The notes beneath the pieces were generated by a model. It was given only the letters and a program-made list of their open reading frames with translations. It was not told the origin of the DNA and ran no database searches. A program made the position numbers and the translations under genes. Of a stretch of 64,000 nt of DNA, positions 1 to 64,000 are shown one piece after another (positions within the stretch are counted from its first letter, which is position 1; the number at the start of each line of letters is the position of its first letter). The stretch lies in assembly GCA_016840405.1 (NCBI GenBank), contig JAEOSK010000011.1:2634-66633 (forward strand), given 5' to 3'. The DNA comes from Candidatus Hermodarchaeum yapensis. GTDB taxonomy: Archaea > Asgardarchaeota > Hermodarchaeia > Hermodarchaeales > Hermodarchaeaceae.

Positions 1-521
1 TACGGAAATGCGGGGTAAACCACGACTAGGAGACTTGTTACGACAAGAATGAAGAGGCGTTCTGATCGGGCAGCAAGTCCCACGTCAGTGTCTGTGACGC
101 CAGCCGCTTGTGCCCGACTGCGTGCATAGCTAACTAGCAAACTCCCCGTTATTGCTAGGGCCACCCACCATACAGTAGGACCAAGTTGTGGTAATGGATT
201 GAGAAGCCACAAGAAAGGGAAAAGCACAATCACGTCAACAAGGCGATCTAGCATGGAATCGAAAAATCCTCCAGTGACTGACATTTGGTTTGTCTGTCGG
301 GCGACTTCTCCATCGACGCCATCTAGAAGCCCGGCACAAAACACCAACAAGGCATAGATGACATACCAGTGAAAGAGGAGGAGAACAATTGCGGCACAAA
401 GACCAAGGAGGAAGGCGAGCACACTGATCACATTTGGCGAAATGCCTAGACGAATGAATCCGCGAGCGACGATTCGAACGAGGGGACCGAACACCCGACG
501 AAGGCGAAAGCGTGAAGGCAT
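1..521 (-). CDS. CDP-alcohol phosphatidyltransferase family protein (N-terminal part; runs off left edge)
   Basis: Not in the ORF track (no stop in window). My translation from ATG at 521 gives MPSRFRLRRVFGPLVRIVARGF.... It contains the family motif 'DGVDGEVARQTNQMSVTGGFFDSMLDRLVD' (DGxxAR..G..D..D) and several hydrophobic helices. Confidence 0.75.
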   Translation of the reverse strand, partial: MPSRFRLRRVFGPLVRIVARGFIRLGISPNVISVLAFLLGLCAAIVLLLFHWYVIYALLVFCAGLLDGVDGEVARQTNQMSVTGGFFDSMLDRLVDVIVLFPFLWLLNPLPQLGPTVWWVALAITGSLLVSYARSRAQAAGVTDTDVGLAARSERLFILVVTSLLVVVYPAFP

Positions 522-542
522 GATTCTCGTGTCTCTGTCTAG

Positions 543-1550
543 TTAATGTAGTGCATTACCTTTTGTGTCTAACACCGCGGAAGTTACTTCAGCATTTGGA
601 GGAACCTGCGTACGAGGGAAGGTGACACAGCGTGACAGCTGGGTATTTGATTCAACAATAGTGTGATCCCCGAGGCTAGTACCATCTCGAATTACACAAT
701 TCGTTCCAATTTTTATTTCAGCACCCAGCAGAAGTGGACCCTCCAACAGCGAGTTTTCCCCTATTGTAAGAGTGTCATTTTCTACAGGACCTGACATCGA
801 AGTGTTCGGAGGAAGATAGGTGCCAGCGGGGACCGGGGTGGGAGGCCAACCTTTGGATAGAATATGGTGATTCAAGGCAACGAGATCAGCTGGGGTGTCA
901 ATATCAAACCATCCCTCATCTGTAACAGGAATTCCCCGAATAGATTGACCCTGAGCGAGCCAGCATTGCAAGAGATCAAAGATTGTTGAAGGTTCCCCTT
1001 TACACGTGGCTAACGTGTGTTCAAAGAATGCAGAAGTCGCTTTTAGTGCGGGTAGCCCAGAATAGTATTCGGGGATAAATGCGGGGGATTGGGTTAATTC
1101 ATGGATATGTTGAGATGAATCGAGTTGGAGGAGCGTGCCTGGCCGACGAGTTTGTGGATCGTATAGAAGTGCCACCTCCTCTGATGTGTTCGTAAGTTGT
1201 TGCAGATTGGTGGCAGAGATGTATAAATCACCGGGGATGAGGATGCACGGAGTGTTGGCTGATAAGTAGGGGAGGACTGACTGGAAGGAAGCTAATGGGC
1301 TGTGTTCCCAGTTTGTTGCTAGCACTGGTCGGATATGTGGAGCCAAGAAGGAATTGGTTAGATATTGTTGAATTTGGTCGCTGGCATATCCCATGGTTAC
1401 GAGTATCTTGGTGATGCCTGTTGTGATGACGGCTGTGAGTAAATAGTCCAGAAGGGGGCGATTGGCTGCAGGGAGAAGCGGTTTGGGATGGTAATCGGTA
1501 ATAGGAATAAGGCGGGAACCACGACCACTGGCCAAGATTATTGCCTGCAC
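543..1550 (-). CDS. Sugar-phosphate nucleotidyltransferase with C-terminal left-handed beta-helix region
   Basis: N-terminus 'MQAIILASGRGSRLIPITDYHPKPLLP' is the NTP-transferase G-rich loop. The C-terminal third has hexapeptide-like repeats. It lies 21 nt upstream of the CDP-alcohol transferase. Confidence 0.75.
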   Translation of the reverse strand: MQAIILASGRGSRLIPITDYHPKPLLPAANRPLLDYLLTAVITTGITKILVTMGYASDQIQQYLTNSFLAPHIRPVLATNWEHSPLASFQSVLPYLSANTPCILIPGDLYISATNLQQLTNTSEEVALLYDPQTRRPGTLLQLDSSQHIHELTQSPAFIPEYYSGLPALKATSAFFEHTLATCKGEPSTIFDLLQCWLAQGQSIRGIPVTDEGWFDIDTPADLVALNHHILSKGWPPTPVPAGTYLPPNTSMSGPVENDTLTIGENSLLEGPLLLGAEIKIGTNCVIRDGTSLGDHTIVESNTQLSRCVTFPRTQVPPNAEVTSAVLDTKGNALH

Positions 1551-1578
1551 AGATGGAGCCTCGAACAGATTTTATGCG

Positions 1579-2244
1579 ATGGATGTTCTCTACATTAGTG
1601 GTGGCAACTCAAAAATGACTAGGCGTCTGACAGTCAACCCGGAGAATCCGGAGTCAGATGTAATCCAAGAGGTAGTGAATCTCATTCGAAGTCGTGGAAT
1701 TGTCATTCTCCCGACAGATACTGCTTATGGCTTGGCGGGGAACCCAGCAGATGCCACCATTGTCAATCGTGTATTAACAATAAAAGAACGAACCGATAAA
1801 CCGGGGATGCCACTTCTAGTAGGAAATATTGCGCAAGCTCTTTTCCTTGGCAAATTCACACCGGTTGCTCAAACTATAGCCACCCAATTTTGGCCTGGAG
1901 CGCTCACACTCATTGTTCCCGGACGTCGACCATTCCCACCAGGAATTTCAGGACCAGATCGCTCTCTCGCACTTCGGATACCCAACCATCCTGTAGCCAT
2001 CGCAGTCATCCATTCACTGGGTTATTCCATTATTGGAACTAGTGCTAACAAATCCGAATTACCTAGCCCTCGAACTGCTGATGCAGCCGCAGAACAAGTG
2101 GGATCCTTAGTTGATCTTATCATCGACGCAGGACCCACTCACCATGATGCTGATTCTACCATCATCAATTGCACAGTTGAACCACCAGTAATCATTCGCG
2201 AAGGGGCTATACGAGCTGCAGAGTTAGACCCATTTCTTGAGTGA
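1579..2244 (+). CDS. tsaC: L-threonylcarbamoyladenylate synthase (Sua5/YrdC/TsaC domain)
   Basis: 'VILPTDTAYGLAGNPAD...IKERTDKPGMPLLV...FWPGALTLIV' is typical of the YrdC fold. The start may instead be Met13 (1615). Confidence 0.85.
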   Translation: MDVLYISGGNSKMTRRLTVNPENPESDVIQEVVNLIRSRGIVILPTDTAYGLAGNPADATIVNRVLTIKERTDKPGMPLLVGNIAQALFLGKFTPVAQTIATQFWPGALTLIVPGRRPFPPGISGPDRSLALRIPNHPVAIAVIHSLGYSIIGTSANKSELPSPRTADAAAEQVGSLVDLIIDAGPTHHDADSTIINCTVEPPVIIREGAIRAAELDPFLE

Positions 2245-2305
2245 GAAGAAAACCTGTAGTCCGTTGACAGAGAAAAACGGTTCCTGAAGATTTAAAAACG
2301 GAAGC

Positions 2306-2854
2306 GTGCACCCATTGAGCCATATGCTGTCGGTCAATGATGAATTTAATTTGCTAATATCCTGTCGACGGTTTCAAGAAGCCGAAAGTTGTCAAGAGCT
2401 GCGGCGGATTATCGACGAGGATCCGACTCTGGGAACGCTTGAATGGTGTAAAATGACAGGAATCACATGTCTTGTGGTTGGAAAAATCAGTCTAGATGCA
2501 CACGAGTTTGTGATAAAATTAAATAAAATTGTCCATCGAATGCCTTGGATTATCAAGGATTTGCTGAAAATCCATCCTATTGATTTAGTGGTTGAAAGCA
2601 CCTTTGATGGAATTCGAGCGGGGAGTAAGAAACTAGCTAAAGGCATGACGAAATCCGCGAAGTTTCGTGTAAACTTGAACCGCAGAGATACTGGTTTGGA
2701 CCGAGATAAATTATTACATGAAATCGCCACGCAGTTTCCAGGAAAAGTTGATCTCGAAGCATATGACTGGGTTGTAGGTGTTGAAATTCTAGGACCAGTA
2801 ACAGGTCTTGCCTTGCTCCGAGAAGACGAAATTGTGACACTTCGTCGTCCTTAA
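2306..2854 (+). CDS. THUMP-domain RNA-binding protein
   Basis: About 180 aa. The C-terminal 'FRVNLNRRD...VDLEAYDWVVGVEILGPVTGLALL' resembles the THUMP domain end. Family assignment is from memory. Confidence 0.55.
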   Translation: MHPLSHMLSVNDEFNLLISCRRFQEAESCQELRRIIDEDPTLGTLEWCKMTGITCLVVGKISLDAHEFVIKLNKIVHRMPWIIKDLLKIHPIDLVVESTFDGIRAGSKKLAKGMTKSAKFRVNLNRRDTGLDRDKLLHEIATQFPGKVDLEAYDWVVGVEILGPVTGLALLREDEIVTLRRP

Positions 2855-3459
2855 CGAGAAATTGCGAGAAGCGCACATCGATCATATACAAGTTTTTGTA
2901 GCGCCGCTATTCGATCTTCAGAACTCTCCGAAATCATTATCGCATCGAGTTCTCTTGCTGTAATTTGATAAGCGTCTTGAATGGCTTGTTCCTTCTTTTT
3001 TGAATTTATTTCTAACACGACTGGATCATCGGTTACATTAGCAAGATGTAAGAAATCTTGATGAACATTTTGAATCTTTGTGATGCTCTCACCAATGATT
3101 ACCCCACCAAGGTGTAACGTGGATTCTGTAATCCCTAATAGGTTCAACGCTTGAGAAATTTGACGTTGAGCGGCAGCAAATCGAAGGAGTTCCATGGCAA
3201 GGGTTGAAGCGCGCTGCGTACCGCGATGAAACGCGGTTAAAGCATGGATTGCAGCGAAGAGTAAATGTTTGGGACTAGCTACAGTATCGGCATTGACTAA
3301 TTGAAATGTGGCATCATGATCGAATGCAATCCGTTGAGCTAATTCCACGAGGTCAGAAGATGCCCCTGATTTTGCTAGAGTGCCACCAAATATGCCGATC
3401 TGGTGAAGCATCGGACCAATGCGTGTTTCTTGGAGAAGTAGAGATGTCATCTTTTTCAC
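2851..3459 (-). CDS. cgi121: KEOPS subunit Cgi121
   Basis: 'FQLVNADTVASPKHLLFAAIHAL' and 'MELLRFAAAQRQISQALNLLG' parallel M. jannaschii Cgi121 'FQILNADVVATKKHVLHAINQA' and 'MEILVRASGQRQIHEAIKIIG' (recalled). Confidence 0.8.
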   Translation of the reverse strand: MKKMTSLLLQETRIGPMLHQIGIFGGTLAKSGASSDLVELAQRIAFDHDATFQLVNADTVASPKHLLFAAIHALTAFHRGTQRASTLAMELLRFAAAQRQISQALNLLGITESTLHLGGVIIGESITKIQNVHQDFLHLANVTDDPVVLEINSKKKEQAIQDAYQITARELDAIMISESSEDRIAALQKLVYDRCALLAISR

Positions 3460-3488
3460 CTGAAGATTGGGAAATCATTTGCAACTGA

Positions 3489-4280
3489 TTAGAAGGGGAA
3501 GGTCCAGAAAAACCAATCTGGTAGGGGTGAAGGAAGCATGGTTCGAAGGATGAAAGTTACGTAGAGCCCAAGTAGCAGTAATAGGAGTGAATAGATCATG
3601 AGGGCAAAATCACGTTTTCGCAACTTAAGACCATACAGGCTAGTCCGTGATGCTGTAGAACCGAAGGCACGGGATTCAAGGCTTTCTGCCACTTGAAGAG
3701 CGCGGCGTATTGAGCTAACGATAACAGGAATTAGGATGGGAATATAGTTACGAACACGTTGGAGGATGTTGCCGCTTTCTAATTCAAGACCTCGCGACAT
3801 TTGGGCGTCACGAATGGTTTCCGTTTCTGTAGCGATGGTGGGAACATAGCGTACAGCCATGGAGAACGCAAAGGCGAATTCGTAGGGTATGTGCATTTCT
3901 ATGAGGGCTTGGGCGAAGTCGTCGGGATGGACGGTTAGAAAGAAGATGGAAAATGCCGTCATTAATGCTGTGAGTCGTAGAACGGTGGATACCGCGAAGG
4001 AGAAGCTGATAAAGTATGAGTTTATGATGAGAATGAACCCTGCGAGAAAGGCAAGCCCCTTGAGGCTTCGGGACCATTGCCCGATGGACTTAGCTAGGAG
4101 GACAAACGGAAGCATAGATAGTATGATGATTAAGAGCGGGAGGAGTTCCAGAAAGAGCATAGCAAGAACGGAAAAACACACCGCCATGAAAAACGTAGTG
4201 CGGGGATCGAGGCCGTGCATGAAGGTGTGCTTCTGCTTAAACCGAAATGCTTCAAAGATAGCAGCCATGTGACGCTTCAC
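3489..4280 (-). CDS. ecfT: ECF transporter transmembrane (T) component
   Basis: Polytopic membrane protein of CbiQ/EcfT type with 'AQMSRGLELESG' (Arg-containing coupling helix region). It overlaps ecfA by 4 nt. Confidence 0.8.
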   Translation of the reverse strand: MKRHMAAIFEAFRFKQKHTFMHGLDPRTTFFMAVCFSVLAMLFLELLPLLIIILSMLPFVLLAKSIGQWSRSLKGLAFLAGFILIINSYFISFSFAVSTVLRLTALMTAFSIFFLTVHPDDFAQALIEMHIPYEFAFAFSMAVRYVPTIATETETIRDAQMSRGLELESGNILQRVRNYIPILIPVIVSSIRRALQVAESLESRAFGSTASRTSLYGLKLRKRDFALMIYSLLLLLLGLYVTFILRTMLPSPLPDWFFWTFPF

Positions 4281-5104
4281 CTAGACCTCCGGAGTATTTG
4301 ATTAACCGCCTTGACTGCTTCAGTAAGTGTCAAGAGATCAGTAGGAAATCGTGGTTCATGTTCAGCGAGTTGGTGGGCAAACTGGGTGAGTTGCGGAGGT
4401 AAAAGGCGTGCCCGTTCTAGAATTGAAAGATTACTGAGAATTTGTCGAGGGGTTCCATCAGCAATAAGTTCACCCTGTGATAAAACGACAATACGGTCAA
4501 CGGCTTTGACAGCAAATTCAACATCATGAGTGACGAGCAATAGGATATGATTTGATTTGCGAAAAGAGGCTATAAAGTCAAGAAGTTTTTGTTTTTGCAG
4601 CGCGTCTTGCGCCTGAGTCGGTTCGTCTAAAATGAGCACCTGCGGTTCGACGCACAATACAGAAGCGAGAGCTAACCGTTTTCGTTCACCACCACTCAGC
4701 AGGAATGGAGATTGGTCCTGATACTTTGTGAGTTCAAACAGTGTCAGAAACCGATTCACCCGTTCATCAATTTCTTCTTTTGAAAAGTTTAGGTTTCGCA
4801 GCCCAAAGCCGATTTCCGCTTGAAGTGTGTCAGCAAAAAGTTGGTGATCCGCATTTTGGAATACAAATCCGACTTTTCGCGCAAGTTGTGCGGTGGATGT
4901 CTTGCGAGTATCAACGCCTTCGAGGTAAACTGTGCCACGTGTAGGTTTCAGCAGCCCATTGATATGCTTGGCCAAAGTGGTTTTTCCTGCACCGTTTTCC
5001 CCCATTAAAGCAACAGTTTCACCAGGTTGTATTTGCAGACTGAGGTTCCGAAGAACGGGTTGATTAGGTTCGTACTCGAACCAGACATCGTCAAAGAATA
5101 TCAT
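4277..5104 (-). CDS. ecfA: ECF transporter ATPase
   Basis: Walker A 'GENGAGKTT', signature 'LSGGERKRLALA', Walker B 'LILDEPT'. Confidence 0.9.
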   Translation of the reverse strand: MIFFDDVWFEYEPNQPVLRNLSLQIQPGETVALMGENGAGKTTLAKHINGLLKPTRGTVYLEGVDTRKTSTAQLARKVGFVFQNADHQLFADTLQAEIGFGLRNLNFSKEEIDERVNRFLTLFELTKYQDQSPFLLSGGERKRLALASVLCVEPQVLILDEPTQAQDALQKQKLLDFIASFRKSNHILLLVTHDVEFAVKAVDRIVVLSQGELIADGTPRQILSNLSILERARLLPPQLTQFAHQLAEHEPRFPTDLLTLTEAVKAVNQILRRSR

Positions 5105-5940
5105 TTGCGAAGCTCCTGCAAGATCGTTTTCACCGCTTGGTCAACTGAGAGGTCAGTGGCCGCGCGGATATTGGGATGCTTTATACGTTTCAAAAGCTGG
5201 ATTATGGGGGGCACAGCTACTCCAACCTTAGCAACGGTAGGTTTGTTGATAACCTGACTGGGTGGACCCTTGGTAAGTATGCGTCCTTCTGCTAAGACAA
5301 CGAGTTCTTGGATGTGTGGGAGCACGAGTTCCAGTCGATGTTCAATTAATAAAATCGTTAGCCGCATATCCCGATTTAACTGGGCAAGCAGTTCTAAAAC
5401 TTCAAATGCTGAAAGAGGGTCAAGGTTAGCCGTGGGTTCATCTAGGACGAGGATATCCGGTTGGAGTGCTAAAACGGCTGCAATAGCAACGCGTTGCTGT
5501 TCGCCACCCGATAATTCGTAGGGTGCTTTATCTCGAATATCTTCAAGATGAATTTGTTGTATTAGAGTTTCAACTCGGTGGCGAATTTCATTACGGGGAA
5601 CTCCGAGATTCTCTGGACCAAATGCCAGTTCCCGTTCCACCGTTGGAGCAATTAATTGATTTTCTGGATTCTGAAATACTAAACCGACTTTCTGCGCTAG
5701 CTCATGTGCGGGGTGTTCTTGAGTATCTAAACCATGGACTTTGACTGATCCTTCAAGGGTCCCAGGATGAAAATGCGGAATTAACCCATTCAAACATCGG
5801 GCGAGAGTAGTTTTTCCACAGCCGCTGGGTCCAACTAGCCCGAAAAACGCCCCTTGAGGGATAGATAGAGAAATATTGTCTAAGACTTTGGTGTCGGAAG
5901 TCGAATACGTGAAGGAGAGCTGGTCAATTTCAATGCTCAC
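5101..5940 (-). CDS. ecfA: ECF transporter ATPase (second copy)
   Basis: Walker A 'GPSGCGKTT', signature 'LSGGEQQRVAIA', Walker B 'LVLDEPT'. Confidence 0.9.
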   Translation of the reverse strand: MSIEIDQLSFTYSTSDTKVLDNISLSIPQGAFFGLVGPSGCGKTTLARCLNGLIPHFHPGTLEGSVKVHGLDTQEHPAHELAQKVGLVFQNPENQLIAPTVERELAFGPENLGVPRNEIRHRVETLIQQIHLEDIRDKAPYELSGGEQQRVAIAAVLALQPDILVLDEPTANLDPLSAFEVLELLAQLNRDMRLTILLIEHRLELVLPHIQELVVLAEGRILTKGPPSQVINKPTVAKVGVAVPPIIQLLKRIKHPNIRAATDLSVDQAVKTILQELRK

Positions 5941-5946
5941 ACTGGG

Positions 5947-6984
5947 TCACCCAACGGCACCTGAATTCGGGGTCGTGTGGGATGTGTCATGATGGTCTTT
6001 TAGAGTTTTCCGGAGCAATTGTAATGCTAACCCTAAGGCATGATCGCTGGATGCCTTTCCATTAGCCCCCGCCGCTGAGGGATGGCCTCCTCCGGCACCT
6101 CCAATCAATTCACCCAGCGGCTCCATTACATCCTTGGCGAGATCTAACCCGTAATCACGGTTTACAGCGGAGTTGCATCGCGAGCTTACGCGAACTTCAT
6201 CCTTTTTCATGGCACAGGCAATAGCGATGTCTGCCCCTAACCCAATAAGGGCACGACTTGCACTAGCCTCATAGGAACGGATCGTTGTTGCAGCGATTAG
6301 GAGTCCAAATTCATCGTACACGACTGTTCGTTTTGCCGCCTTTAACCGGGCAACCCGCTCGGATTTGTCCAGTGGTGTAGAAAGAAGATTCAGAACGCGT
6401 TTAAAGTCTGCACCGTAGTGGAGTAATGAGAGAAAATGTTCAAAGGTCTTGTTTGTGGCGATATGAAAATGGCGGGAATCATATACAAGACCACAGGCTA
6501 GAAGCGTTGCCACATCAGGCGAAGGTGAATGGTCGCTAGCTTCCCAAATCTGTAGCACTAGTTCTGCTGTTGAACATATTTCATCATCATAAAGGCTGAA
6601 GTCAACGAGTTTGGGAAGATCCTTGTGCGGCACGTGGTGGTCAATGCAAAAAGTGGTAACATCTTTTTTTGGGAGATAAGGGGCTAGAGTGCCCATTTGT
6701 TCGACATTATTCAAATCGATCAAGATTATTGTAGAATGTAAGGCAAGATTTTGGGGAGTGGCAAGGGGGAGGTTGAAGGCGTTGGCTACATTTTTTGCGC
6801 TTCGATTGAGACTTTCAGCGAATATTTGAACGTTAATTTTAGAACGAAGTGTGAGGAGATTTGCTAGGGCGGCTGCACTTCCCACGGCATCAGGATCAGC
6901 ACTTTGGTGCATGACAATTGCTGCTGAGTCTTTGATGTGGTCTGTAAGTGTTGTAAGTAATTGAGAAGGGGATAATTGTTTCAA
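5947..6984 (-). CDS. DHH/DHHA1 phosphoesterase (NrnA-like)
   Basis: 'HQSADPDAVGSAAALA', 'IDHHVPH' and 'GGGHPSAAGA' motifs. Confidence 0.8.
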   Translation of the reverse strand: MKQLSPSQLLTTLTDHIKDSAAIVMHQSADPDAVGSAAALANLLTLRSKINVQIFAESLNRSAKNVANAFNLPLATPQNLALHSTIILIDLNNVEQMGTLAPYLPKKDVTTFCIDHHVPHKDLPKLVDFSLYDDEICSTAELVLQIWEASDHSPSPDVATLLACGLVYDSRHFHIATNKTFEHFLSLLHYGADFKRVLNLLSTPLDKSERVARLKAAKRTVVYDEFGLLIAATTIRSYEASASRALIGLGADIAIACAMKKDEVRVSSRCNSAVNRDYGLDLAKDVMEPLGELIGGAGGGHPSAAGANGKASSDHALGLALQLLRKTLKDHHDTSHTTPNSGAVG

Positions 6985-7037
6985 GGGATAGACCCGCCAT
7001 CATTTTTGTGATGCCGGTGGCAGGCTTGGATTTCGTA

Positions 7038-7403
7038 CTAGCCTGCGGGGGCAGGACCTGGTTGACCTAGCATTCCTCGGAGGGTTTCTTGGAGAGTTTC
7101 GAATTGTTTCCGTAATTGGGCTTCCTGTTTTTCTAGTGATTTCACTCGAACTTCCAAGGCCTCGTTCTGTTCCTCCAAGGCTTTTTTCGCACTGGCTTTA
7201 GTTGTCTTAAAGAGTAATGGACCAGCGGCTTGATAGACCACACTCTTTGCGGTAAGGCCCTTCACCTGCTCAAGGGCATTATTGGTTTCGGCAAATTGCT
7301 GTTTGACTTGGACCAGCAAGGCGGTTACATATTGTAAACTATCACGTGTTTGTTGAACTCGCGCAAGTTGTTGGCGAACACGTGGTGGAAGTTCTTCACC
7401 CAT
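7038..7403 (-). CDS. pfdB: Prefoldin beta subunit
   Basis: 121 aa coiled-coil protein with 'PPRVRQQLARVQQTRDSLQ' at the N-terminus and beta-hairpin 'VYQAAGPLLFKTT'. The position after pcc1 is conserved. Confidence 0.8.
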   Translation of the reverse strand: MGEELPPRVRQQLARVQQTRDSLQYVTALLVQVKQQFAETNNALEQVKGLTAKSVVYQAAGPLLFKTTKASAKKALEEQNEALEVRVKSLEKQEAQLRKQFETLQETLRGMLGQPGPAPAG

Positions 7404-7692
7404 TTTTCATCACCGTAAATTGGTGTACACCATCAGCCACCAAATACAATCGCACAAGCGAAGTGGCGGCGGCACGAAGCGCCGTAACGTCCTTGGCAGC
7501 AAGGTGAAACACTAGTTGATTCTGATTGGACTTAACCAGAAGCGCAACTCTTTTTGAATCTATCGACGCAAATTCTGGTTTTAGGGCAGCAAGGACTGCA
7601 TCCCGGTTTGCGGGATTTTTTGCATGGAGTGTTATGGTAAGCTTGTATTGTTGAGTTTGTGCTGAATTCGAGTTCCCGGGAGGAGTTACCAT
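7396..7692 (-). CDS. pcc1: KEOPS subunit Pcc1
   Basis: About 98 aa. 'LVFHLAAKDVTALRAAATSLVRLYLVA' matches the Pcc1 C-terminal pattern (I..A.D..ALR....S.LR). It sits between Brix and prefoldin beta, the conserved context. Confidence 0.7.
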   Translation of the reverse strand: MVTPPGNSNSAQTQQYKLTITLHAKNPANRDAVLAALKPEFASIDSKRVALLVKSNQNQLVFHLAAKDVTALRAAATSLVRLYLVADGVHQFTVMKNG

Positions 7693-8246
7693 CGTTTATG
7701 ATCTCCCATTGGTTTGGTTAGGAATTGTTTGGTTACTATTGAAGGCCCTAGTGGTTGTTGTTCATCCAGAGACAAAAAATCTATCGACTTGTATTGAGCA
7801 ATTCCCACCCGTAGCAGTGCTGCTTTCCCTTTCTGTGTTGGAAGTTCTTCGCGAGTAGAATACGGCACATCTATTGCCTGTGCTAGTAGTTTAGCTTTAT
7901 TTTGGTCAGGTGAGGAATCGGGTATGACATACAGATTTTTGATTCCACTTGTGGGTTTAACCTTGCTTTCTCGAAGTAATCGGGTTGTTTTTATTATGAT
8001 GGTGGGAGGTTGAAATTCCCAGATTTCACCGTTAAATTCAAGAAATCCAAGGCGCCCCGGGTTTCCATGATAGGCTCCAACAAGCATTATTCGCGTTGAA
8101 CCAAGATTCTGTGCTGTATCACAGAACTCACCAAAGCTTTGTTTGCCTCGAGTAAAGCGAATGGACCCTGGAATTACCCGAGAGAGTTCTTTAATGAAGC
8201 TACGAATACGTTGAGTGGGTTTACGAGTCGTCCCAATGGCAATCAC
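7686..8246 (-). CDS. Brix-domain (Imp4-like) ribosome biogenesis protein
   Basis: 'MIAIGTTRKPTQRIRSFIKELSRVIP' is a typical archaeal Brix N-terminus. The context is conserved. Confidence 0.75.
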   Translation of the reverse strand: MIAIGTTRKPTQRIRSFIKELSRVIPGSIRFTRGKQSFGEFCDTAQNLGSTRIMLVGAYHGNPGRLGFLEFNGEIWEFQPPTIIIKTTRLLRESKVKPTSGIKNLYVIPDSSPDQNKAKLLAQAIDVPYSTREELPTQKGKAALLRVGIAQYKSIDFLSLDEQQPLGPSIVTKQFLTKPMGDHKRW

Positions 8247-8530
8247 TATGTTCGCCCGCTCGCAGAGCGTTCACGAAATGACCGGAGAATTTTCTGAGCG
8301 TCGGTAGCAGGAACATAAGCTCCACCTGTGTAGGTATGACCACATTTACGACAGGTCCAGATTCCGGTTGATAAGCGACGAACCGCTTTAGTTTGACAGC
8401 TGGGACATTTATGCAACATTTTCATGTTGGCTTCAATCTTTGCTACTCGCTGTCGAAGTGTGACTCCATATCGAGCGCCAAAACGCCCTGCTCGTCCTGC
8501 TTTCTTTGTTCGACCCATGGAATTACTCAC
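8246..8530 (-). CDS. rpl37ae: Ribosomal protein L37Ae (eL43)
   Basis: '[17 protein letters not shown]' followed by the zinc ribbon 'CPSC...CRKCG'. The likely start is Met5 (8518). Confidence 0.9.
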
Positions 8531-9327
8531 CGTTGGGGAAGCTGTTTACGCATCTTTTTAACAATTTTGCTCGCGCGTTCAATGGCATCAGTAACTTCCT
8601 GATATGTGAAAGGAACCCCACCAGACTTCTGCATCGAAGAGATGGTGTCATCACCATCAATAGCAATGGAAATTCGACCGTCCATGACATTCTCTTCTTC
8701 CAAGGTGGGATCAGCAACAAGTGTCCCATCAATTTTCGCAAAGGTGACCGTAAGTGGTGGTGGACCCATTTCGAGAGGAAACGTTTCTTCCAGTACTTCA
8801 GCTGTGCCGTCCTCAGTAACATTGACCTTTGGAAGTTTAGTGTTCATCAGAGCGCCGATTGCCGCCAGGGATGCCGCATCAATGAGATTACCATGGTCTG
8901 CAAGGATATACAAGTCTAACATGACCAAGTAAACGTGCTCACCAGATTTGATACATAAGGAAGACCGTTGAATCGCACTTGAATGGCGAATTCCACGATC
9001 CACCACTCGCGCTAATTCGATGGCTTGTTCACCAGGTGGACCCAACTCAAATTCAGGAGAAGCAATGGGAAAGAGTTCAGCGGAGGTAATAACAACTCCT
9101 TCATCAGGAGTGTCAGGGAAAGGCCTTCCGACCTGGATTTTAACACCAGCAAGTACTCGACTCTTACCTAACCACGCTTCAGAAGAACCCTCAGCCTTGG
9201 AAATAACGTCTTGAGTTAATTTGGTTGGTCGAATTTCATCAAAACCTCGACCGTCAACTCGCTTTCCTTCGCGTAGTAGCGTACTGATTCGTTCTCGATC
9301 AATTTCTGCAACTATTTTCATTATCAT
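8527..9327 (-). CDS. rrp42: Exosome subunit Rrp42
   Basis: RNase PH fold from '[34 protein letters not shown]'. The ATG at 9327 abuts the rrp41 stop (TGA, 9329-9331). The first 74 codons of the ORF-track 340-aa ORF are an alternative-frame read of the rrp41 tail. Confidence 0.9.
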
Positions 9328-9328
9328 T

Positions 9329-10288
9329 TCACTCCGTCTCTTTTGGTGATTCAGTTTTCTTCTTTTTCGGCGTTTTTGTTTTCTTTGTCGTCTTTGTTTT
9401 TTCTTCGGCCTTCGCAGGGGTAGTCCGTTTGGTGCGTTTTCGTGTTGGTTTGGGCTCTTCTTCTTTGGGCTCTTCTTCTTTGGGCTTTTCTTCTTTGATT
9501 TCTTCAACTTTCTCAAGAAGTTCTGGTGAAACTTCAGCGATTTGATCACGAATCTTAGCGTATTTCTTTAAGAGAACTTCTTTTTGCATTTCGTGAATCT
9601 GGTGGATGCCTTCTTCAGCCATTTGAAGAGCAGTGGCTAATTCTTTCTTCGTGAGTTTACCATCCATCTGGAGAAGGGTAATTTCACCACGCTCGGGAGC
9701 CATTACTGTGGGAACATCTGCATCCCCAATTTTGTCTTCGATATCACTTAAATCTACAGCGATTTTCCCGTCGATTTTCCCTGCAGCGACTCCTGCAACG
9801 AGCCCTCGCATTGGAATGCCAGCATCTGCCAGGGCAAGAGCTGCCACTGTAGCACTGGCACACCGTGACCCCCCATCAGCCTCGAGGACTTGTATAAAGA
9901 CATCAATGGCAGCGCGGGGATACATTTTCAGGAATAGCATAGGTTCAAGGGCTTGGCGCAGAACCATAGAAATTTCATGCTCTCGACGACTAGGAGCGGG
10001 GCGTTTCCGGTCAGAAACAGAAAAAGTCGCCATACGATAGATGACCCGGAGCAGGGCACGATCTGATTGGGCTAAATGCCGTGGATGCAGTTCACGTGGT
10101 CCATACACCGCTGCGACGATTTTGTTCCTTCCATGTTCGATGTAAGCAGATCCATCAGCTCGGCTGAGGTTTCCCACTTCCAAGTGTATGGGACGAAGTT
10201 CATCGAGTTTTCGTCCATCCGTTCGAAGTCCCTTCCCATCAATTAGTGGTTGTTCTGCTTCAGCTTTCTTATCACTCATCTTTTTCAC
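9329..10288 (-). CDS. rrp41: Exosome catalytic subunit Rrp41 with K/E-rich C-terminal tail of about 70 aa
   Basis: 'GLRTDGRKLDELRPIHLEVG...ADGSAYIEHGRNKIVAAVYGP' is an RNase PH domain. The tail reads 'EEKPKEEEPKEEEPKPTRKRTKRTTPAKAEEKTKTTKKTKTPKKKKTE'. Confidence 0.9.
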   Translation of the reverse strand: MKKMSDKKAEAEQPLIDGKGLRTDGRKLDELRPIHLEVGNLSRADGSAYIEHGRNKIVAAVYGPRELHPRHLAQSDRALLRVIYRMATFSVSDRKRPAPSRREHEISMVLRQALEPMLFLKMYPRAAIDVFIQVLEADGGSRCASATVAALALADAGIPMRGLVAGVAAGKIDGKIAVDLSDIEDKIGDADVPTVMAPERGEITLLQMDGKLTKKELATALQMAEEGIHQIHEMQKEVLLKKYAKIRDQIAEVSPELLEKVEEIKEEKPKEEEPKEEEPKPTRKRTKRTTPAKAEEKTKTTKKTKTPKKKKTESPKETE

Positions 10289-10982
10289 CTTTCATATCAG
10301 CAAGCTTTGCACTAATGGTTTCACGAACGCGATCAGTTAATCCGCTAGTATGGGCTTCGCGTTCAATTTGACGAATTGCGTCAATAGTTATGTCAACACG
10401 GTCAGGACTCCCCTTCATCCAGACAACACCATTTTGTCCAACGACTATGTCGGTTTGGAGTTCGGATTTCAACATATTAATCATCGAACCCTTCCGACCA
10501 ATCAGTCGCGGTACACGAGCAGGAGTAATCGTCATGAGAACTCCTCCACGGATTTTTCCAAGTCCACGGCCTCGTGTCGTGATTAGGGGGTCCCGCGTTC
10601 GATCTGCAGCAATTATTTCAGCTACAACAGATTCACCGAGATCATACCATCTTCGAAGGTTTTCCTTTGCATGCGTCGCATCGCGACGAGAGAGGGCATG
10701 CATGACTGGGAGCATCGCAGGATATGGACTATTTATGTCCACAAGCCAGCCATTTAGGGTCACTTCAACAACTTTTCCGATGACAATGTCTCGGACTTTA
10801 GGAGTATATTGTCCCTGTAAGGGAACGACATAGATGGTTTTTCCTTTCATCTTTGCAAGTCCAATGACGGCTGCAAAGACTTGCTCTTGTTCTTTGTAGG
10901 CACCATCGCCTTGACGATAATCGCCTTCAGCAAGTAGTTGGCCAGGAACCACAATGTCTTGTTGTTCAAAATAAATTGACAT
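10272..10982 (-). CDS. rrp4: Exosome cap subunit Rrp4 (S1 + KH)
   Basis: 'VVPGQLLAEG', the S1 region 'GKVVEVTLNGWLVDINSPYPAMLP' and the KH region 'IGRKGSMINMLK'. Confidence 0.9.
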   Translation of the reverse strand: MSIYFEQQDIVVPGQLLAEGDYRQGDGAYKEQEQVFAAVIGLAKMKGKTIYVVPLQGQYTPKVRDIVIGKVVEVTLNGWLVDINSPYPAMLPVMHALSRRDATHAKENLRRWYDLGESVVAEIIAADRTRDPLITTRGRGLGKIRGGVLMTITPARVPRLIGRKGSMINMLKSELQTDIVVGQNGVVWMKGSPDRVDITIDAIRQIEREAHTSGLTDRVRETISAKLADMKGEKDE

Positions 10983-10996
10983 GTGAGTTTTTCCTC

Positions 10997-11770
10997 CTAT
11001 ATTGATTCTTTTTTGAGTATCTTAATTTCGGCGCGTCCACGGGTAAGGTTGTTCAAAGCATCTATGAGTTCACCGCGGAGGCCACCTGGAACCTCGACGA
11101 TGGCAATCCATGAGCCATCTTTTTGCCACTCATCCTTTGCGATGGTTCCTAATCGTTCGACAATTCCGTAGGCTTTGGGAGCAAAGTCTGGAGGGACTTT
11201 TACCGCTAATTGTTGGATTTCCATCCGAATAGGAATAACTGGTTGCAGGGATTTAACGACGTCCCGGACTTGCTCTTCTGCAGTCCGTGTGGAATCAATC
11301 ACTATATGAGTTTCTTCCATTGCGGACTCGATTCGTTTAGGTGGATGGGGGAGCCCGGTTTTAGGGTTGATGCAATTTCGGACGATAATATCAATAACCT
11401 GTCGTCGTCGCTTCTCCACCATTTCACGGCGTTGTTCTGCCGTGAGTTGAAGTGAACCATTTTCCAATATTTGCTTGGCTACCTCAAGCTCATCTGTAGT
11501 CCCAAATGCCTCTTCTAAAGCTTCAACCGGCGATTTTTTCCCCCGAAGGGCATCCTCATAGATAGTTTCCCCAACTAGCACCTCTCGGAGTTCAATTTCT
11601 TCACCTTGTTTGTAGCTCCAGGCTAGTTTGGGATCCACTACAATTTCAAAGCGTTTTCCATGGGTTTCAAATCGCGCTAGAACAGCATCACCTAAATCGA
11701 CGCGTTTATCGCCACGCATTCCTCCGGTTCCTGACATTACAGCTATCACTCCTTCATGGGGTTGTATCAA
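10997..11770 (-). CDS. sdo1: SBDS/Sdo1 family ribosome maturation protein
   Basis: 'VLARFETHGKRFEIVVDPKLAWSYKQGEEIELREVL' is typical of the SBDS N-domain. The position between psmA and rrp4 is conserved. Confidence 0.85.
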   Translation of the reverse strand: MIQPHEGVIAVMSGTGGMRGDKRVDLGDAVLARFETHGKRFEIVVDPKLAWSYKQGEEIELREVLVGETIYEDALRGKKSPVEALEEAFGTTDELEVAKQILENGSLQLTAEQRREMVEKRRRQVIDIIVRNCINPKTGLPHPPKRIESAMEETHIVIDSTRTAEEQVRDVVKSLQPVIPIRMEIQQLAVKVPPDFAPKAYGIVERLGTIAKDEWQKDGSWIAIVEVPGGLRGELIDALNNLTRGRAEIKILKKESI

Positions 11771-12479
11771 AAAGGGCTTGCACAGACTTCTCGTCTAATA
11801 GTGTGAACCGCTTATCTTTAGTCATTACTTTTGCAGCCATAAATCCCTCTGGTCGTAGGGGCGAAGCGGCTGTTGCCTTATGTACCCGAAGAGCTAATTT
11901 CAGGGCGCCCTCCACATTCAAATCAGATCTATACTCGCGTTCTAACATTGCATTCATTTCATCTGCTCCATTACCTACGGCTTGAGCCTTATAGCTCCAA
12001 AAGGTGCCAATAGGCGTAGTCATATAGAGTTGGGGCGCTGAATCAACTCCGACCATTAACGTTGAAACGCCATACGGTCGGGTGCCTCCCTGTTGAGTAT
12101 AGGATTGGACATGATCGCTTAGTTTCTTTCCAAGAACTTTAACTGAAATAGGCTCACCAAACGTTAGTTGATGGATTTGTGCCAATTCACGGCCGTAGGT
12201 TACCAGAGTACGTGCATCACCAGAAAGCCCAGCAATGGCTGCACCAATTGCATCGTCAATTGTGAAGATTTTATCATTATGATTAGGTTCCTGAAGAACG
12301 TGTTTTCGGAGGACCGCAGTGAGTACAACGCCATCGGTGCCACGAATACCAAGAATTGGAGTGCCCTTTCGAACCGCTTCGAATGCGTATTCAACCTGAA
12401 AGAGGCGTCCATCAGGACTAAATGTGGTTAGGGCGATATCGTAGCTCGCTGTCTGGCTTTGCAATGAGGGTGCCTCCAT
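11754..12479 (-). CDS. psmA: Proteasome subunit alpha
   Basis: 'YDIALTTFSPDGRLFQVEYAFEAVRKGT'. I place the start at ATG 12479 (MEAPSLQ...) rather than the ORF-track GTG at 12524. Confidence 0.9.
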   Translation of the reverse strand: MEAPSLQSQTASYDIALTTFSPDGRLFQVEYAFEAVRKGTPILGIRGTDGVVLTAVLRKHVLQEPNHNDKIFTIDDAIGAAIAGLSGDARTLVTYGRELAQIHQLTFGEPISVKVLGKKLSDHVQSYTQQGGTRPYGVSTLMVGVDSAPQLYMTTPIGTFWSYKAQAVGNGADEMNAMLEREYRSDLNVEGALKLALRVHKATAASPLRPEGFMAAKVMTKDKRFTLLDEKSVQALFDTTP

Positions 12480-12560
12480 CAACGTCTCATAAGAAGGGAA
12501 GTGTGTTGGCCCTCTTACTTTCACGTTACATCTTACAGTTTTGCCGTTTAGGAGCAGCGC

Positions 12561-12568
12561 CTTTAAAA
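12561..12568 (-). promoter_or_regulatory. Candidate TATA box (TTTTAAAG on minus strand) upstream of psmA
   Basis: Minus strand reads 'aagaataaaaTTTTAAAGgcgctgc', an A-rich BRE-like stretch followed by a TATA, about 80 nt upstream of the psmA ATG. Confidence 0.35.
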
Positions 12569-12614
12569 TTTTATTCTTGACTGCCTCTCAGGCTCAAGAA
12601 TGAACAAAACACAC

Positions 12615-12995
12615 CTAGTCCTGAACAAGGTGGATATAATAGACGATCCCAATGCAAAGTAAGGCCGTAAGGAGCGCAGCAAGCCCACCAAACCCAATAA
12701 AGGCAATAACAACGATGATTATCCAGATCAATACAACTTCAAACCATCCAGCCGTGTCTCCATACCATTCACGAAGGTTTCCAAGGAAAACTATCAATCC
12801 GATGAACATGATCGTCAAAAAAAGAATTGCCAAGATCCCTGTGACAACTGGCCCGAGTAGTTCCAGAGAAGGAAGCAGGGGACTAGTTGGGATCACCATT
12901 AGCGCAATGAAAATGCTGAAGATTATAACTGCGAACAAACTAATGAGTAATGTTCGCCGAATGTACCGACGCTCTCTACCTTTGTCTGACGACAT
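12615..12995 (-). CDS. Small integral membrane protein, unknown function
   Basis: From 'MSSDKGRERRYIRRTLLISLFAVIIF...' there are 3-4 hydrophobic helices. The upstream part of the 217-aa ORF overlaps the divergent JAMM gene and is probably not coding. Confidence 0.45.
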   Translation of the reverse strand: MSSDKGRERRYIRRTLLISLFAVIIFSIFIALMVIPTSPLLPSLELLGPVVTGILAILFLTIMFIGLIVFLGNLREWYGDTAGWFEVVLIWIIIVVIAFIGFGGLAALLTALLCIGIVYYIHLVQD

Positions 12996-13081
12996 TGACA
13001 ATAGCAGCCTCACTTTCACGGGCTTGGGATGCGATGACTCAAAAGGTGAGAAGCTTAAAAGTCTTTGGCTGTGGGTTCCCC

Positions 13082-13513
13082 ATGCCAGTACACCGTATCT
13101 GGACAATACGCATAACCAGACCACAACGCCGACAATTATACCGAATTCGGCATCGCGCCACACCCCTTGAAGGCGTCGCTTTACTTTTTGGGATATATGA
13201 GGATGCCAACACTGCAGTCCGTGTAGTAAGAATCGATGAAATGGAAAATGTGGCTCAATCCAAAGCAACCTTTGCGATCGACCCAGAGGAACAGTTTCGG
13301 ATTATTTCCGAAGCAGAGAATCAGGGATTAGTACAGGTAGGAATATATCACTCCCATCCTGCACCACCTAAACCCTCTGGTTGGGATCTAGAATACATGG
13401 CATATAATCCCGTTGTTTGGATTATTGATGGTGTATCAATAATTGCCCGACGAATGAAAGCCTATCAACTCATTGAGGGAAAACTGCATTCAGTTCGAAT
13501 TCAAACCGTTTAA
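13082..13513 (+). CDS. JAB1/MPN/JAMM metalloprotease (stand-alone)
   Basis: 'EGVALLFG' (the E...G region) and the JAMM motif 'HSHPAPPKPSGWD' (HxHx7Sx2D). Start chosen at Met45 of the ORF-track ORF. Confidence 0.8.
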   Translation: MPVHRIWTIRITRPQRRQLYRIRHRATPLEGVALLFGIYEDANTAVRVVRIDEMENVAQSKATFAIDPEEQFRIISEAENQGLVQVGIYHSHPAPPKPSGWDLEYMAYNPVVWIIDGVSIIARRMKAYQLIEGKLHSVRIQTV

Positions 13514-13692
13514 TTAGTAATGACAAGAGGTGGGGGCTCTCGGCTCGTCGCGAGATCGTCATAGCACAAGGCTCAGTATGGAGCGGCGGGGCTTCACTGA
13601 ACCCCGGAAAGTATGAAGGCTACGCGAGCTTTATCTGTTTTGGCACTCAACTCAAACCTGCATCTGACAGTCTTTTAATCAAGAGAAAACAG
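13514..13692. ncRNA. Unassigned GC-rich convergent intergenic region; possible small RNA
   Basis: A 179-nt spacer between two converging stop codons. It contains local stems (TCTCG..CGAGA at 13538-13555; GGGG..CCCC at 13587-13604). I could not place any tRNA, C/D or H/ACA signature. Confidence 0.25.
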
Positions 13693-14049
13693 CTATCTGT
13701 GTTTCCTAGGTTTGATTACATCTCGGGCATCGAGTTGTGGAAGCAAAGATACTGCTTTTCGAATCGTCCCACTTATTCCAACGACATGAAGCAGAAGCGG
13801 AGTTGAATTACAGTTTGTCATTGCTGCGAGGGCAGCCCGCAGAGGTTCCACCTGATCATGTTGGCACCGAAGAATCGCAGCGTGTGATTCTTGACGATAA
13901 GCGATTAACCAAAACCCGATGCGGCTAACACCTAATTCGCCATATAATTCCTGTAACTGTTGCCAAACTGCGTTCCGAAAAGTAGATTCTGAGGGAAGTT
14001 TCTCCTTCGTGTGAAGGCGAACCGCTAGATACCGGCGTCGAGAACGCAT
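13693..14049 (-). CDS. rnp2: RNase P protein component 2 (Pop5)
   Basis: 'RRRYLAVRL...' N-terminus and 'HVVGISGTIRKA' match the Pop5 patterns 'KKRYIAF' and 'GVSGTIKRL' (recalled from P. horikoshii). Confidence 0.75.
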   Translation of the reverse strand: MRSRRRYLAVRLHTKEKLPSESTFRNAVWQQLQELYGELGVSRIGFWLIAYRQESHAAILRCQHDQVEPLRAALAAMTNCNSTPLLLHVVGISGTIRKAVSLLPQLDARDVIKPRKHR

Positions 14050-14051
14050 AT

Positions 14052-14738
14052 CTAATCCTTCCTCCTGTGCGGCTTCGATGAGCCCGAATTCATTGAGGTT
14101 TGTAATTTCTTAATCAGCTCTAATGGTCTTTGTAAGATTGCATTCTTCGCTTCTGTCTCAGGAATGCTAGCCAGATAACCCAGTGCTGCAAGATCACGGG
14201 GAGCCCTTAACCCCCAATAATCTGTTGTACCGCTGGTTAGAATTAGGTTACATTTTGCTCGAAGCAAATGGTCTATTGCATTTTTCATGACCCGCATGAG
14301 CCGGGAACGGGCTGGTCCTTTATTGGAAAGAAGCTTCTGAAGGCAGATTTCAACTGGCTTGTCATTGTTGGCTAATGCTCGAGAGATTTGAGAATCAATA
14401 ATTGTGAAATCATCTAAGTCTTGGAGCATTATCATATCGACTTCAGGAATTTCTGCTGCAGATAACCAGACAGGTTTTGTGCGACCATGAATGACAAGAA
14501 GAGCAGCCTGATTACGTTGATTCTTCACAAGACTCCGCAGTCGGGTAGCACTCCGAGGTGTTAAGGTTACCCGCTGAATGATATTCAAATCCTTTTCATG
14601 GAATCTTTGACCGAGAGGTCGGGATGACTCAAGGGCAAAACCAGCAAATTCAAGTTCTCGAACCAAATCAAGAAAATGCTTAACGTCTGAATCACTCTGC
14701 CGTTGCGTTAAACGAACATCAAGATCATAGGTTCGCAT
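14052..14738 (-). CDS. rnp3: RNase P protein component 3 (Rpp30)
   Basis: 228 aa starting 'MRTYDLDV', of TIM-barrel size. The position between DUF54 and Pop5 is conserved. Confidence 0.7.
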   Translation of the reverse strand: MRTYDLDVRLTQRQSDSDVKHFLDLVRELEFAGFALESSRPLGQRFHEKDLNIIQRVTLTPRSATRLRSLVKNQRNQAALLVIHGRTKPVWLSAAEIPEVDMIMLQDLDDFTIIDSQISRALANNDKPVEICLQKLLSNKGPARSRLMRVMKNAIDHLLRAKCNLILTSGTTDYWGLRAPRDLAALGYLASIPETEAKNAILQRPLELIKKLQTSMNSGSSKPHRRKD

Positions 14739-14750
14739 GCGTTTCCCCTC

Positions 14751-15263
14751 CTAAATGAGTTTGAATTGACGACAAAGGCTTTGCAGTTCATCAAGAGTAT
14801 TTTTCGAACCTGCAAATCGGATTACCAGACGCAGTGAATCACCCTGGTTTAATATGCGTAAACGTCCTTGATAAGATTCCTGCTTATCAAACCGTAGAAA
14901 AATGTGCCTTTTCTTGTTGATACGACTCTCGAAGGTTTCAGCGATTTCCCTTCGATCTTCTACAAGGAGTCGATTTCCAATAGACTGCACAACAAGTTTC
15001 ACTTGCTTACGTTGGTCTAAGCATATTTCCAAACGAATAATTGGATTATGAAAATGACCGCGAACTTTATTCCGCTTGAATTTTAATAAGGCATGAACCT
15101 CTTCGGGAAACAGATTGGTAATTGCTGTTTTGACTTTCTCTTCATCCTCAGTTGCATGCACTAGTGCTTGTACATCAATTCGAGCTGGCCCCCGTTCCGA
15201 TACGGACACAGGTTCGTCACTTCCCAAAAGGAATTTAGTGCAATTACTTTCCTCTTCGACCAT
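14751..15263 (-). CDS. Exosome-superoperon RNA-binding protein (DUF54/COG1325-like)
   Basis: Assigned from the conserved position between rpl15e and rnp3 and from its size of about 170 aa. Start set at Met20 to limit overlap with rpl15e. Family call is from memory. Confidence 0.5.
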
Positions 15264-15819
15264 ATTTCCCGATACTAGGACGAAGCTTCTCGGCGCCCTT
15301 TCCCTTGTGGCGTAGACCACGTGAAGTTTTACCTGCAGGAGTTAATCCTCGAAATACTCGACCCTTTTGAACTGGTTCACAAATCCAATTAATCCGCTGA
15401 TCAGCTTGGATTGCGGGATGAGAAGGGTCAACCAAGACTATCTCATACCAGAGACTCTTTCCATCCTCAGCGATATAGTAAGAACCAAGCACTCGTAGAT
15501 TCGGGAATTTTCGGGACGCACGTTCCTCAGCAATCCATTGCCGGCTACGACCAGGTGTAATTTTCACCGTTCCCATCTTCTTTGGTTTCCGACCCATCGT
15601 AGGTCGTGGTTTCCGGCGAGAACCGCGAGTTATACGCTGGCGAACTACAATGAAACCCTGCTTTGCACGATACCCAATTTGACGAGCACGATCAAGTCGA
15701 GTAGGTCTACTAATGCGGTTAGTTGCAGGCTCTTTTCGCCACTCAATTAGCCGCGTGCGAATCAGGGCTTTCAATTCTTTATCATGGCTAGCATAGAGCT
15801 CGCCAATGTGTTTGTACAT
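15244..15819 (-). CDS. rpl15e: Ribosomal protein L15e
   Basis: 'MYKHIGELY...IEWRKEPA...[23 protein letters not shown]'. Confidence 0.9.
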
Positions 15820-15884
15820 CGACGTAGACGCCTCCGCGTAATAAGGGATAGCGAACCGCCATTGTATATAAAATTGTTATGCTA

Positions 15885-16844
15885 CTACTTGAGAAGTGCT
15901 AATAACTTCTCAGCGATAACCATGGAATTCGCTCGTGAAGCTTCATTGGTCTGAGCACCGATATGAGGGGTTGAAACAACGTTTGGTAAGGCAATGAGCT
16001 TTTTGAGTAGCTCGTTGGAAAAGGGAGGTTCTTCTGTAAAGACGTCGATGCCTGCCCCCCCGAGATGGCCATCAACAAGGCTTTGGTACAGGGCGTCCTC
16101 ATCAACCACGCCCCCTCGAGCGGTATGGATTAAAATTGCTCCTTTTGGCATTGCAGAAATTTCTCGCTTTCCGATGAGTCCACGAGTTTTAGGTGTTAGA
16201 GGTACATGTACTGTGAGGATATCAGAGACTGAAGCCAATTCGTCCGAGGATAGAAACTTGACGCCCAGTTTCTCCATAACCTCAATCCGTTCAGGCATGA
16301 TGTCAAAGCCAAAGACTGACATCTCAAATGCCAGAGCACGTTTTGCAACTTCTTCTCCAATGAAACCAAACCCCCAAATGCCCATTCTTCGTCCGCGAAG
16401 CTCGCCACCTTTACTTTGCTTCTTCAACCATTGCCCTTGTCGAATTCCTTGATCAGCAAACGCTACCTTACGAATAACAGCAAGGGCTAATGCGAAGACC
16501 AGTTCAGCTACTGACACAGAAGGTCCTTCGGGAGAATTTATGACAGTGATTCCATTCTCCTTGGCATAGGCTAAATCAACATTATCCAGTCCAACGCCAG
16601 ACCGAGCAATCACTTTCAATGATTTGCCGGCTTCAATAACATCTCGAGTCACCTTTGTGCGACCACGAACGATGATCGCATCATACTCCCCAATTGTTTT
16701 TACTAATTGGTCTTCCGTGATATCTGTCTGAAGAGCGAGATCAAATCCGGCTTTTTGTAATTGCTCAACAGCATCATCATGAATTGTATCTGCAACCAAT
16801 ATGCGACTCTTTGCCACTTTTTTCACCCTTTTTTCTTTGAACAC
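15885..16844 (-). CDS. D-isomer-specific 2-hydroxyacid dehydrogenase (phosphoglycerate dehydrogenase-like, no ACT domain)
   Basis: NAD fold '[14 protein letters not shown]', catalytic region '[15 protein letters not shown]' and 'PHIGAQT'. Confidence 0.85.
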
Positions 16845-16934
16845 ATTGCTTTTCTAATCGGAACTAGCATTTTCATCTGCGAATGCTGCTATCGCTCTGA
16901 TTTATTTGTTGTCGTTATTATTAGAGCATGGAGT

Positions 16935-18152
16935 TTGGTTGTCTTGCTGATAGGAATCGTTGGAAAACCGTCATCGGGAAAGAGTACGTTTCTTAACGCA
17001 GCCTGTCGTACTGCAGCTAAGGTGGGGGCATATCCCTTTACTACCATTGAACCAAACCCAGGTACAGCCTATGTCCGCGTTGATTGTATCTGCCAAGAAT
17101 TTGAGGTTGAATGCAACGCTAAAAATTCCATCTGCCGAGAAGGAGTTCGCTTAATTCCGGTCGATATGCTTGATGTAGCAGGGCTTGTCCCAGATGCCCA
17201 CAAGGGTCGTGGGCGGGGTAATAAGTTCCTGGATGATCTCCGACGAGCCGATGCGTTTATTCACGTCGTTGATGCATCTGGATCGCTCGATGCTGAAGGT
17301 CGTGATGTAGAACCAGGATCTTGGGATCCCAAACAAGATGTTGAATTTTTGGAACGAGAAATCAGTATGTGGCTTGTCCAAATTTTACAACGGGATTGGC
17401 GTCGTCTCTCACGAAGAGCTGAAACTGAAAAAATGAGTATCAGTACCCTATTGGGAGAGAAACTTTCAGGATTACAAATACTTGAGACAACCATCAAAGA
17501 GGCGCTTCGAGATGCACAACTACAAACCGATAAACCCACGGAGTGGACTGACGAAGAGTTGGAAGTTTTTGTACAGAAGCTTCGGCATCGAGCCAAGCCC
17601 ATGGTGATTGCTGCGAATAAAATTGACCGAGCTCAAGCAGACCATTATTTCGAATCACTGAACCAACTCACTGATGAAACCGTTATCCCTTGTTCTGCCG
17701 CAGGAGAACTAGCTCTTCGAAACCTGAGTGAAAAAGGTATCATATCCTATCAGCCAGGAGCAAACCAATTTGAGATTCTCCAATTAGAAAAACTTGGAGA
17801 AGCCGAACGGAATCAATTACAACGTCTACAAACCGAAATCCTCGACAAATATGGTTCCACTGGAGTACAACAAGTACTGAATACTGTTGTTTTTGAAATC
17901 CTTCAACTCATCCCCGTATACCCTGTCGAAGATGCAAACAAACTCAGTGATCACGATGGGAACATCCTTCCCGATGTCTATCTTGTCCCAAAGGGAACTA
18001 CAGCCCGTCAACTCGCCTATAAAATTCATACAGATCTTGGCGACACCTTCATTCATGCCCTTGATGCAAGAACGAAGAAACGCCTAGCTGATAATTATGA
18101 ACTCCAAGCCAATGATGTCATCCGGATTGTTGCAGCAGGAGCCACTCACTAG
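16935..18152 (+). CDS. Obg-like GTPase/ATPase (YchF/DRG family) with C-terminal TGS domain
   Basis: P-loop '[13 protein letters not shown]', '[11 protein letters not shown]', 'DVAGLV', 'AANKID', and a TGS-like end '[21 protein letters not shown]'. No in-frame ATG lies near the P-loop. TTG at 16935 or 16944 is the likely start. Confidence 0.8.
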
Positions 18153-18155
18153 CAA

Positions 18156-18587
18156 CTAGCCTTCACGTTCATAATAGCCCCAAGACTTCTTAGAACCAAA
18201 ACTCCGTACTCCTTGAGTTTGGAGCTGCCGTCGCAGCTCTTTTGCATGAATCGTAGTAATCTCACCTCGTTTTTCTAAAAAGTCGATAATTTGCATGGCC
18301 TCCTCATCGGTTGCACAGCGTCTTAGGAAATCGACTACGTCAGGAGAGTGGCTTGAAAAACGAGGTTTATCGGTAGTAATTGACTGCTGCGTGCGATTCG
18401 TTTCATCCCACCGAACGCCTTCTATCAAGACCTCGGATGTAGAGGACTTCATTTCCTTAGCTAAATGGGGTAACCGTTCAAGCAATTGTTCAGTGAGATC
18501 TTCACCTTCATCAGCTAGAGCATCGTTATTGTTAGGTTCAGAAGGAGTAGGTTTTTCCTTCTTGGATGGTTTTTTCTTCGAACCCAT
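18156..18587 (-). CDS. Hypothetical protein (K-rich then acidic N-terminus, helical C-terminus)
   Basis: 143-aa ORF with no strong overlap. I recognise no motif. Confidence 0.45.
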   Translation of the reverse strand: MGSKKKPSKKEKPTPSEPNNNDALADEGEDLTEQLLERLPHLAKEMKSSTSEVLIEGVRWDETNRTQQSITTDKPRFSSHSPDVVDFLRRCATDEEAMQIIDFLEKRGEITTIHAKELRRQLQTQGVRSFGSKKSWGYYEREG

Positions 18588-18616
18588 TTTGGATTACCCC
18601 GGCATGTTGAATTTAT

Positions 18617-20179
18617 TCAAGACTGTTCTAGCTTGGAAAACTGCCGCAATAAAGTATTTCGCTTTGTGCCTACATCGATTCTATCCCAGGGGAAATGAAC
18701 CTCAGTAGAATAGTCCGCTGTTGCCAGAGTCTCAAGATTTAGGTCTAGCCCTTTAGCTGTTTGAAACCATGTTCCCGCTGTCCTTGTTGGTTTCCGGGCA
18801 ACTGAATTAAGTAGTGGAGCAATCTCGCTAGTACCTCGTGAAAGAGCTGCCTGTATGACAGCCCAGCGTGGATTTGGTAAATCCAGTTGGATACGTCCAT
18901 ATCGTCGAAGTCTTTGAAGGTGTCGAAGGCGCTTCTTCAAAGTGTTTAACGGTGTAAGACCAACCCATTGGTAAGGCGTATGTGGCTTGGGTATGAAGGG
19001 TGCCACGCTCACATGAAGTCGATGACGGCGATCAGAGAGCTCAAGGAGATTGACACAAAATTGCTGTATGGCTTGAATATCGTGATCCGTTTCAGTAGGC
19101 AATCCAATCATGAAGTATAACTTGAATTGATTAAACCCTGCTGCTAAAGCCTCACTGAAAATCTGCTTGAATGTGTCATCAGGAATTGCTTTTCCAATAA
19201 CCGTTCGCAGTTGCTCTGATCCTGCTTCGGGTGCGAAAGTTAGCGTTCGTTGTCCCCCTTCATAGATAGATTTGAAGATGTCTGTATCACTGACATCAGC
19301 GCGAAGGGAAGGAACGGAGAGTTGCTTGCCCTTACTCACAATGCCTGCTAACAACTCCTTCAAGTCTGAATGATCAGTGAATCCAGATGCTAGCAATGCA
19401 ACTTTGTCTACTCCTGTGCAGTCAGTTCCCTCTTCAACAATGTGAGTTAGGGTCGAAAGAGACCGCTCCCGACGAGGATTGCACTGGTAAGTTGTCAAGC
19501 AGAAATCACACCTGCGATCGCACCCCCGAGAAATTTCCGCTAACAAACTTTGCCCAAAGATAGGTTCGAGCTCAGGAGGATAAGGAGGATCAGGTAGAAT
19601 CTGACAAGTTGGGTGAAAAGCAGCATCTAAATCTTTGACAAATGCGCGCTGTACTGTCATCCTCTCTGGTAGAAAGAAATGAGGACCCAATGACGAATCA
19701 AAATCAGTTTGGCTATTAGCTTCTAAAAGAGCATTAAGCAGTTCTTGGTAAACGGGTTCGATATCACCAATTTGAAAGATATCTACAAAGGGTAGCATAG
19801 GAAACGGATTCGCTATGACACAAGGGCCGCCTGCGACAACCCAAGGCCGTTTTCGGTCAGCAGCTAATGGAGAAATTCCCGATTGTTGAAGCATTTCAAC
19901 TGCATTGACGAAATCATTTTCAAATTGTAACGAAAACGCTACCACATCAAACTTTGATAGTAATTGACCTGATTCTAGAGACTGGGCTGGCTCGCCAGGA
20001 ACATGAAATGCCCGTTCACAGGCAACGTCAGGATGCTGGTTGAAGAGGATATACAGGAGATGGATAGCAAGACTTGTCATCCCAACGCGATAGGTGCTTG
20101 GGTAACAAAGTGCAATGCGTAGTTGGACCTTTCGCCAATCCTTTTGCACAACATTGCGTTCTCTTAACTGAACAGGCAT
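18617..20179 (-). CDS. B12-binding-domain radical SAM protein
   Basis: Radical SAM cluster motif 'CDRRCDFC' (CxxxCxxC). The N-terminal ~130 aa resemble a cobalamin-binding Rossmann-like domain. Confidence 0.8.
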   Translation of the reverse strand: MPVQLRERNVVQKDWRKVQLRIALCYPSTYRVGMTSLAIHLLYILFNQHPDVACERAFHVPGEPAQSLESGQLLSKFDVVAFSLQFENDFVNAVEMLQQSGISPLAADRKRPWVVAGGPCVIANPFPMLPFVDIFQIGDIEPVYQELLNALLEANSQTDFDSSLGPHFFLPERMTVQRAFVKDLDAAFHPTCQILPDPPYPPELEPIFGQSLLAEISRGCDRRCDFCLTTYQCNPRRERSLSTLTHIVEEGTDCTGVDKVALLASGFTDHSDLKELLAGIVSKGKQLSVPSLRADVSDTDIFKSIYEGGQRTLTFAPEAGSEQLRTVIGKAIPDDTFKQIFSEALAAGFNQFKLYFMIGLPTETDHDIQAIQQFCVNLLELSDRRHRLHVSVAPFIPKPHTPYQWVGLTPLNTLKKRLRHLQRLRRYGRIQLDLPNPRWAVIQAALSRGTSEIAPLLNSVARKPTRTAGTWFQTAKGLDLNLETLATADYSTEVHFPWDRIDVGTKRNTLLRQFSKLEQS

Positions 20180-20342
20180 CTACACCAAGCCAACTTCGTG
20201 TATCCCTTAACACTTCTAGTATAGTATAGTTCTCTTCCTAGCCCAGTTTCCCCGTTACAAAAGCTTGCCGACTTAACGGTAGTGGATGTTGAGTAACCTC
20301 TGGAGTCGGACTAATGAAAAAACAAAAGGATGAAACGCGAGT

Positions 20343-20627
20343 TTAATCACTTGAGAGGGATACAAGCGAGTGGAGTGAAGGAGATTCGACTGCTATTCGC
20401 CCCTTCATTGATTCGAGCTCTGCGAGAAACGTTCGCAATGCTTTTGCTCGCTTGAAAACACGGACTATACCTAGTTCAGTGATTCGGAGTACCGCTACTC
20501 GGTTCATCACTTCCACATAGATACCACCGAGATACAGATCATGCTTCAAGAAGATTCTCCGCCCTGATTCATTCTCTGCATTTCGAGCTTTCCAAAAACC
20601 CTGCCGCTGAAGTGTTCGAGCAAACAT
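20343..20627 (-). CDS. Hypothetical protein
   Basis: 94-aa ORF in an otherwise non-coding 680-nt gap. No recognisable motif. Confidence 0.3.
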   Translation of the reverse strand: MFARTLQRQGFWKARNAENESGRRIFLKHDLYLGGIYVEVMNRVAVLRITELGIVRVFKRAKALRTFLAELESMKGRIAVESPSLHSLVSLSSD

Positions 20628-20857
20628 GCTAGCCAGACCCGAACTAATAGCGTATCAAACGCTAATAAGCCTTACCGGTTCGCTTTCCTAGAAAACCGTT
20701 TTAAGTCGGTTTAATTTCTAACGAAAAACCCCTAGTTCCACGTTGGCTTTCAAACCTAACTTTAAAACAAACTTACAGAAACAAAGGTTGTATAAAAAGC
20801 GGTTAATATCCAGATAACATGCGCGCGCATAAAGGGGGTAATATCGACTCGCTGAAT

Positions 20858-21448
20858 CTAAGCCGAGGCTGTAGGTTGAGTAAGCAGTTTGCTTTTTCGA
20901 ATTTCACTCTTGCGCAGAGGAAAGATAGTCTTTGCTTTGTTGTAAATGTCACTACCAATTTTTCCAAGAACGCATTCTTGAATGAAGGCATCAAAGTTGA
21001 GTCGTTTTGCCCGTTTGGTGATTACGTCTTGCATGACTGAACGGATGGCAGATTGTTGGGTGGTTTTTGCTCGTCGCAGGGGAAAGGCGATAGCGTAGAT
21101 TCGAATCTTGAATTCGTCTTTAGTCGTCACATCAAAGATGCCATCAATACGGCTGCTGCCGCGACGAACTAAACTGCGGAGATAATCTCTGGTGAAGTCG
21201 TGACCAGCAAAATGAGTATATGCTTTATCACCTTTCACATCGTCTATTTGGAAGTAAAGTTTGATGTGAATTTGGTTAAAGTCTCCTGAGATAGCGTAGA
21301 GTGTGGTTTCTACCTTTCGACCAACGAGGATCTTAGCGTTTGCGGCGGGAGTTTCCCCTATCTCAACGTTGCCGAATGAGGAGGGAGCAACCATCATGTA
21401 CCAACGCTTTTCTCGCCATTTGTCACGAACTCGAGATGGACGGCTCAT
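20858..21448 (-). CDS. rps3ae: Ribosomal protein S3Ae (eS1)
   Basis: 'KWREKRWYMMVAPSSFG...GRKVETTLYAISGDF...THFAGHDFTRDYLRSLVRR'. Confidence 0.9.
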   Translation of the reverse strand: MSRPSRVRDKWREKRWYMMVAPSSFGNVEIGETPAANAKILVGRKVETTLYAISGDFNQIHIKLYFQIDDVKGDKAYTHFAGHDFTRDYLRSLVRRGSSRIDGIFDVTTKDEFKIRIYAIAFPLRRAKTTQQSAIRSVMQDVITKRAKRLNFDAFIQECVLGKIGSDIYNKAKTIFPLRKSEIRKSKLLTQPTASA

Positions 21449-21503
21449 TGTTGGTTACCTTGTCTTGTATTGATGACGCGTGAAGGGCAAAACTTGGTCG
21501 CGG

Positions 21504-23000
21504 CTATTTAATTGTTTCCTCATTGTTACTATCTTCGTCGGAGGGTTTCGCCGCTTTCATTCGACCAAGTTGTTTCGTAAGGATGCGTTCGATGACTTGG
21601 AGAAATCGTTCTTCTTGGCCACGCGGAATGGTCGCACCAGCAGCAATATTGTGTCCACCCCCTTCGGAGCCACTTCCAATTTCTTCTGAGGCGAGTTTCA
21701 TGGCTTCACCAAGATCCGCTCCAGCGTCAACTATCCGTCGAGTGGTTCGACCCGAAACTTTGACTCGTCCATCACGTGAATAGACGAAGGCAATAACGGG
21801 CTTTGACCAGTCTAATATTCGGGAGTTCAGGGCCATCCCTGCTATGGAACCAACGATTGTATCAGGTACTTTGCTTTTTGCGTGAAAAGTTTGAATCAAT
21901 TTTCGGGCAACAACGGCGTCAGCATCTTCAGTGAGCCACTGTAGTCCCAAAGCTAGTTGTTCACGATATTCCTTCAAAATACTCTCAGCTTTCCGATAGA
22001 AGGCTCCACGATTGCCCATACAAATTGCTACCCCAATTCCGCCTTGATCTGACCGCCCAGTAGCGTTGAGGAGCGTGGCAAACATGCGAGCATCACGAAG
22101 GTAGCTTCCTTTTTCTTCATTTTTTAAGGTATAGACAACACCGATGAGTGATTGAGCTTCACGCGGTGGGATATTTTGCTTAAGCATGTAGGTTATAAGA
22201 GAAGAATTGAGTTGCCGTTTCTCTTCCTTTGATAAAGAAGCAATTGTTCGTAATCGGTCACCCTCACGAAGTTCAATATCAAGGTCAGCGAGAAAACTTA
22301 GGGCACCTTCGGGATTACTACTAATGCCGGGGATGAAAGGATCACTTGAATATTGGAGCGCAATATGAATGGGTCGTGTTTCACGTCCAAAGATTCGTAA
22401 GTCAATGGATTGATCGATAACATCTGCAGCAATGGCATCCTCAACAATGATTTCTTTGTTCAAACCGATGAACGAATGTTGTTTGCCACGATCTTGAATA
22501 TCTCCTAGGGCGCCGACTACGGCTAACGCTGCCAGGTCTTCATTTGACCCACCCAGATGTCGTGCAGCTAGGTAAGCAACACCAGCCCCTGAAATTTCGT
22601 TGGTTCCATCGAAACCACATAAATGGGGATTAAGCTGGCGAAAATTTGAAGGTAATCTATTCTGATCTGGTGGATGATGATCTAAGATTACAACCTCTCC
22701 TTTGCCCAATGCCTCCTGGATGTGTGGAAGTTGACCACTACCCAAGTCACAGAATATATAACGGCTTAATCCATGAGCGGCAAGTTCTGAAAGAAAAACT
22801 TGGTCAAGCTGACGAGTGATCCGAAGATGAAATGGTGCGTTTCGCCGAACCAGTGCTGAACCAATAATACCTGCGGCTGATATGCCATCAGCATCGAGGT
22901 GAGAAATAACAAAAATGGGCTCGTTGGTTTCAATCCAGTCATTAATTCGACTCGCCGTCAGGTCTGCGAGTTCTAAGAGGCGATCCAAATCTTTTGTCAA
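21504..23000 (-). CDS. RecJ-like DHH phosphoesterase (archaeal Cdc45/GAN-type)
   Basis: 'ISHLDADGISAAG', 'ILDHHPP' and 'GGGHNIAAGA'. The location between rps15 and rps3ae is conserved. Confidence 0.8.
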   Translation of the reverse strand: MTKDLDRLLELADLTASRINDWIETNEPIFVISHLDADGISAAGIIGSALVRRNAPFHLRITRQLDQVFLSELAAHGLSRYIFCDLGSGQLPHIQEALGKGEVVILDHHPPDQNRLPSNFRQLNPHLCGFDGTNEISGAGVAYLAARHLGGSNEDLAALAVVGALGDIQDRGKQHSFIGLNKEIIVEDAIAADVIDQSIDLRIFGRETRPIHIALQYSSDPFIPGISSNPEGALSFLADLDIELREGDRLRTIASLSKEEKRQLNSSLITYMLKQNIPPREAQSLIGVVYTLKNEEKGSYLRDARMFATLLNATGRSDQGGIGVAICMGNRGAFYRKAESILKEYREQLALGLQWLTEDADAVVARKLIQTFHAKSKVPDTIVGSIAGMALNSRILDWSKPVIAFVYSRDGRVKVSGRTTRRIVDAGADLGEAMKLASEEIGSGSEGGGHNIAAGATIPRGQEERFLQVIERILTKQLGRMKAAKPSDEDSNNEETIK

Positions 23001-23026
23001 GGAAATCAGCCGGCAACCTTCTAAGC

Positions 23027-23482
23027 CTAGCGAATGAGAAGTGCGGCTTGCTCTGGTGTATATCTCCAGTCAGCGGGGAGAACACCACGTCGACGATAAT
23101 ATTTCACTAGGCGGCGAATTTTACTCTCAATAAGGCGAAGGCCATACCGAGAGTGAAGGTCCTTTTTTGAATCTTCCAAGTGTCTTCGAAGCGTAACGGC
23201 TCGACTGATAAGGTGGAAAAGATCTTCTGGGACTTTCAAGGATTGCTCGTTCTGGTTAAGAATTTGGGTTATTGTTTTCCCGGTAATTGCTTTTACAAGT
23301 GGAACACCATGTTGATCGCGGAGAATCAGCCCAATCATTGAGGGTTGGTGGCCTTCTTTTGCTAACTTCACTACGAGTTCTTCAACCTCTTCCGGAGTTC
23401 GTTGACACCAATCAGGAGTTTCCAGCCTAATTGGGCGTTTGGAATGAGATTTTCCCTTTTGAGAGGAATGCATTCGAGCCAT
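23027..23482 (-). CDS. rps15: Ribosomal protein S15 (uS15)
   Basis: '[17 protein letters not shown]' N-terminus and '[29 protein letters not shown]'. Confidence 0.9.
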
Positions 23483-23596
23483 TCAGTACACCATGTAATC
23501 ATTCTGTTTTCTGGACCAAGATGCTGGTACTATTTTGTAGCACCGGAGAGCAGGTAAGAACAACGCTATTTAAGAATATCCCTGTTGTGTGCCGAA

Positions 23597-24163
23597 TCAA
23601 CTCTGTTCTAAAAGCCAATTTGCAAACTTAGCTAAAGATTTGGCACGGTGTGAAATACGGTTTTTCATTTCTATTGACATTTCCGAATACGTTGAACCAT
23701 CGCCTTCTTTGGGAATGAAGATTGGATCAAATCCCCAATGGGTTCCACGAATCCTGCGAGAGATTGTTCCATCAGTTTTTCCTTCAAAGAGTCGAATTTC
23801 TTCTTTAGGTGCCCCATACGCAATGACACTGCGAAACATTGCTGTGCGATTCTTGACACCTTCCATCAGTTTGAGGATTCCTGGGTTACTTATTGTGTGA
23901 AGGACGTAAGACGAGTAAGGTCCTGGAAACCCATTATAGTGATTGATGAACATCCCAGCATCTTCAACAAAGAGTGGTTGATCAGCTTTGAGTAAAGCCT
24001 GTCTACAGCTATCGCGAGCGATTTCATTCAACGAATTTGACTGGATTTCTATTGGGCGAGCTGGATATTGCTCAATAGTAATTCCAACTCGTTTCAGAAT
24101 GTTTTGGGCTTCGGCAAATTTGTTCTTATTCCCTGTGACAAAGAGTAACGAACTTGAAGTCAT
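23597..24163 (-). CDS. Non-canonical purine NTP pyrophosphatase (Ham1/RdgB)
   Basis: 'LLFVTGNKNKFAEA', 'FVEDAGMFI' and 'FGFDPIFIP'. Confidence 0.85.
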   Translation of the reverse strand: MTSSSLLFVTGNKNKFAEAQNILKRVGITIEQYPARPIEIQSNSLNEIARDSCRQALLKADQPLFVEDAGMFINHYNGFPGPYSSYVLHTISNPGILKLMEGVKNRTAMFRSVIAYGAPKEEIRLFEGKTDGTISRRIRGTHWGFDPIFIPKEGDGSTYSEMSIEMKNRISHRAKSLAKFANWLLEQS

Positions 24164-24169
24164 ATTGTT

Positions 24170-24841
24170 TCACCGTATGCGTTCAGAGATGTATCTTCCT
24201 CGACTTTCAATTGCTCGAACCTTTCGAAAGACGGCTGAGGCGTCTTTCCCGTAGGAGGACTTGTATCCTTGCTCAAATGCAGTATAACAAGTCTCCCAAT
24301 GTGAGTAATGGGTGCTTCGAAGAGCTTGTCGAAGTAAATGTAAATCGGTTCCAAAGTCTTCGGTGTTTTGTGTCATCGTGGCTAACCCAAAGTCAATGAA
24401 ATAGACGATATCTTGGGAAGGCAGAAGTAGATTCGATGTGGTCAAATCACCATGTGTGAGTTGATGTTTATGAAGCCGAGCAACTGCTTTGCCGATTTTT
24501 TTGAAAAGCCTTCGTCGGTCTTTTTCACTGAGTGTGGGCAACTGCTCTTTAACACGTGGTCCACTGATAAACTCCATATGAATGGTTGCGGTATCGGGGT
24601 TGACGTGGAAAATTATTGGAGTGGCAACACCTGCCCGCCGCGCTGAGGAAAGTGATCGGGCTTCGCGTATTGTTCTTTCACCACGAATTTTCAAATCAAG
24701 TTGTGGTATCCGATATGGTTTTTGAATGCGATGTTTTCGAACCACGGGGTATCCATACCAATCCTCTAAAAACAGGGACGCTTCTGCGCCTTTTGCGATT
24801 AGCTTTGGCATCAGTGGTTCATTCCCCCCAAGGTATGTCAA
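24170..24841 (-). CDS. bud32: KEOPS kinase/ATPase Bud32
   Basis: 'LIAKGAEASLF...VVRKHRIQKPYRIPQLD...RTIREARSL', catalytic 'LTHGDLTTSN' and 'FIDFGLA'. It overlaps kae1 by 23 nt. Confidence 0.85.
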   Translation of the reverse strand: MTYLGGNEPLMPKLIAKGAEASLFLEDWYGYPVVRKHRIQKPYRIPQLDLKIRGERTIREARSLSSARRAGVATPIIFHVNPDTATIHMEFISGPRVKEQLPTLSEKDRRRLFKKIGKAVARLHKHQLTHGDLTTSNLLLPSQDIVYFIDFGLATMTQNTEDFGTDLHLLRQALRSTHYSHWETCYTAFEQGYKSSYGKDASAVFRKVRAIESRGRYISERIR

Positions 24842-25805
24842 TCTGATCCAGTCTCCATTTAGGGCGAACTTTACTTTTGGAGAGAGGAGTTGTTGTTTTT
24901 GCGTGGAGCATCAGCAACCCGTTGTAGGCAATCATAGACCCATTATCACCTGCATATTTTGGTGGGACTGATGCAAATTTGGCGGATTGTTCCTCCGCCA
25001 CGAGAGCAAGCATCTCGCGTAATCGCGCATTTGCTGCAACACCTCCGGTGACAATAACTTCTTCACGACCTGTATGGGCTAAAGCCCGTTCGACTACTTC
25101 AGCCACCATTGCAAATGAGGTTTCTTGGAGACTATAACAAATGGTTTCCAGTGGCGAACCATTTGTTAAGAGGCGTTTTGCGGCAGTTAGGAGACCAGAA
25201 AATGCGAGGTCCATGCCTTTAACCGTGTACGGTAACTCCTGATATTCACCTTTAGCTTGTTTAGCTAGTTGTTCGATTTTGGGTCCACCCGGATGCGTAA
25301 GATTAGCCGCACGCGCAAATACATCTAACATATTTCCCAGGGCAATGTCTAAGGTTTCCCCAAAGATTCTGTATCGCCTAGCTTCCAACATGGTAATTTG
25401 GGTATTTCCTCCTGACAAATATACAACAAGAGGTTTCTCTGCTTTGCAGAAGTAACGAGCTTGTTCAATGTGAGCTACACAATGATTAACCCCAAGAAGA
25501 GGAACCCCAAGGGATTTTGCAAGGGTACGGGCCATGACTGCCCCGATTCGGAGTGCAGGGGGAAGTCCAGGTCCTTGGGCATATGCAATCCCCTTCACTT
25601 CAGTGAGGGATACACCAGTTTCGGAAAACACATCTTGGAGAACAACATGCAATTGTTTTTGATGGTGTTCAGCAGCTTCTCGGGGATGAATTCCTCCCAC
25701 TTCTGGTACATACACTGATTTACAATCAGCAAGGATTCGCCCTTCTTCATTCACAACGCCAATCCCGAGTGTGTGTGCAGTGCTTTCAATACCTAAGACA
25801 ATCAT
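24819..25805 (-). CDS. kae1: tRNA N6-adenosine threonylcarbamoyltransferase Kae1
   Basis: 'MIVLGIESTAHTLGIGVV', 'GPGLPPALRIG', 'VNHCVAHIE' and 'VTGGVAANARLREML'. Confidence 0.9.
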   Translation of the reverse strand: MIVLGIESTAHTLGIGVVNEEGRILADCKSVYVPEVGGIHPREAAEHHQKQLHVVLQDVFSETGVSLTEVKGIAYAQGPGLPPALRIGAVMARTLAKSLGVPLLGVNHCVAHIEQARYFCKAEKPLVVYLSGGNTQITMLEARRYRIFGETLDIALGNMLDVFARAANLTHPGGPKIEQLAKQAKGEYQELPYTVKGMDLAFSGLLTAAKRLLTNGSPLETICYSLQETSFAMVAEVVERALAHTGREEVIVTGGVAANARLREMLALVAEEQSAKFASVPPKYAGDNGSMIAYNGLLMLHAKTTTPLSKSKVRPKWRLDQIDIPWGE

Positions 25806-25890
25806 TGGTATCAGACCAGATTAGGAGATGACGGCTAGAGGCAATTGAAGGCATCGACTAAAAGTGTTCGTTCTTTCAATGATGCTGAAC

Positions 25891-26091
25891 CTATTCTTCC
25901 TTCGGTTTCTCTTTTTTCGAAGGTTTGAATTCCGTAAATCCACAACTACCACAGTGGAACCGATCAGCATGTTCAGCCATGAAGGTTCCTTCTCCACAAC
26001 GTGGGCAAGAGCGGCGTTTGCGCTCGAGTTTGCCATCCTTTCCTTGCGCATAATATTCATGAGTTTTTGTCGTCGCTGTTCACCTTTCCAT
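25891..26091 (-). CDS. rps27ae: Ribosomal protein S27ae (eS31), with irregular 5' end
   Basis: Not in the ORF track. The minus-strand frame gives '[62 protein letters not shown]', a classic S27ae zinc ribbon. The only in-frame ATG (26091-26089) is followed by GAA AGG TGA (TGA at 26082-26080). Confidence 0.7.
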
Positions 26092-26109
26092 ATGATTCTA
26101 AAATGAGTT

Positions 26110-26661
26110 TTAGGGAGCATCCTTTTCTTTCGGAGGTTTCTTAGTTCCCTTCTTCTTTTTAGGAGCAGCTTCTGCTTTTTTCTCCTCTTTCTTGGCAGGT
26201 TTCGGTTCCTCTTTGACGGGTTCCTCTGCTGCCTTCTCCTCCTTAGGTGGTTTCGCTTCTTCCTTTGCTTCTTCTGGGGGTTTCTCCTTCTTTGGTGGTT
26301 TCTCCTCAATCTTCTCCTCTGGGGCAACCTCCACTTCTTCCTTAGGAGCAGGTGGGGCAGGTACCGCCGGAGGAGCTTCTTCTGTCGAGTGGCGCTTTAT
26401 AATATGATTCTGTTCCTGAGCTAGGGCTTCTTCTTTTGAAGCATACAGGTGAGCAAGGCCTCGTGTCGACGATTGGCCAAATAGTCCCTGTAATTTGATA
26501 ACATATAGTTGATTTGTTTGACAATTCATTTGCGCTGCAAGTTTGTCACGGACATCTAGACGTGGGGGGGTTGCTGTCCCTGTGTGTTCGACGAGGAAGG
26601 TGATGTCCTGACGTTTGAGGAGCGAATTCTCATGTTTTTCTTCAATCTTGATTTTCATCAT
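26110..26661 (-). CDS. rps24e: Ribosomal protein S24e with P/E/K-rich C-terminal tail of about 85 aa
   Basis: 'MKIKIEEKHENSLLKRQDITFLVEHTGTATPPRLDVRDKLAAQM'. The tail reads 'PAVPAPPAPKEEVEVAPEEKIEEKPPKKEKPPEEAKEEAKPPKEEK...'. Confidence 0.85.
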   Translation of the reverse strand: MMKIKIEEKHENSLLKRQDITFLVEHTGTATPPRLDVRDKLAAQMNCQTNQLYVIKLQGLFGQSSTRGLAHLYASKEEALAQEQNHIIKRHSTEEAPPAVPAPPAPKEEVEVAPEEKIEEKPPKKEKPPEEAKEEAKPPKEEKAAEEPVKEEPKPAKKEEKKAEAAPKKKKGTKKPPKEKDAP

Positions 26662-27205
26662 TTTGCACCATTTGTTGTAGTATGGTGTCAACCGCCTGTT
26701 TGTGTTCTGATGCCACTTCGATGACAACGATTCCCTGATCAGGGAGACCATAAACGACAGCGGAGCCAAGGGGCGCAAGCGCCACCGCAGGTAGTGCCGT
26801 TAGGTCCTCCTCGCCCTCTATTAAGAGTTTCGCAGTTTTCCCAGTTTCGCCCAACATAAGGGATTGTTCAATAGCAATCCACACTTCAGGACGAATTTCA
26901 GCAGCAGGATTAGTTGCATGAAACGTGACATCAGTTTGTAGGTCGTAGTCCAAGGGATCGTGCCGTTTTGTTTTTCCGTCTAGAATGGAAAGTGTTGCTT
27001 GACAATTTACCTTTGCTAGGTTGATTGATACGAGATCACCCACAGCAATTACAGGGTTTAATTTCCGTTTACGGATGTGTGAGCAGGCATCTTCGGCTGC
27101 TCCTAATTCTGAACGTGAGAAAAGTTGCCCTTTGGGACCCTTGAGCGTTTTTCGAAGATGTTCAGGGAGTATTAAGGTGAGCTCTCGTAGCTGCTTTGCA
27201 GCCAA
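26642..27205 (-). CDS. GTP-dependent dephospho-CoA kinase family (DUF359)
   Basis: 'VIAVGDLVSINLAKVNCQATLSILDGKTKRHDP' fits the DUF359 pattern (GD.v...D.kt.R). The location between spt4 and rps24e is conserved. Family call is from memory. Confidence 0.7.
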   Translation of the reverse strand: MAAKQLRELTLILPEHLRKTLKGPKGQLFSRSELGAAEDACSHIRKRKLNPVIAVGDLVSINLAKVNCQATLSILDGKTKRHDPLDYDLQTDVTFHATNPAAEIRPEVWIAIEQSLMLGETGKTAKLLIEGEEDLTALPAVALAPLGSAVVYGLPDQGIVVIEVASEHKQAVDTILQQMVQNDENQD

Positions 27206-27217
27206 CTCAATAACCTC

Positions 27218-27406
27218 TTAACGTACTTGGAGGGCGTACTCTCCGGGTTTGGTAATGTTAAGCTTTTGAGCAATCATAGACTTGTCAGGGTCAAAAATGA
27301 GGACGAGCCCCGAAAAGCTCGATGAGAGATTGGTACTTTTACAAATTGGACAATGCGATTTCGTAGTCATTACGTGGCAGGATTTGCAAGCTTTACGTTT
27401 TGCCAT
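27218..27406 (-). CDS. spt4: Transcription elongation factor Spt4 (RpoE'')
   Basis: 62 aa with zinc ribbon 'CKSC...CPIC'. It immediately follows rpoE'. Confidence 0.8.
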   Translation of the reverse strand: MAKRKACKSCHVMTTKSHCPICKSTNLSSSFSGLVLIFDPDKSMIAQKLNITKPGEYALQVR

Positions 27407-27454
27407 TTTCTTTCGCTCCTATTTCAAATCGACTCGAGGGAAGAGACTGCAGGA

Positions 27455-28063
27455 TTATTTAGATTTGTCCTTTCCTTCTTTCTTTTTCTCCGCTTTTCGT
27501 TTGGATTCAAGCAGTTTTGCGATTTCTTCCTTAATCCAATCTAACTTTCCAAGAAAAGGTTGTCGCATTGTCAGTCCTAATTTCCCACTGCGTGCCCCAC
27601 CATCAATACTCACAGCGACAATTCGTGTTCGGACAAGGTCACCTTCTGTGATAACACGACCGGTTTCCTTACCAACTAGGGCCGCACTTCGAGGATCATA
27701 GGAGAAGAAGTCATCGGTTATTTGACTAACATGACAGAGCCCATCCAGAGGTCCAAGTCGAATAAAAGCTCCAAAATCAACGACTTCTACGACTTCACCT
27801 TGAGCAAGGTAATTTACTTTGGGCTCAAAAGTTAGGATTTTGAGCGTGACATCATGATAGGTGGCGCCATCCCCAGGAATAATTTTGCCTATTCCAATAT
27901 TGAGAACATCAGTGACCGCAATGACGAACCCGAAGTCGACATCAATGATGCCTTCGTATTGTTCTCGAAGAATTTCTTCAGCGACTACGTACAAGTCCTC
28001 ACTGAATCGGTTTGGCGGAATTCGCACATGCCCTTTAATGGTGACAGCTTGGTAGATATTCAT
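27455..28063 (-). CDS. rpoE: RNA polymerase subunit E' (Rpo7) with short K-rich tail
   Basis: 'MNIYQAVTIKGHVRIPP', the S1 domain 'GEVVEVVDFGAFIRLGPLDGLCHVSQI', and the tail 'ESKRKAEKKKEGKDKSK'. Confidence 0.9.
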   Translation of the reverse strand: MNIYQAVTIKGHVRIPPNRFSEDLYVVAEEILREQYEGIIDVDFGFVIAVTDVLNIGIGKIIPGDGATYHDVTLKILTFEPKVNYLAQGEVVEVVDFGAFIRLGPLDGLCHVSQITDDFFSYDPRSAALVGKETGRVITEGDLVRTRIVAVSIDGGARSGKLGLTMRQPFLGKLDWIKEEIAKLLESKRKAEKKKEGKDKSK

Positions 28064-28144
28064 GCCTCCGATTTCGGAACGGTTACAAGAGGGGCTGATA
28101 AGCTTTTCTATTCTATGGGAAAGCAGGCGTTTCCTGTGTTGTTG

Positions 28145-28588
28145 TTATTCGGTGAGGGCGAGAACAGCGAGTTTTCTTAAAAAAATGACGCGAGACCCTT
28201 GTTTTTTCAATTCACGACGTAATTCACTGTCGTTTGTGGCGACAAGTGCACCGGTTTTAGCGGAGTATCGAAGAAGGGCAGTATCTGCATCCATTTCTGG
28301 GGTTGGATGAGCCATGTTTTCCACGATTATACAGTGGAGGTCTATTAGTTCGAATGAGCTTCTTGCTGCCCGCTTCTCTTTTTCAGATCCTTTCAGCTCA
28401 ATCCATTGTAATTCTTGGAGAATTTGGGGAAGCACTAGAAATATGACGGTTCGACCGATTAGTTTCGGGATTTCTTCAAAAATATCAATGCGCCGTTGAA
28501 AGGGAAGGAGGAGAAAGTTGGTATCAAGTAAAACATTCGCACCTTGACTAAACGGATGTTTATTCCTCAATGACGGTGCCCCATCCAA
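28145..28588 (-). CDS. PIN-domain protein (Fcf1/Utp24-like)
   Basis: 'VLLDTNFLLLPFQRRIDIFEEI' and 'LVATNDSELRRELKKQG'. The location downstream of aIF2gamma is conserved. Confidence 0.75.
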   Translation of the reverse strand: MDGAPSLRNKHPFSQGANVLLDTNFLLLPFQRRIDIFEEIPKLIGRTVIFLVLPQILQELQWIELKGSEKEKRAARSSFELIDLHCIIVENMAHPTPEMDADTALLRYSAKTGALVATNDSELRRELKKQGSRVIFLRKLAVLALTE

Positions 28589-29825
28589 TCAACCGCCACC
28601 TCATTTCTATCTGCCGACTAATTGCTACGCGTTGACCAGGTATAATCGCAACAGGTTTCCGAAGTGTAAAGGTGGTTTTGTTTTTGCCTGCAATTTTTGT
28701 AATTTCCCCGACAGTTGCGGAAGAGCCGACAATAAGCATGAGCATCTCATTGAGTTTGATATTTTGCACAGCCACCTGGTCGACGGCACCCACAACACGT
28801 TTCAATAAATGGGTTTCGAGGGTAATCTGTTCCACAATGGAAGGGAGTTGCCCAGTGGGTCCCGCGAGATTACCAATTAATGAATCAGCACGAGTCAACG
28901 CAGGATCAAGTTTTGTTCCAACGCCAATTAAACCGCTGGGATGAGCAGTTTTCAAGGATTTCCCTTGACCAGTTTGGATGCTCGTTACAGAGGTAAAAAG
29001 GGGTGCGTATGAAAGGGAGGATTTTTCCTTTTTCACGGGAATTCCGGGTCGAATTTCCAGTTCATCCCCTACGTTCACCTTTCCTTGGATAATTGTCCCA
29101 CCGATAACACCGCCCCGTAAATCTTCGGGTCGTGTGCCAGGTTTGTTGACATCAAATGAGCGAGCAACATAGAACAATCCAGGTTTATCTAAATCCCTTT
29201 TTGGTGTAGGAATAACCTGTTCAATTGTTTGGATAAGATAGTCAATATTGGTACCAAACATAGCAGAAATTGGGATAATTGGAGCATTTTCAGCAATAGA
29301 CCCGGCTACAAAGCTTTTGATTTGATTATAGTTGTTCATCGCTTCCTTTTCAGAGACAAGTTCGACTTTGTTTTGTACAATTATGATTTTATTAACCCCA
29401 ATAATTTCCAGAGCTGCTAAATGCTCTCGTGTCTGTGGTTGAGGACATTTCTCATCAACTGCAATGAGTAATAACGCCCCATCCATTAGGGCGGCACCTG
29501 AAATCATTGTAGCCATTAGGACTTCGTGTCCTGGTGCATCCACCAATGATATTCGCCGCAACGGTTCTGCAGATCCCCCGCATTTCTGGCACTTTGAAGT
29601 TGTTGAGTATGCAGCGGCTCCTTTGCATTTTGAGCATTTATAAAAAGTCACATCAGCGTACCCTAATTTGATTGAGATCCCTCGACGAATTTCCTCAGAA
29701 TGACGATCTGTCCATTCACCAGACAATGCCCTAGCCAAAGTGGTCTTCCCATGGTCAACATGTCCAACTAGTCCGATATTGACTTCAGCTTGTTTGGGCA
29801 TCGTTTTTTTCGCGGACATAATCAT
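28560..29825 (-). CDS. eif2g: Translation initiation factor aIF2 gamma
   Basis: 'VNIGLVGHVDHGKTTL', the zinc knuckle 'CSKCKG...CQKCG', 'DAPGHE' and 'QNKVE'. Confidence 0.95.
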   Translation of the reverse strand: MIMSAKKTMPKQAEVNIGLVGHVDHGKTTLARALSGEWTDRHSEEIRRGISIKLGYADVTFYKCSKCKGAAAYSTTSKCQKCGGSAEPLRRISLVDAPGHEVLMATMISGAALMDGALLLIAVDEKCPQPQTREHLAALEIIGVNKIIIVQNKVELVSEKEAMNNYNQIKSFVAGSIAENAPIIPISAMFGTNIDYLIQTIEQVIPTPKRDLDKPGLFYVARSFDVNKPGTRPEDLRGGVIGGTIIQGKVNVGDELEIRPGIPVKKEKSSLSYAPLFTSVTSIQTGQGKSLKTAHPSGLIGVGTKLDPALTRADSLIGNLAGPTGQLPSIVEQITLETHLLKRVVGAVDQVAVQNIKLNEMLMLIVGSSATVGEITKIAGKNKTTFTLRKPVAIIPGQRVAISRQIEMRWRLIGWGTVIEE

Positions 29826-29862
29826 TCTTCATCTCATTTGGGTTCAGGTTATTTTCTTCTTT

Positions 29863-30252
29863 TTAGGATGAGCTCTTTTCAATTAACTCAAGGAGATCAG
29901 TTTCTCCGTGAGTGACAATTTTCACATTAACTTGCACGATTTCATCGGTAATCTCGTTTCCACGGACACGGCGACGACGACGTTCTCCCTTATTTTGCGG
30001 TTGATAGCCGATACCTCCACTAAGCAGTGGACGCTTGCGAACTGCACCGTGAACATCTGGCCGCATCGGTGCACCGTCGCCATCACTTCCACCGGTAATT
30101 TTGAACTGATATCCACCCAGCCCTAGGGAACTACCCTCTACTATTTCGCCGATAAGTTTTCCATGGAGCGTTCGGCTATATTGTTCACTGAGTTCAAGTT
30201 GGGTGGTTTTGCCACTTTCAGGGTCACCGATGACTAAACGGATGCGTGTCAT
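29863..30252 (-). CDS. rps6e: Ribosomal protein S6e
   Basis: 'GYQFKITGGSDGDGAPMRPDVHG...RPLLSGGIGYQP'. Confidence 0.9.
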   Translation of the reverse strand: MTRIRLVIGDPESGKTTQLELSEQYSRTLHGKLIGEIVEGSSLGLGGYQFKITGGSDGDGAPMRPDVHGAVRKRPLLSGGIGYQPQNKGERRRRRVRGNEITDEIVQVNVKIVTHGETDLLELIEKSSS

Positions 30253-30398
30253 ATTTGAATCCTCAATGTGTATGTTTAATAGCGTCCTTTTCCAAAGGAG
30301 CGCAATGGCAGGGTCGTAGCTTGGGGTAAGCGCTTATCAATTTTACCGTCAAATGAGAGAATGTTTCTCGGAGAAGAAAAGTCCTAAGATTGGTGTCT

Positions 30399-32180
30399 CT
30401 ATACACCCCAAAAGGGCTGGACGTATTTTCGTTTTAATTCCAGGAATTCTTGTAAGACTTCCAATTCATCAGAGGTCAGTTTGTCCTTGAATTCTTGATT
30501 GAGTCGGATTACCATGCCTTCGGGAAGATCGATGTATAGGATATCTCCTTCATCGATTTGCCGGCCAACAGTAACGCCTCTGATGGAAACGGCAACCTCG
30601 GCACCAATCCGTGCTTCGGAAATGGTTTCTCCTTTATCTTGAATCTGTTGAATGTTGCCAATTCGCTTATTTTCAGGTGTGATGAGTTGGCTTTTTGCTT
30701 TAATACGGCCTGCAACAACTTTTACACCTACAACAGCAGGATTACTTTGGCGGAAGACATAACCAGGCATTAATTCGATTTTTCCGGGAAACGTAAGTTC
30801 CTCTAGCATAGCTTCTTCCAATTTTCGTCGTTTATCAGCCACCCAAGTCTCATATTGATCGACAAGGTCATAGATTATCTGACTTTGGAATATTGGTACA
30901 CCCTGCGCGTCGGCTTCAGTCGCAGCATCCGGCAGCGGTTTGGAGTTGAAAGCAAGAATCACCCCCAAGAAAGGATCAGCATCAGCAACCGTGGAAACCT
31001 CCACCACGTCCTTTTTGGAAATATCTCCAATGTCCGCCCGACGAATGGGAATTTCACGTTCACGAAGAAACTCAATGAGTGCTTCTAAGGACCCCAGTGT
31101 ATCAGCTTTCAAAAAAATACCAATTTTATCTGTTTCAATCCGAACGGCTTCCATATCCTGGATAATACGCTCTCTTGCAGAGATTGCTTCTTCTTCAGTG
31201 TTAGCCACAAAAAGCCCTGCTCCAGCAATCGCATTATCTAAATCAGGAGCTGCAATTTTGATACCTGCAGCGGCAACGACTTCTTTCACGGGAGAAAATC
31301 GTTCCCGGGGATCCCGAATTTCATCAAGCGGTTTAGGCATTAGAAGGGCTCGAGCATGGGTGGTTATTGGTTCTGGGAGCCCACCAACTACAATTGTGTC
31401 ACCTTTCTTCAGAACACCATCATAAATGATAGAATCAATGGTGACGCCTAGCCCAGATTCTTCCTTTACTTCAAGGACAACACCTTTTGCAGGACCTGAG
31501 GTTACTTTGAGTTGTTTTTTGAAGAATTGTTGGGCTAACCCCACTAAAACCAAGAGTAAATCCGACAAGCCCTCTCCAGTTTTTGCGCTTGTAGGAACGA
31601 TTGCCACTGTTTTAGCGAAATCAGTGATGCGATCATATCGATCAGATTGAAAATCTTCCCGTGAAAGCTCTCCCATGACTTCGTAGATTTTTTCATCTAG
31701 TTGTCCTCTGACATATTCGGATTGGGCGGCTATCGATTGGGAGATGACCCATGTTTCTTGGGGTTTCCACCCTGGTAGTCGATCAACTTTATTGAGTGCA
31801 ATTATGAAAGGTGTTTTGCGAGCGCGGAGAATGCGAAGAGACTCATAGGTTTGGGGTTGGAGGCCATCTACAATATCAACGACCAAGATTGCTATGTCAG
31901 CCACTGCGCCTCCGCGTTTACGAAGGTTAAAGAATGCAGCATGACCTGGCGTATCAATAACGAGAAGTCCAGGAAGAGTAAGTCGGCGTTTGAACGATTT
32001 CATGAGAGGCCCGACTAGTTCTTTCACGGTTGAAATCGGGAAAAAGCTCGCTCCAATTTGTTGTGTGATTCCTCCAGCTTCTCGGGCTTGAACCCCAGTC
32101 CCACGGATTTTATCTAGCAGGCTCGTTTTTCCAGTGTCAATATGACCCAACATGGTGACAATTGGTTGGCGGATTGGCAT
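30399..32180 (-). CDS. infB: Translation initiation factor aIF5B (IF-2)
   Basis: 'RQPIVTMLGHIDTGKTSLLD', 'IDTPGHAAF' and 'ALNKVD'. At 593 aa there is no intein. Confidence 0.95.
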   Translation of the reverse strand: MPIRQPIVTMLGHIDTGKTSLLDKIRGTGVQAREAGGITQQIGASFFPISTVKELVGPLMKSFKRRLTLPGLLVIDTPGHAAFFNLRKRGGAVADIAILVVDIVDGLQPQTYESLRILRARKTPFIIALNKVDRLPGWKPQETWVISQSIAAQSEYVRGQLDEKIYEVMGELSREDFQSDRYDRITDFAKTVAIVPTSAKTGEGLSDLLLVLVGLAQQFFKKQLKVTSGPAKGVVLEVKEESGLGVTIDSIIYDGVLKKGDTIVVGGLPEPITTHARALLMPKPLDEIRDPRERFSPVKEVVAAAGIKIAAPDLDNAIAGAGLFVANTEEEAISARERIIQDMEAVRIETDKIGIFLKADTLGSLEALIEFLREREIPIRRADIGDISKKDVVEVSTVADADPFLGVILAFNSKPLPDAATEADAQGVPIFQSQIIYDLVDQYETWVADKRRKLEEAMLEELTFPGKIELMPGYVFRQSNPAVVGVKVVAGRIKAKSQLITPENKRIGNIQQIQDKGETISEARIGAEVAVSIRGVTVGRQIDEGDILYIDLPEGMVIRLNQEFKDKLTSDELEVLQEFLELKRKYVQPFWGV

Positions 32181-32355
32181 TCATGGCACCTTCTTTGACA
32201 AACTGGAATACTGGGAGCAATGGTCTCTCGTTTGGTGGGACAAGATTGCGATATTTAAGGCTTATGTAGTTAGATTCCGAACCCATCTAGAATTATTCCA
32301 CCTAGAGAAGGTTTTTTGTAAACGAAGCCAATTGTGCCTGCACAAGGTGTTTCCA

Positions 32356-33024
32356 ATGGAACAAACTCTGCTGGTGCTAAAACCGGACGCGACAATGAGA
32401 CGCGGTGTTAGTGCTGCCATCTTTGAACAAATTCTGACTGCGCTTCCGGATATAACGATAAAAGGTTTCACAGAGATGGCCGTACCACAACATATAGCAG
32501 AAAAACACTACGCCATCCATCAAGGAAAATTCTTCTATCCTTGGTTGCTGAAATTTATCCAAGTTGGTCATGTGATTGCAACAGTGTTAGAGGGGAAACA
32601 TATCGTCGCTCGTCTTCGCGATGTTCTTGGGGCCACTTTTGTTGAGAAGGCTAGCCCCGAAAGCCTTCGTGGAAAATATGGTCTAGTGGGCGGGGTAAAT
32701 GTTGCTCACGCCTCTGATGAACCTGAAAATGCAAAAAAAGAAGTAGCTCTTTGGCAACACGAAACGAATCTGGATCTTGCTCAAGACGGATTTGAACCTA
32801 TCAACGCGTATATTGTTAGGTGGAGAGAGACACCAGTATTGGCCACTTACGATATTCGTCAGATCTGCCAGGAATATGCTCAAGAGTACTCAAATCGAGA
32901 ACTTCACCAAACTCAGATAACAGACTTCTTAGTGGAAGAATGCCCAGAATGGCCTCACCAGGATCTCCAAAAACTTGCAGATGCAATTTTGGGGAATATG
33001 GACCTGGACCGAGATAAGTCATAA
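32356..33024 (+). CDS. ndk: Nucleoside diphosphate kinase with ~85-aa C-terminal extension
   Basis: 'MEQTLLVLKPDATMRRG', 'EKHYAIHQGKFFYPWL', 'LRGKYG' and the active-site region 'NVAHASD'. Start chosen at Met69 of the ORF-track ORF, whose upstream part overlaps infB. Confidence 0.8.
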   Translation: MEQTLLVLKPDATMRRGVSAAIFEQILTALPDITIKGFTEMAVPQHIAEKHYAIHQGKFFYPWLLKFIQVGHVIATVLEGKHIVARLRDVLGATFVEKASPESLRGKYGLVGGVNVAHASDEPENAKKEVALWQHETNLDLAQDGFEPINAYIVRWRETPVLATYDIRQICQEYAQEYSNRELHQTQITDFLVEECPEWPHQDLQKLADAILGNMDLDRDKS

Positions 33025-33076
33025 GCACTTCGAAAACAATTGCATCTAACGACTTGGACCCAAGAAGTGTTGTCCC

Positions 33077-33466
33077 CTATTTTCCTTCTTTGGATTTTGA
33101 TTTTTTCTCTGTCTTCTTATCTTTGGGCTTTGACTTCTCTTTCTTCTTCTTCGCCTTAGTCTTCGCCTTAGGCTTCGCTTTAGGCTTTGCCTTAGGCTTC
33201 TCTTCCTTCTTCTTCGCCTTAGGCTTCGCTTTAGGCTTTGCTTTCACTTTTTTCCTAGCCTTGGCAGCTTGAGCACGGCGACGAATCCGTTCTTCATACA
33301 CTTCTGTCCATTTGAGGCGGCGAGCTCTTCGTTTTAGATAGATTTCACTTCGACGACATTTACTTGAACAAAGATACAGGAGGCTACCATCACCCTTCAC
33401 GTAGATAGATCCGGTTCCGGGTTCGACATCTGTCCCACAGAATGAACAGGTGTATTTTTTGACCAT
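33077..33466 (-). CDS. rpl24e: Ribosomal protein L24e with K-rich tail of about 65 aa
   Basis: 'CSFCGTDVEPGTGSIYVKGDGSLLYLCSSKCRR'. The tail reads 'KARKKVKAKPKAKPKAKKKEEKPKAKPKAKPKAKTKAKKKKEKSKPKDKK...'. Confidence 0.9.
   Translation of the reverse strand: MVKKYTCSFCGTDVEPGTGSIYVKGDGSLLYLCSSKCRRSEIYLKRRARRLKWTEVYEERIRRRAQAAKARKKVKAKPKAKPKAKKKEEKPKAKPKAKPKAKTKAKKKKEKSKPKDKKTEKKSKSKEGK
33161..33241. repeat. Direct repeat inside the rpl24e tail
   Basis: The 30-mer cttcgccttaggcttcgctttaggctttgc occurs at 33161-33190 and again exactly at 33212-33241 (period 51 nt). It encodes (K/A)KPKAKPKAK. Confidence 0.85.
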
Positions 33467-33490
33467 TCATATTCCCATCCTTGTTGACGG

Positions 33491-33706
33491 TTAGGGCGTT
33501 CTTATCTTTCGAGCCTCGCGTTCTGTTTCACGGAGTAACAGGATGTCGCCTTCTCTGATTGGACCCTTCACATTGCGGGTGAGGATGCGACCTTGATCAC
33601 GCCCTTCTAGTACACGAACTCGCACTTGGATGATTTCTCCGGTGAGTCCAGTTCGACCTACGACTTGGACTACTTCAGATGGAATACCCGCGTCTTCTTG
33701 ACTCAT
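33491..33706 (-). CDS. rps28e: Ribosomal protein S28e
   Basis: '[56 protein letters not shown]'. Confidence 0.9.
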
Positions 33707-33730
33707 TTTTGGGTCACCAGTTCAGGTTCC

Positions 33731-34108
33731 CTATTTTTGTAGATCCTTTAGTTTCTTGGTTAGGTCATCGATGAGCCGTTGTGCTTCACCGGCTTCAATG
33801 ATGGCTGCAGAGGCAGAAGGGACATCAATGCCAAGTGCAGAACCAAGTTTGTTTTTGCTGGCAACGAAGATGTAAGGAATATTCTTTTCTTCACACATAA
33901 TTGGAAGATGAAAGATGATTTCTGGAGGATCTACATCTTCAGCGATGGCAACAAATTTTGCTATAACTCGTTCAACGGCTTTGGTTGTTTCGTTGGTTCC
34001 TTTACGGACCTTACCCGTATCACGAGCGACTTCAACTATCTCATATGCGATATCTTGCAGTTCTTTTGGCGCAGTAAATTTTACATGGGGTTTTGACAAC
34101 AAGAGCAC
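33731..34108 (-). CDS. rpl7ae: Ribosomal protein L7Ae (K-turn binding)
   Basis: '[50 protein letters not shown]'. The ORF-track start is GTG. A TTG 6-9 nt downstream of GAGGTG is equally possible. Confidence 0.9.
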
Positions 34109-34197
34109 CTCATTGCTTATTCATCGGGTCTTGTCGAGGCCAGCAGCCGATAATTATCGACCCGTGGCTGTGGCGACTGAGTAGCAATCGACACGGC

Positions 34198-34204
34198 TTT
34201 TAAA
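34198..34204 (-). promoter_or_regulatory. Candidate TATA box (TTTAAAA on minus strand) upstream of rpl7ae
   Basis: Minus strand reads 'gaaaaagcTTTAAAAgccgtg', about 90 nt upstream of the rpl7ae start. Confidence 0.3.
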
Positions 34205-34242
34205 GCTTTTTCCTCTCACACTATACTCTGACAAAAACAAAT

Positions 34243-35379
34243 CTAACGAATACTCCGCATCGCAAGTTCTTCGAGGTTATGTCCACGGAGTTCAAGCCAA
34301 TTACGAGTAGCCCCCTGAATAATGAGTGGTGTTTTTGTGAGGTCTTCAAGTGTTTTGGCACCAACGAGAAACATTGTCGCTTTTAGTCCTTGGATAAGAG
34401 AGGCCAAATATACTTGAACTGCTTTGGCATTGAGCATTGCAGGAGAAAGAACGGGAAGTGCAACTCCTCCAACAGTAGCACCCAGAGCGATAGATTTCGC
34501 AATATCTACGCCTGTTCGAATTCCACCTGATGCAATAACTGGTATTGATAGATTCTTTTGGGTAACTTCAAATGTAGCAACTGCAGTGGGGATGCCCCAG
34601 TCTGTAAACCAGCGACCAAGTGTGGCTTTCAGGGCATCTTCAGTTTTTGCACGCTCAACCTCGACAGCGGGCCAGCTTGTGCCCCCCAGTCCTGCCACGT
34701 CAATGGCTTTTACTCCTGCTTTTGCAAGTTGTTCAGCGTTATCAGGATTTATTCCAGCACCTGTTTCTTTTGCAATAATGGGAGTTGAAAGACTTTTTGT
34801 CAATCGTCGAAGGGCTTGAAGTACTCCTGAAAAGTGTGCTTCACCTTCGGGTTGTATAGCCTCTTGGGCTGCATTGAAATGGATGGCAAGGGCATTGGCT
34901 TCTAGCATTTTGATGGCGATTTCAGCTTCTTTAACATCATACCCTAGTGAAAGTTGAGGAGCACCGATATTTCCAATTATGAATGCTGTAGGAGCGTTTT
35001 CACGTGTGACGCTAAAGGATGGAGCGAGAGTCGAATCTTCTATTGCTGCACGTTGGCTTCCCACGCCCATGGCTAGACCTAAGGCTTCTACTGCTTGAGC
35101 AATATGATGGTTAATTGGTAAGGCTTCCTCATGGCCGCCTGTCATTGCTGTAACCATGATGGGAGCCTGAAGTTTATACCCGAGGAAGGTACACTGAAGA
35201 TTCACGTCATCGAGGTTAATTTCAGGTACTGCATTATGGATTAGCGTAATATCATTAAAGCCCGCAGGAGTGTTAGATTCTATTTCTCGGTCTAAGCAAA
35301 TTCGAATATGCTCTTGTTTCCGATCTTCAGTGCGTGTTCCTTTTTTCTTTGTATCCGATTTCATTCGTGTCGTTACCAA
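34243..35379 (-). CDS. fni: Isopentenyl-diphosphate delta-isomerase type 2 (FMN-dependent)
   Basis: 'RKQEHIRICL', 'MTGG', 'GVGSQR' and 'ASGGIRTGVDIAK' (TIM-barrel FMN enzyme). Confidence 0.85.
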   Translation of the reverse strand: MVTTRMKSDTKKKGTRTEDRKQEHIRICLDREIESNTPAGFNDITLIHNAVPEINLDDVNLQCTFLGYKLQAPIMVTAMTGGHEEALPINHHIAQAVEALGLAMGVGSQRAAIEDSTLAPSFSVTRENAPTAFIIGNIGAPQLSLGYDVKEAEIAIKMLEANALAIHFNAAQEAIQPEGEAHFSGVLQALRRLTKSLSTPIIAKETGAGINPDNAEQLAKAGVKAIDVAGLGGTSWPAVEVERAKTEDALKATLGRWFTDWGIPTAVATFEVTQKNLSIPVIASGGIRTGVDIAKSIALGATVGGVALPVLSPAMLNAKAVQVYLASLIQGLKATMFLVGAKTLEDLTKTPLIIQGATRNWLELRGHNLEELAMRSIR

Positions 35380-35447
35380 AGCTAAACCCCCTTGAAGAAT
35401 GAAGAGAGTTCCAATTGAACATCAACAATGTGTTAGTGCTATGAGTG

Positions 35448-35843
35448 TTACGGGAGTTCTACCAACCCGTTTGTTGCGTCAACTCGAAGTTTCTGACCGG
35501 TCTTGATTTTCTCAATTGGAATTCGATCAATGGCAGGGATGTCACTGATAATACAACCAACGGCAACAATGGTTTCTGTTTCCTGGTTTATAATGGCTAC
35601 TGGTCCCTTCCCCGTTTTCGCCAGCTGGTACAGGACATAAGAACCAACAGTTGACCCTTTTCCACGGGGAAACACGAGAACCTTACCTGTGATTGATTGC
35701 CCTTCTAACTCATGATCTTTTTCGACTATTACACCTGTTTCAGGATCCACTCCGCCGTAGAAGGAAAGGCCTTGAGTAGTAACTAGGGCTTCTCCGGTGA
35801 CCTCACCCGGGGAGATTTTTCGACCCTCAAATTTTGTGGTCAT
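35448..35843 (-). CDS. Aconitase X swivel-domain protein (phosphomevalonate dehydratase small subunit)
   Basis: DUF126-type 'GEALVTTQGLSFYGGVDPETGVI...GKVLVFPRGKGSTVGSYVL'. Its start ATG (35843-35841) overlaps the large-subunit stop in an ATGA arrangement. Confidence 0.8.
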   Translation of the reverse strand: MTTKFEGRKISPGEVTGEALVTTQGLSFYGGVDPETGVIVEKDHELEGQSITGKVLVFPRGKGSTVGSYVLYQLAKTGKGPVAIINQETETIVAVGCIISDIPAIDRIPIEKIKTGQKLRVDATNGLVELP

Positions 35844-37042
35844 TCTGCGAACGCCTCCTCTATGCATTCTTCGAGTGAGCAGTGTTTGGTTTGGAATTTG
35901 TTACGTCCCCGGCCATAATAACAACCTTTTGCGGAGTCTGTACATAATCCTGTAAATCGACCCCTAATGGGAGCCACAACACAACAGGTATCACAGGCGA
36001 ACTTGATTCCGGTCGCTTCGATGATTTTTGTATAACCCATTCGGTCAGCAACTTGTTTTGTTGGTCGTGCTGTTGTAATCCAGGTTTCTTTCTTCACATG
36101 TTTTCCTGCTACAAGTTCAGCGATATGACGTATTTCACGCAGTGAGGCATGAGGACAGCCAATACTCACAAAGTCAATCTTGGCGTCTTCTTCGTTCAGT
36201 TCCTTTTCAGCTTGTGCTAAGTCGTTTTCACTGACAATGATGTTTTCTTTGGGAATCTTGGTCCTGTTGGGAGTTACCCCGTCCATGTGAAAGAGTGCTG
36301 TGCCCCCGTATGTGGCAATTGAGGCACAAAAGGATTTGAGTTCGTCAGTGTTTGCTACAGAAATGCCAGTGATATAAGGGATAGTCCATTCAGCATTAGC
36401 GTCAAGGATGTCTCCAATGACTTTTCCTAAAGTTCCAAATTGAGCTGTTCCAGATATTGAGGGTTTCACAGTAATTATTATGTGAGCTTGGCGATTTTTC
36501 TCGAGATGATAACCATACTCTGGTGTAAATCCAGTTATGGCTGCAGCCAATGCACTGGGACCACCTTCGCGGTTTGTTTTTGCCCCAATTACCGAGTTGG
36601 CAAAACACACTGCACTACTTTCAGCCCAGGCGATGTGTTCTCCAAAATGGGGAAGATTACCCACTAAATATGGTGTACAGGTACAAGTTGTGATAATGCC
36701 CATCTTCGCAAAAGCATCGATTACCCGTTCTTGATTCTTGGCAAATTCTGGATCAATACCTAATACCCGCCAATTTTCGAGATCCATACCAGCAGGGTTG
36801 AGTGTTGTTAGGACACGAACCTGTCCATCTTCAGCCATTTGTGCAAGCCAGTCTAGCCCTGGTTCACCCAAATTTGCGTAACTTACACCAGCGATTTGCA
36901 CTGAAGTAACAGGAACCATACGTTCTGCTTCGTATATTTCACCGAGTGCGTTGAGAATTTCCATACTTTTCTGAGCAGCGTAACCATGTTTGCCTTGTAA
37001 CATCTCTTGATGGAGTTTAGTTAGTTTCATATCGCGAATCAC
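35840..37042 (-). CDS. Aconitase X catalytic-domain protein (phosphomevalonate dehydratase large subunit)
   Basis: DUF521-type, 400 aa, with conserved Cys-rich regions 'TTCTCTPY' and 'IGCPHAS'. It is adjacent to the UbiD-like gene and mvk. Confidence 0.8.
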   Translation of the reverse strand: MIRDMKLTKLHQEMLQGKHGYAAQKSMEILNALGEIYEAERMVPVTSVQIAGVSYANLGEPGLDWLAQMAEDGQVRVLTTLNPAGMDLENWRVLGIDPEFAKNQERVIDAFAKMGIITTCTCTPYLVGNLPHFGEHIAWAESSAVCFANSVIGAKTNREGGPSALAAAITGFTPEYGYHLEKNRQAHIIITVKPSISGTAQFGTLGKVIGDILDANAEWTIPYITGISVANTDELKSFCASIATYGGTALFHMDGVTPNRTKIPKENIIVSENDLAQAEKELNEEDAKIDFVSIGCPHASLREIRHIAELVAGKHVKKETWITTARPTKQVADRMGYTKIIEATGIKFACDTCCVVAPIRGRFTGLCTDSAKGCYYGRGRNKFQTKHCSLEECIEEAFAE

Positions 37043-38349
37043 TCCTCGAGGTACTTCTTCAAATCAACTTGAGGAAAGCTTGCCTTGGCAAAGGTTTTCC
37101 CTTTCTCGACTTTCAGAGGAGCAGTAAGATCAAAACCTAATTTGGTCGTAAGGTAGGTTCCAGGCTCAGAGCTGGGATCCAAACTACTTCCTCGTTCTTT
37201 CTCTTTGACAACGAGGTCAACATCTCCTTGAAACCGGGTGGCCATAGCCCATTCCACGTCATAGGGATCATAGATGTCGATATCCTTATCGACAATATAG
37301 GCGTGTTTGAGACTTCGGTGACCTTCAAAAGCGCCTTCAATGGCAAGTTTACCGTCTTCTTCGCGGTGTTTATCGATTTGAATTACCGCATGGAGCCAGC
37401 TGCATCCACCAGGGTCAATATTCACATCTAAGCAGCGAACACCCTTCTCGTTGATCTTACGGAAAATGGTTGGTTCCCGAGGCATTCCCATGAGTACCTT
37501 ATGCTCAAAGGCACCCGGTAGAAGAGCCTGCCATATTGCATCTCTTCGGTGTGTGATACAAGTAACTTCAAAGAGGGGTTCATTTCGGATGACATCATAG
37601 GTTTGAGTTAAGTCAATGAAAGGACCCTCGTCATGTCGTTTATCCCTGTATACTTTACCTTCGAGGACCCACTCACAATCAGCGGGAATGAGCAAATCTG
37701 AGGTTTGCGCTTTCACCACCCGAATAGGCTCTAAGGCATTGGCTATTTCAAGCTCGTTGATGCCAATTTCGACACTAGTAGCAGCTGCAACCAAGATGTT
37801 TGGTGAATTACCGATACAAAATGCAACATCCACTGTTCCAAGGTCTTCCATGAAAGTGTGAAAATTCCTTTTGGCAACGACGCGTGTGCTCATTGTATCC
37901 TTCTTAATTTGCATCGCTCGGTGGAAGTCAAGGTTTTGTCCATATTTGGGATGCCCGGCCACAACAACAGCTGATGAGATATACGGGCCACCATCTCGCT
38001 CGTTGTGAAAGACAATAGGCACCTTGTCGAGGTCAACCGTTTTTTCAACAACTTCTTGACAGGGAGCAACCTTGACCTCTTCAGGAGCGGAGCGGTCTTC
38101 AATGGCTTTGCTAAGAGTGGGAATAATTTCACTTGTAGATATGCCGAGATAAGAGGCAATACTATCTTTACTACAAAAGAGATTGCCCATAATTCGGAAC
38201 TCCGAATCTTTCACGTTTTCAAAGAGGACTGGTTTTGGTTCAACTGTTTTTAATATTCCAGCAGCTTCTAATCGTTTTGACACTGGTTTTGCTATTTTTA
38301 GAAGAGAACCTTCTTTCCCAAGTTTTTTTAGATGTTCTCGCAGACCCAT
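37039..38349 (-). CDS. UbiD-family decarboxylase (anhydromevalonate phosphate decarboxylase candidate)
   Basis: 436 aa with a UbiD-like architecture ('GGPYISSAVVV', 'NLDFHRAMQ'). It sits between mvk and the AcnX genes. Confidence 0.8.
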   Translation of the reverse strand: MGLREHLKKLGKEGSLLKIAKPVSKRLEAAGILKTVEPKPVLFENVKDSEFRIMGNLFCSKDSIASYLGISTSEIIPTLSKAIEDRSAPEEVKVAPCQEVVEKTVDLDKVPIVFHNERDGGPYISSAVVVAGHPKYGQNLDFHRAMQIKKDTMSTRVVAKRNFHTFMEDLGTVDVAFCIGNSPNILVAAATSVEIGINELEIANALEPIRVVKAQTSDLLIPADCEWVLEGKVYRDKRHDEGPFIDLTQTYDVIRNEPLFEVTCITHRRDAIWQALLPGAFEHKVLMGMPREPTIFRKINEKGVRCLDVNIDPGGCSWLHAVIQIDKHREEDGKLAIEGAFEGHRSLKHAYIVDKDIDIYDPYDVEWAMATRFQGDVDLVVKEKERGSSLDPSSEPGTYLTTKLGFDLTAPLKVEKGKTFAKASFPQVDLKKYLEE

Positions 38350-38370
38350 TACTATTCACCTCTCAAGTTT

Positions 38371-39309
38371 TTAGACTCCAATTCTATATCGCCAGGCTGA
38401 AAAGCCCCGTTGTTTGATTATACCAAACACATTATTTTGGAGATCCCGTCCAGGCGTCAATGCTACCATATTGCCACCACGTCCAGTACCCGTTAATTTG
38501 GCACCCCACGCTCCTGCTTGCCGAGAGACGCCCACGAGTTCCTCTAACTCAACACAGGAAACCCCAATTTCAATTAGCAGATTATGGTTTTGATTCATGA
38601 GTAAACCAATTAGTTGGAGATCCATGTCATCGAAGCCTTTCCGTGCAGTTTCAGCAATTTCTGCATAATCCTCAGCGATTTGATCCCACCATTTGGTTTT
38701 CTCTTCTTTCAGTTTCCGTACATCACCGACCACTTCTTTTGTGCTAGCCGTGATGCCAGTGCTGGCAATTACTATGTCCGTAGGTTCCTTCAGTTTGATT
38801 GTTTCAATGGTAGGGTCTCCACCGTTGAGATCGCGTTTATACCAGACGATTCCACCAAAAGTCGCAGCGGTATTATCAATACCGCTAGGAGTGCCATGAT
38901 AGCCTAGTTCGCCCTCATAGGCACATGCGTTGACTTTATTGTCATCCCAACCTAGCCTGAATTCGTCGCTTAGCGCCCGTGCAATGGCGGTACAGCTTGC
39001 AGCACTTGCTCCGATACCACTGGCACAGACAAGTTTGCCACCGAGTGTAATGTGAAGACCTTCTTGACTAACATCAATATCAGCAAAACGGAGAATATTG
39101 TCAATGGACACTTTTTGCTCATTCAATTTCTTTTTCTTGTATCCAGGGACCGCGGGACGATTATCGGTGATTTTCCAACCGGGTTCTGAAATTCGTCGGA
39201 CTGTTGCAATTGTGGTGGATCCTACGGCGGCAGCTATTGCCGGAAACCCATAGACAACAAAATGCTCACCAAAGAGGATGACTTTACCAAAACCTGAGCC
39301 TCTGCCCAT
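38371..39309 (-). CDS. mvk: Mevalonate kinase
   Basis: 'GKVILFGEHFVVYG' and the GHMP motif 'SGIGASAASCTAIA'. Confidence 0.9.
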   Translation of the reverse strand: MGRGSGFGKVILFGEHFVVYGFPAIAAAVGSTTIATVRRISEPGWKITDNRPAVPGYKKKKLNEQKVSIDNILRFADIDVSQEGLHITLGGKLVCASGIGASAASCTAIARALSDEFRLGWDDNKVNACAYEGELGYHGTPSGIDNTAATFGGIVWYKRDLNGGDPTIETIKLKEPTDIVIASTGITASTKEVVGDVRKLKEEKTKWWDQIAEDYAEIAETARKGFDDMDLQLIGLLMNQNHNLLIEIGVSCVELEELVGVSRQAGAWGAKLTGTGRGGNMVALTPGRDLQNNVFGIIKQRGFSAWRYRIGV

Positions 39310-39477
39310 TGTTATTTACCTCCTGAAATGAAATTGTAATCGGAACTAGGCATTTTCGCCTGATTTCATTTGGGGAATTACGAGTCGTTTCCGAGCTAGG
39401 CGCTTAATAGCCTTTCCATGGTTTGTTGAAAGAAGTAGAGACGAGAAAAATGATTTGAAAGAAGGAAAAAACTGAGT

Positions 39478-40092
39478 TTAGCTTTCTATACGGCGTAGGA
39501 TAGCTTCAAAGTCTTCTACTTTGAATGGGAATTCAGCTTCAGGAGCGAGCTGACCTCGTTCTCGAAGAATTTGTCGGGCTAGAAGCCAGTAAGTCAAAGA
39601 TAGGGATTTACGACCTTTGTTATTGCAGGGAACTGCGAGATCAATATATTGAAGTGAATTATCAGTATCAACGAGGGCAATGATGGGTACACGAATTTTT
39701 GCACCCTCTCTGACCGCTTGAGCATCAGCCCTAGGATCTGTAACTAAAAGAATCGTTGGTTCAGTGTACTGTGGAAGTCGGGGATTTGTGAATGTACCAG
39801 GAATGAATCGTCCGGAGAGTGGTGTTGTGCCAGTTACTGTACAGAAAGTTTGGATAGGCTTTTGTGCATATTGCCGGGCTCCAACCACTGCAACCGTAGC
39901 TGGATCTGCGCGAGCTAGCATTCGAGATGCGACGCGAATACGTTCATCGAATTTGCGAATATCAAGGACGTAGAGCCCGTCTTGGCGTACTCTGTAGATA
40001 TACGGTTCCATGGTAACGGTTTTGACCTGCGTCCCAATGTGAATTCCAGCCGCCAAATATTGGTCAAGTGCAACGAGAAGATCTTCTGTCAT
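39478..40092 (-). CDS. rps2: Ribosomal protein S2 (uS2)
   Basis: 'YLAAGIHIGTQVKT...YIYRVRQDGLYVLDI' and 'LLVTDPRADAQAVREA'. Confidence 0.9.
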   Translation of the reverse strand: MTEDLLVALDQYLAAGIHIGTQVKTVTMEPYIYRVRQDGLYVLDIRKFDERIRVASRMLARADPATVAVVGARQYAQKPIQTFCTVTGTTPLSGRFIPGTFTNPRLPQYTEPTILLVTDPRADAQAVREGAKIRVPIIALVDTDNSLQYIDLAVPCNNKGRKSLSLTYWLLARQILRERGQLAPEAEFPFKVEDFEAILRRIES

Positions 40093-40094
40093 GG

Positions 40095-40295
40095 CTAGGA
40101 CCGCTCCGCAAATTGTAAAATATCATCAATGATGTCAACGTGGCTAAGTAGCATTCTTCGACAACAATAGCGGTTCAAACCCATTGAATCCAAGACAGCA
40201 GCAGGATCTTCACCTTGTCGAACACGGCGACTGAAGTCTTCCCATTTATCGGCAACAAGTCGACCGCACGTGAAACAACGAATCGGAATAATCAT
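40095..40295 (-). CDS. rpoN: RNA polymerase subunit N (Rpo10)
   Basis: '[19 protein letters not shown]...[12 protein letters not shown]'. Confidence 0.9.
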
Positions 40296-40311
40296 CTTTT
40301 AACGCTCCATG

Positions 40312-40728
40312 CTATCGATAGCTCTTTTGTTTTTTGGCGCGTGCGCCAGGACCACCAAATTTCTTCTTTTCTTTTCGGCGCGAGTCTCCAGCCATAAGTG
40401 TTCGATCATATTCAACGAACTGTCGTCGGAGATCGGCACTTTTTGTAAAGTCAACTAAACCGCGAGCAATTGCTATGCGAGAGGCTTGAGCTTGTCCCAT
40501 CACTCCGCCGCCACGGACATTTACTCGAATATCAACATTGGACTTAACTTTATCACTAGCAAGAAGCAAAGGTTCTTCGATGATGTATCGAGCGATTAAT
40601 GGGGTAAAATTCTCAATCGGTGTCTTGTTAATAAAGACTCGACCGGTGCCTTCACGTATGGTTGCACGGGCGATGGCCGTTTTCCGTTTTCCAGAACTGA
40701 CGACTATTTTCATGTTAATCCCTTCCAT
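40312..40728 (-). CDS. rps9: Ribosomal protein S9 (uS9)
   Basis: 'GKRKTAIARATIREGTGRVFIN' and the C-terminal 'GGPGARAKKQKSYR'. Confidence 0.9.
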   Translation of the reverse strand: MEGINMKIVVSSGKRKTAIARATIREGTGRVFINKTPIENFTPLIARYIIEEPLLLASDKVKSNVDIRVNVRGGGVMGQAQASRIAIARGLVDFTKSADLRRQFVEYDRTLMAGDSRRKEKKKFGGPGARAKKQKSYR

Positions 40729-41180
40729 CCAAGTTCACGGGCAATTTCACCTAAATAGATTGTACGACGCCCTTTTCTTTCATATTCAGATAGGTCAAGT
40801 TGACGTTTTGTTTTGATTCCTTCAGGAGCGCCAACGTAAACACGAAGACGTTTCATAGCTTTCCGTCCTCGATCCTTTTTCCATGGCACCATGCCACGAA
40901 TTATCCTTCGAAGCAAACGGTCAGGGTGACGGGGATGTAAAGGACCCTTCCACGGGGCAGTTAGAGTTCGAATTCCAAGACGTTCCTTGTATTCTAAGAT
41001 AAGGCTTGATCGGTCGCCGGAAAGAACTGCTTTTTCAGCATTGATAACTATGACATGTTCACCTTGAAGAAGCTCTTTGGCAACAACACTGGCTAAGCGC
41101 CCAGCAACCGTGTTGTTTGCATCAGCTAATAGGGGTTCAACGGATTCCGGAGTTTCTTTTACTGCAGATTGCTTAGCCAT
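40710..41180 (-). CDS. rpl13: Ribosomal protein L13 (uL13)
   Basis: 'GRLASVVAKELLQGEHVIVINAEKAVLSG' and 'IRGMVPWKKDRGRKAMKRLRVY'. Confidence 0.9.
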   Translation of the reverse strand: MAKQSAVKETPESVEPLLADANNTVAGRLASVVAKELLQGEHVIVINAEKAVLSGDRSSLILEYKERLGIRTLTAPWKGPLHPRHPDRLLRRIIRGMVPWKKDRGRKAMKRLRVYVGAPEGIKTKRQLDLSEYERKGRRTIYLGEIARELGWKGLT

Positions 41181-41192
41181 TCAAAGTCCTCC

Positions 41193-41552
41193 TTAGTTAA
41201 TGAGCTTGACATTCTTTCCTGTGGGATTCATTTCCATGAGTTCCTCAAGTGTGAAACACTTCCCACCTTGTGCTTCGATTTTTGCACGTGCCTGCGCAGA
41301 GAAATCGTAGGCCGCCACCTGAAGTTTGTCCACGACTATACCATCAGAGAGAACCTTTCCGGGTATGACCATTACTTGACCCTTTGTGTAATGACGTTGA
41401 AGGTCACCGATATTAACGGTTACACGATTGCGACGAGCAGTTTGGAGATCCTCATAAAGAGTTCGCCAAATACGACCACCCGGGTTCCGAGATTGCCGTT
41501 TAAGTTTGATAATAAGGCGCCGACGAGTTTCATCAGGTGATTTTGTCTTCAT
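41193..41552 (-). CDS. rpl18e: Ribosomal protein L18e
   Basis: 'IWRTLYEDLQTARRNRVTVNIGDL' and 'VAAYDFSAQARAKIEAQGG'. Confidence 0.85.
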   Translation of the reverse strand: MKTKSPDETRRRLIIKLKRQSRNPGGRIWRTLYEDLQTARRNRVTVNIGDLQRHYTKGQVMVIPGKVLSDGIVVDKLQVAAYDFSAQARAKIEAQGGKCFTLEELMEMNPTGKNVKLIN

Positions 41553-41564
41553 AATCTATCACGC

Positions 41565-42491
41565 TCACTTGCTCTTTTTTTTCTTAGGTTTTGAGGAAGC
41601 TTTTGTCTTGGTAGTCTTTGCCTTCTTCTTGGCAGGCGCCTTCTTTTTTGCAGGGGCTTTTTTCTTGGCAGGCACTTTCTTCAGCGGGGGAGCTCGTCCA
41701 GGGAGAAGTGATATTAACTCTTCGTACTTCTTGCGGATGACATCGAAGCTTTTTTCCATGATTTTTTCGGGAGGAAGGGCACCTGTTGATTCTATTGTTA
41801 CAAAGAAGCTATTTTCATCATAGGTGACCGTGATAGCTTTTACATCGCAAGTTTCAACACAAAGATTGCATAGAGTGCAATTTAATTCGTCGACTACCAC
41901 GGCTTTTTCATTTTGCATTTTAAAGACCTTTCTGAAACAGGCCGTCACACACTCTTTGCAGCCATAACATTTGCCAGTATCCACTTTGACACTGGGGATC
42001 ATCTTGTATGCCATGGTAGAGACAGGTTGCCATTTAGCATGATCTTGTCCGATACCCAATCGAGCGTACGCTTCAGCGACAATTCGTTGGCCCTTAGCAA
42101 GTTTTGCAATAGGGATTTTATCGCTTATGGGAATCGTTTCAGGATCTTGTGGCTTTAAGTCCCCAGTTGTAGCGATATATCCATCTTCAGGCGCTTCAAC
42201 TTCCATGGTGAATCCAGCTTGACAAAGATGACAGCCCACGCCTTCACAAGTACATTCCTCCGGGCGGACGTATTGATCGTAATTAGTTTTGAGAGGCACT
42301 AACCCGAGACGATGAGCGATGATTTCATCAAAGATGGGGGATTGATTCTCAAGAATCACTACTTCCTCTATTGCCATAGTAGGGGTTTCAGCGATTATGA
42401 TTCGGCGGAGGGCATTCATTAGACCTGGACGTACATTTTCAATGCGTAATTTGAGTGTGTCTTCCGTTTTTTCAAGTACAGTCACTTTCAT
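41565..42491 (-). CDS. rpoD: RNA polymerase subunit D (Rpo3) with ferredoxin-like 4Fe-4S insert and K/A-rich tail
   Basis: 'LRIENVRPGLMNALRRIIIAETPTMAIEEV', the clusters 'CYGCKECVTAC' and 'CTLCNLCVETC', and the tail 'KKVPAKKKAPAKKKAPAKKKAKTTKTKASSKPKKKKSK'. Confidence 0.9.
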   Translation of the reverse strand: MKVTVLEKTEDTLKLRIENVRPGLMNALRRIIIAETPTMAIEEVVILENQSPIFDEIIAHRLGLVPLKTNYDQYVRPEECTCEGVGCHLCQAGFTMEVEAPEDGYIATTGDLKPQDPETIPISDKIPIAKLAKGQRIVAEAYARLGIGQDHAKWQPVSTMAYKMIPSVKVDTGKCYGCKECVTACFRKVFKMQNEKAVVVDELNCTLCNLCVETCDVKAITVTYDENSFFVTIESTGALPPEKIMEKSFDVIRKKYEELISLLPGRAPPLKKVPAKKKAPAKKKAPAKKKAKTTKTKASSKPKKKKSK

Positions 42492-42529
42492 ACCTAATCG
42501 CCTCGATTTTTTACCCTCGCTAATGCTTC

Positions 42530-43219
42530 TTACACTCTTCGACCACGGCGACCTCCAGGACGACGAGTACCGTCATGAGGCATTGGAGTTACTTCTTCGA
42601 TTCGTCCAATACGTAAACCAGCCCGCGCCAAAGCACGAATGGCAGCTTGAGCGCCTGGACCAGGCGTTTTGGGACCATGTCCTCCCGGGGCTCGGACCTT
42701 GATATTAACTCGTGTGATATCTTTATCCATTGCAGCTCGAGCAGCACGAAACGCGGCTTGCATTGCAGCATAAGGAGAACTCTCATCGCGGTCTGCTCTC
42801 ACAATCATTCCACCCGATGCACGGGCAATCGTTTCAGCACCGGTTATATCAGTGATATGCACGATGGTGTCGTTATAGGAACTGTAGATGTGTGCGACAC
42901 CCCATTTTTCCTTACTATCTACAGGAGTAGGTGTTCGGGCACGCCCACCTGAACGAGGCGGTCGAGATCGGGTTCGCCTGCGGGGTTTTTCGTCTTCAGG
43001 AGCTTTAGGTGCTTCAGGTTTTTTAGTGGCTTCTTTCTTCGGAGGCGCCACCTCTTCTTTCTTAGGAGTTTTTTCTTTTGGAGGAGATGTGACTTCCGTG
43101 GGTTCCTTCGTTTTCTTTTCTGGTTTCTCCTCCGCTTTCTTTTCCGGCTTCGCTTCTGCCTTCTTTTCCGGTTTCTCCTCAGGCTCCGATTTTGTTTTCT
43201 TTTCTTTCGCCATAATCAA
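42530..43219 (-). CDS. rps11: Ribosomal protein S11 (uS11) with K/E/P-rich N-terminal extension of about 95 aa
   Basis: The core is '[33 protein letters not shown]'. The N-terminus reads '[36 protein letters not shown]...'. Confidence 0.9.
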
Positions 43220-43260
43220 TCAGCACCCAAAAGTAATCCACTTTGCACTAGCATAACAAA

Positions 43261-43986
43261 TTACGAAGTGGTTTTCTTCTTCGATGAGGGTTTCTTTTCT
43301 TTTGCAGGAGGTTTTTCCTCCTCCACTTCCTCTACTTCTTCCACATCCTCAATATCGATTTCATCGTCAATTGGTACTTCCTTTATGTCGCGGATTTTTT
43401 CAATTTTGACCTCAATACGTTCTAGCTTCTCAACGGGTTCTTCAGGCGGTTTTGTAGGTGGTGTGACGGGTTCACCCGTAGGTAGTTCGGGATGATTGGG
43501 TTGTCGGTAGGGACTATCAGGAGTGTATGCGAGTTTCTTTTCCTGATCTCGATGCATGAGCATTCCAGGAGAAGTGACACGATGTTTATCTAAGGAAATA
43601 TGTCCATGTACAATTAATTGACGGGCATGATGCATTGTTTTTGCGAGGCCTTGTCGTACAACTTGGGTTTGTAATCGACGTTCTAAGATATCTCGAATTG
43701 TAAGATTCAAAATGTCATCCATTTGGGATTTCTCATCAATTAGTGACAGCCGATTTACATGATTTAGTAATTCTTTCTCTCGTTTTCCCCGTGATTCAAG
43801 GGGTAGGGCTACAAGATCCCGAGCGGTACCTCGAAATCGGGCAAGCATTGTTCGATGTCGCCAGAGTTCGCGTTTATTTCGGAGCCCATATTCTCCTACA
43901 TAAATCAGCTCATCCGCTAGACGCGTCTTTTGCCAAGGATGCCCCGGTGCAACATATTTTTTCTTGGGTTTCCGTATGCCGCCCAT
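43261..43986 (-). CDS. rps4: Ribosomal protein S4 (uS4) with acidic/K-rich C-terminal extension
   Basis: 'GGIRKPKKKYVAPGHPWQK', the S4 domain 'RRLQTQVVRQGLAKTMHHARQLIVHGHI', and the tail 'DDEIDIEDVEEVEEVEEEKPPAKEKKPSSKKK'. Confidence 0.9.
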   Translation of the reverse strand: MGGIRKPKKKYVAPGHPWQKTRLADELIYVGEYGLRNKRELWRHRTMLARFRGTARDLVALPLESRGKREKELLNHVNRLSLIDEKSQMDDILNLTIRDILERRLQTQVVRQGLAKTMHHARQLIVHGHISLDKHRVTSPGMLMHRDQEKKLAYTPDSPYRQPNHPELPTGEPVTPPTKPPEEPVEKLERIEVKIEKIRDIKEVPIDDEIDIEDVEEVEEVEEEKPPAKEKKPSSKKKTTS

Positions 43987-44000
43987 AACCTATTCGCCTT

Positions 44001-44453
44001 CTAAGCTCGTCGCTTCCGTGAAACGCCAACTGTCCTTCCTCTTCGACCTGTTGTCCGAGTACGCTGTCCTCGAACTTTCAAACCTAAGCCGTGGCGGACA
44101 CCCCGCCAGTTTTTCGTTTTCATAAGATAGTCGATATCCATTTTCAACTGGAAGTCAAGATCCGCTCCGATGAGATGCTTATTGTTTCCTGAAGTCATAT
44201 CTTTCTGTCGATTCAACATCCATTGAGGAATACCATGTTTCGAAGGGTCTTGGAGGACCTCCTCGATTTTTGCCACTTCAGCGTCGGTGATGTAACCCGC
44301 GCGTTGGTCTGGGTTTAACTTGGCAACCTTAACGATAGCCCGGGCTAATCGACGACCAACTCCTTTAACAGCGCTTAAAGCCCTGTCAAGTTTCTGGCTA
44401 CCGTCAATATCGGTACGAGCAATTCGGATGATATGTCGATAGGAAGATGACAA
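44001..44453 (-). CDS. rps13: Ribosomal protein S13 (uS13)
   Basis: 'HIIRIARTDIDGSQKL...LSAVKGVGRRLA'. GAGGTG lies 8 nt upstream of the ATG. Confidence 0.9.
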   Translation of the reverse strand: MSSSYRHIIRIARTDIDGSQKLDRALSAVKGVGRRLARAIVKVAKLNPDQRAGYITDAEVAKIEEVLQDPSKHGIPQWMLNRQKDMTSGNNKHLIGADLDFQLKMDIDYLMKTKNWRGVRHGLGLKVRGQRTRTTGRRGRTVGVSRKRRA

Positions 44454-44605
44454 TTTAGCACCTCAGGTAGCATTAGCTCTGAGCTACGGCAATCGAAATA
44501 CAGAACCGCTTAAAAATGTGTTGCCTTGACTTGCCATACTAACTCCGAATTCTGATAGCAAATCTCCAAGTTGACCTTCAGAGAAAAACAGCTTTATCTA
44601 AATCT

Positions 44606-44612
44606 TTAAAGG
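44606..44612 (+). promoter_or_regulatory. Candidate TATA box (TTTAAAG) for tRNA-Ser
   Basis: 'aaatcTTTAAAGgtgctgtacaggaaatgaacgccaa' ends 24 nt before the first tRNA nucleotide (44637). Confidence 0.4.
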
Positions 44613-44636
44613 TGCTGTACAGGAAATGAACGCCAA

Positions 44637-44751
44637 GCCGCGGTAGCCAAGTGGTTTACGGCGCAGGCCTGGAAATTCTCGATTACTAAACGAGAACCAA
44701 TCAGCCTGTGACCCCTGGGTCGCACGGGTTCGAATCCCGTCCGCGGCGCCA
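44637..44751 (+). tRNA. tRNA-Ser (anticodon GGA) with a 28-nt canonical intron (44675-44702) and encoded CCA
   Basis: Acceptor GCCGCGG/CCGCGGC. D-loop with GG. Anticodon stem CAGGC/GCCTG, loop CT-GGA-A. Long variable arm GACC-CCTG-GGTC. T-arm ACGGG-TTCGAAT-CCCGT. The intron after position 37 forms a bulge-helix-bulge: central CTGG/CCAA, bulges AAA and TCA, inner helix TTCTCG/CGAGAA. Confidence 0.9.
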
Positions 44752-44791
44752 TCTCCTTGTTTTGGAAATAATATCTGCATGAAGCATGTGT

Positions 44792-47467
44792 TTAGGATTT
44801 TCGTCGCCAAGCTGTCGGATATGTACCTGTAGACATAACTACTCTCGCCGTATCCGCAACTATTCCTGACTTAGCTTCTAGAACCTGTTTGGTTGCCATC
44901 AGCGCAGTCGCTAACGCGACCAATTCACCTTTTTGGGTCATGAGGGCGACGGAGTCACCCGGTTTGATATCTGCATGTAATTGTAACACTCCAATTACAG
45001 CAAGATTTGCGCCATGACAGATAGCATTAACAGCAGAATCACGTATGATGATCTGCGCAAGATGTTGAACTCCCTCTTCAAGAGGACGAATATAACGGCG
45101 AAGGAGACGGTCTTCCTTATCTTCCTGCCAAAAATGAAAAGCATCAACCAAATCATAGAGCGAGATAAAATTAGCATCTTCTTTAAAGGGTCCAGTGCGT
45201 GTGCGACGGAGTTCAGCCATATGCGCTCCACCGCCAAGAACCTCACCGATATCGTAACAATTACTTACAAAAGCAGCACCATTCAATGCAAAATTATGAA
45301 AGTGATCTACTGTGATATCATAGACATAACCAAAATCCGGAATTGTTTTCTTAATCGTTTTGATTTTTTCCAGAAAATAATTCGCCCCTATTTGTCTTTG
45401 TAATTCTATTAAGTCAGAATCGTCTTTAGGTATTAAAGCAAGTAAAGATTTTACCAATCTTGACAAAAGGCGTCTTGTTGGTCTTTGACCAGATAGGAGT
45501 CTATTAAATGCTCCTCCCCTGTATATTGAATTTAGTGATAACCCATATTTCTGAATTATATTTTTAATATGTGCTACACAGGAGAGAGGCATTAAGTCTT
45601 GAGATCCATATGAGGTGTATCGTGAAAACTGTGTATCAAATTGCTCAAGCTTTTTCATCTTTTGTGGATGTTTGCATTTCATTAATTGGGAAAAGCGAAT
45701 CTTATCAAAAGGCGATTTAAGTACTACATGATACTTCAGGACTGAATCACTCTTATCGAACGTTGGTGACAAGCTCTCATATATCTTTGAACGAATTCCA
45801 AGGCGTTTTAGTAGTAGAAATATTTGCACTGCAACATGTTTGTAAGCCGTTTCATATGCGATTTGTGTATAAGGTGAATTTGTTTTAATGCTAACTGTGC
45901 CATCGCCATCAAAATATCCCGATAAGAAACTGGAAATAAGATTTTTTGAAAGCGAAGAAAGATTTTCTAAATGCATGGTTTTCTTTGGGCTAGTAATTCC
46001 TAATTTTTTCGCTATCCCTGCAAGTACTGGGTTGTTGACCGTTACAATAACAGTCCTAGATATCTTAGTTTGAGTAATTTTGCTTGACGGGAATAACCGA
46101 TTCACAATTGAAATAAATGTTTCAATAAGTTCGATTTCTGTGTTTGTGAAAATAACTCTTGTAGGTCGAACGCATTTCTTTTCCTGCACTATACTGCCAT
46201 CAGACGCTACCAATCCTAGCAAATAGAGAAGTTCTGAATTAAGTTTTTTATCAGTGATTGCGTAATACGCACCTCTCTCTCCTTTGAAGGCTTCAGTCAA
46301 TTCGCATACTGAAAACCAATCTAACTCAGTTTCTTCACAAACCTGACGGAGATATTTAATTCGGATGCCCCTTTCTGGTTGGAGAAAGATTCGACGATCT
46401 ATTCCCAAAATTCGACAGGCTTTGGTTAGACTCCCATATGACCTTGAAAGGGATTTTTTACATTGTTTTTTCAGTTCGTTTCCAAAGCAAAGGAAATCAG
46501 AATCTAGTAACTCGATAAGATATGGAATTTTATCAGATTTTAGAATTAATTCGCGAGGACTAAAAACAAAGTTTCCTGGAACGACATCTTTTGCATCTAT
46601 CAATAATGGTCCATTGATATCGTCTATTAGTATTTCATGGTCAGGCGTAACGAAGAGGGTAATACCCGAATCGAGTTCGAGTTCAACCATCTCAGAAGGG
46701 GCAGGTAATCTTTGGATTCCGGTTATTGAAGAAGATACAACTTTGTGTTCGTTAAGACTCAAAGAGACCGTCTCTAAGGTTTTCAAATTAAATTGATTGG
46801 AATTGGTAACACCTAGGCTTGAGTCAATGATATCAGAGATTTGATGGAGTCCTCCATTTTGTAAAAAGAGGAATGAGGAAGGAGCAACACATAGTTTTCG
46901 AATATAGGTGCCCGCTTGACAGCCAACTTGAAAGAGCACGTCTTGCCCGTCGATTTCTAGTATATCTAAATAGTAAATCTGTCTTGTGCGGAGTCGTCGT
47001 TTGACGGAAGAGCGGAGGGGAGGACGTTGATAGATGGTTCCGACAAATTCTGCGGCAGCCTTTCGAATGTTATCTTTGGATTCTTGTTGATGGAGTCGCA
47101 GAATGCAAACATATTCTTTGCCAGCTTTTAGCAGAACATTGGCAATTTTCGTAGCGTTTCCTAACATGACAGGTAATACACCGGTTACCTTTGGATCCAA
47201 TGTTCCGGAATGCCCTGCGCGATTAAGGCTTAGGATTCGCTTAACCCAAGATACCACTTCATGGCTGGTGGGTCCTGGAGGTTTTTCTGGGCCTGTAAAG
47301 GGTTATTGACCCCTTCAGAACAAGCTATCCAGATTGATTATACCATTCTGAAATAATTCAGGAATGGTTCGCGTTCCAGGGACACGACCATAGGTGGGAT
47401 TTGTAGTATCTTCGGCGCGCGTTACCATTTTCCGCTGTTTGTCGGCAGGTAGCCGCGGTTTTGTCAC
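44792..47467 (-). CDS. cbf5: tRNA/rRNA pseudouridine synthase Cbf5 (TruB family, PUA domain), interrupted by a 42-nt intron-like insert and an intein
   Basis: Exon 1 (47467..47327, GTG start 9 nt after GGAGG) encodes 'TKPRLPADKQRKMVTRAEDTTNPTYGRVPGTRTIPELFQNGIINLD'. Exon 2 begins 'KPPGPTSHEVVSWVKRILSLNRAGHSGTLDP...GTYIRKL', then the intein, then 'CYDIGEVLGGGAHMAELRRTRTGPF' and the PUA region. The conceptual mature protein is 333 aa. Confidence 0.85.
45260..46891 (-). mobile_element. Intein (544 aa) with LAGLIDADG homing endonuclease domain inside cbf5
   Basis: It starts 'CVAPSSFLFL' (Cys1, TGT 46891-46889), has block B 'TPDH', two LAGLIDADG motifs 'LLYLLGLVASDGS' and 'FLSGYFDGDGT', and ends 'VYDITVDHFHNFALNGAAFVSN' followed by +1 Cys (45259-45257). 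The flanks rejoin to 'GTYIRKL-CYDIGEVLG', the conserved Cbf5 core. Confidence 0.85.
47285..47326 (-). other. Candidate bulge-helix-bulge-type pre-mRNA intron in cbf5 (42 nt)
   Basis: The in-frame insert AGCTTGTTCTGAAGGGGTCAATAACCCTTTACAGGCCCAGAA (minus strand) carries TGA and TAA between '...GIINLD' and 'KPPGPTSHEV...'. Exon CUGG pairs with intron-3' CCAG. A 3-nt bulge AUA lies at the 5' site. Inner helices are GCUUGU/ACAGGC and GAAGGG/CCCUUU. The 3' site lies in the A-run after CCAG. Confidence 0.65.
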
Positions 47468-47505
47468 GTCCGATGACCTCCTCTGCCCCTAAGGGCGAGT
47501 CGGTA

Positions 47506-47781
47506 TTACTTCTTTTCTTTCCCTTTCATAAAGGGTGTCAGTTTTGCGCTGGTGATTGCCTTCGCGATGTCTTTGTCTTCCGCTCCAGCTTTGATATCGA
47601 CCTTCTTCGTTGTTATTTCGAGATGATCCACATTGGATCGTCGTCGACGAATTCCTGTTACTTCTGGAGGTCCCGAAATTAGAACGAAATTTTTGTCGAT
47701 ACGTTCCACAATAACACATTTCTTTCCTGTTTCTCGACCGTGTGTTTTTACACACACTCTTCCAACTTCAAATAAACTCAT
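47506..47781 (-). CDS. rpl14e: Ribosomal protein L14e
   Basis: KOW-type 'EVGRVCVKTHGRETGKKCVIVERIDKNFVLISGP'. The position between cmk and cbf5 is conserved. Confidence 0.85.
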   Translation of the reverse strand: MSLFEVGRVCVKTHGRETGKKCVIVERIDKNFVLISGPPEVTGIRRRRSNVDHLEITTKKVDIKAGAEDKDIAKAITSAKLTPFMKGKEKK

Positions 47782-47834
47782 AGGGATTGCACCTCCACCG
47801 GTGGACTGTCAGCTGTTGAGTTGCCACGACAGCT

Positions 47835-48389
47835 TCATTCGATTGTCGTTCCGGAGGATGCGAGGTACGCCTTGACCGCTGCTATACATATATTTATCGT
47901 CTCAACTGCGTTCCAACGTTCCGTGTTAATAATTAGGTCAAATAGCCGGGTATCGGATACCTCGATGCCGTAGAATTCTTGAAATCGACGTTGTTCGCTC
48001 TCTTCACGGTCTCGCGTTTCAGTTAGAGTTTCTTCATAATCGCGCTTTTCTCGATTAGCAATCCGAAGTGCCCTCACTTCTAGCGGAGCCCGGAGATAGA
48101 TTGTAAGGTCTGCGAAGCGCCTAGCTACCCACCCAGCGATGTATGCATCAATAACGACATTTCCTTTCTCGGCTTCGCGTTGAGTCCGTTTGTCAATTTC
48201 TTGATCAATTGTTGGATCTTTTTCTGCAAGTTGACTTAAATCTACCAAGGTTATACCCTTTTCCTTGGCTAGCTGACGGAAAATCATACCAGCAGAAATA
48301 TAACGGAGGTTGAAGGCGTCAACTAATCCCTGAGCAACCGTTGTAGTGCCAGCACCATGCAACCCACTAACCGCAATTGTGATGGGCAT
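47835..48389 (-). CDS. cmk: Cytidylate kinase (archaeal type)
   Basis: P-loop 'ITIAVSGLHGAGTTTVAQGL' and 'ISAGMIFRQLAKEKG'. Confidence 0.85.
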   Translation of the reverse strand: MPITIAVSGLHGAGTTTVAQGLVDAFNLRYISAGMIFRQLAKEKGITLVDLSQLAEKDPTIDQEIDKRTQREAEKGNVVIDAYIAGWVARRFADLTIYLRAPLEVRALRIANREKRDYEETLTETRDREESEQRRFQEFYGIEVSDTRLFDLIINTERWNAVETINICIAAVKAYLASSGTTIE

Positions 48390-48406
48390 GCCAACACCTT
48401 CAATTA

Positions 48407-49072
48407 TTACATTCCTGACCCCATTCCAGGCGTCATACTAGTTCCAAGGATTTTCTGGATGACCATATTCATTGTGAAACTGCAAATAATATACCAGTAG
48501 ACGTAAGTCAGCCCCATTCCACCATCTGGAATGTACATGCCCGCTGTACCCGATGGCCATTGAAAGAGTTGCCAACCAAATCCGTTGCCAAACGGTCCAA
48601 GAACCGAAGCAAAATTCAGAGGAGAGTAGAGCACGGGACCATAAACCGGAAAAGACCACGCATCAGGTCCAGGGGGAACAATGAAGATTCCATTCATGAT
48701 TGTAAAGGTGAGCATGAATGGTATAATGGTGAATAACATAGGCATACAGGATTGTTTACTGACATCAGTTTGGAGTTTCATAATGTAGCGTTCCCGACGC
48801 TTAATCTTCAATTCAAGTTTCCGTTTTGTTTTAGGATCAGTTACTTCTTTAGCCTGCTTTTTCATTGCATTCCATTCATTGATTGCTTCGCGAGAACGTT
48901 TCAGACGGTCAAAGTCAACAAAATGGCGATTTACCAAGTTCGATGTCAGGGAGATGATTACACTAATCAACATGACGACAAGCGCTGAAAACGGCGGATA
49001 AGCCCACGCGCCCAAGGCATTTCGTAATATTATTGCCAAATCAATGAGAGGATTCCATTGCACAATCATCAC
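48407..49072 (-). CDS. DUF106 membrane protein (YidC/Oxa1/EMC3-like insertase family)
   Basis: Three TM segments with the cytosolic coiled coil 'EWNAMKKQAKEVTDPKTKRKLELKIKRRERYIMKLQ'. The position between adk and cmk is conserved. Confidence 0.75.
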   Translation of the reverse strand: MMIVQWNPLIDLAIILRNALGAWAYPPFSALVVMLISVIISLTSNLVNRHFVDFDRLKRSREAINEWNAMKKQAKEVTDPKTKRKLELKIKRRERYIMKLQTDVSKQSCMPMLFTIIPFMLTFTIMNGIFIVPPGPDAWSFPVYGPVLYSPLNFASVLGPFGNGFGWQLFQWPSGTAGMYIPDGGMGLTYVYWYIICSFTMNMVIQKILGTSMTPGMGSGM

Positions 49073-49656
49073 ACCTTCAAGAGTAAATCGGCAAACGCGG
49101 TTGCTGCTTCCTCAGCTTTACCCTCTATGTTCTTAAGAATCATGACGGTAGCCCCCGTCAATGTACCCACAGCCACCGCAGCGGACCGACAGAGCAACTG
49201 ATGGGTCTCAATATTATCAATTAGCTGCTCATCTCGTGTCCGTGTGGCATCTTTAGCCCGACGTTTCGCGATATTTACTGGATCAGCTTCCACTAAGACT
49301 ATCGAAGCTGGACGAATCGCTTCAGCGACCCATTTGGGTAAGCCGATGAGAAAGCCACCATCCGCTGTCTGAATTAGTGTATGTGTATCCACAACCACGA
49401 CTTGTGAACGGCTCATCGCAGCAATTCGTTCTCCTGCAAGTTTCTGCACTTCACGTTGTTTCTTGACAGGAAGCTTCCGAAGATCATCCCGATTTTCAAC
49501 AAGACGTCGCTTTTGGGCAATTTCAAACATCACAGACCCATATGTGATGAGCGACACGTTCACTCGATTCTCAACTTTGCGAATCCCATCAGTAACGACC
49601 GTTGTTTTCCCCACACCGGGGACACCACTGACGACCACGACTTTGCGGACTTGCAT
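49069..49656 (-). CDS. adkA: Adenylate kinase (archaeal AdkA type)
   Basis: 'VVVVSGVPGVGKTTV' and 'VVVDTHTLIQTADGGFLIGLP'. Confidence 0.85.
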   Translation of the reverse strand: MQVRKVVVVSGVPGVGKTTVVTDGIRKVENRVNVSLITYGSVMFEIAQKRRLVENRDDLRKLPVKKQREVQKLAGERIAAMSRSQVVVVDTHTLIQTADGGFLIGLPKWVAEAIRPASIVLVEADPVNIAKRRAKDATRTRDEQLIDNIETHQLLCRSAAVAVGTLTGATVMILKNIEGKAEEAATAFADLLLKV

Positions 49657-49750
49657 TTATTTGCCTCCACCAAAACGCTGGCTCCATCTAGGTCTCAACC
49701 TTAAGAGCTTTTCGCGCTTAGTTAATGTCCACACCTTGATAACCACTAGG

Positions 49751-51322
49751 CTACTCTATTCCAAGTATACCACGCATCATAGGATGCATCTCGCCTAGTT
49801 GTTCCTTAGCGAGGATTTCGAAATATTGCCGCATGATGCCTACAGCAAGTAATATTCCGATACCACTGCTTAAAGTTCCCATTAGGTCTGCGCCAGCTGC
49901 AAGTGCGCCGATGAGAAGACCACCAAGGATAGCTACAACAGGGATGTATCGGTTAAGGATTTTCTCGATGACCGCAGGTGATCGGCGGAATCCCGGGACT
50001 TGCATGCCCGCTCCGATTAGTTGTCGTGATACATCGCGTGGTGAGATACCTGAAACGTCAATCCACAGCCTGGCGAATCCAGCACAGAAGAGCATCAGGA
50101 ACAGGGCATAGCCTATGGCTTGGAGCCATCCGAGTTCCCCAAACAGCGCAGGGATTCCCACGGGTGGTGTTAGAAACCAGACAAAACAGATGGGATTGGG
50201 CGCGAGATAATTAGTGCCTGTGGGCTGGTTGTAACTGGAAATTAATTGGAACCAGAATGCCAGGGGGTGGGCTCCCGGAGACCCAGGAGCGAGGTAAAGG
50301 CCGAAGGCGGGGTTAGTCCAAAGGATTTGGGTGATGAAAAGGATGTTGGCATAAAGGGCTTGGGTGAAGATGACGGGGATGTTGGAAACGTAGAGGAGTT
50401 TGATGGGGTATTGCCCTCGGAATCCGCGGTACCGAGCGTATTGGAGGGGGATGTTCACGCGGTAGGATTCCATGAAAATGACGAGAACAAAGACGACGAA
50501 AGTGGTGATGACTCCAAATAGGCTAGCCCGTGGATTCTGAGGTCTGAACCATATGGTGAAGAGGTTTGCTACATAGCCCGTTTCATTCGTTACTGGCTGG
50601 TAGATTGCGAGGGGGTCCCAACCAGCAGATGCCCAGGCCCCCATGTTTTGGAGTAGATAGGGGAAGATACCACCGTACGTGAGCTGTGTTGGGACTGTTA
50701 CGATATCCTGACCCTGTGGTGGGAGGATGGAGAACATGCCCCAAAGGATTTGTGTGCAAACGTTGGCCATGATGAAGAGACTAACACCGCTACCAAGTCC
50801 CCAACCCTTCTGCACGGTCTCATCCATGAGGATGACGACGATACCAGCGAACATGAGCTGGATAAATACGAGAACAGCACTCGTGAGAAAGAGCTCAGTT
50901 CCCAATTGCCCGTAAGCCCCTGCCCAGATATAAGCAAAGGCTTGGAATGCTGTCATGAAGATGGCAAGGACTTTTTGAGCTCCGGTGTAGAGTGACCGCT
51001 GGTAGGGATCAGACATATCCACACGGATGAGTTGTGAGCCAACGAGGAGCTGCATGATAAGCCCTGCAGTTACAATGGGTCCAATGCCAAGCTCCATGAG
51101 TGTACCACGTGTGGAAGCAAGAATAGTACGAAGCCAGTAGAAATAATCAAAGCCTAATTCCTGGCTAATACCGTACAGGGGCAGATTCGCCATGATGAGG
51201 TAGATTACTAAGATAATGGCAGTCCAGGCGAATTTTTCTCGGAATGAAACCTTGCGGTCAGGTCCCTTAACCTCTGGCATGATACGAATCAGTGGACGTA
51301 ACGCGTTGAGAAAACGACTCAT
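49751..51322 (-). CDS. secY: Preprotein translocase subunit SecY
   Basis: 'IMPEVKGPDRKVSFREKFAWTAIILVIYLIMANLPLYGI', 'GTLMELGIGPIVTAGLIMQLL' and ten TM segments. At 523 aa it is longer than usual. Confidence 0.95.
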   Translation of the reverse strand: MSRFLNALRPLIRIMPEVKGPDRKVSFREKFAWTAIILVIYLIMANLPLYGISQELGFDYFYWLRTILASTRGTLMELGIGPIVTAGLIMQLLVGSQLIRVDMSDPYQRSLYTGAQKVLAIFMTAFQAFAYIWAGAYGQLGTELFLTSAVLVFIQLMFAGIVVILMDETVQKGWGLGSGVSLFIMANVCTQILWGMFSILPPQGQDIVTVPTQLTYGGIFPYLLQNMGAWASAGWDPLAIYQPVTNETGYVANLFTIWFRPQNPRASLFGVITTFVVFVLVIFMESYRVNIPLQYARYRGFRGQYPIKLLYVSNIPVIFTQALYANILFITQILWTNPAFGLYLAPGSPGAHPLAFWFQLISSYNQPTGTNYLAPNPICFVWFLTPPVGIPALFGELGWLQAIGYALFLMLFCAGFARLWIDVSGISPRDVSRQLIGAGMQVPGFRRSPAVIEKILNRYIPVVAILGGLLIGALAAGADLMGTLSSGIGILLAVGIMRQYFEILAKEQLGEMHPMMRGILGIE

Positions 51323-51414
51323 GCCATCAGCCCCATATCATTCCAAGTTTTTTTGTTTCATTTTTGTGAAAATTGATGAGAGCGGAGGGTGTGAAGGTTT
51401 AATTGTGTTGTGGT

Positions 51415-52059
51415 TCAGGTCTTCGATTTACTTTTTGTAGCTGTCGCTCGTTTCGATTTTGCCTTCGTGGTTGAGGATTTTGCTTTGGTCGTGGATTTGG
51501 GTTTTGGTTTTGCTGCAGTCTTTGGTTTCGGTTTCGGTTTTGCAGCAGCTTTTGGTGTAGGCTTAGGTTTCGGTTTAGGTTCAGCCTTCAGTGAGGGCGC
51601 CTTGTGCGTAGTAGGTTCCTGGATTGTGCCATTTACTTTCCCCCCTGCTGCTTTGATTTTCTCAGCAGCGCGATGAGTGAAAAGTGGCGCCGTAATTGCA
51701 AGAGGAATTGAGATTTTACCAGCACCAAGCACTTTATCGAAGCCATGTTCTTCTAGATTGATAGCGATTGGAGCATCTTTTGTGGCAGGTTTACCAGATG
51801 TAAACCGTGGGAGTTGTCGCACGACGTCTCCAACATTAATGGTGTTATGAGATTGGCGGAGTTTTCCATATCGATGAAAGCCGTGTTTTCCGAAACGATC
51901 AGGGGTTTTAGCGGTGACATAAGTCCAATGATGTTTCTTTCCACCAGTTTTTCCTTTACCGCCTCGTTGACCGCCTTTTCGATGTTGTCCAATACGTCCA
52001 TAACCATGAGTGCGACTACCTCGATGTTGGCGAACACGTTTGGATTTACGTACAGTCAT
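51415..52059 (-). CDS. rpl15: Ribosomal protein L15 (uL15) with K/P/A-rich tail of about 65 aa
   Basis: 'RKSKRVRQHRGSRTHGYGRIGQHRKGGQRGGKG'. The tail reads 'KAEPKPKPKPTPKAAAKPKPKPKTAAKPKPKSTTKAKSSTTKAKSKR...'. Confidence 0.9.
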   Translation of the reverse strand: MTVRKSKRVRQHRGSRTHGYGRIGQHRKGGQRGGKGKTGGKKHHWTYVTAKTPDRFGKHGFHRYGKLRQSHNTINVGDVVRQLPRFTSGKPATKDAPIAINLEEHGFDKVLGAGKISIPLAITAPLFTHRAAEKIKAAGGKVNGTIQEPTTHKAPSLKAEPKPKPKPTPKAAAKPKPKPKTAAKPKPKSTTKAKSSTTKAKSKRATATKSKSKT

Positions 52060-52079
52060 AATGATTCTCTCCGTCTCGT

Positions 52080-52637
52080 TTACCTCTTTTGAATTTGAAT
52101 CTCTAAGATTCCATTGTTGAAATTAACTTGTGCCGAGTTGGGATCAACCGGTGCTGGAAGGTCAAGATTTTTGGCATATTTTCGGTCTTCGGTATCAACG
52201 TGGATTGCCACACTATAATCTGAAACCTTGACGCGAAGATCATCTCGGGTTATACCTGGAAGTTCTGCCACGATAATGATATCTTCATCTTGTTCCATTA
52301 CGTCGATTAGGGGTTCTCGTTCTTTCCGCACCATGGGTGGTCCTCCCTCTGGATTGAGATTACCAAATGGGTTTAGCCGCATCTTACCGTCGGGTCCAAC
52401 AGCCGCTGAGAATCCCCAGACCATTGGATTCTTCTGTAGATGTTTCAGAAGTTCTTCGAATTGGTCTTGGGCTTCAGTACCAAACAAATCCTCAGGATTA
52501 GTATCAGCGAACATTTTCATCATTTCTTCAAACATGCGTTGAATAGCCTCAAACTGCATATCGAAGGAGTCGTCATCCCACCAGCGTTTCCGTTTTTTGC
52601 GATCGTCTTCTTCAGTTGGCAATTTCATTCCTTCCAT
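52080..52637 (-). CDS. Hsp20/alpha-crystallin family small heat-shock protein
   Basis: Alpha-crystallin domain 'IDVMEQDEDIIIVAELPGITRDDLRVKVSDYSVAIHV...LDLPAPVDPNSAQVNFNNGILEIQIQK'. It is on the same strand as L30 and L15, with gaps of 16 nt and 20 nt. Confidence 0.8.
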   Translation of the reverse strand: MEGMKLPTEEDDRKKRKRWWDDDSFDMQFEAIQRMFEEMMKMFADTNPEDLFGTEAQDQFEELLKHLQKNPMVWGFSAAVGPDGKMRLNPFGNLNPEGGPPMVRKEREPLIDVMEQDEDIIIVAELPGITRDDLRVKVSDYSVAIHVDTEDRKYAKNLDLPAPVDPNSAQVNFNNGILEIQIQKR

Positions 52638-52653
52638 TTCGGTTAATTGTAGT

Positions 52654-53148
52654 TTATGACATCCGTTTCAGGAGCCCGTTGATTTCAGCTCCACGATATC
52701 CCAACTCTCCTTTCTGTTGAACGGTGCGTTTTATGCTCCTTTTAAATCCCTTCGATGGAGGGTGCAAACGAAATACTTTCTTCAGTCTAGGGAGGGTCGT
52801 GAGTTCTTCTTGCAATGCTATGAGTGCCTCGGCGTATTTGTCAATCGTTTTGTATTTGGTGTATTTTGACACGTAATGATCGGTAAGCGGTTTATCTCCT
52901 GCAAGTCGACCACGTCTCTTCAGGAGGCGGGTTAGCGTGGGGGCATCAATTTCTCCCCACGTTAACGCATCCTTTGCTTTTTGCAACATTCCAACATAGG
53001 TACTGCGTTTATCGATGACCACAGCATGGTTCACACGGCTGAGGTTTAACTGTAACAAGGTTTCCTTAGCTTCTTGACGTAGACCGATACTACTACGTAT
53101 CCGGACCACAGCAACAAGTGCATTGTCTTCTTTCGATTCTTTTGACAT
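52654..53148 (-). CDS. rpl30: Ribosomal protein L30 (uL30)
   Basis: 'LVAVVRIRSSIGLRQEAKETLLQLNLSRVNHAVVI'. Confidence 0.9.
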   Translation of the reverse strand: MSKESKEDNALVAVVRIRSSIGLRQEAKETLLQLNLSRVNHAVVIDKRSTYVGMLQKAKDALTWGEIDAPTLTRLLKRRGRLAGDKPLTDHYVSKYTKYKTIDKYAEALIALQEELTTLPRLKKVFRLHPPSKGFKRSIKRTVQQKGELGYRGAEINGLLKRMS

Positions 53149-53149
53149 C

Positions 53150-53803
53150 TTATTCTTCTCTCCGTGTCCAATCTCTAGGAGTCATGATTCTGTTGGTTTC
53201 TTTCAACGCACCAAAGACTGATCGAGCGAAGTTCAACGTCGTTCGTGTATGACCACGAGTACGTGACCAAACGTCGTGGATTCCAGCCAACCGTAGAACC
53301 ACTTTAATGGTGTCAGCGGTAACCAATCCAACGCCTTTAGGCGCTGGTAAGAGGGTAATTCGAACACTACCTGTCTTGCCCTTTACTTGAAAGGGAACCG
53401 AATGGGGATCTTGACACCCGCATTCCCAACTTCCACAACCTCGGCGAACTGAGACTATATTGAGTTTCGCGCGAAGAATTGCTTTACGGATGGCAGGTCC
53501 GATTTCCGGTGCTTTGCTTTCCCCAATCCCAACAAAACCGTTTTCATTACCGACAATTACAGTTGCTTTGAAACGGGATTTTTCGCCTGCGTCAGTTTGT
53601 TTTTGTACCAGGTTAATATCGATGACTTCTTCTTGGAGACCCGGAAGGAGCACATCAATAATTTCAGGTTCCTTTATTGGTACGGCTAGTTGAAAGAGAT
53701 CCTCAATGGAGGTAATCTCTCCCGCCTTGACCTGATGTCCAACTTTGGTGACAGGCTCCCATTCTTCAACGACAAATTGGCGGGGACGTTGACGTCGACT
53801 CAC
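53150..53803 (-). CDS. rps5: Ribosomal protein S5 (uS5)
   Basis: '[32 protein letters not shown]' and '[17 protein letters not shown]'. Confidence 0.9.
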
Positions 53804-54408
53804 GTTGTTGACCTCCTAGAACTGAATTTTGATTCAATTTTCTTTTTCGTGGTATCGTACAAAGTGGGCAGTTTAGTTAGATCCACACGTCCCTTCGAAA
53901 TATCTCCAAATTGACGTTTGAAGGTCGAAGGTTGATTGTCACTCAAATCCTTTGCATAATTGGCGATATGTTCTCCTCGAATCCGCTTCTCCTCGGGGAA
54001 CATCTTATCTGAACAGGGAATAGTAATACCTGAATCGATTACACCTCGCACAGCGGAGAAGATTCGTGATCCAGGAATAGGCTTTGTCAATCCAATATCC
54101 ACAATCGCAGCAGTGACTCCATTGTTGATTGCACGGTGACCAGCCAGGAAACCTGTTAGATAAGCCGCAGGTACGTTTTTGATACCAGCAGTCCAACCAA
54201 ACTGTTTCAATTGTCGTGAATCAGCTACTGCAACGCTCCGATCACCCTCAGGGAGAGCTTCCATTAGTTGAACAATGATTCTAGTACCTGTCTTCCTGAC
54301 GACTAACCGAGGTCGTCCTGAGCCGACCATACGGCGTCTTGCGTGATAGTCAGTTTTACTTTCTCGTCGTCGACGAAACGGAACTTTATAACGTGGTCCT
54401 GTTGCCAT
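53800..54408 (-). CDS. rpl18: Ribosomal protein L18 (uL18)
   Basis: '[25 protein letters not shown]...[15 protein letters not shown]'. Confidence 0.9.
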
Positions 54409-54411
54409 TTT

Positions 54412-54873
54412 TTATCGCCTCTTCATTTTATGCTCCTGGATGTAATTGTCGACTCGACGTACGGAAGGAAACACTCCACCCTTCGCAAGCCGATATAACC
54501 GGCGGTAGTCGCTAGGGCGGATAATGCGTCGAGCCCTGAGTTTCTTGAGGTGTCGGCGGATTGCACGTATCTTAATCATCCACCGTTCTTTCCCAGAAAC
54601 CTTCGCCGTACTTTTTCCCTTCCGACTTCCATGCCCTGACCTGAGTCCACGTTTACGCTTTTCGAATAATTCTTTGGCTCGAGCACGGCTTACTCCTTTA
54701 ATTGGTAACTGTCGAATCGCGCCCTCATGGATTAATCGCCGGATGTCATCACGCCGGATAGCCATGGCTACATCATCCAGGCGATTTGGATCAATCCAAA
54801 CCCGATTCTCACCGACTTTGAGAATCTGTGCTGCTAACCTTCGTTGGGAACTGACTTTCATTGTATTGGTCAC
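54412..54873 (-). CDS. rpl19e: Ribosomal protein L19e
   Basis: 'SQRRLAAQILKVGENRVWIDP' and 'SGHGSRKGKSTAKVSGKERWMIKIRAIRR'. Confidence 0.9.
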   Translation of the reverse strand: MTNTMKVSSQRRLAAQILKVGENRVWIDPNRLDDVAMAIRRDDIRRLIHEGAIRQLPIKGVSRARAKELFEKRKRGLRSGHGSRKGKSTAKVSGKERWMIKIRAIRRHLKKLRARRIIRPSDYRRLYRLAKGGVFPSVRRVDNYIQEHKMKRR

Positions 54874-54876
54874 CTT

Positions 54877-55326
54877 CTATAAGATTTCTTCAGTGGAGAG
54901 ATCAAAAAGTTCTCTTACCTCCGATTTCAATTGCGGATTCAGAACGTGAAGACCGAGGTCATCGGCTCGTTCAATAATTGCTAAACGTTTCCGGTCGCCA
55001 ACTCGGTGGGCGATTCGGACCGCATGGATTTTCGGATGTAATCCGTCCATGTCCTTGATGTTGTACACCAGCACTTCTTGCATACCGGAAGGATGAAGCC
55101 CACGCAGTTTCTTGGAACTTCGGTATCCGATTCGCGGCATCGCCGGATGTCCCTTTTCTCGTTTGCGAATCATAGAGTCAATGCCCTTGGGACGCCGCCA
55201 GCCAGTATCTAGACGTTTATACCGCCAACTTTCAGGACGTTTGAATTTCGGCTTCCGTTGATTCAATATACGCTTCTTAGACAATTCCTGTTTGAGCTTC
55301 TCAATCCGTTTGCTTCTCTTCATCAC
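54877..55326 (-). CDS. rpl32e: Ribosomal protein L32e
   Basis: 'KPKFKRPESWRYKRLDTGWRRPKGIDSMIR' and 'GLHPSGMQEVLVYN'. Confidence 0.9.
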   Translation of the reverse strand: MMKRSKRIEKLKQELSKKRILNQRKPKFKRPESWRYKRLDTGWRRPKGIDSMIRKREKGHPAMPRIGYRSSKKLRGLHPSGMQEVLVYNIKDMDGLHPKIHAVRIAHRVGDRKRLAIIERADDLGLHVLNPQLKSEVRELFDLSTEEIL

Positions 55327-55344
55327 ATATCACATCCGTGTTGG

Positions 55345-55908
55345 CTATATCTTCCAGTGTCGCTCACCAAGCTGTTTTTCGTAAACATAAATCCCGTCAT
55401 GGAATTTGCGGGGATCCTTTCTTCGCAGTTTTGTGGAGTGTTGAATATTCGCCGCAGTTTGCCCAACCAATTCGATGTCAATACCTTCTAAAATGACATC
55501 GTCACCTTGAACGGTGACTGTTACACCTTGGAGAATCTTTGCTGAGCGTGGCGCTTTCTCACCATAGAAGTTTTCGACAATTAGTCTGTCGCCATCAACT
55601 TTGACGGTGGGGGGGAAGTGGGCAAAAACCACTTTCATCTTATAAGTGACTCCGTGGATTACACCCAGCATCATATTCTTGATATGAGAAAGGATTGTTC
55701 CCACAAGGGCAATTTGCCGGCTACGAGGATATTCGACTGAAACGTGGATATTATTTCGGATTTTTTTGATGTCGACCTCAGCGTGGGTAAAGTCACGCTT
55801 GAGTTCACCCTTTGGACCCTTTACAGTGATTAGACTATCCTCAACTGTGACTGTGACGTCTTCCAGGATAGGAGTTTGTTGTTCGTGATGGGTTGTTTTA
55901 GGTGGCAT
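55345..55908 (-). CDS. rpl6: Ribosomal protein L6 (uL6)
   Basis: 'VTVEDSLITVKGPKGELKRDF' and 'GVTYKMKVVFAHFP'. Confidence 0.9.
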   Translation of the reverse strand: MPPKTTHHEQQTPILEDVTVTVEDSLITVKGPKGELKRDFTHAEVDIKKIRNNIHVSVEYPRSRQIALVGTILSHIKNMMLGVIHGVTYKMKVVFAHFPPTVKVDGDRLIVENFYGEKAPRSAKILQGVTVTVQGDDVILEGIDIELVGQTAANIQHSTKLRRKDPRKFHDGIYVYEKQLGERHWKI

Positions 55909-55926
55909 GACTGTCAGATCCTGTGC

Positions 55927-56319
55927 TTAGTATACGTAGGCGATTAGTCGTCCTCCATGTCCTTGTTCTATGGCTTCACGATGGGTCATGAAACCCTTGG
56001 GGGTAGATACGATGAGAAAGCCGAATGCACGAGAGGGTAGGAACCGTTTTTCCCAGTCTTCAAATTGGGTGCGTTTAACGGGGTGATGGGGCGAAATTAT
56101 ACCACATTGGTTAATTCGACCTAGTAATTCAACGCGAAGCATGCCGGCTTTACCATCATCGATGAATTCGAATTCGCCAACGTAACCCTTTCGTTGCATG
56201 ATGCGAAGTGCAGCACCAATTTTCCTCGAGGCTGGAGCAATGATTACCTCAGACTTATGAAGCATTTCGTGATTCATGATTGTTGAGAAGGCATCGGCCA
56301 ACGGATTTTTCACGGGCAT
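55927..56319 (-). CDS. rps8: Ribosomal protein S8 (uS8)
   Basis: '[18 protein letters not shown]' and '[21 protein letters not shown]'. The ORF track begins at GTG 56331, but ATG 56319 fits the usual N-terminus. Confidence 0.9.
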
Positions 56320-56333
56320 TATCATTTTCACCT

Positions 56334-56483
56334 CTAACAGTATTTACGAAACCCGAGTTCTTCTGCGACCTCTCGGAAACATCGTCGGCACAGGCCAATA
56401 TTGTAGCTTCGAATAATGGCACGGTGTGTACCACATCGTTTACATTGACGGTGGCCTTTGCCTTGCTTCTTCTCCCTTGACAT
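56334..56483 (-). CDS. rps14: Ribosomal protein S14 (uS14, zinc type)
   Basis: Not in the ORF track (49 aa). My translation is '[49 protein letters not shown]'. Its ATG overlaps the rpl5 stop (TAATG). Confidence 0.85.
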
Positions 56484-57148
56484 TAGAATTCGTCCTCCAT
56501 ATCGGGTGTAGTGAATTGAATCCCCAACTCAGTTGAGAGAACACCCATTGCCTCTGAAGGTGTGATACGATGGCGACGTGGGACTTTGTGGCGCCCTCGT
56601 CGACGGCGTGTAATACGGAATCCTGGTCGCTCAGTGCAAATACACACATCCATCCCGAAGATGCCCAAGGTAGGGTCGTACTTGACTCCGGGAATCTGAA
56701 TGTGCTCAGATATTCCAAAGCAGACGTTACCAGAGTGATCAACAGCGCTCTCGGGAATTCGAAAATCGGTTACATCGAGCGCCCTTTTGGCAAAATCCAT
56801 CGCTCGATCTCCACGAAGTGTGACTTTACACCCCATGGGTTCGCCTTTTCGTAGCCCAAAATCACGATTATGACGCTTCGCTAATACATCCACTGGTTTT
56901 TGCCCTGTTAATTCTTCCAGAATCGTTTTGGCTTTGGCTAATGTTTCGCCGCCAGATCCTAAGGACATATTGATAACGACTTTTGAAATGAAAATTTGCC
57001 GCATGATGTTTTCCTTTTTTGCCTTTGGTGTTGTGGGAGTCTTTTCAGTGGTCTCGGTTTTAGGAGTCGCTGAGGCTGTTTTAGCCTTGGCTGTTGTTGC
57101 GCGACGACGTGTCGTTTTAGCTTTGGTCGTAGTTTTTTCTTTGGACAT
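56483..57148 (-). CDS. rpl5: Ribosomal protein L5 (uL5) with K/T-rich N-terminal extension of about 45 aa
   Basis: The core is '[38 protein letters not shown]'. The N-terminus reads '[44 protein letters not shown]'. Confidence 0.9.
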
Positions 57149-57150
57149 GT

Positions 57151-57891
57151 TTAGCCAGCCTCCGGAATGGATATCAGGGGTTCATCTTCGCCAAGCGGGA
57201 ACACATACCGGATTGCCGTGAGGATAGTTTTGTCTCCTGAACCTTGTAAGGTTCCAAGTTGATTCTCTGGATCAATTTTTGTGAGTTTACCAACAAAGCC
57301 GGTGTGGTCACCACCGGTAATGACCGCAGTTATGCCCTCCTTTAGGGGAACGTGGTTCTGAATTGTTTGATCGGGGAGTTTGATGAGAAGCATATCACCA
57401 GGTCGGTAGGTTTCCTTTGGTTTTGCTTTGGGATCTTTTACAGGTAAGAGGATTGTGCGACCATCGTGGAGGTGTAGTTGAATGTGACCTTTGGCGACAG
57501 TATTTTTCCCTGTGATTTTACAGGGTTTGAGTGCTTGTTCTTTTTTCGTAATCTTTACGAGTTGGATGAGATGTTGAGAATCTGGAACTACACGAAGACG
57601 GGTTTTTGTTTCTGGAATTTCGATGACATCCATGAGTCCGACTGGAAATTTGTAATCCTTTCGTGTTCGTCCATCAACCTTTACATGACCTTGGGTAATG
57701 ACCCGGCGAGTTTCGGTAAGTGTAGTGGTGAGATTTAGCATATCCCGAACTACGACGCCCAAAGGGAGGCTCTCGTGAAGCGGGTGTGCTCCAGGGTTTG
57801 GACGGATTGTAAAGGGATGTACTTTGCGTTTGATTCTCCAATGTCGTGGTGCAGATAATCGTTTCATGTGTTTTCGGGGACCCTTTGCCAT
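57151..57891 (-). CDS. rps4e: Ribosomal protein S4e
   Basis: 'GPRKHMKRLSAPRHWRIKRK' and 'VITQGHVKVDGRTRKDYKFPVGLMDVI'. Confidence 0.9.
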   Translation of the reverse strand: MAKGPRKHMKRLSAPRHWRIKRKVHPFTIRPNPGAHPLHESLPLGVVVRDMLNLTTTLTETRRVITQGHVKVDGRTRKDYKFPVGLMDVIEIPETKTRLRVVPDSQHLIQLVKITKKEQALKPCKITGKNTVAKGHIQLHLHDGRTILLPVKDPKAKPKETYRPGDMLLIKLPDQTIQNHVPLKEGITAVITGGDHTGFVGKLTKIDPENQLGTLQGSGDKTILTAIRYVFPLGEDEPLISIPEAG

Positions 57892-57896
57892 TTTTT

Positions 57897-58283
57897 CTAA
57901 TCCTCCTTTACTTTCAATTCACGTCGTGCGGCGGCTATGCGATCGATTACATCTTGACGCATTTTGTCGATTTTCAACTTGGTAATCATAACATTGGATG
58001 GGTGAATAGGTAGAGAAACGGCAGTCCCATCCACTTTCTCTATTTGGATGTTCTCGATATGGATCCTGAGATTTTTCATATCCACGGTTTCTATATCGCC
58101 CTCTGAGTCTCGGAAAGCTCCACGGGTAATATAAACAGTATCTCCTTTGACGACAGGTATGCGTTTTATTCCATGCTTATCGACAAGCTCAGGAGCTAAT
58201 CGAGCGGTAAGCAACTTATGTCGTCGTTGCCACTGTGCTGAATAGCGTTCTTTTCGCTGTTTTTTTGGTTTTTTCGACGTCAT
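57897..58283 (-). CDS. rpl24: Ribosomal protein L24 (uL24)
   Basis: KOW region 'IPVVKGDTVYITRGAFRDSEGDI'. Confidence 0.9.
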   Translation of the reverse strand: MTSKKPKKQRKERYSAQWQRRHKLLTARLAPELVDKHGIKRIPVVKGDTVYITRGAFRDSEGDIETVDMKNLRIHIENIQIEKVDGTAVSLPIHPSNVMITKLKIDKMRQDVIDRIAAARRELKVKED

Positions 58284-58298
58284 CTTTTCTCATCGTTC

Positions 58299-58721
58299 CT
58301 ATACAATGATACTAGCAACACTGGCTATACGTGGCCAACGTTCAGCGGCTTCCCGGGCGATTGGTCCACGGATTTCTGATCCTTGAGGGTCACCCACTTC
58401 AGAGGTAATTACAATGGCGTTATCTTCGAAGCGAATCCATTGACCACCCTTACGTCTGAATGGTTTTCGTTGGCGAACAATGATGCCACGAAGCACCTGT
58501 CGACGCATCTTGGGTGTACCGGCTTTGCAGGAAACCACTACCATGTCTGCTACACTGGCAGTAGGATTGCGACGGAGGCGGCCGTGGTATCCAATAACCG
58601 AAATGAGTTCTACGATCCTAGCGCCGCTATTATCTGCGACTGTAAGTCTAGCACCAGTGGGTAATCCTCGGCTGATTCGGGTTTTTGAAATTCCTGCAGT
58701 TTTTCGGCCTCGTTTCACCAT
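58299..58721 (-). CDS. rpl14: Ribosomal protein L14 (uL14)
   Basis: 'LTVADNSGARIVELISVIGYHGR' and 'IRFEDNAIVI'. Confidence 0.9.
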   Translation of the reverse strand: MVKRGRKTAGISKTRISRGLPTGARLTVADNSGARIVELISVIGYHGRLRRNPTASVADMVVVSCKAGTPKMRRQVLRGIIVRQRKPFRRKGGQWIRFEDNAIVITSEVGDPQGSEIRGPIAREAAERWPRIASVASIIV

Positions 58722-59065
58722 TATGATTCTTCCTCCTTTTCTTTAAGGCATTCAACGACAACATAGGACACTGTTTTGCTAAGAGGACGACATTCGGCAA
58801 TGCGAACAGTATCTCCCACTTCACAAGGGATACAAGGTGGAAGATGGGCTGCCGTCATAGAGTGGTTGCGTGAGTATCGACGATATTTTTTGATGAATCG
58901 CAGGTAATCTCGACGGACCGTGACTGTACCTTTCATCTTAGTACTGGCGACAATGCCTTTCATAACCCGCCCACGAACAGGCAAGGTGCCATGAAATGGA
59001 CAATTAGCATCTTGGCACTCCTGTTCTGGAGGATTCACTTTTAGACCAATATTACGAGCTACCAT
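58721..59065 (-). CDS. rps17: Ribosomal protein S17 (uS17)
   Basis: 'CPFHGTLPVRGRVMKGIVASTKMKGTVTVRRDY' and 'VGDTVRIAECRPLSKT'. Confidence 0.9.
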   Translation of the reverse strand: MVARNIGLKVNPPEQECQDANCPFHGTLPVRGRVMKGIVASTKMKGTVTVRRDYLRFIKKYRRYSRNHSMTAAHLPPCIPCEVGDTVRIAECRPLSKTVSYVVVECLKEKEEES

Positions 59066-59346
59066 CGTAGTTTTTTCACCCTCCTTAATCGTTCTGCGGG
59101 ATGCCCGAGTAGGGAGTTCCCATCAAGTTGTGCGGTTTCACCATTGGGCAGGAATAGTTTGAAAGTGCTTGTTGCTTTGGGTATCTGCCGATGATGAAGA
59201 CCGTCAAATAATGTGAGCGTTCCATGAGTTTCATCAATAATGTGACCAGTTAGTCTGTTCAAACTGGGATTAGTGGACTGCACCACGGTCGCGGATAGTC
59301 CAATAAGCGGACGGATTGAGAGGCGCTTTGAATAACGGAGCATCAT
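59059..59346 (-). CDS. rnp1: RNase P protein component 1 (Rpp29)
   Basis: 'LIGLSATVVQSTNPSLNRLTGHIIDETHGTLTL...IPKATSTFKLFL'. The position between rpl29 and rps17 is conserved. Confidence 0.85.
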   Translation of the reverse strand: MMLRYSKRLSIRPLIGLSATVVQSTNPSLNRLTGHIIDETHGTLTLFDGLHHRQIPKATSTFKLFLPNGETAQLDGNSLLGHPAERLRRVKKLRW

Positions 59347-59579
59347 GATGTCTCTCCTTCCTCCATGTCAGCAGGAGCTAGACGTGCTTCCTCATTCACG
59401 ATAGTAAGTATCCGGGCGATACTCCGGCGAAGCGCCCGAATGGCACTGGGGTTTTCTATTCCAGCACCAGACATCATTGCCGCTCGTTGTTTCGCGAGTT
59501 CAGCACGCAGTTCGTTTAATTTACGTTTTCTTTCCTCAGGACGCATTTCCCGGATCTCAGTCACCGTAATTATTGCCAT
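59343..59579 (-). CDS. rpl29: Ribosomal protein L29 (uL29)
   Basis: 'EIREMRPEERKRKLNELRAELAKQRA'. Confidence 0.9.
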   Translation of the reverse strand: MAIITVTEIREMRPEERKRKLNELRAELAKQRAAMMSGAGIENPSAIRALRRSIARILTIVNEEARLAPADMEEGETS

Positions 59580-59604
59580 TGCGTTTGTGCCTCCTTCTCA
59601 TACC

Positions 59605-60771
59605 TCACTTTTTTGAAGATGATTTACTTGATTTTGCGGCGGTTTCCTTGCTAGGCTTGGTTTCTGATTTCTTGGCTTTCGATTTCGCAGAATCCTTCTT
59701 GGTTTTCGCCTTGGGTTTTTCTGCCGCCTTTTTCGTTGTCTTAGTTGTAGCCTTGGGCTTTGCCTTAGCTTTGGGTTTCGTCTCAACCTTCTTTTTCTTC
59801 GCTTTCGGCTTTTCCTCTACTTTGGCCTTCTTCGGCTTTGCCTTGGGCTTCTCTTCCACCTTCTTCTTAGCCTTGGGCTTGGGTTTTTCTGGTTCCTTCT
59901 TTTTCGCAGGTGCAGCCTTAGGCTTCTTCTTCGGCTTTGGCTTAGGTTTCTCTGGTTCGGGTTTCTTTTCCAGTGGAGGCACATCTTCAGGCTCAGGTTC
60001 AGGAATTTGGTCTAGTTCCGATTCACTAGGAGTGTCCACTGCAGGAGATGGTTCTCCACTTTCTTCAATGAATTCTTCAATGGGCGGCGCTTCTTCTATG
60101 GGAAGTTCTTCCTCAATGACTTCAATTTCTGAAGCTTCAACCGCTTCAGTGGCAGGAACCGGCGGAATTTCTACTTCACGGTGCATAATTATCGGTCGAT
60201 CCGGAGCAACAGCATCAGGAAGCATTACGCGTATTTGTACGCCCAATATTCCAGGTTTCATAATCGCATAAGCAATGCCGTGACTAACAGCAGTGCGAAT
60301 AGGTTCACCAGTTTTGGCAACGAAGCCACTTCGGAATTTTTGGTATCGGGCTCTTCGGCTGGTAAGCTTGCCAGATATGGAGATTTCCACGCCCTTAGCT
60401 CCAGCCCCGACAATACGGCGAAGAACACCATACGCTGCACGACGGAAATGATCGCCACGTTCCAGGCGTTGAGCTAGTCGTTCAGCCATAATGGCGCCGT
60501 TCAGCTCAGGAACTTCAACTTCACTAACTTCAATTTGTGGGGCTTCCAACCCGAATTCGTGTTCTAAGGTCTCCGTTAATTCACGAACAGTGGTTCCTCG
60601 TCGTCCAATCACCATTCCAGGACGAGAGGCATACACAACTACACGCATACCCAATGGCGTCTTTTGGAGATCAACACCAGCATACCCTGCGCGACGGAGT
60701 TCACGACGTAAGAAATCATTTACTTTGACTTTTAATAACCCTCGATTAATGAAGTGATCTTCAGCTGGCAT
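59605..60771 (-). CDS. rps3: Ribosomal protein S3 (uS3) with ~185-aa bipartite (acidic then K-rich) C-terminal extension
   Basis: KH and S3-C core: 'FINRGLLKVKVNDFLRRELRRAGYAGVDLQKTPLGMRVVVYASRPGMVIGRRG'. The tail runs from 'EVIEEELPIEEAPPIEEFIEESGE' into 'KKPEPEKPKPKPKKKPKAAPAKKKEPEKPKPKAKKK...'. Confidence 0.9.
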   Translation of the reverse strand: MPAEDHFINRGLLKVKVNDFLRRELRRAGYAGVDLQKTPLGMRVVVYASRPGMVIGRRGTTVRELTETLEHEFGLEAPQIEVSEVEVPELNGAIMAERLAQRLERGDHFRRAAYGVLRRIVGAGAKGVEISISGKLTSRRARYQKFRSGFVAKTGEPIRTAVSHGIAYAIMKPGILGVQIRVMLPDAVAPDRPIIMHREVEIPPVPATEAVEASEIEVIEEELPIEEAPPIEEFIEESGEPSPAVDTPSESELDQIPEPEPEDVPPLEKKPEPEKPKPKPKKKPKAAPAKKKEPEKPKPKAKKKVEEKPKAKPKKAKVEEKPKAKKKKVETKPKAKAKPKATTKTTKKAAEKPKAKTKKDSAKSKAKKSETKPSKETAAKSSKSSSKK

Positions 60772-60773
60772 TC

Positions 60774-61235
60774 TTATTCCTCCGTTAATACAACTTCAAC
60801 GTTAACCATTTGTTCATTGAAGGCCGTTGACCGCCCACGCGCCCTTTCTATGAACCGTTTTAGCATCCGACCAGGATAAGCCGAAATATGCGTAATACGA
60901 AGCCGATCAAGGTCCAACCCCTTGTAGTCCGCATTATTCTCCGCGTTTTCTAAAACTCGTAAAATTGCTTTTGAAGCTTTCACCGGATACCGTCCGGAAT
61001 CCGCTTTGTATAACCCTCGTCGATGACCCACCTTCTTGTCATACCGACGATAAGGCACAGCTTGGCGCATGGCTATGACATCTTCGAGGTAAGTTTTTGC
61101 CGCCTCTAACCTGAGCCCACGAAGCTCATTACAAACCTCCCGGGCTGCTTTAGGCGACATACGAACCTCACGTCCTCTAGCCTTGGCAGTTTTGTCTGGA
61201 TCCAAACCAATTATTGAATAGCCGAATTCAGGCAT
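60774..61235 (-). CDS. rpl22: Ribosomal protein L22 (uL22)
   Basis: 'MPEFGYSIIGLDPDKTAKARGREVRMSPKAAREVCNELRG'. Start set at ATG 61235. The 34 upstream codons of the ORF-track ORF lie in the structured non-coding region. Confidence 0.9.
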   Translation of the reverse strand: MPEFGYSIIGLDPDKTAKARGREVRMSPKAAREVCNELRGLRLEAAKTYLEDVIAMRQAVPYRRYDKKVGHRRGLYKADSGRYPVKASKAILRVLENAENNADYKGLDLDRLRITHISAYPGRMLKRFIERARGRSTAFNEQMVNVEVVLTEE

Positions 61236-61269
61236 GGGTATCCAACCTAACGTGGTTAAGTCACTCACT

Positions 61270-61625
61270 TTGCGGGTTGCAGCTACAACGAACCGAAAGC
61301 CACATGACCCTCGGGACTGGTCCGCACTCCCAAACAACGTGAGAGCAGAGGGGGAGAACTACAGTGCCCTATATAAGAATTCTGCTAGTCTGTGCCGTTG
61401 TCCGAAACTTACCCAGCTAGGACACCTGACTGGCGTTCGGTTCCTGCATCATCGACGGGCACTGCCCCGTAGGGCTGTCACCTCCCGCCTCAAGATAGGC
61501 GTTTTCGGTCTCCGCGCAACTCGCGGCGACCCGAGTATTACAGGGTCTGGTTGCCTTTTATAGGTGGCCACTCCACGGGAGAAGTGAAGGGCAGAGGTTA
61601 CCATTCAGCCGGGTTCCTGACCATA
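61270..61625 (-). ncRNA. Candidate large structured RNA, identity unresolved (SRP/7S-like or RNase P-like hints only)
   Basis: About 350 nt without a credible ORF, GC-rich relative to its flanks. Local hairpins lie at 61455-61470, 61486-61501, 61507-61531 and 61564-61576. Nested long-range complementarities are 61481-61491/61342-61352, 61500-61508/61330-61339 and 61543-61547/61306-61310. Several pairs are G-U only if the minus strand is transcribed. Confidence 0.4.
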
Positions 61626-61669
61626 GGTTGCCATCACCGGGAATAAATTCATCAGCAGTCGTTAACCCC

Positions 61670-62176
61670 TTAATGGTCTGCGTCCAATGCCACGGGCTCC
61701 GAGCCCGTTACAATCACGTCTGGAAGGACCTTTCGATGCTTCCGAAGAAATGCTAAATCAGCCTTCTGATCCCGACCCGAATCAGGAAGCAACTCCGGGA
61801 TACTCGCAATACGAGAACCAATCGGATAGAACCGCTTACATTTTTCGCAGCGAAGAGCACCCACATTAATTTCGAGACCATGGAAATATTCGACCAGTGG
61901 CACAACATCCATAGGATCCGGCTTCTGCCGAGACAAACTAGCAAACACTTGCCGCGCCTTCGTCAACCGTTTGTCAAAGGTCTTATCCTTCGAGAGATTG
62001 TGGACAGGTTCCAATGATGGCTCACTTAGCACACCCTTCTGATGATGCACAATCAACTCCCCCGCTAACCCCTTTTTATCCTTCAACCGATTTGTCTCCA
62101 CTTGAACCACATAGGTCGTAAGCGGATGTTCCTTACAAATCGGACAAGCCAAAATATTGAGCAACCAGGGCTTCAT
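61670..62176 (-). CDS. Trm112-like zinc-ribbon protein, long form with central insertion
   Basis: The N-terminal 'LLNILACPICKEHPL' and distal 'LRCEKCKRFYPIGSRIASIPELL' together form the Trm112 (DUF343) knuckle. About 85 aa are inserted between the halves. Start taken at Met12. Confidence 0.65.
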   Translation of the reverse strand: MKPWLLNILACPICKEHPLTTYVVQVETNRLKDKKGLAGELIVHHQKGVLSEPSLEPVHNLSKDKTFDKRLTKARQVFASLSRQKPDPMDVVPLVEYFHGLEINVGALRCEKCKRFYPIGSRIASIPELLPDSGRDQKADLAFLRKHRKVLPDVIVTGSEPVALDADH

Positions 62177-62303
62177 AACACCACCTCTAAAAGACCCACT
62201 CTCATTCACAGTTAGCCCCTATTAAACATAGCTCTTCACTAATCAACACTCAGACTTGCCTCAAGCACGAAGGTTTAAGCCAAATAAGCTCCGAACATAA
62301 ACC

Positions 62304-62888
62304 ATGCCAACGCTCCTTGCCCACATCGCCATTGCAGGCCTTGTCTGTCTAGTTCTCGTCAAGGAGCCCAAGTGGGTACTGCTCCTCGTCTGGGTCGCCA
62401 TTCTCCCAGACTTTGACATCTTCTTTGGACTTCATCGCATCATCTTCCACTCCCTTTTCCTCTTGGTCCCAATCAGCGTCGCCATTATCGGCGTTGCTTA
62501 TCGCTGGTACCCCCAATACAAGGAACCTGCCTTCATCATCGCCTTTTGCCTCCTCAGCCACACCATCCTCGACTGGCTCCAATACTGGAACGCCCTCCTC
62601 TGGCCCATCCCCCTCGCCTTCTGGCTCAACATCCAAATCACCATCCTCCCCACCAGCCCCATCCCCACACCACTCCTCATCATCGGACCCATGATCGCCC
62701 CACTCCACGTCCTCTTCGAACCCAGCACAGGCACCCTCTTCGACCCCCTCACCACCACCTTTTTCCTCCTCTTCCTCGCCGTCGCTATCCTCCGCATCTG
62801 GCCCGACTTCTTCCAACGACTCCGTACACACTCAAACAAAACTAAAGAAACTACAACCCCTGCTGAACCAACCGATACCGACCCTTAG
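62304..62888 (+). CDS. Membrane-bound metal-dependent hydrolase family protein (DUF457/YdjM-like)
   Basis: 'MPTLLAHIAIAG', 'LPDFDIFFGLHRIIFHSLF' and 'SHTILDWL', with multiple TM segments. Codons are extremely C-ending. Confidence 0.55.
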   Translation: MPTLLAHIAIAGLVCLVLVKEPKWVLLLVWVAILPDFDIFFGLHRIIFHSLFLLVPISVAIIGVAYRWYPQYKEPAFIIAFCLLSHTILDWLQYWNALLWPIPLAFWLNIQITILPTSPIPTPLLIIGPMIAPLHVLFEPSTGTLFDPLTTTFFLLFLAVAILRIWPDFFQRLRTHSNKTKETTTPAEPTDTDP

Positions 62889-63990
62889 CTAGCCGCACAA
62901 ACTTGCCTTGTTTAATGAGCTTCGCCATCCGATCCGCTAAATAGGCTGAATACCGATCTGCCACCAATCTCTGCAACATCCCATCCTCTTTCAACTCAAG
63001 CAACGCAATCTCCCCACCTCGCCCTTGAGCAAGCTCGATAATACGTTCACGAATCGCGGCAGCACTCTGCAACTTTTCCGCAAACTCCGCATCCAACAAC
63101 TGCTCCTCCCGCACCACCCTAACCCTCCGCCGCACCAGCCACTCATCAAACCCAATCTCACCCAACCAAAACTGACGATACACAATCAAGTCCTTTACTA
63201 AGAAATCACACTGCTCATACCGCGGCGCCAACTGCTTCGCAAACGCCACCACCATCCCTTCAGAGACCTCGCCCTTTCCCCAACCCACTGCTCTCGCAAG
63301 CGCTACCACCCTCTTCCCATGCATCCACTGCCGCCGCCCCTGCAAATACCCCCGCACCGTCGTCTCCGGCATCCCTACTGCCCGCGCCACCGCAACCGCC
63401 GTCCCAAAACGGTTCAATAACCCTTCACGAAGCTGCTGCCACCACTCAGTTCTCACCACAATACGATCCATTTCACTCCAAACACCATCCATTGTCCGCT
63501 CAAGAAAAGCGACTCCCGCAGGTGTCGTTTTGAAAAACGTCGTAAACTTCTGCTTCTCAACCCTCTCAATCCACCCAAGTTTTCGTAATCGCTGAAACAC
63601 CTTAAACAAAAAATCCTCCCGCACCAAAAACTGTCGTGCCACATCTGCTACCGCCCCCACCTCCCGCAACTCCACCAACGTCAAGAAATCCAAATCAAAC
63701 CCATCCAACTCCCGTTCGCTCCAAACCTCATCACACGCCAACTGAAACTCTAACCGCTCCGCCCGCTCCGGATGCGTAAACCCAATATGCTTCGCATACC
63801 ACAAAAACAACGGTCGATACACATCCAAAATAAACCAACTCCGAAACGGCTTCACCGCCCCCACCGACTTCAGTAGAACCTTACACTCCTCTGAGGTCAC
63901 CGTTGACCCCATCAACTCCACAATTAACCTACGCATCTGTTCAAGAATCGTAGCACCACCCGACGTAAACCGGATACTATGTGCCCCCAC
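62851..63990 (-). CDS. Hypothetical protein with several winged-helix/HTH-like segments
   Basis: 379-aa ORF. It has HTH-like 'TAVAVARAVGMPETTVRGYLQGRR', wHTH-like 'RKLGWIERVEKQKF', and a C-terminal 'KFVRLAKGRYRLV' reminiscent of AbiEi-type N-terminal wHTH. Codons are strongly G-ending. The true start may lie beyond the window edge. Confidence 0.5.
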   Translation of the reverse strand: MGAHSIRFTSGGATILEQMRRLIVELMGSTVTSEECKVLLKSVGAVKPFRSWFILDVYRPLFLWYAKHIGFTHPERAERLEFQLACDEVWSERELDGFDLDFLTLVELREVGAVADVARQFLVREDFLFKVFQRLRKLGWIERVEKQKFTTFFKTTPAGVAFLERTMDGVWSEMDRIVVRTEWWQQLREGLLNRFGTAVAVARAVGMPETTVRGYLQGRRQWMHGKRVVALARAVGWGKGEVSEGMVVAFAKQLAPRYEQCDFLVKDLIVYRQFWLGEIGFDEWLVRRRVRVVREEQLLDAEFAEKLQSAAAIRERIIELAQGRGGEIALLELKEDGMLQRLVADRYSAYLADRMAKLIKQGKFVRLAKGRYRLVQQGL

Positions 63991-64000
63991 ATGCCCATCA

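Follow-up and report, generated by a model that had tools for sequence, protein, structure and literature searches.

Disordered tails of 45–190 residues, rich in lysine, proline, alanine and glutamate, are a real feature of many proteins of the ribosome, RNA polymerase, exosome, chromatin and initiation factors in this Hermodarchaeota archaeon and its family. These tails are in frame, conserved within the family, built of repeats and enriched on nucleic-acid machinery. The family consists of the genus of this archaeon (g1) and a sister genus (g2), and it includes MAGs deposited as Candidatus Hermodarchaeota.

Tail-bearing proteins in the window

In the window, which is the whole 64,000-nucleotide stretch analysed here, nine of the ten proteins listed by an initial annotation carry in-frame extensions of 44–188 aa past cores delimited by Pfam, as that annotation had proposed. 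Its coordinates were correct to within a few codons; its count of "at least eleven" proteins was not, since the list holds ten. All tail-bearing genes in the window lie on the minus strand. Archaeal orthologs with solved structures are 33–180 aa shorter than the tailed proteins. The tails contain 15–49% K and 6–22% P, with K+P+A+E reaching 52–91% and threonine also present, compared with a whole-genome K content of 5.2% (crude gene call). On ribosomal proteins, the compositionally biased segments fall outside the conserved domains, as judged by Pfam limits, SEG and K-rich scans and solved ortholog lengths; they are C-terminal on S3, S4, S24e, L15 and L24e, and N-terminal on S11, L5 and L35Ae. 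Of the 32 ribosomal proteins verified by Pfam in the window, only 7 have long tails. Further tails, all beyond the window, were identified on L35Ae (net +34), Alba, aIF2-beta (net +19) and an FKBP.

The rps3 gene (uS3; 59605..60771) encodes 388 aa, with the core at aa 1 to ~200 and the tail at 59605-60162. An acidic E/P half (59968-60162), which contains the conserved motif EEELPIEEAPPIEEF, is followed distally by a basic KPKAK half (59605-59967). The Pfam domains KH_2 and S3_C stop at aa 182/388, and solved archaeal uS3 proteins measure 186–229 aa (one has 318). Among genus orthologs the tail measures 155–236 aa and its K/S-rich end is conserved, mostly as ...SKKESSKK; such a spread within a genus is as expected for weakly constrained sequence. 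S3 was the sole protein folded: AF2 pLDDT was mostly <50 over aa 187–388, with no secondary structure, and the tail is predicted to be intrinsically disordered.

Three other proteins were characterized by mixed or acidic tails. In rps4 (uS4; 43261..43986; 241 aa), the C-terminal tail (43261-43500, ~76 aa, net −10) runs from an acidic block to a short basic tip. The S4 domain extends to aa 143/241, and solved archaeal uS4 proteins (159–218 aa) align to query aa ~168; this tail is present in four g1 genomes, shorter in g2 and absent in three other families. In rps24e (eS24; 26110..26661; 183 aa), a P/E/K C-terminal tail (26110-26358, ~81 aa, near neutral, net ~0) follows a Pfam core at 5–96/183, with solved archaeal eS24 at 96–128 aa; it measures 64–81 aa in five g1 genomes versus 0–35 aa in five other families. 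For this gene a start at TTG 26778 was rejected, and Met 26661 (MMKIKIEEK) is the start. The exosome RNase PH subunit rrp41 (9329..10288; 319 aa) encodes an acidic-then-basic C-terminal tail (9329-9545, ~73 aa, net +4) beyond RNase_PH and RNase_PH_C, which end at aa 227/319; solved archaeal Rrp41 proteins have 240–258 aa, and the tail is 60–73 aa in four g1 genomes. Its end coincides with the start of rrp42, around 9330.

The remaining tails are positively charged. The rpl24e gene (eL24; 33077..33466; 129 aa) has a KPKA-repeat C-terminal tail (33077-33283, ~67 aa, 49% Lys, net +30) after a Pfam core at 3–59/129, against 53–67 aa in solved archaeal eL24. The tail measures 57–73 aa in five g1 genomes; four other families lack it, and G029 has ~25 aa. 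In rpl15 (uL15; 51415..52059; 214 aa), a KPKPK/AAKPK C-terminal tail (51415-51612, 69 aa, net +20) lies beyond a Pfam core ending at aa 142/214, with solved uL15 from archaea and eukaryotes at 140–156 aa. Seven g1 genomes carry it at 67–87 aa with the conserved end KRATATKGKAKT, and it was not found in six other Asgard families examined. The rpoD product (Rpo3; 41565..42491; 308 aa) ends in a (P)AKKKA-repeat tail (41565-41700, 44 aa, net +21) past a core of RNA_pol_L, RNA_pol_A_bac and Fer4 reaching ~aa 255/308; solved archaeal Rpo3 proteins have 259–275 aa, and the tail is present in g1, short in g2 and absent in two other families.

N-terminal extensions were observed in two genes of the window. 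In rps11 (uS11; 42530..43213; 227 aa from ATG 43213), a K/E/P extension (42917-43213, ~100 aa, net +11) precedes the Pfam core at 105–223/227, with solved uS11 at 126–141 aa. It is present in g1 and g2, long and K/E-rich in G029 (~85 aa), shorter in the 1.4-Mb genome G019 (~40 aa) and absent in G022. In rpl5 (uL5; 56483..57148; 221 aa), a K/T/A-rich extension (57005-57148, 48 aa, net +10) precedes a Pfam core that begins at aa 47/221, with solved uL5 at 165–188 aa. This extension is in frame at 45–51 aa in six g1 and two g2 genomes (8/8 family members examined), and eight other families have a short W..NPMRKP N-terminus instead. The protein also has an internal Met where the canonical start would lie.

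The tenth listed protein, RpoE' (Rpo7; 27455..28063; 202 aa), finishes in a brief K-rich stretch, KRKAEKKKEGKDKSK (about 27455-27502). Comparable short K/E termini are present in 5/5 other Asgard families examined, and RpoE' was removed from the lineage-specific set in which the initial annotation had placed it.

At the DNA level, the window has 16 tandem-repeat rows, of which 12 lie within tails and have periods of 9–36 nt, nearly all multiples of three. In rpl24e an exact duplication, previously described as a 30-mer, was measured as a 31-mer with copies at 33160 and 33211. The long shadow ORFs reported at the tails are indeed present on both strands, and at S24e and L35Ae they led a crude gene caller astray. 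DNA cassettes common to different tail genes were tested for and not found.

Distribution, enrichment and turnover

Tails were found in every g1 genome examined, and g2 genomes carry shorter forms. The same tails, in frame and alike in composition and ends, were observed in independently assembled MAGs of different studies (isolates YT1_028, YT2_032, H3S.115, H2M.135 and ERP108616). The suggestion of a lineage-wide trait rather than annotation noise is thus upheld, and it extends to the sister genus. The hosts belong to an Asgard lineage with normal-sized genomes. Most other Asgard families lack the tails, and some have milder versions. Checks of other Asgard families (2 to 12 genomes per protein) yielded no extension of aIF2-beta, Alba, L35Ae, L15, L5 or RpoD, which places the origin of these extensions within the g1 + g2 family; the family-specific pattern holds likewise for aIF2-beta, Alba and L35Ae, the comparison for aIF2-beta spanning 12 genomes from 11 families outside it. 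Genomes of the family have a mean of 8.2 coding sites for K-P-K-x-K-P-K (1.5 for the reversed-pattern control), against a mean of 1.06 (0.73 for the control) across 132 genomes from 26 other Asgard families.

The genome has 12 K-rich segments of at least 40 aa, and 7 of these are on ribosomal proteins (hypergeometric p = 4e-9, which assumes about 65 ribosomal proteins; p-values here overstate the case because members of one family are related genomes). Of the remaining five, four are on RpoD, Rrp41, Alba and aIF2-beta, and none of the K-rich segments of this genome is on a histone. Among low-complexity regions, 24/27 of the basic and mixed K/E kinds are terminal, and other kinds are mostly internal. 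Enrichment on information-processing proteins is strong in the genome scan. Recurrence across several machines also stood, although their number, given earlier as three, was too low: the ribosome, RNA polymerase, exosome, Alba, aIF2-beta and an FKBP are involved.

In the g1 orthologs examined, the tail is in frame in all, and no frameshifted tail was observed among 51 ortholog instances of nine proteins. These instances contain 104 distinct in-frame gap blocks in tails versus 1 in cores, with gaps at 4–21% of tail alignment positions. Identity is 45–65% in tails versus 69–98% in cores, while the fractions of K/P/A/E and the net charge vary only narrowly. In g2, whose S3 cores share only about 75% identity with those of g1, the basic half of the S3 tail is made from a different repeat, EEKPKRKRRTRK. 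Its acidic motif and acidic-then-basic order are kept despite this replacement, which argues for selection on architecture. The N-terminal extensions occupy all the space up to the preceding gene, and their start is conserved.

Origin and possible role of the tails

We consider it probable, with considerable room for doubt, that the tails are genuine, translated, disordered, repeat-grown and selected for composition and charge, acting as flexible arms that bind polyanions. Growth would have proceeded by in-frame tandem duplication (slippage of 9–36-nt units) in the common ancestor of the g1 + g2 family, at termini that are presumably solvent-exposed on abundant nucleic-acid-handling proteins. 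Selection would retain composition, charge pattern and end motifs while leaving the exact sequence free. Two designs may be distinguished: purely polycationic (L24e, L35Ae, RpoD, L15, aIF2-beta and L5), and an acidic spacer followed by a basic tip (S3, S4, S24e and Rrp41). Near the ribosome, RNA polymerase, exosome, Alba and aIF2, the lysine arms could capture polyanions such as RNA or DNA, or retain them there, and the acidic spacers may keep the arm extended or mask it. The roles put forward by the initial annotation, namely nucleic-acid tethering, charge compensation and condensate formation, are candidates of the same hypothetical kind. We infer that the tails are translated and retained in the mature protein, lie at the surface, bind polyanions and have a physiological role; placement on the ribosome surface is suggested by where the solved orthologs end. 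Binding would most likely be by non-specific electrostatics, by analogy with the histone H1 C-terminal tail and bacterial PAKKA/KPAA tails. Several tails are near neutral or net acidic (S4 −10, S24e ~0, Rrp41 +4), so that RNA gripping alone cannot account for them all.

A serious rival, possible though less probable, treats the tails as tolerated junk, in which in-frame repeats expand unchecked at exposed termini and have no specific function. Their composition would come from repeat-generating mutation with selection only against sticky or harmful sequence, leaving entropic bristles at most. Fast sequence turnover, widely varying tail lengths and recent tandem repeats, including the exact 31-mer duplication, are all in line with this account, as are the near-neutral charge of several tails and the restriction to part of the ribosomal proteins. 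Similar tails also recur in unrelated lineages, and 32 of the best 150 uL15 representatives (about 21%) have at least 175 aa. However, the same proteins keep their tails across two genera as diverged as their S3 cores indicate, the end motifs and acidic S3 motif are conserved, and the acidic-then-basic order outlives the replaced repeat. The strong enrichment concerns nucleic-acid machinery and does not extend to abundant proteins generally. The count of 0/51 frameshifted tails, though other frames are open, points the same way; since repeat units are multiples of three, in-frame indels are mechanically favoured, which makes this count less strong as evidence for selection than it appears. Artefact, meaning misassembled repeats, wrong frames or starts, or untranslated spacer DNA, is scarcely credible: the shadow ORFs did mislead a gene caller and L5 does have an internal Met, but the tails recur in frame across independent assemblies, and the N-terminal extensions fill the space to the preceding gene from a conserved start.

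A kinship with eukaryote-specific extensions (the eL24 arm, eIF2-beta lysine boxes and uS11/uS3 ends), in which the tails would be their homologs or forerunners and come from the Asgard ancestor of eukaryotes, is also very improbable. The extended termini are also longer in eukaryotic orthologs: eL24 has 155–165 aa in eukaryotes versus 53–67 aa in archaea, uS11 entries from eukaryotes have a longer N-terminus, and a phmmer alignment matches the L24e tail to eukaryotic eL24 with E about 1e-8. This alignment, however, rests on low-complexity K/A content only, eukaryotic uL15 has no tail, and the family-restricted extensions point to an origin within g1 + g2. Repeats of the proline-rich KPKA type would not be expected to fold into the helical arm of eL24, and a long helix in the L24e tail (KPKA, 9% Pro) is unlikely from its sequence.

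Comparison with known systems

Eukaryotic eIF2-beta carries N-terminal lysine boxes, and the Hermodarchaeota tails share with eukaryotic extensions the terminus used in L24e (C), S11 (N) and aIF2-beta (N), as well as a charged, lysine-rich composition. They differ in being of independent origin, proline-rich and probably not helical, without a common sequence motif. Shared descent found no support in the other Asgard families, where the aIF2-beta extension occurs in 0/12 genomes (11 families) and the L24e tail is absent in 4/5.

Besides mycobacterial Ku and Pseudomonas AlgP, HupB is another bacterial protein with a histone-H1-like K/A/P repeat tail. Strongly positive Lys/Ala/Pro repeats are present in L24e, RpoD ((P)AKKKA x3), L15, L35Ae and the basic half of S3, and not in S4 or S24e. 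The Ku PAKKA (PMC3553676) and AlgP (PMC9239181) tails similarly place tandem Lys/Ala/Pro repeats of four to six residues on folded nucleic-acid-binding cores; they are described as strongly cationic, disordered, non-specific binders of DNA or polyphosphate, while binding by the Hermodarchaeota tails is putative. Unlike those proteins, the hosts here are ribosome, RNA-polymerase and exosome subunits and not nucleoid proteins (Alba excepted), and several carry an acidic spacer. Within Asgard archaea, Loki- and Hodarchaeales histones have disordered N-terminal tails of 16–32 aa with >30% Lys, methylated and acetylated (bioRxiv 10.64898/2026.07.02.735847). They are likewise Asgard proteins with disordered lysine-rich tails, but on a histone fold, much shorter and in lineages other than Hermodarchaeota.

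A close precedent is a survey of low-complexity regions (LCRs; Ntountoumi et al. 2019, NAR, PMC6821194), which reports Ala/Glu/Lys-rich, mostly C-terminal, ribosome-surface ends on prokaryotic ribosomal proteins, including comparable ends on many bacterial ones. In the same account, archaeal S3 and S24e are recurrent carriers, 15% of archaeal ribosomal LCRs have at least 30% Lys, and lysine-rich regions binding nucleic acids have precedent, as they do in Ku and AlgP; apparently no Asgard genome was included. Of 13 uL15 proteins of at least 175 aa retrieved from non-relatives, 11 also end in low-complexity tails, and most of these are K-rich or mixed. Set against these comparable ends, the rarity implied by the initial annotation is not supported in that form. 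Compared with the LCRs as surveyed, the Hermodarchaeota tails are likewise terminal, outside the conserved domain and Ala/Glu/Lys-dominated, with proline in addition. They differ in that a single lineage shows them simultaneously on at least eight ribosomal proteins and also on RpoD, Rrp41, Alba, aIF2-beta and an FKBP, in their high proline content with KPKA-type repeats, in tail lengths of up to 188 aa, and in three N-terminal ribosomal extensions and four acidic-then-basic tails. The Hermodarchaeota tails are a striking lineage-wide instance of a habit already known in other prokaryotes.

Delimitation of the terminal extensions and their DNA repeats

The source MAG is archaeal and comprises 2.7 Mb in 77 contigs, with a completeness of 86%. 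Every gene listed in the initial annotation as carrying a lysine-rich terminal extension was located on the minus strand, and the translations display the ends as described there. The Pfam core extends to residue 227 of 319 in Rrp41, the exosome RNase PH subunit, to approximately residue 255 of 308 in RpoD (Rpo3), to residue 142 of 214 in L15 (uL15) and to residue 182 of 388 in S3 (uS3), and the Pfam domain of S4 (uS4, 241 aa) ends at residue 143. S24e (eS24, 183 aa) and L24e (eL24, 129 aa) have cores at residues 5–96 and 3–59, while the cores of S11 (uS11, 227 aa) and L5 (uL5, 221 aa) lie at residues 105–223 and from residue 47 onwards. Solved archaeal proteins measure 186–229 aa for uS3 (with one entry of 318), 126–141 aa for uS11, 165–188 aa for uL5, 259–275 aa for Rpo3 and 240–258 aa for Rrp41; solved eL24 spans 53–67 aa, eS24 96–128 aa, uS4 159–218 aa and uL15 140–156 aa, the last equally in archaea and eukaryotes. 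Because both the solved orthologs and the Pfam cores are shorter, the extensions are real additions of 44–188 residues. The tails on the named proteins were confirmed, and these measured lengths take the place of the ortholog lengths given initially (L24e at about 60–70 aa, Rrp41 at about 245 aa).

The tails contain 15–49% lysine and 6–22% proline, with K, P, A and E together accounting for 52–91% and GRAVY values from -1.3 to -2.4; lysine represents 5.2% of the whole proteome according to a crude gene call. AlphaFold2, run with an 8-sequence alignment, predicted residues 187–388 of S3 to be devoid of secondary structure, with pLDDT mostly below 50, and the S3 core to adopt the expected alpha/beta fold with moderate confidence.

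At the DNA level, 12 of the 16 tandem-repeat rows in the window fall within tails, with periods of 9, 12, 15, 18, 24, 30 and 36 nt. The exact 30-mer duplication reported for rpl24e was recovered as an exact 31-mer at 33160 and 33211, inside an array of 12-nt period. Long shadow ORFs, which had been claimed for both strands, are likewise present, for example opposite the S3 tail (59573–60271, +), opposite the S11 extension (42888–43256, +) and over the S24e tail on the same strand as S24e (25821–26327). A codon-usage gene caller chose the shadow ORF instead of S24e and L35Ae, both of which were recovered by a six-frame scan. In practice, such repeat-derived ORFs lead to gene-calling errors, and the tails inflate protein lengths and can draw spurious low-complexity similarity matches. 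The longest DNA word shared between genes was 17 nt (S24e and Alba tails), compared with a maximum of 23 nt in a synonymous-resampling null in which the Rrp41 and RpoD tails were resampled out of frame (observed word lengths being unaffected), which gives no sign of cassette copying.

Other loci were observed in the same window. An Hsp20/CS-domain gene (52080–52637, -) lies between rpl30 and rpl15 in the spc-type ribosomal operon, a placement conserved in the genus, the sister genus and at least two other Asgard families. A putative cbf5 (44792–47257, -), assigned by eye and operon position, encodes 821 aa, over double the length that is usual for Cbf5. A DUF2095 protein of 143 aa (18156–18587, -) has a K-rich N-terminus followed by an acidic stretch, conserved in three members of the genus.

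Distribution across the genome and the Asgard lineages

Scanning all six frames genome-wide detected K-rich K/P/A/E/T/S segments in 42 of the 2478 called proteins and in a few missed genes. Twelve segments reach at least 40 aa. Seven of these belong to ribosomal proteins (S3, S11, L15, L24e, L5, S24e and L35Ae), and the others to RpoD, Rrp41, Alba, aIF2-beta and one unknown K/E-rich protein. Assuming about 65 ribosomal proteins, the approximate archaeal complement, at least seven among 12 corresponds to a hypergeometric p of 4e-9. The tails are thus strongly enriched on information-processing proteins, the initial annotation having suggested a test for enrichment among nucleic-acid-binding ones, and more machines are affected than it listed, since Alba and aIF2-beta are also tailed. 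Long tails occur on 7 of the 32 Pfam-verified ribosomal proteins in the window. Shorter K-rich ends were identified on FKBP, a MetAP-type M24 peptidase, two AbrB-PhoU regulators, a wHTH-like protein, GrpE, DnaK and a small protein that is AbrB-like by eye, without a Pfam hit. Unlike the remaining low-complexity types, basic or mixed K/E regions are mainly terminal (24 of 27).

A degenerate DNA pattern for K-P-K-x-K-P-K averages 8.2 sites per genome in the family, against 1.5 for the reversed-pattern control; the corresponding figures for 132 genomes from 26 Asgard families outside it are 1.06 and 0.73. Only four of these 132 genomes have at least five sites, mostly concentrated at one to three loci. 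The corresponding Mann-Whitney p of 1e-9 overstates the case, because kin genomes are not independent. Two genomes from two other Asgard families (G099 and G144) show 11–13 pattern hits at one to three loci, and long runs of KPKA-coding 12-nt repeats were observed there in single genes (G099, C13:2981–3151; G144, C62:51832–51936 and 71570–71626).

The S3 tail is present in each genome of the genus with an intact gene. Its 155–236 aa divide into an acidic half of E/P type and, after it, a basic half of KPKAK type, and the majority of copies terminate in ...SKKESSKK. In the sister genus the S3 tail is shorter; it shares the conserved acidic motif (EEEGPLEEASSIEEY), but its basic half uses another repeat (EEKPKRKRRTRK). 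In most other Asgard families the S3 ends are just acidic and 22–147 aa long; acidic-then-basic S3 tails were also observed in genomes G029 and G021. The C-terminal tails of RpoD, S4, L15, L24e, S24e and Rrp41 are in frame in all genomes of the genus examined (three to six each), as are the N-terminal extensions of L5 and S11. Tails in the sister genus are shorter wherever the gene was recovered, the recovered set not including L24e, S24e and Rrp41, and the majority of other Asgard families lack these eight tails. N-terminal extensions of S11 were also found in two genomes outside the family, G029 and G019 (1.4 Mb). For aIF2-beta, Alba and L35Ae, the genus has long extensions, the sister genus shorter ones and the other families examined none. 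Accordingly, the proposal of a lineage-wide trait holds at family level, where both genera carry tails and most other families do not. One entry of the original list does not fit it, as the short RpoE' (Rpo7) tail extends across the Asgard genomes checked; the other nine stand.

Nineteen untailed neighbours (S13, L18e, L30, S5, S4e, L6, L14e, L13, S9, S2, S28e, L7Ae, S6e, S15, S3Ae, L15e, L37Ae, Rrp42 and Rrp4) have constant lengths throughout the genomes compared. Genus members carry the deposit name Candidatus Hermodarchaeota (isolates YT1_028 and YT2_032), which places the source genome in this Asgard group. Agreement among independently assembled MAGs rules out an artefact as the source of the tails. 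The L5 extension, 45–51 aa, begins directly after the S4e stop and replaces the W..NPMRKP N-terminus typical of other families; its in-frame retention in 8/8 family genomes argues against an upstream artefact with the true Met at the canonical start.

Additional lysine-rich or charged regions were observed elsewhere in the source genome (G000). An L13e is joined to helix-hairpin-helix (HhH) domains through an internal K-rich KPKAKPKAEKP linker (C14:24400–25086, +), and an L32e-like protein, by eye, in another Asgard family (locus L042, genome G023) has an N-terminal HhH-like region and a K-rich linker. The gene for aIF2-beta (C51:15128–15703, +; loci L076–L092) shows a family-wide apparent GTG start (V(S/P)(S/P)K...) with a conserved RR..V context ahead, and its K/T/P/A extension spans 35–75 aa in the family. 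The lysine boxes of eukaryotic eIF2-beta occupy the matching position. The M24 peptidase (C8:1051–2043, -) has a 38-aa acidic/lysine N-terminal extension, resembling the charged N-terminal blocks of eukaryotic MetAP2.

Charge architecture and its possible origins

Two tail designs were distinguished, one purely polycationic and the other acidic first and basic last. The former includes L24e (net charge +30), L35Ae (+34), RpoD (+21), L15 (+20), aIF2-beta (+19) and L5 (+10). The latter includes S3, where the first 60 residues carry about -21 and those that follow about +37, as well as S4 (-10 overall, its tip +5), Rrp41 (+4) and S24e, whose net charge is about 0. By sequence arithmetic that assumes full retention, the eight ribosomal tails would add approximately 733 residues and a net charge of approximately +112 per ribosome. 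The acidic part of S3 contains a motif, EEELPIEEAP(P/S)IEEF(I/V)(E/D)E, at residues ~220–238 (60057–60113). This motif hardly varies within the genus, persists in the sister genus and can still be faintly made out in other Asgard families. It coincides with the only pLDDT bump in the AlphaFold2 model of the tail, a small one, and is a candidate short linear binding motif.

The tails are best interpreted as disordered, surface-exposed charged arms, which may have arisen by slippage at permissive termini and may be maintained for their bulk physical properties. By analogy with known lysine-rich tails, the polycationic arms would bind RNA, DNA or polyphosphate non-specifically, and the acidic spacers may mask the basic tip or keep it off the rRNA surface. 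We infer from the same analogy a function as polyanion-binding arms. The main rival explanation, and a serious one, is neutral, tolerated repeat growth. Within the genus, identity is 69–98% in cores and 45–65% in tails, and the tail alignments contain 4–21% gaps, with composition and net charge kept within narrow ranges. Among 51 ortholog instances, 104 distinct in-frame gap blocks were counted in tails versus one in cores, and no frameshifted tail was found. These in-frame indels support selection and are not conclusive for it, because repeat units that are multiples of three favour them mechanically. The strongest hint that the architecture is maintained, and not due to ancestry alone, comes from the sister genus, where the basic repeat unit was replaced and the architecture retained.

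Several of the tailed termini are also extended in eukaryotes; homology with the eukaryote-specific extensions is disfavoured, as the phyletic distribution of the tails argues against it. A far more speculative proposal, to which we attach very little probability, is that shared lysine-rich tails form a common address gathering ribosomes or pre-ribosomes, RNA polymerase, exosome, Alba and aIF2 in one polyanion-rich compartment or condensate of Hermodarchaeota, for instance a zone that resembles a nucleolus or is associated with the nucleoid. An Asgard lineage would then have invented on its own the kind of charge-based code by which eukaryotes direct proteins to the nucleus and nucleolus, perhaps with regulation through lysine modification. 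A coupling with rRNA expansion segments was also considered. Two LSU rRNA fragments (C17:1–2853, L074; C60:1–2319, L075) contain approximately 513 and 918 nt beyond those of the archaeal model, and one insertion in L074 (401–663) is matched on the minus strand by RF00028, the group I intron family, with 70 bits. The fragments overlap in model coordinates with unlike insert sizes; since they are terminal on their contigs and discordant in size, they offer no evidence for expansion segments, and this coupling was rejected.

Comparison with known low-complexity tails

Overall, a whole Asgard family has ribosomal proteins lengthened by tails that are probably disordered, and its RNA polymerase, exosome, Alba and aIF2-beta are extended likewise. 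The family is a clear natural case in which charged tails have repeatedly and independently grown on the machinery of translation and transcription. If a function in polyanion binding, condensation or hibernation were demonstrated, it would inform the origin of such extensions.

A literature search retrieved no paper linking Hermodarchaeota with lysine-rich tails, and the lysine-rich tails described recently on Asgard histones constitute a distinct feature. A HMMER search with uL15 against 1.84 billion representatives gave 32 sequences of at least 175 aa among the 150 best matches, a ranking biased toward tailed sequences. Among 13 fetched non-relatives of at least 175 aa, 11 have low-complexity C-terminal tails of 40–80 aa, most of them rich in K/P/A/E/G and a few acidic or S/T-rich; of the other two, one is fused to an HhH domain and one has an extension with weak compositional bias. 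According to a survey of 1500 prokaryotic proteomes (Ntountoumi et al. [quoted passage not shown] The same source describes non-specific nucleic acid binding by lysine-rich low-complexity tails, and precedents for polycationic binding tails are reported in the Ku PAKKA repeats (PMC3553676) and AlgP (PMC9239181). Because this kind of feature is known and recurrent, the tails do not represent a new system; they add one well-documented case to a known habit, and this case stands out by its breadth and its Asgard host.

What the first reader, a model, noticed from the sequence alone, without database searches (positions are those of the whole stretch)
47285..47326. cbf5 is split by a 42-nt in-frame, stop-containing insert with bulge-helix-bulge geometry: candidate pre-mRNA intron
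The ORF-track cbf5 ORF starts at an internal GTG (47257) and lacks the Cbf5 N-terminus. Reading further up the same minus-strand frame gives '...PFTGPE-KPPGPTSHEVV', blocked by TAA (47305-47303) and TGA. Fourteen codons upstream, still in the same frame, lies 'TKPRLPADKQRKMVTRAEDTTNPTYGRVPGTRTIPELFQNGIINLD' (47467-47327), with a GTG start 9 nt after GGAGG. From my recollection of Pyrococcus Cbf5 ('...GVINLDKPPGPTSHEVV...'), INLD should be followed directly by KPxGPTSHEV.

The intervening 42 nt fold as follows. Exon CUGG pairs with intron-3' CCAG (4 bp). A 3-nt bulge AUA follows, then 6 bp GCUUGU/ACAGGC, a UCU bulge, and 6 bp GAAGGG/CCCUUU with an 8-nt loop. The 3' boundary falls in the AAAAA run right after CCAG. 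Cutting after the second nucleotide of each 3-nt bulge is the same geometry as the tRNA-Ser intron 2.6 kb away. It yields CUG GAU|AAA CCU, i.e. in-frame '...INLD-KPPGP...'. I found no outer helix at the 3' site, so this is a relaxed BHB.

BHB introns in cbf5 mRNA have been reported for some Crenarchaeota (Watanabe et al. 2002 FEBS Lett; Yokobori et al. 2009, cited from memory). I cannot tell whether this lineage or insertion site is already covered.
Basis: partly seen in the sequence, partly recalled or inferred. Interest (0 to 1): 0.8.

Follow-up and report, generated by a model that had tools for sequence, protein, structure and literature searches.

The report
Spliced mRNA intron in Asgard cbf5
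The gene for the RNA-modifying enzyme Cbf5 in this Asgard (Hermodarchaeota-type) archaeon is interrupted by a 42-base intron shaped like a tRNA intron, a very rare thing in archaeal protein genes, sitting at a different place from the only coding-sequence case known so far.

Summary
cbf5 (minus strand, 44792-47467) is broken at 47285-47326 by 42 nt carrying in-frame TGA and TAA. Deleting them, plus a 544-aa intein further downstream, gives a 333-aa protein that aligns with Pyrococcus Cbf5 without a gap (E 7e-122).

The insert folds as a relaxed bulge-helix-bulge (HBh') motif:
- a 4-bp helix, CUGG (exon 1) with CCAG (intron 3' end);
- a 3-nt bulge 3' of each strand (AU|A and AA|A);
- a 5-6 bp inner helix, and no outer helix.
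Cutting after the second bulge nucleotide gives exactly ...INLD|KPPGP....

Twenty-two further distinct sequences from relatives (Hermodarchaeota-type MAGs and metagenome contigs) carry the element at the same codon boundary. Lengths are 38-43 nt. Fourteen of 23 are not multiples of three, and all nine 42-nt copies carry in-frame stops. The helices covary, including one exon-intron compensatory change. Four other Hermodarchaeota and 133 other archaeal loci are uninterrupted.

The known crenarchaeal cbf5 intron splits the catalytic Asp codon 31 codons downstream, so this is an independent insertion in a new phylum. I found no report of it. Splicing by the tRNA splicing endonuclease plus RtcB ligase is inferred; no transcript data were available.

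The parts
47477..47481 (-). Shine-Dalgarno-like GGAGG, 9 nt upstream of the exon-1 start codon
   Evidence: Read directly from the sequence. GGAGG stands at the same distance in 14 of 15 sequences compared; L006 has GAAGAGG there.
47327..47467 (-). cbf5 exon 1: GTG start plus 46 codons, ending ...GIINLD. It encodes most of the DKCLD domain.
   Evidence: Pfam DKCLD matches residues 10-58 of the spliced product. The alignment to PDB Cbf5 is collinear. There is a coding signature across 20 sequences: differences by codon position are 1678/965/4138. The database holds this exact ORF as an orphan 50-aa protein, P0121.
47329..47332 (-). Exonic strand of the central 4-bp helix H (CUGG = last base of the Asn codon, the Leu codon CUG and the first base of the Asp codon)
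   Evidence: Pairs with CCAG at 47290-47287. Paired in 100% of 23 sequences. In L167 the Leu codon is CUA and the intron strand is CUAG, a compensatory exon-intron change.
47326..47328 (-). 5' bulge B1 (AU|A). The predicted 5' splice site lies between 47327 and 47326.
   Evidence: A 3-nt bulge appears in the MFE and RNAalifold structures. It reads AUA or ACA in all 23 sequences.
47285..47326 (-). 42-nt intron, with in-frame TGA at 47317-47315 and TAA at 47305-47303
   Evidence: It is precisely absent in 137 other archaeal cbf5 loci, including 4 Hermodarchaeota.
47320..47325 (-). 5' strand of inner helix h' (GCUUGU)
   Evidence: Pairs with 47296-47291. The core 5 bp are paired in 96-97% of cells, and 3 of 5 pairs show compensatory double changes.
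47297..47316 (-). Distal hairpin of the intron (GAAGGG / 8-nt loop / CCCUUU). It is variable in sequence and register among relatives.
   Evidence: Only 77% of cells are paired in the model-fitted alignment. It is probably not recognised by the enzyme.
47291..47296 (-). 3' strand of inner helix h' (ACAGGC)
47287..47290 (-). Intronic strand of the central helix H (CCAG)
   Evidence: The variants CCGG and CUAG in relatives keep pairing with the exon strand.
47284..47286 (-). 3' bulge-equivalent B2 (AA|A). The predicted 3' splice site lies between 47285 and 47284. It is not closed by an outer helix, hence HBh'.
   Evidence: RNAalifold predicts no exon1-exon2 helix. The one possible adjoining pair (U 47333 with A 47283) is lost where the Asn codon is AAC. 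In the unconstrained MFE fold, U 47333 instead pairs with A 47286.
46892..47284 (-). cbf5 exon 2, first part (N-extein): KPPGPTSHEVV ... GTYIRKL. It includes the catalytic motif HSGTLDP.
45260..46891 (-). 544-aa LAGLIDADG intein inside cbf5 (CVAPSS ... AAFVSN, followed by +1 Cys)
   Evidence: Pfam Intein_splicing, LAGLIDADG_3 and Hom_end. Coordinates. Without it the extein aligns to PDB Cbf5 with no gap.
44792..45259 (-). cbf5 exon 2, last part (C-extein): CYDIGEV ... TruB_C_2 and PUA domains, plus the stop codon

Best explanation
The 42 nt at 47285-47326 are an archaeal endonuclease-type (bulge-helix-bulge) intron in the coding sequence of the cbf5 pre-mRNA.

How the motif forms. In the transcript, the last bases of exon 1 (CUGG) pair with the last paired bases of the intron (CCAG) to form the 4-bp central helix. 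A 3-nt bulge follows each strand on its 3' side. A 5-6 bp inner helix (GCUUGU/ACAGGC) closes the 5' bulge. No outer helix closes the 3' bulge. This is the relaxed HBh' form of the motif.

How it is removed. The tRNA splicing endonuclease cuts after the second nucleotide of each bulge (GGAU|A and GAA|A). An RtcB-type ligase joins the exons to ...CUG GAU AAA CCU..., restoring ...INLD-KPPGP.... Asgard archaea are reported to have the broad-specificity (alpha-beta)2 endonuclease with the L1 loop.

In this genome the translated product must then also excise a 544-aa intein to give a 333-aa Cbf5.

Shown here: the interruption, its exact limits, the conserved and covarying HBh' structure, and the need for removal at RNA level. 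Inferred: the enzymes involved, and that splicing happens in vivo.
For: 1. Deleting exactly these 42 nt restores a Cbf5 that aligns with no gap to Pyrococcus Cbf5 (E 7e-122). The DKCLD domain spans the junction.

2. The limits derived from the protein alignment coincide with the cut positions predicted independently from BHB geometry: a 4-bp H, 3-nt bulges, and a cut after the second bulge nucleotide.

3. Twenty-three distinct sequences have the element at the same codon boundary. Lengths are 38 (1), 40 (4), 41 (8), 42 (9) and 43 (1) nt. Fourteen are not multiples of three, and all nine 42-nt copies have in-frame stops.

4. H is paired in 100% of cells and h' in 96-97%. Three h' pairs show compensatory changes. 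One exon-intron compensatory change occurs in H (CUG>CUA with CCAG>CUAG in L167). Sliding the partner strand drops pairing to 11-64%. RNAalifold finds the same helices without any constraint. Fourteen of 15 unconstrained MFE folds agree.

5. Both exons are under purifying selection (exon-2 identities of 68-95%). The gene sits in the conserved secY-adk-cmk-L14e-cbf5-S13 cluster.

6. In 12 of 15 sequences no start codon precedes KPPGPTSHE in the exon-2 frame after the last stop.

7. Four Hermodarchaeota loci and 133 other archaeal loci have an uninterrupted INLDKPPGP.

8. A precedent exists. Crenarchaeal cbf5 introns with relaxed BHB motifs are spliced in vivo and cut in vitro by the hetero-oligomeric endonuclease (PMC2738675). 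Asgard archaea are reported to have that enzyme type with the L1 loop (PMC5829648).

9. A tRNA-Ser(GGA) gene 2.5 kb away carries a BHB intron with the same cut geometry.
Against: - There is no transcript, cDNA or peptide evidence. The protein database holds no fused INLDKPPGP protein from this clade; every hit above 71% identity stops at the intron.
- The 3' site is not in a closed bulge, because there is no outer helix. Cleavage therefore depends on a broad-specificity enzyme, and I could not examine that enzyme in this genome. No endA gene was found among the 21 window ORFs I scanned.
- In sequences with an AAU Asn codon, including the window, a U-A pair can extend H to 5 bp in the MFE fold. 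That fold would bury the first nucleotide of the 3' bulge.
- Archaeal transcription and translation are coupled, so ribosomes would meet the intron's stop codons unless splicing is fast.
Confidence: 0.85

Rival explanations
1. Split gene. Exon 1 (a 50-aa DKCLD peptide that terminates in the insert) and a truncated Cbf5 are translated separately and associate non-covalently. No RNA splicing occurs.
For: Gene callers annotate exactly this. Orphan 49-59 aa DKCLD ORFs and 277-281 aa Cbf5 proteins are in public databases. Exon 1 has its own SD and start codon.
Against: - The invariant KPPGPTSHE motif has no start codon in frame after the last stop in 12 of 15 sequences. The first available start (GTG 47257) would discard it.
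- No SD precedes exon 2.
- This model leaves unexplained a conserved, covarying 4-bp helix plus 3-nt bulge plus inner helix whose geometry predicts the exact reading-frame junction.
Confidence: 0.05
2. Translational recoding. Ribosomes bypass or frameshift across the insert, as in the 50-nt hop of phage T4 gene 60, with the hairpin acting as the stimulator.
For: A stable hairpin starts right after the last exon-1 codon. A stop codon follows within 2-3 codons of the exon-1 end in 15 of 23 sequences. This superficially resembles a take-off site.
Against: - The take-off codon (GAU/GAC) and the codon before the landing site (GAA/GAG) do not match, so peptidyl-tRNA re-pairing is not possible.
- A single frameshift cannot serve inserts of 38, 40, 41, 42 and 43 nt. 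It would also leave 13-14 extra residues in a motif that has no insertion in 137 homologues.
- The conserved features are those of an endonuclease substrate: an exact 4-bp helix, 3-nt bulges and exon-intron covariation.
Confidence: 0.03
3. The insert is removed at RNA level, but by another activity than the tRNA splicing endonuclease: a different nuclease/ligase pair, or self-cleavage.
For: The 3' site lacks a closed bulge. The enzyme of this lineage was not examined.
Against: - At 38-43 nt the element is far too short for a group I or group II intron.
- The only conserved features are those recognised by EndA.
- HBh' substrates are known to be cut by (alpha-beta)2 enzymes (PMC5829648).
Confidence: 0.05
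4. Pseudogene or assembly artefact.
For: In-frame stops lie inside an essential gene in a metagenome-derived sequence.
Against: - The element is present in 23 distinct sequences from independent assemblies and projects.
- Both exons show strong purifying selection.
- It was the only cbf5 found in the window, and it sits in its conserved operon position.
Confidence: 0.01

Closest known systems
cbf5 pre-mRNA intron of Crenarchaeota (Aeropyrum, Sulfolobus, Desulfurococcales; Watanabe 2002, Yoshinari 2006, Yokobori 2009 = PMC2738675)
   Same: It is in the same gene. It is short (16-44 nt there, 38-43 nt here). The exon-intron borders form a relaxed BHB, with cuts between the second and third bulge nucleotides. 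It interrupts a highly conserved motif, so it must be removed. Presence and absence are patchy within the clade. The host lineage has a hetero-oligomeric endonuclease.
   Different: - Site: the crenarchaeal intron splits the catalytic Asp codon (GTL-D|P). Database exon-1 ORFs ending ...HGGTLE confirm this directly. The intron here lies 31 codons upstream, at INLD|KPPGP.
- Lineage: Asgard (Hermodarchaeota-type), not TACK.
- Similarity: the covariance model of this intron gives no hit at the Asp site of loci that carry that intron.
The two are therefore independent insertions.
BHB intron in the 5' UTR of Haloferax volcanii HVO_1309 (PMC7714728)
   Same: It is an endonuclease-excised intron of about 46 nt in an mRNA, found outside tRNA and rRNA.
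   Different: It lies in the untranslated leader, has a canonical BHB, is cut by a homodimeric enzyme and does not interrupt a reading frame.
Non-canonical (HBh') tRNA introns of Crenarchaeota and other archaea, and the tRNA-Ser(GGA) intron in this window (44675-44702)
   Same: The motif grammar is identical: a 4-bp helix, 3-nt bulges 3' of each strand and an inner helix. The tRNA-Ser even shares the exonic strand CUGG followed by A.
   Different: The tRNA intron has the outer helix (the anticodon stem) and sits at 37/38 of a structured RNA. The cbf5 intron lies in an mRNA, has no outer helix and must compete with translation.

Membership tests
Archaeal endonuclease-type (BHB) intron | Central helix of exactly 4 bp formed by the 5' exon end and the intron 3' end | tested here: met
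   CUGG/CCAG. It is paired in 100% of cells in 23 sequences, with one exon-intron compensatory change.
Archaeal endonuclease-type (BHB) intron | A 3-nt bulge 3' of each strand of the central helix; cuts after the second bulge nucleotide give the functional junction | tested here: met
   The bulges AU|A and AA|A give CUG GAU AAA CCU = ...LD-KP..., which is identical to the junction required by the protein alignment.
Archaeal endonuclease-type (BHB) intron | Inner helix h' closing the 5' bulge | tested here: met
   It is 5-6 bp and 96-97% paired. Three pairs show compensatory changes.
Archaeal endonuclease-type (BHB) intron | Outer exon-exon helix h closing the 3' bulge (canonical hBHBh') | tested here: not met
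   No conserved pairing exists between exon 1 upstream of CUGG and exon 2. The motif is therefore the relaxed HBh' class, which is a recognised variant (PMC5829648).
Archaeal endonuclease-type (BHB) intron | The host encodes a splicing endonuclease able to cut relaxed motifs ((alpha-beta)2 or epsilon2 type with a specificity loop) | not tested
   No endA was found among the 21 window ORFs scanned, and the rest of the genome is not at hand. The literature says Asgard archaea have (alpha-beta)2 EndA with the L1 loop (PMC5829648).
Archaeal endonuclease-type (BHB) intron | Excision and exon ligation observed in RNA | not testable with these tools
   No transcriptome was available. No fused protein from this clade is in the protein database.
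Crenarchaeal cbf5 intron (Watanabe/Yokobori) | Inserted in the codon of the catalytic Asp of Cbf5 | tested here: not met
   The intron here lies between Asp47 and Lys48 of the product, 31 codons upstream of the catalytic Asp in HSGTLDP.
Crenarchaeal cbf5 intron (Watanabe/Yokobori) | Common descent with the Desulfurococcales/Sulfolobales intron (sequence conservation beyond the pairing, TACK host) | tested here: not met
   The host clade is Hermodarchaeota-type Asgard. Model R1 does not match the Asp-site inserts in Bathyarchaeia loci. Crenarchaeal intron sequences themselves were not available for comparison.

The most novel reading that the evidence does not exclude
cbf5 has been colonised independently at least twice by endonuclease-type introns: at the catalytic Asp codon in TACK lineages, and at INLD|KPPGP in Hermodarchaeota. 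These are the only coding-sequence BHB introns known. Such recurrence would then not be chance. It would reflect a selected regulatory link, in which production of the H/ACA pseudouridine synthase is gated by the activity of the tRNA splicing machinery (EndA/RtcB). It would also show that non-spliceosomal mRNA splicing operates in the archaeal lineage closest to eukaryotes.
Probability: 0.2. Interest if true: 0.8.

Novelty: new member of a known kind. Interest (0 to 1): 0.66.

Why it matters
Introns that interrupt archaeal protein-coding sequences and are removed by the tRNA splicing machinery are extremely rare. Papers from 2020 and 2023 list only the crenarchaeal cbf5 intron, plus one 5'-UTR case in Haloferax.

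A second intron in the same gene, at a different site and in Asgard archaea, has four consequences.
1. It extends mRNA splicing of this type to the closest archaeal relatives of eukaryotes.
2. It raises the question of why cbf5 is hit repeatedly.
3. It offers a natural gain/loss series (intron-bearing and intron-less Hermodarchaeota) for studying how such introns arise and disappear.
4. It exposes a systematic annotation error. Public records split this gene into an orphan 50-aa 'hypothetical protein' and a Cbf5 that lacks its N-terminal domain and motif I.

Tried and rejected
In pre-tRNA, the anticodon stem runs into H, the 5' bulge lies after H, and the A-I pair lies 3 nt before the 3' site.
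- ARAGORN found no tRNA in the window. Rfam found the intron-containing tRNA-Ser.
- I looked for an outer exon-exon helix by eye and with RNAalifold. There is none.
- I looked for C/D-box or H/ACA-like features in the intron. The CUGA and ACA seen in the window copy are not conserved in relatives.
- I looked for further copies of the element with covariance model R1. There are none in the window, and none away from the cbf5 site in the first 100 fetched loci.
- I ran a crude scan of the window for H+B+h' motifs whose excision joins two open frames. It recovered the cbf5 intron and 43 other hits. Those I inspected lie at ordinary gene boundaries or overlapping ORFs (for example Rrp41/Rrp42). 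None was convincing, and the scan was not exhaustive.
- I searched the protein database for a spliced (fused) product from this clade as a proxy for cDNA. None was found.
- NJ bootstrapping could not decide between a single gain and a gain followed by precise loss. Intron-bearing monophyly has 37.5% support; nesting of the intron-less group has 61.5%.
- A first bootstrap script timed out.
- Cluster look-up gave no taxon names for the Asp-site exon-1 ORFs.
- Literature searches for Asgard+cbf5+intron, Hermodarchaeota+intron, 'cbf5 intron' and intein+cbf5 found no report of this intron. The library lacks many subscription journals.
Full report
**1. What is in the sequence**

On the minus strand, the mechanical ORF for cbf5 runs 47257-44792 and begins at an internal GTG. 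Read upstream in the same frame, the conserved motif KPPGPTSHEVV is present but is preceded by TAA (47305-47303) and TGA (47317-47315). Fourteen codons further up, a 47-codon ORF ends in ...PELFQNGIINLD. This ORF starts at GTG 47467, 9 nt after GGAGG at 47481-47477.

Joining 47327 to 47284, and also removing an intein (section 6), gives a 333-aa protein.
- Pfam places DKCLD at residues 10-58, which is across the junction, followed by TruB_N, TruB_C_2 and PUA.
- phmmer against the PDB aligns the protein collinearly with Pyrococcus Cbf5 (2aus_C, E 7e-122). The local match is GIINLDKPPGPTSHEVV against GVINLDKPPGPTSHEVV, with no gap.

The 42 nt at 47326-47285 are therefore an exact interruption of the reading frame.

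**2. Structure**

In BHB terms:
- The central helix H is CUGG (47332-47329, exon 1) with CCAG (47290-47287, intron 3' end). It is exactly 4 bp.
- Each strand is followed on its 3' side by three unpaired bases: AUA (47328-47326) and AAA (47286-47284).
- The inner helix h' is GCUUGU with ACAGGC.
- A variable distal hairpin follows.

This is the correct chirality of the motif. In pre-tRNA, the anticodon stem runs into H, and the 5' bulge follows H on the exon strand. The 3' bulge follows H on the intron strand. The tRNA-Ser(GGA) gene at 44637-44748 shows it in this same genome. Its parts are h = CAGGC/GCCUG, H = CUGG/CCAA, bulges AA|A and UC|A, and h' = UUCUCG/CGAGAA.

Cutting after the second bulge nucleotide gives GGAU|A and GAA|A. 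The product, CUG GAU AAA CCU, is exactly the junction demanded by the protein alignment.

No exon1-exon2 helix closes the 3' bulge, so the motif is the relaxed HBh' class.

**3. Comparative evidence**

A scan of species-representative genomes placed the gene in Hermodarchaeota-type Asgard MAGs (taxonomy). Genome, metagenome and contig look-ups together gave 23 distinct sequences, counting the window. All carry an insert at the identical codon boundary.

*Length and frame.* Lengths are 38 (1), 40 (4), 41 (8), 42 (9) and 43 (1) nt. In 14 of 23 sequences the exons are therefore in different frames. All nine 42-nt copies carry in-frame stops.

*Loci without the insert.* Four other Hermodarchaeota (L010, L011, L013, L014) and 133 further archaeal loci have an uninterrupted INLDKPPGP.

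*Pairing and covariation.*
- On an unbiased MAFFT alignment of 15 sequences, H plus h' are 97.8% paired. Three pairs have compensatory changes. Sliding the partner strand drops pairing to 11-54%.
- RNAalifold predicts the same two helices and the 3-nt bulge on its own.
- Fourteen of 15 unconstrained MFE folds agree.
- On the model-fitted alignment of 23 sequences, H is 100% paired. This alignment leans towards the structure.
- The most telling case is L167. There the Leu codon is CUA instead of CUG, and the intron strand is CUAG instead of CCAG.

*Other observations.*
- Exon 1 evolves as coding sequence: differences by codon position are 1678/965/4138.
- In 12 of 15 sequences there is no start codon from which KPPGPTSHE could be translated separately.
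- The element is single-copy in the window.

**4. Mechanism**

*Shown.* The interruption exists. It needs removal before or during decoding. It carries a conserved, covarying HBh' motif whose canonical cut sites match the reading-frame junction.

*Inferred.* Cleavage is by the splicing endonuclease, ligation is by RtcB, and the intron is probably circularised.
- The inference rests on the crenarchaeal precedent. There, relaxed BHB motifs in cbf5 pre-mRNA are spliced in vivo and cut by the hetero-oligomeric enzyme (PMC2738675).
- It also rests on the report that Asgard archaea encode the (alpha-beta)2 enzyme with the L1 loop, which confers broad specificity (PMC5829648).

I could not examine endA in this genome, and no transcript evidence exists in the data I could reach.

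*Rivals.* Separate translation of two polypeptides, ribosomal bypass or frameshifting, another RNA-level activity, and a pseudogene or artefact are each contradicted by specific features. These are set out under the rival explanations.

**5. Comparison with what is known**

The published cbf5 intron is confined to Desulfurococcales and Sulfolobales. [quoted passage not shown]

I could see that site directly. Database ORFs of 76-104 aa run through INLDKPPGP and stop at ...HGGTLE. They include entries named Ignisphaera and Sulfolobales. In addition, 21 fetched loci have 18-30 nt inserts there.

The Hermodarchaeota intron lies 31 codons upstream. It does not resemble the Asp-site inserts present among the first 100 fetched loci. 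Its host belongs to a different archaeal kingdom in the current NCBI taxonomy (Promethearchaeati).

It is therefore an independent insertion that works like the known intron but does not descend from it.

The 2020 and 2023 papers list cbf5 in Crenarchaeota as the only BHB intron in an archaeal mRNA apart from the HVO_1309 5'-UTR intron. Searches for Asgard+cbf5+intron and for 'cbf5 intron' found no report of this one. The library is incomplete, so prior mention elsewhere cannot be excluded.

**6. The intein**

The same gene carries a 544-aa LAGLIDADG intein at 46891-45260. It sits between GTYIRKL and CYDIGEV.
- It is absent from the closest relatives fetched (L001, L002 and L081, 93-95% identical exteins).
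- It is present in other relatives that also have the intron: P0221-P0228, which are 818-824 aa and lack DKCLD.
- About 40 database clusters from diverse archaea have an intein at this position.

In this genome, making Cbf5 therefore needs both RNA splicing and protein splicing.

**7. Verdict**

It is a new member of a known kind: an endonuclease-type intron in an archaeal coding sequence. It has a new site and a new phylum, and it is backed by strong comparative evidence but no experimental evidence.

Noticed in passing
window 45260-46891 (-): A 544-aa LAGLIDADG intein lies inside cbf5, between GTYIRKL and CYDIGEV. It ends in Ser-Asn rather than His-Asn and is followed by a +1 Cys. It is absent from the 93-95% identical relatives L001, L002 and L081. 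It is present together with the intron in P0221-P0228. About 40 database clusters of Cbf5 from diverse archaea (Nanoarchaeota, Woesearchaeota and Thermoproteota by source names) carry an intein at this site. A literature search for intein+cbf5 found no paper whose title or abstract start suggests a Cbf5 intein; the four hits were not opened.
   Followed up: partly
L039, L043, L056, L062, L063, L066, L067, L072, L076, L077, L080 (Bathyarchaeia MAGs); L090, L099, L119, L121, L123, L140, L149, L156, L158, L159 (metagenome contigs): about 93 nt after the KPPGP codons: These loci have 18, 21, 24 or 30-nt inserts at the catalytic Asp codon of cbf5 (GTL-G|...|AU-PKV). All are multiples of three and most visibly contain stop codons. 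By eye they fold as HBh': for example, in L039, H = CCCU/GGGG, bulges UG|A and AA|A, h' = GGCU/AGCC. The classical cbf5 intron site therefore seems to extend to Bathyarchaeia, beyond the Desulfurococcales and Sulfolobales of the 2009 paper.
   Followed up: partly
L003, L004, L005, L007, L009, L012, L084: codon aligned with window 47467-47465: In seven relatives the codon at the conserved cbf5 start position is CTG. In the others it is GTG, ATG or TTG. In all seven it is still preceded by GGAGG 9 nt upstream (L006, which has ATG, has GAAGAGG at that position). In at least L004 no ATG, GTG or TTG lies in frame between the upstream stop and the Leu of LFQ. This suggests CUG initiation or another unusual start.
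   Followed up: no
window 44637-44748 (+), intron about 44675-44702: A tRNA-Ser(GGA) gene carries a roughly 28-nt BHB intron at 37/38. ARAGORN missed the gene. Its exonic central-helix strand plus first bulge base (CUGGA) is identical to that of the cbf5 site (CUGGA). This might hint at how the cbf5 site was recruited, but the introns themselves show no obvious similarity.
   Followed up: partly
public protein records P0001, P0002, P0006, P0121, P0126 (MFX0078866.1), P0134 and others: Public annotations split this gene into two parts. One is an orphan 49-59 aa 'hypothetical protein' (exon 1 plus a few intron codons). The other is a Cbf5 of 277-310 aa that starts at an internal codon or reads into the intron. 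No record carries the joined product.
   Followed up: yes
L001 (JBHLQC010000071.1): The closest genome record (95% identical Cbf5, same intron) is titled 'Candidatus Odinarchaeota archaeon'. An Odinarchaeota-titled locus (L021) is only 63% identical and lacks the intron. The label looks imprecise, and the clade groups with Hermodarchaeota-labelled MAGs.
   Followed up: partly
window about 9300-10285 (-) and 8527-9549 (-): These look like an Rrp41-like and an Rrp42-like exosome subunit, judged by eye from the translations with no family search. The Rrp41-like ORF has a long Lys/Glu/Pro-rich C-terminal tail. Its reading frame overlaps the start of the downstream Rrp42-like ORF by about 200 nt, if the first start codon of the latter is used.
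   Followed up: no

Follow-up and report, generated by a model that had tools for sequence, protein, structure and literature searches.

To our knowledge, no archaeal protein-coding gene other than cbf5 has yet been proven to carry an endonuclease-spliced intron. The classical crenarchaeal/TACK intron of this gene (Watanabe, 2002; Yoshinari, 2006; Yokobori, 2009, PMC2738675) is a short element of 16–44 nt that has no open reading frame and splits the codon of the catalytic aspartate (GA|C of GTLD-P); its removal by EndA, the tRNA-splicing endonuclease, has been proven in Crenarchaeota (PMC2738675). Genes that combine introns with inteins have been described in bacteria and phages. [quoted passage not shown]

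Here we describe a locus that would bring these two situations together. We put at about 85% the probability that, in a Hermodarchaeota-like Asgard archaeon, the single cbf5 gene is interrupted by two unrelated elements, the one removed by RNA splicing and the other subsequently by protein splicing. As in the bacterial and phage genes, one essential gene would need both RNA and protein splicing; there, however, the introns are self-splicing group I or group II elements and often mobile, whereas the intron considered here is archaeal, of the bulge–helix–bulge (BHB) type and dependent on protein enzymes. The first-pass annotation had proposed that production of Cbf5 requires removal of a 42-nt intron and a 1632-nt intein-coding segment, and both calls are upheld by the comparative sequence analyses below, with each element lying where it had been placed. 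Its view that such stacking is unusual has to be qualified: genes with both an intein and an intron are documented in bacteria and phages, and among archaeal pre-mRNA introns that of cbf5 is the classic case.

Organization of the cbf5 locus and its predicted product

The gene occupies positions 47467..44792 on the minus strand of the window, the whole 64-kb stretch of DNA that was analysed. Upstream of its GTG start, a Shine–Dalgarno-like sequence, GAGGAGGT, can be read at 47476..47483 (minus strand), and GAGGAGG likewise precedes the start in L153, L157 and other relatives. Exon 1 (47327..47467, minus strand) comprises 47 codons, contains the DKCLD segment and ends in GIINLD; its peptide is conserved in 16 relatives, and the Pfam DKCLD match covers residues 10–58 of the spliced protein. 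The putative 42-nt intron, AGCUUGUUCUGAAGGGGUCAAUAACCCUUUACAGGCCCAGAA (47285..47326, minus strand), is a relaxed BHB element of the HBh′ type, within which frame-1 translation of 47467..44792 meets two in-frame stops. Exon 2 begins with the N-extein part, K48 to L178 (46892..47284, minus strand), which includes motif I (KPPGPTSHEV), Asp77 in GTLDP, and GTYIRKL. The predicted intein of 544 aa (1632 nt; 45260..46891, minus strand) runs from CVAPSS to AAFVSN, followed by Cys, and is flanked by GTYIRKL on its N side and CYDIGEVL on its C side. The C-extein part, C179 to S333 (44792..45259, minus strand), supplies TruB_C_2 and PUA and ends with a TAA stop. In the ORF listing the gene appears as a 50-aa frame (47315..47467) ending in INLDSLF and a stop, and an 821-aa frame (44792..47257) in which Cbf5 is fused to the insert. 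The warning that naive ORF calling misleads here was justified, since the public record of the ORF is the 821-aa fusion and the only name given to a cluster mate is ‘LAGLIDADG family homing endonuclease’. The protein encoded on this contig is identical to P0149. A tblastn search found no second copy of cbf5 in the 64-kb window, which is one window of the genome. The gene also retains its synteny with L14e, cmk, S13 and S4.

Removal of both elements yields a protein of 333 aa, which matches NF003280 at 465 bits (cutoff 242) over profile positions 2–321 of 323 and TIGR00425 at 445 (cutoff 238). All four Pfam domains (DKCLD, TruB_N, TruB_C_2 and PUA) are matched and the catalytic Asp is present (GTLD77P). 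Alignment with Cbf5 of Pyrococcus abyssi (2AUS) is gapless at both junctions, and INLD-KPPGP is contiguous in intron-less Cbf5 (P0003, 2AUS). At the RNA junction, where the 3′ end of exon 1 (...AAUCUGGAU) would be joined to the 5′ end of exon 2 (AAACCUCC...), the predicted tryptic-type sequence is INLD-KPPGPTSHEVVSWVK. At the protein junction the predicted ligated extein peptide is LCYDIGEVLGGGAHMAELR, and the first-pass peptide, ...TYIRKLCYDIGEVL..., is confirmed. The predicted spliced product is Cbf5, the H/ACA pseudouridine synthase, at the level of an equivalog.

Two neighbours singled out in the first-pass annotation were also recovered. A tRNA-Ser(GGA) gene (44637..44748, plus strand; Rfam RF00005, 49.8 bits, and fold) with an intron of ∼28 nt at 37/38 (∼44675..44702) is convergent with cbf5 and lies 43 nt from its stop. 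ARAGORN found no tRNA in the window; as Rfam did, the ARAGORN negative was discarded. This tRNA is presumably an adjoining substrate of the same splicing pathway and is not part of cbf5. The gene for L7Ae, a subunit of H/ACA and C/D RNPs, was identified by a motif in its ORF at 33731..34120 (minus strand), 10.7 kb away, and provides context only.

The intron and its site

The same codon boundary carries an intron in 17 distinct sequences of the Hermodarchaeota-like Asgard clade. Intron lengths are 38, 40, 41, 42 and 43 nt, so that the frame is shifted in most members, and the shift of exon 2 tracks intron length modulo 3 exactly in the 17 sequences. All of them (17/17) keep a structure composed of a 4-bp helix H (CUGG/CCAG), a 3-nt bulge (AUA) and a helix h′ (GCUUG/CAGGC). 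In the 17-sequence alignment, 98.5% of cells in H and h′ are paired, as compared with 11–53% in slid controls; both-sided changes occur at four of the nine pairs, for example CUGG/CCAG to CUAG/CUAG in L153, and the observed covariation score was reached by none of 500 shuffles. RNAalifold recovers the same structure independently, as do single-sequence minimum free energy folds in 13 of the 17 cases. In L065, L068 and L075 the minimum free energy fold favours pairing of exon-1 CUGGA with exon-2 UCCAG, while that of L074 lacks the H/h′ structure for other reasons. A covariance model of the intron matches the window at 47273..47338 with 83 bits and found nothing comparable in cbf5 loci of TACK, DPANN, euryarchaeal or other Asgard archaea.

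The canonical outer exon–exon helix at the 3′ splice site (hBHBh′) was looked for and is absent. The 3′ site, AA|A, lies directly 3′ of the central helix, and the sole pair possible there, U6–A57, is without covariation. The motif is therefore a relaxed HBh′ rather than a canonical BHB, a form accepted as substrate by EndA of the (αβ)2 type (PMC5829648, PMC2738675). When the rule that cleavage follows the second bulge nucleotide (PMC2738675) is applied to both strands, it gives GAU|AAA, that is INLD|KPPGP, in frame. Because the arrangement recurs in independent assemblies, chance can be ruled out. From this conservation we conclude that the 42-nt insert is very probably an intron of the tRNA-splicing type and that, across the clade sequences compared, it is fixed.

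This intron and the classical one interrupt the same gene and have much else in common. Both are short and have no ORF (38–43 nt in the Asgard clade), both mostly have unconventional or relaxed BHB motifs with cuts between the second and third bulge residues, both depend on the tRNA-splicing endonuclease (in Asgard archaea by prediction), and both cause Cbf5 to be truncated by gene callers. Their positions, sequences and hosts nevertheless differ. The Asgard intron lies between D47 and K48, 30 codons upstream of the classical site; the catalytic Asp is residue 77, and GTLDPKVTG is contiguous in the window. It has CUGG/CCAG with AUA and AAA bulges, in contrast to CCCU/GGGG with AGA bulges, and it occurs in an Asgard lineage rather than in TACK archaea. 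Occupation of the classical Asp-codon site was seen in L031, L038, L045, L058 and L062. Homology with the TACK intron, or ‘sliding’ from its site, was rejected, the two being 30 codons apart with unrelated helices and bulges and no match by the covariance model. On this comparison the Asgard intron looks like an independent gain. That its site differs from the classical one was overlooked in the first-pass annotation. The site appears to be new, being without match in the open-access literature searched, in which nothing relevant on an Asgard Cbf5 intron was found; such absence is not proof of novelty.

Introns of the BHB type in tRNA genes, such as that of the adjoining tRNA-Ser(GGA), are presumably processed by the same enzymes and resemble the cbf5 intron in size and in the central helix (CUGG with CCA). 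Unlike them, the cbf5 element lies in a protein-coding frame, with neither a tRNA body to aid recognition nor a 3′ outer helix.

The intein, proposed maturation and alternatives

The insert in exon 2 matches the Pfam families Intein_splicing (55.0, cutoff 35.8) and LAGLIDADG_3 (68.0, cutoff 22.5), as well as TIGR01445 (27.4, cutoff 24.5). Conservation in 19 homologues from several archaeal phyla extends to Cys1, TPDH of block B, VYDITV..HNF, the +1 Cys and the terminal Asn, and all 19 have Ser, not His, just ahead of this Asn. A penultimate His in block G is common in inteins and not obligatory. Both LAGLIDADG motifs keep their acidic residue (LLGLVASDG and LSGYFDGDG); P0124, P0128 and P0136 have degenerate motifs. 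GC content is 35.9% in the intein as against 46.4% in the extein. Alleles of ∼90% identity (L001, L002 and L072) lack the intein precisely and read RKL-V-YDIGEVL without gaps (...CGAAAATTAGTCTACGATATC...), and at least two other clade members, L157 and L158, have both elements. The comparative survey of cbf5 loci that had been suggested thus shows the intron in all 17 clade sequences and the intein variably present; by its predicted splice residues, the intein is intact yet not fixed, a presence/absence polymorphism. An origin of the +1 Cys by co-conversion during homing was dropped as unproven, since intein-free members of the clade have Cys, Val, Thr or Ile at this residue. The Rfam scan of the locus also gave a snoRNA-like match, sn2524, inside the intein; at 27.5 bits against a cutoff of 44, it was taken as chance.

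Like PI-PfuI (1DQ3) and other LAGLIDADG inteins found in housekeeping proteins of archaea, this element has Hint blocks and two LAGLIDADG motifs, lies inside a highly conserved motif of the catalytic core and is present or absent among close relatives. It differs from them in its host, Cbf5, and in the Ser that precedes the terminal Asn, and its relationship to solved inteins is no more than distant (E = 3.5e-5). No intein of Cbf5, of a pseudouridine synthase or of TruB was described in the open-access literature searched, which again is not proof of novelty.

These features suggest a two-step maturation. In the pre-mRNA, CUGG of exon 1 would pair with CCAG of the intron, next to which a 3-nt bulge, A-U|A, would have GCUUG(U)/(A)CAGGC as its closing helix; directly 3′ of the central helix would come the 3′ splice site, A-A|A, for which there is no such closure. 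EndA, which in Asgard archaea is reported to be an (αβ)2 enzyme with an L1 loop that permits relaxed substrates (PMC5829648), would cut each bulge after the second nucleotide, and an RNA ligase, probably of the RtcB type, would join ...GAU to AAA... to give INLD-KPPGP in frame. Translation would then yield a precursor of 877 aa, from which the intein may excise itself by means of Cys1, the Thr and His of block B, the terminal Asn and the +1 residue, Cys179. Ligation of Leu178 to Cys179 would release a LAGLIDADG homing endonuclease, putatively able to copy the intein into intein-free alleles. Without the first step, translation could give no more than a 50-aa peptide or a fusion truncated at its N terminus; without the second, the TruB fold would be split beside GTYIR, which we take to be part of the active site of the TruB family.

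Gene callers in many assemblies report the 47 residues of the DKCLD part and the remainder, begun at a GTG at VVSWVKR, as exactly two ORFs, and the two could be translated apart and assemble non-covalently, with the 42 nt as a mere spacer. The first in-frame start codon does lie 27–30 nt inside exon 2 in 15 of 16 loci. Those 27–30 nt, however, encode the invariant KPPGPTSHE; across KPPGPTSHEV, itself invariant, the 10 variable sites all fall on third codon positions and the variation is synonymous only, and 14 of 16 loci lack a start codon upstream of it in its frame. Nor would a spacer keep a covarying helix–bulge–helix whose geometry predicts the in-frame junction, and we consider a split gene without RNA splicing very improbable. 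Still less credence is due to ribosomal bypass or frameshifting over the 38–43 nt of uncut RNA, in the manner of T4 gene 60. A stable hairpin does directly follow the stop-containing stretch, and the length is close to the 50-nt gap of gene 60. The would-be take-off codon (GAU or GAC) nevertheless differs from the would-be landing codon (AAA or AAG), what is conserved is what marks an EndA substrate (a 4-bp helix and a 3-nt bulge, with cuts after the second bulge nucleotide), and splicing of this same gene by EndA is proven in Crenarchaeota (PMC2738675).

Two interruptions in one gene, seen in a single 64-kb window, might also mark a decaying pseudogene whose function has been taken over by another copy or by Pus10. 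Decay is hard to reconcile with three coding pieces that stay open and conserved across the clade down to ∼68% identity, with solely synonymous substitutions in the exon-2 leader, with intact intein splice residues, or with the preserved synteny and the lack of a second copy in the window, and we give it next to no weight. The penultimate Ser in place of the usual His raises the question whether the intein splices poorly or not at all, leaving either an enzyme that works with the 544-aa domain retained or one that is largely inactive. Inteins without that His can splice, though, and the catalytic residues are conserved in the 19 homologues; the insertion falls immediately after GTYIR, a conserved motif that P. 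abyssi Cbf5 shares with this protein. Failure of protein splicing is thus very improbable too, and removal of both elements is the reading we prefer.

Implications for Cbf5 and for Asgard archaea

Endonuclease-spliced introns may have been gained by cbf5 at least twice, in TACK and in Asgard archaea and at different codons, and a homing intein would be layered on top in the Asgard clade, probably also in one group of TACK archaea. Repeated gain at different codons would mean that the intron is selected for and is not a neutral accident, an interpretation that we regard as unlikely, though worth stating. Were it true, the intron could throttle the rRNA and tRNA pseudouridine synthase, coupling its output to EndA/RtcB capacity; alternatively, the competing helix between exon 1 and exon 2 could serve as a switch. 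A second, independent intron site lets the old question ‘why cbf5?’ be put to a comparative test.

Cbf5 of this whole clade of Asgard archaea is miscalled in public records, as truncated proteins of 277–281 aa, as the 821-aa fusion or as ‘LAGLIDADG homing endonuclease’, with the consequence that a core gene of ribosome biogenesis seems defective or absent in completeness and phylogenomic analyses. Splicing of this mRNA as predicted would extend the reach of the endonuclease/ligase type of mRNA splicing to Asgard archaea, the prokaryotes nearest to eukaryotes. The same ligase chemistry operates in eukaryotes, in the splicing of HAC1/XBP1 mRNA. With a fixed intron and a polymorphic intein in one gene, the clade offers a natural experiment on how hosts tolerate stacked elements.

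Gene anatomy and predicted product

ORF calling divides cbf5 (47467..44792, minus strand) into a 50-aa ORF ending in ...GIINLDSLF and a stop (47467..47315, minus strand) and an 821-aa ORF with the mechanically called start VVSWVKRIL (47257..44792, minus strand). Translated in one frame, the whole interval yields exon 1, 14 codons with two stops (SLF-stop-RGQ-stop-PFTGPE), then KPPGPTSHEVVSWVKRIL..., a long insert, the PUA domain and a TAA stop. This translation places a putative 42-nt intron between GAT of Asp47 and AAA of Lys48 (47326..47285, minus strand) and a putative intein of 1632 nt, encoding 544 aa (CVAPSS...AAFVSN) followed by Cys, at 46891..45260 (minus strand). Without both elements the product has 333 aa and the Pfam domains DKCLD, TruB_N, TruB_C_2 and PUA; against the Cbf5 equivalog NF003280 (cutoff 242 bits) it reaches 465 bits, covering profile positions 2-321 of 323. 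Alignment with Pyrococcus abyssi Cbf5 (2AUS) is gapless over both junctions (...gVINLDKPPGPTSHEVV... and ...AGTYIRsLihhIG..GAHMAELRR). No second cbf5-like sequence was found by tblastn elsewhere within the 64-kb window.

The closest genomic loci belong to MAGs labelled Promethearchaeota, Odinarchaeota or Hermodarchaeota, and the window shares with the nearest loci the gene order SecY - adenylate kinase - EMC3-like - cmk - L14e - cbf5 - S13 - S4 - S11 - RpoD; the source can thus be placed in a Hermodarchaeota-like clade of Asgard archaea. The first-pass annotation had noted that naive ORF calling gives a truncated protein fused to the intein, and public records bear this out. The window ORF is identical to public protein P0149, whose cluster mate P0146 (MDO8122884.1, 'Candidatus Hermodarchaeota archaeon') bears no annotation other than 'LAGLIDADG family homing endonuclease'; Cbf5 entries of the clade (P0001, P0002, P0008 and others) are systematically mis-annotated in this way, as the 821-aa fusion, or as truncated proteins of ~277-281 aa. 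One contig of 1.7 kb (L064, JBBTTI010000021.1), assigned to a 'Patescibacteria group bacterium' bin, carries an archaeal Cbf5 fragment with 60% identity to the window Cbf5, probably by binning contamination.

The two neighbours that the same annotation had named were also recovered. A tRNA-Ser(GGA) gene with a ~28-nt intron (44637..44748, plus strand) was found by Rfam, though not by ARAGORN as run on the window. L7Ae, identified by motif from the ORF list alone, lies in a cluster at 33077..34120 (minus strand) with genes that we take, from ORF size, position and our own recognition of their N-termini, to encode S28e and L24e. On the same reading, ~51-60 kb of the window resembles the archaeal ribosomal-protein supercluster.

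A conserved, predicted intron with a relaxed splice motif

Among Cbf5 homologues, nearly all of those closest to the window (68-95% identity) measure ~277-281 aa and lack the DKCLD domain, as happens when gene calling misses a first exon; a few are partial, at 250-310 aa. Remoter homologues (at most 69% identity, including one Hermodarchaeota MAG) are full length. In the loci read, a small DKCLD ORF lies immediately upstream of the truncated cbf5. An insert occupies one identical boundary, CUGGAY/AG...CCAGAR/AARCC, in 17 distinct sequences. The inserts measure 38, 40, 41, 42 or 43 nt, and in each sequence the frame of exon 2 is that expected from insert length modulo 3, so that most of them cannot be read through; the two stops prevent read-through in the window. 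The ten codons 3' of the intron read KPPGPTSHEV in all 17 sequences, and all ten of their variable sites are third positions. No in-frame start codon precedes these codons in 14 of 16 loci; they are translatable only when joined to exon 1.

In the predicted fold, exon-1 CUGG pairs with CCAG at the intron 3' end (helix H), followed by unpaired A-U-A, a second helix (h', GCUUG/CAGGC) and a variable hairpin. In an alignment of 15 sequences pairing extends to 98.5% of cells, four of the nine pairs show both-sided changes, and the covariation score was reached by none of 500 shuffles; sliding the partners by 1-3 columns lowered pairing to 11-53%. In one related locus (L153) the central helix changes from CUGG/CCAG to CUAG/CUAG through a synonymous Leu codon. 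Unguided RNAalifold on the 17 sequences returned the same H/h' structure, as did single-sequence MFE folds in 13 of 17. By the published rule, the cut in archaeal introns, those of cbf5 included, falls after bulge residue two and before residue three (PMC2738675). At the 5' bulge (A-U/A) and at A-A/A 3' of the H strand, such cuts would join ...GAU to AAA..., the only junction that restores INLD-KPPGP. An outer exon-exon helix closing the 3' site was looked for and not found; the motif thus departs from canonical hBHBh' and belongs to the relaxed HBh' type. Crenarchaeal cbf5 introns, too, are mostly unconventional (PMC2738675), and Asgard archaea are reported to possess an (alpha-beta)2 EndA with an L1 loop, linked to broad specificity (PMC5829648).

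An alternative pairing of exon-1 CUGGA with exon-2 UCCAG (Pro-Pro-Gly codons) instead of intron CCAG (47273..47338, minus strand) is the MFE in three relatives (L065, L068, L075); it could compete with formation of the bulge-helix-bulge, or mean nothing. The central helix of tRNA-Ser(GGA) also uses CUGG (anticodon loop CUGGAA; compare exon-1 CUGGAU), probably by coincidence.

A Cbf5 intein and its history

The intein exceeds the cutoffs of Pfam Intein_splicing and LAGLIDADG_3 and of TIGR01445, and among solved structures the PI-PfuI intein endonuclease comes closest to it. Nineteen homologues lie in Cbf5, at the identical site between GTY[IV]RKL and C, and keep Cys1, T-P-D-H, VYD.TV..HNF, a C-terminal S-N and Cys at position +1. 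The window intein retains Asp in both LAGLIDADG motifs; three homologues (P0124, P0128, P0136) have degenerate ones (SNG, a 2-residue deletion, DGGG) with intact splicing blocks, as expected of endonuclease decay late in the homing cycle.

GC content is 35.9% in the intein and 46.4% in the extein. Three loci with extein identity of 89-91% (L001, L002, L072) have the intron and a precisely uninterrupted ...RKL-V-YDIGEVL; among the clade clusters listed, ~25 are without and eight with the intein. Two further loci carry both elements, with introns of 42 nt (L157) and 41 nt (L158). Compared with the window, the inteins form identity groups (92/85%, 74/73%, 46-48%), their exteins remaining at 74-95%, which suggests long residence with some inter-lineage transfer. 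MAGs with the labels Methanosarcinales (L059-L061), Woesearchaeota (P0142) and Thermoproteota (L159, which has no intron) share this intein allele. The nearest relatives outside Cbf5 (P0137, P0138, P0139, P0143) are in NuoB (P0138, labelled Aenigmarchaeota, and P0139), an SRP54-like GTPase and a Bathyarchaeia hydrogenase Fe-S subunit.

Two predicted splicing steps in one gene

The intron and intein of the first-pass annotation both withstood this scrutiny, and we favour, with a probability of about 0.85, a model in which cbf5 would be transcribed, its RNA cut by EndA at the relaxed motif and ligated, an 877-aa precursor translated, and the intein excised autocatalytically, which would leave Cbf5 of 333 aa and release the homing endonuclease. 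All four steps are predicted from sequence, the observations being of anatomy, conservation and in-frame predictions. A gene split between two ORFs that are never spliced, or an intein that does not splice, seems improbable, and ribosomal bypass of the insert or decay to a pseudogene slightly more so still: each conflicts with at least one of the covarying helix-bulge-helix, the invariant motif I that lacks a start, the integrity of the ORFs and the conservation of the splice residues.

cbf5 is the textbook host of an archaeal pre-mRNA intron. That classical intron (GGGACCCUAGA/.../CCC, inside GTL-D-P) splits the catalytic Asp codon ~200-260 nt into the cbf5 match in loci L031, L038, L045, L058 and L062, whose labels are Sulfolobaceae, Bathyarchaeia, Methanomethylicia and, for one MAG, Nitrososphaerota, a broader range than the Desulfurococcales and Sulfolobales described (PMC2738675). 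INLDKPPGP is contiguous in all these loci. In the window it is GTLDPKVTG that is unbroken, with the intron 30 codons 5' of the classical site (D47/K48 versus D77). With a covariance model of the Asgard intron, the window reached 82-83 bits, as did L001 and L002; nothing else across 98 sources, which included cbf5 loci of TACK, DPANN, euryarchaeal and further Asgard lineages, exceeded 17 bits, and the weak matches include 24-nt ones at the cbf5 junction where no intron breaks it. In position and in sequence the two introns have nothing in common, and the simplest reading is that the Asgard intron was gained independently.

Stacking of the two elements had been called unusual. The searched literature yielded no paper linking Asgard, Cbf5 and an intron, and none on a Cbf5 intein; as far as it shows, a second, independent intron site in cbf5, a cbf5 intron in Asgard archaea and its stacking with a Cbf5 intein would be new. 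The dual requirement as such has precedent: bacterial and phage genes that need both RNA and protein splicing are on record (works cited in PMC4143802; PMC3653736).

Seven proteins (P0130-P0136) are Cbf5 ORFs of 777-794 aa with an intein at the same RKL/C site and an extein ~55% identical to that of the window. They start with 'MTGVLPV...' or 'LKPLKGWGNPPVTGVLP', exactly where the classical Asp-codon intron has its 3' edge (compare L045, ~2800-2860). A TACK-like lineage probably stacks the classical cbf5 intron with the Cbf5 intein; if so, it would provide a second 'double splicing' arrangement, independent of the one described here.
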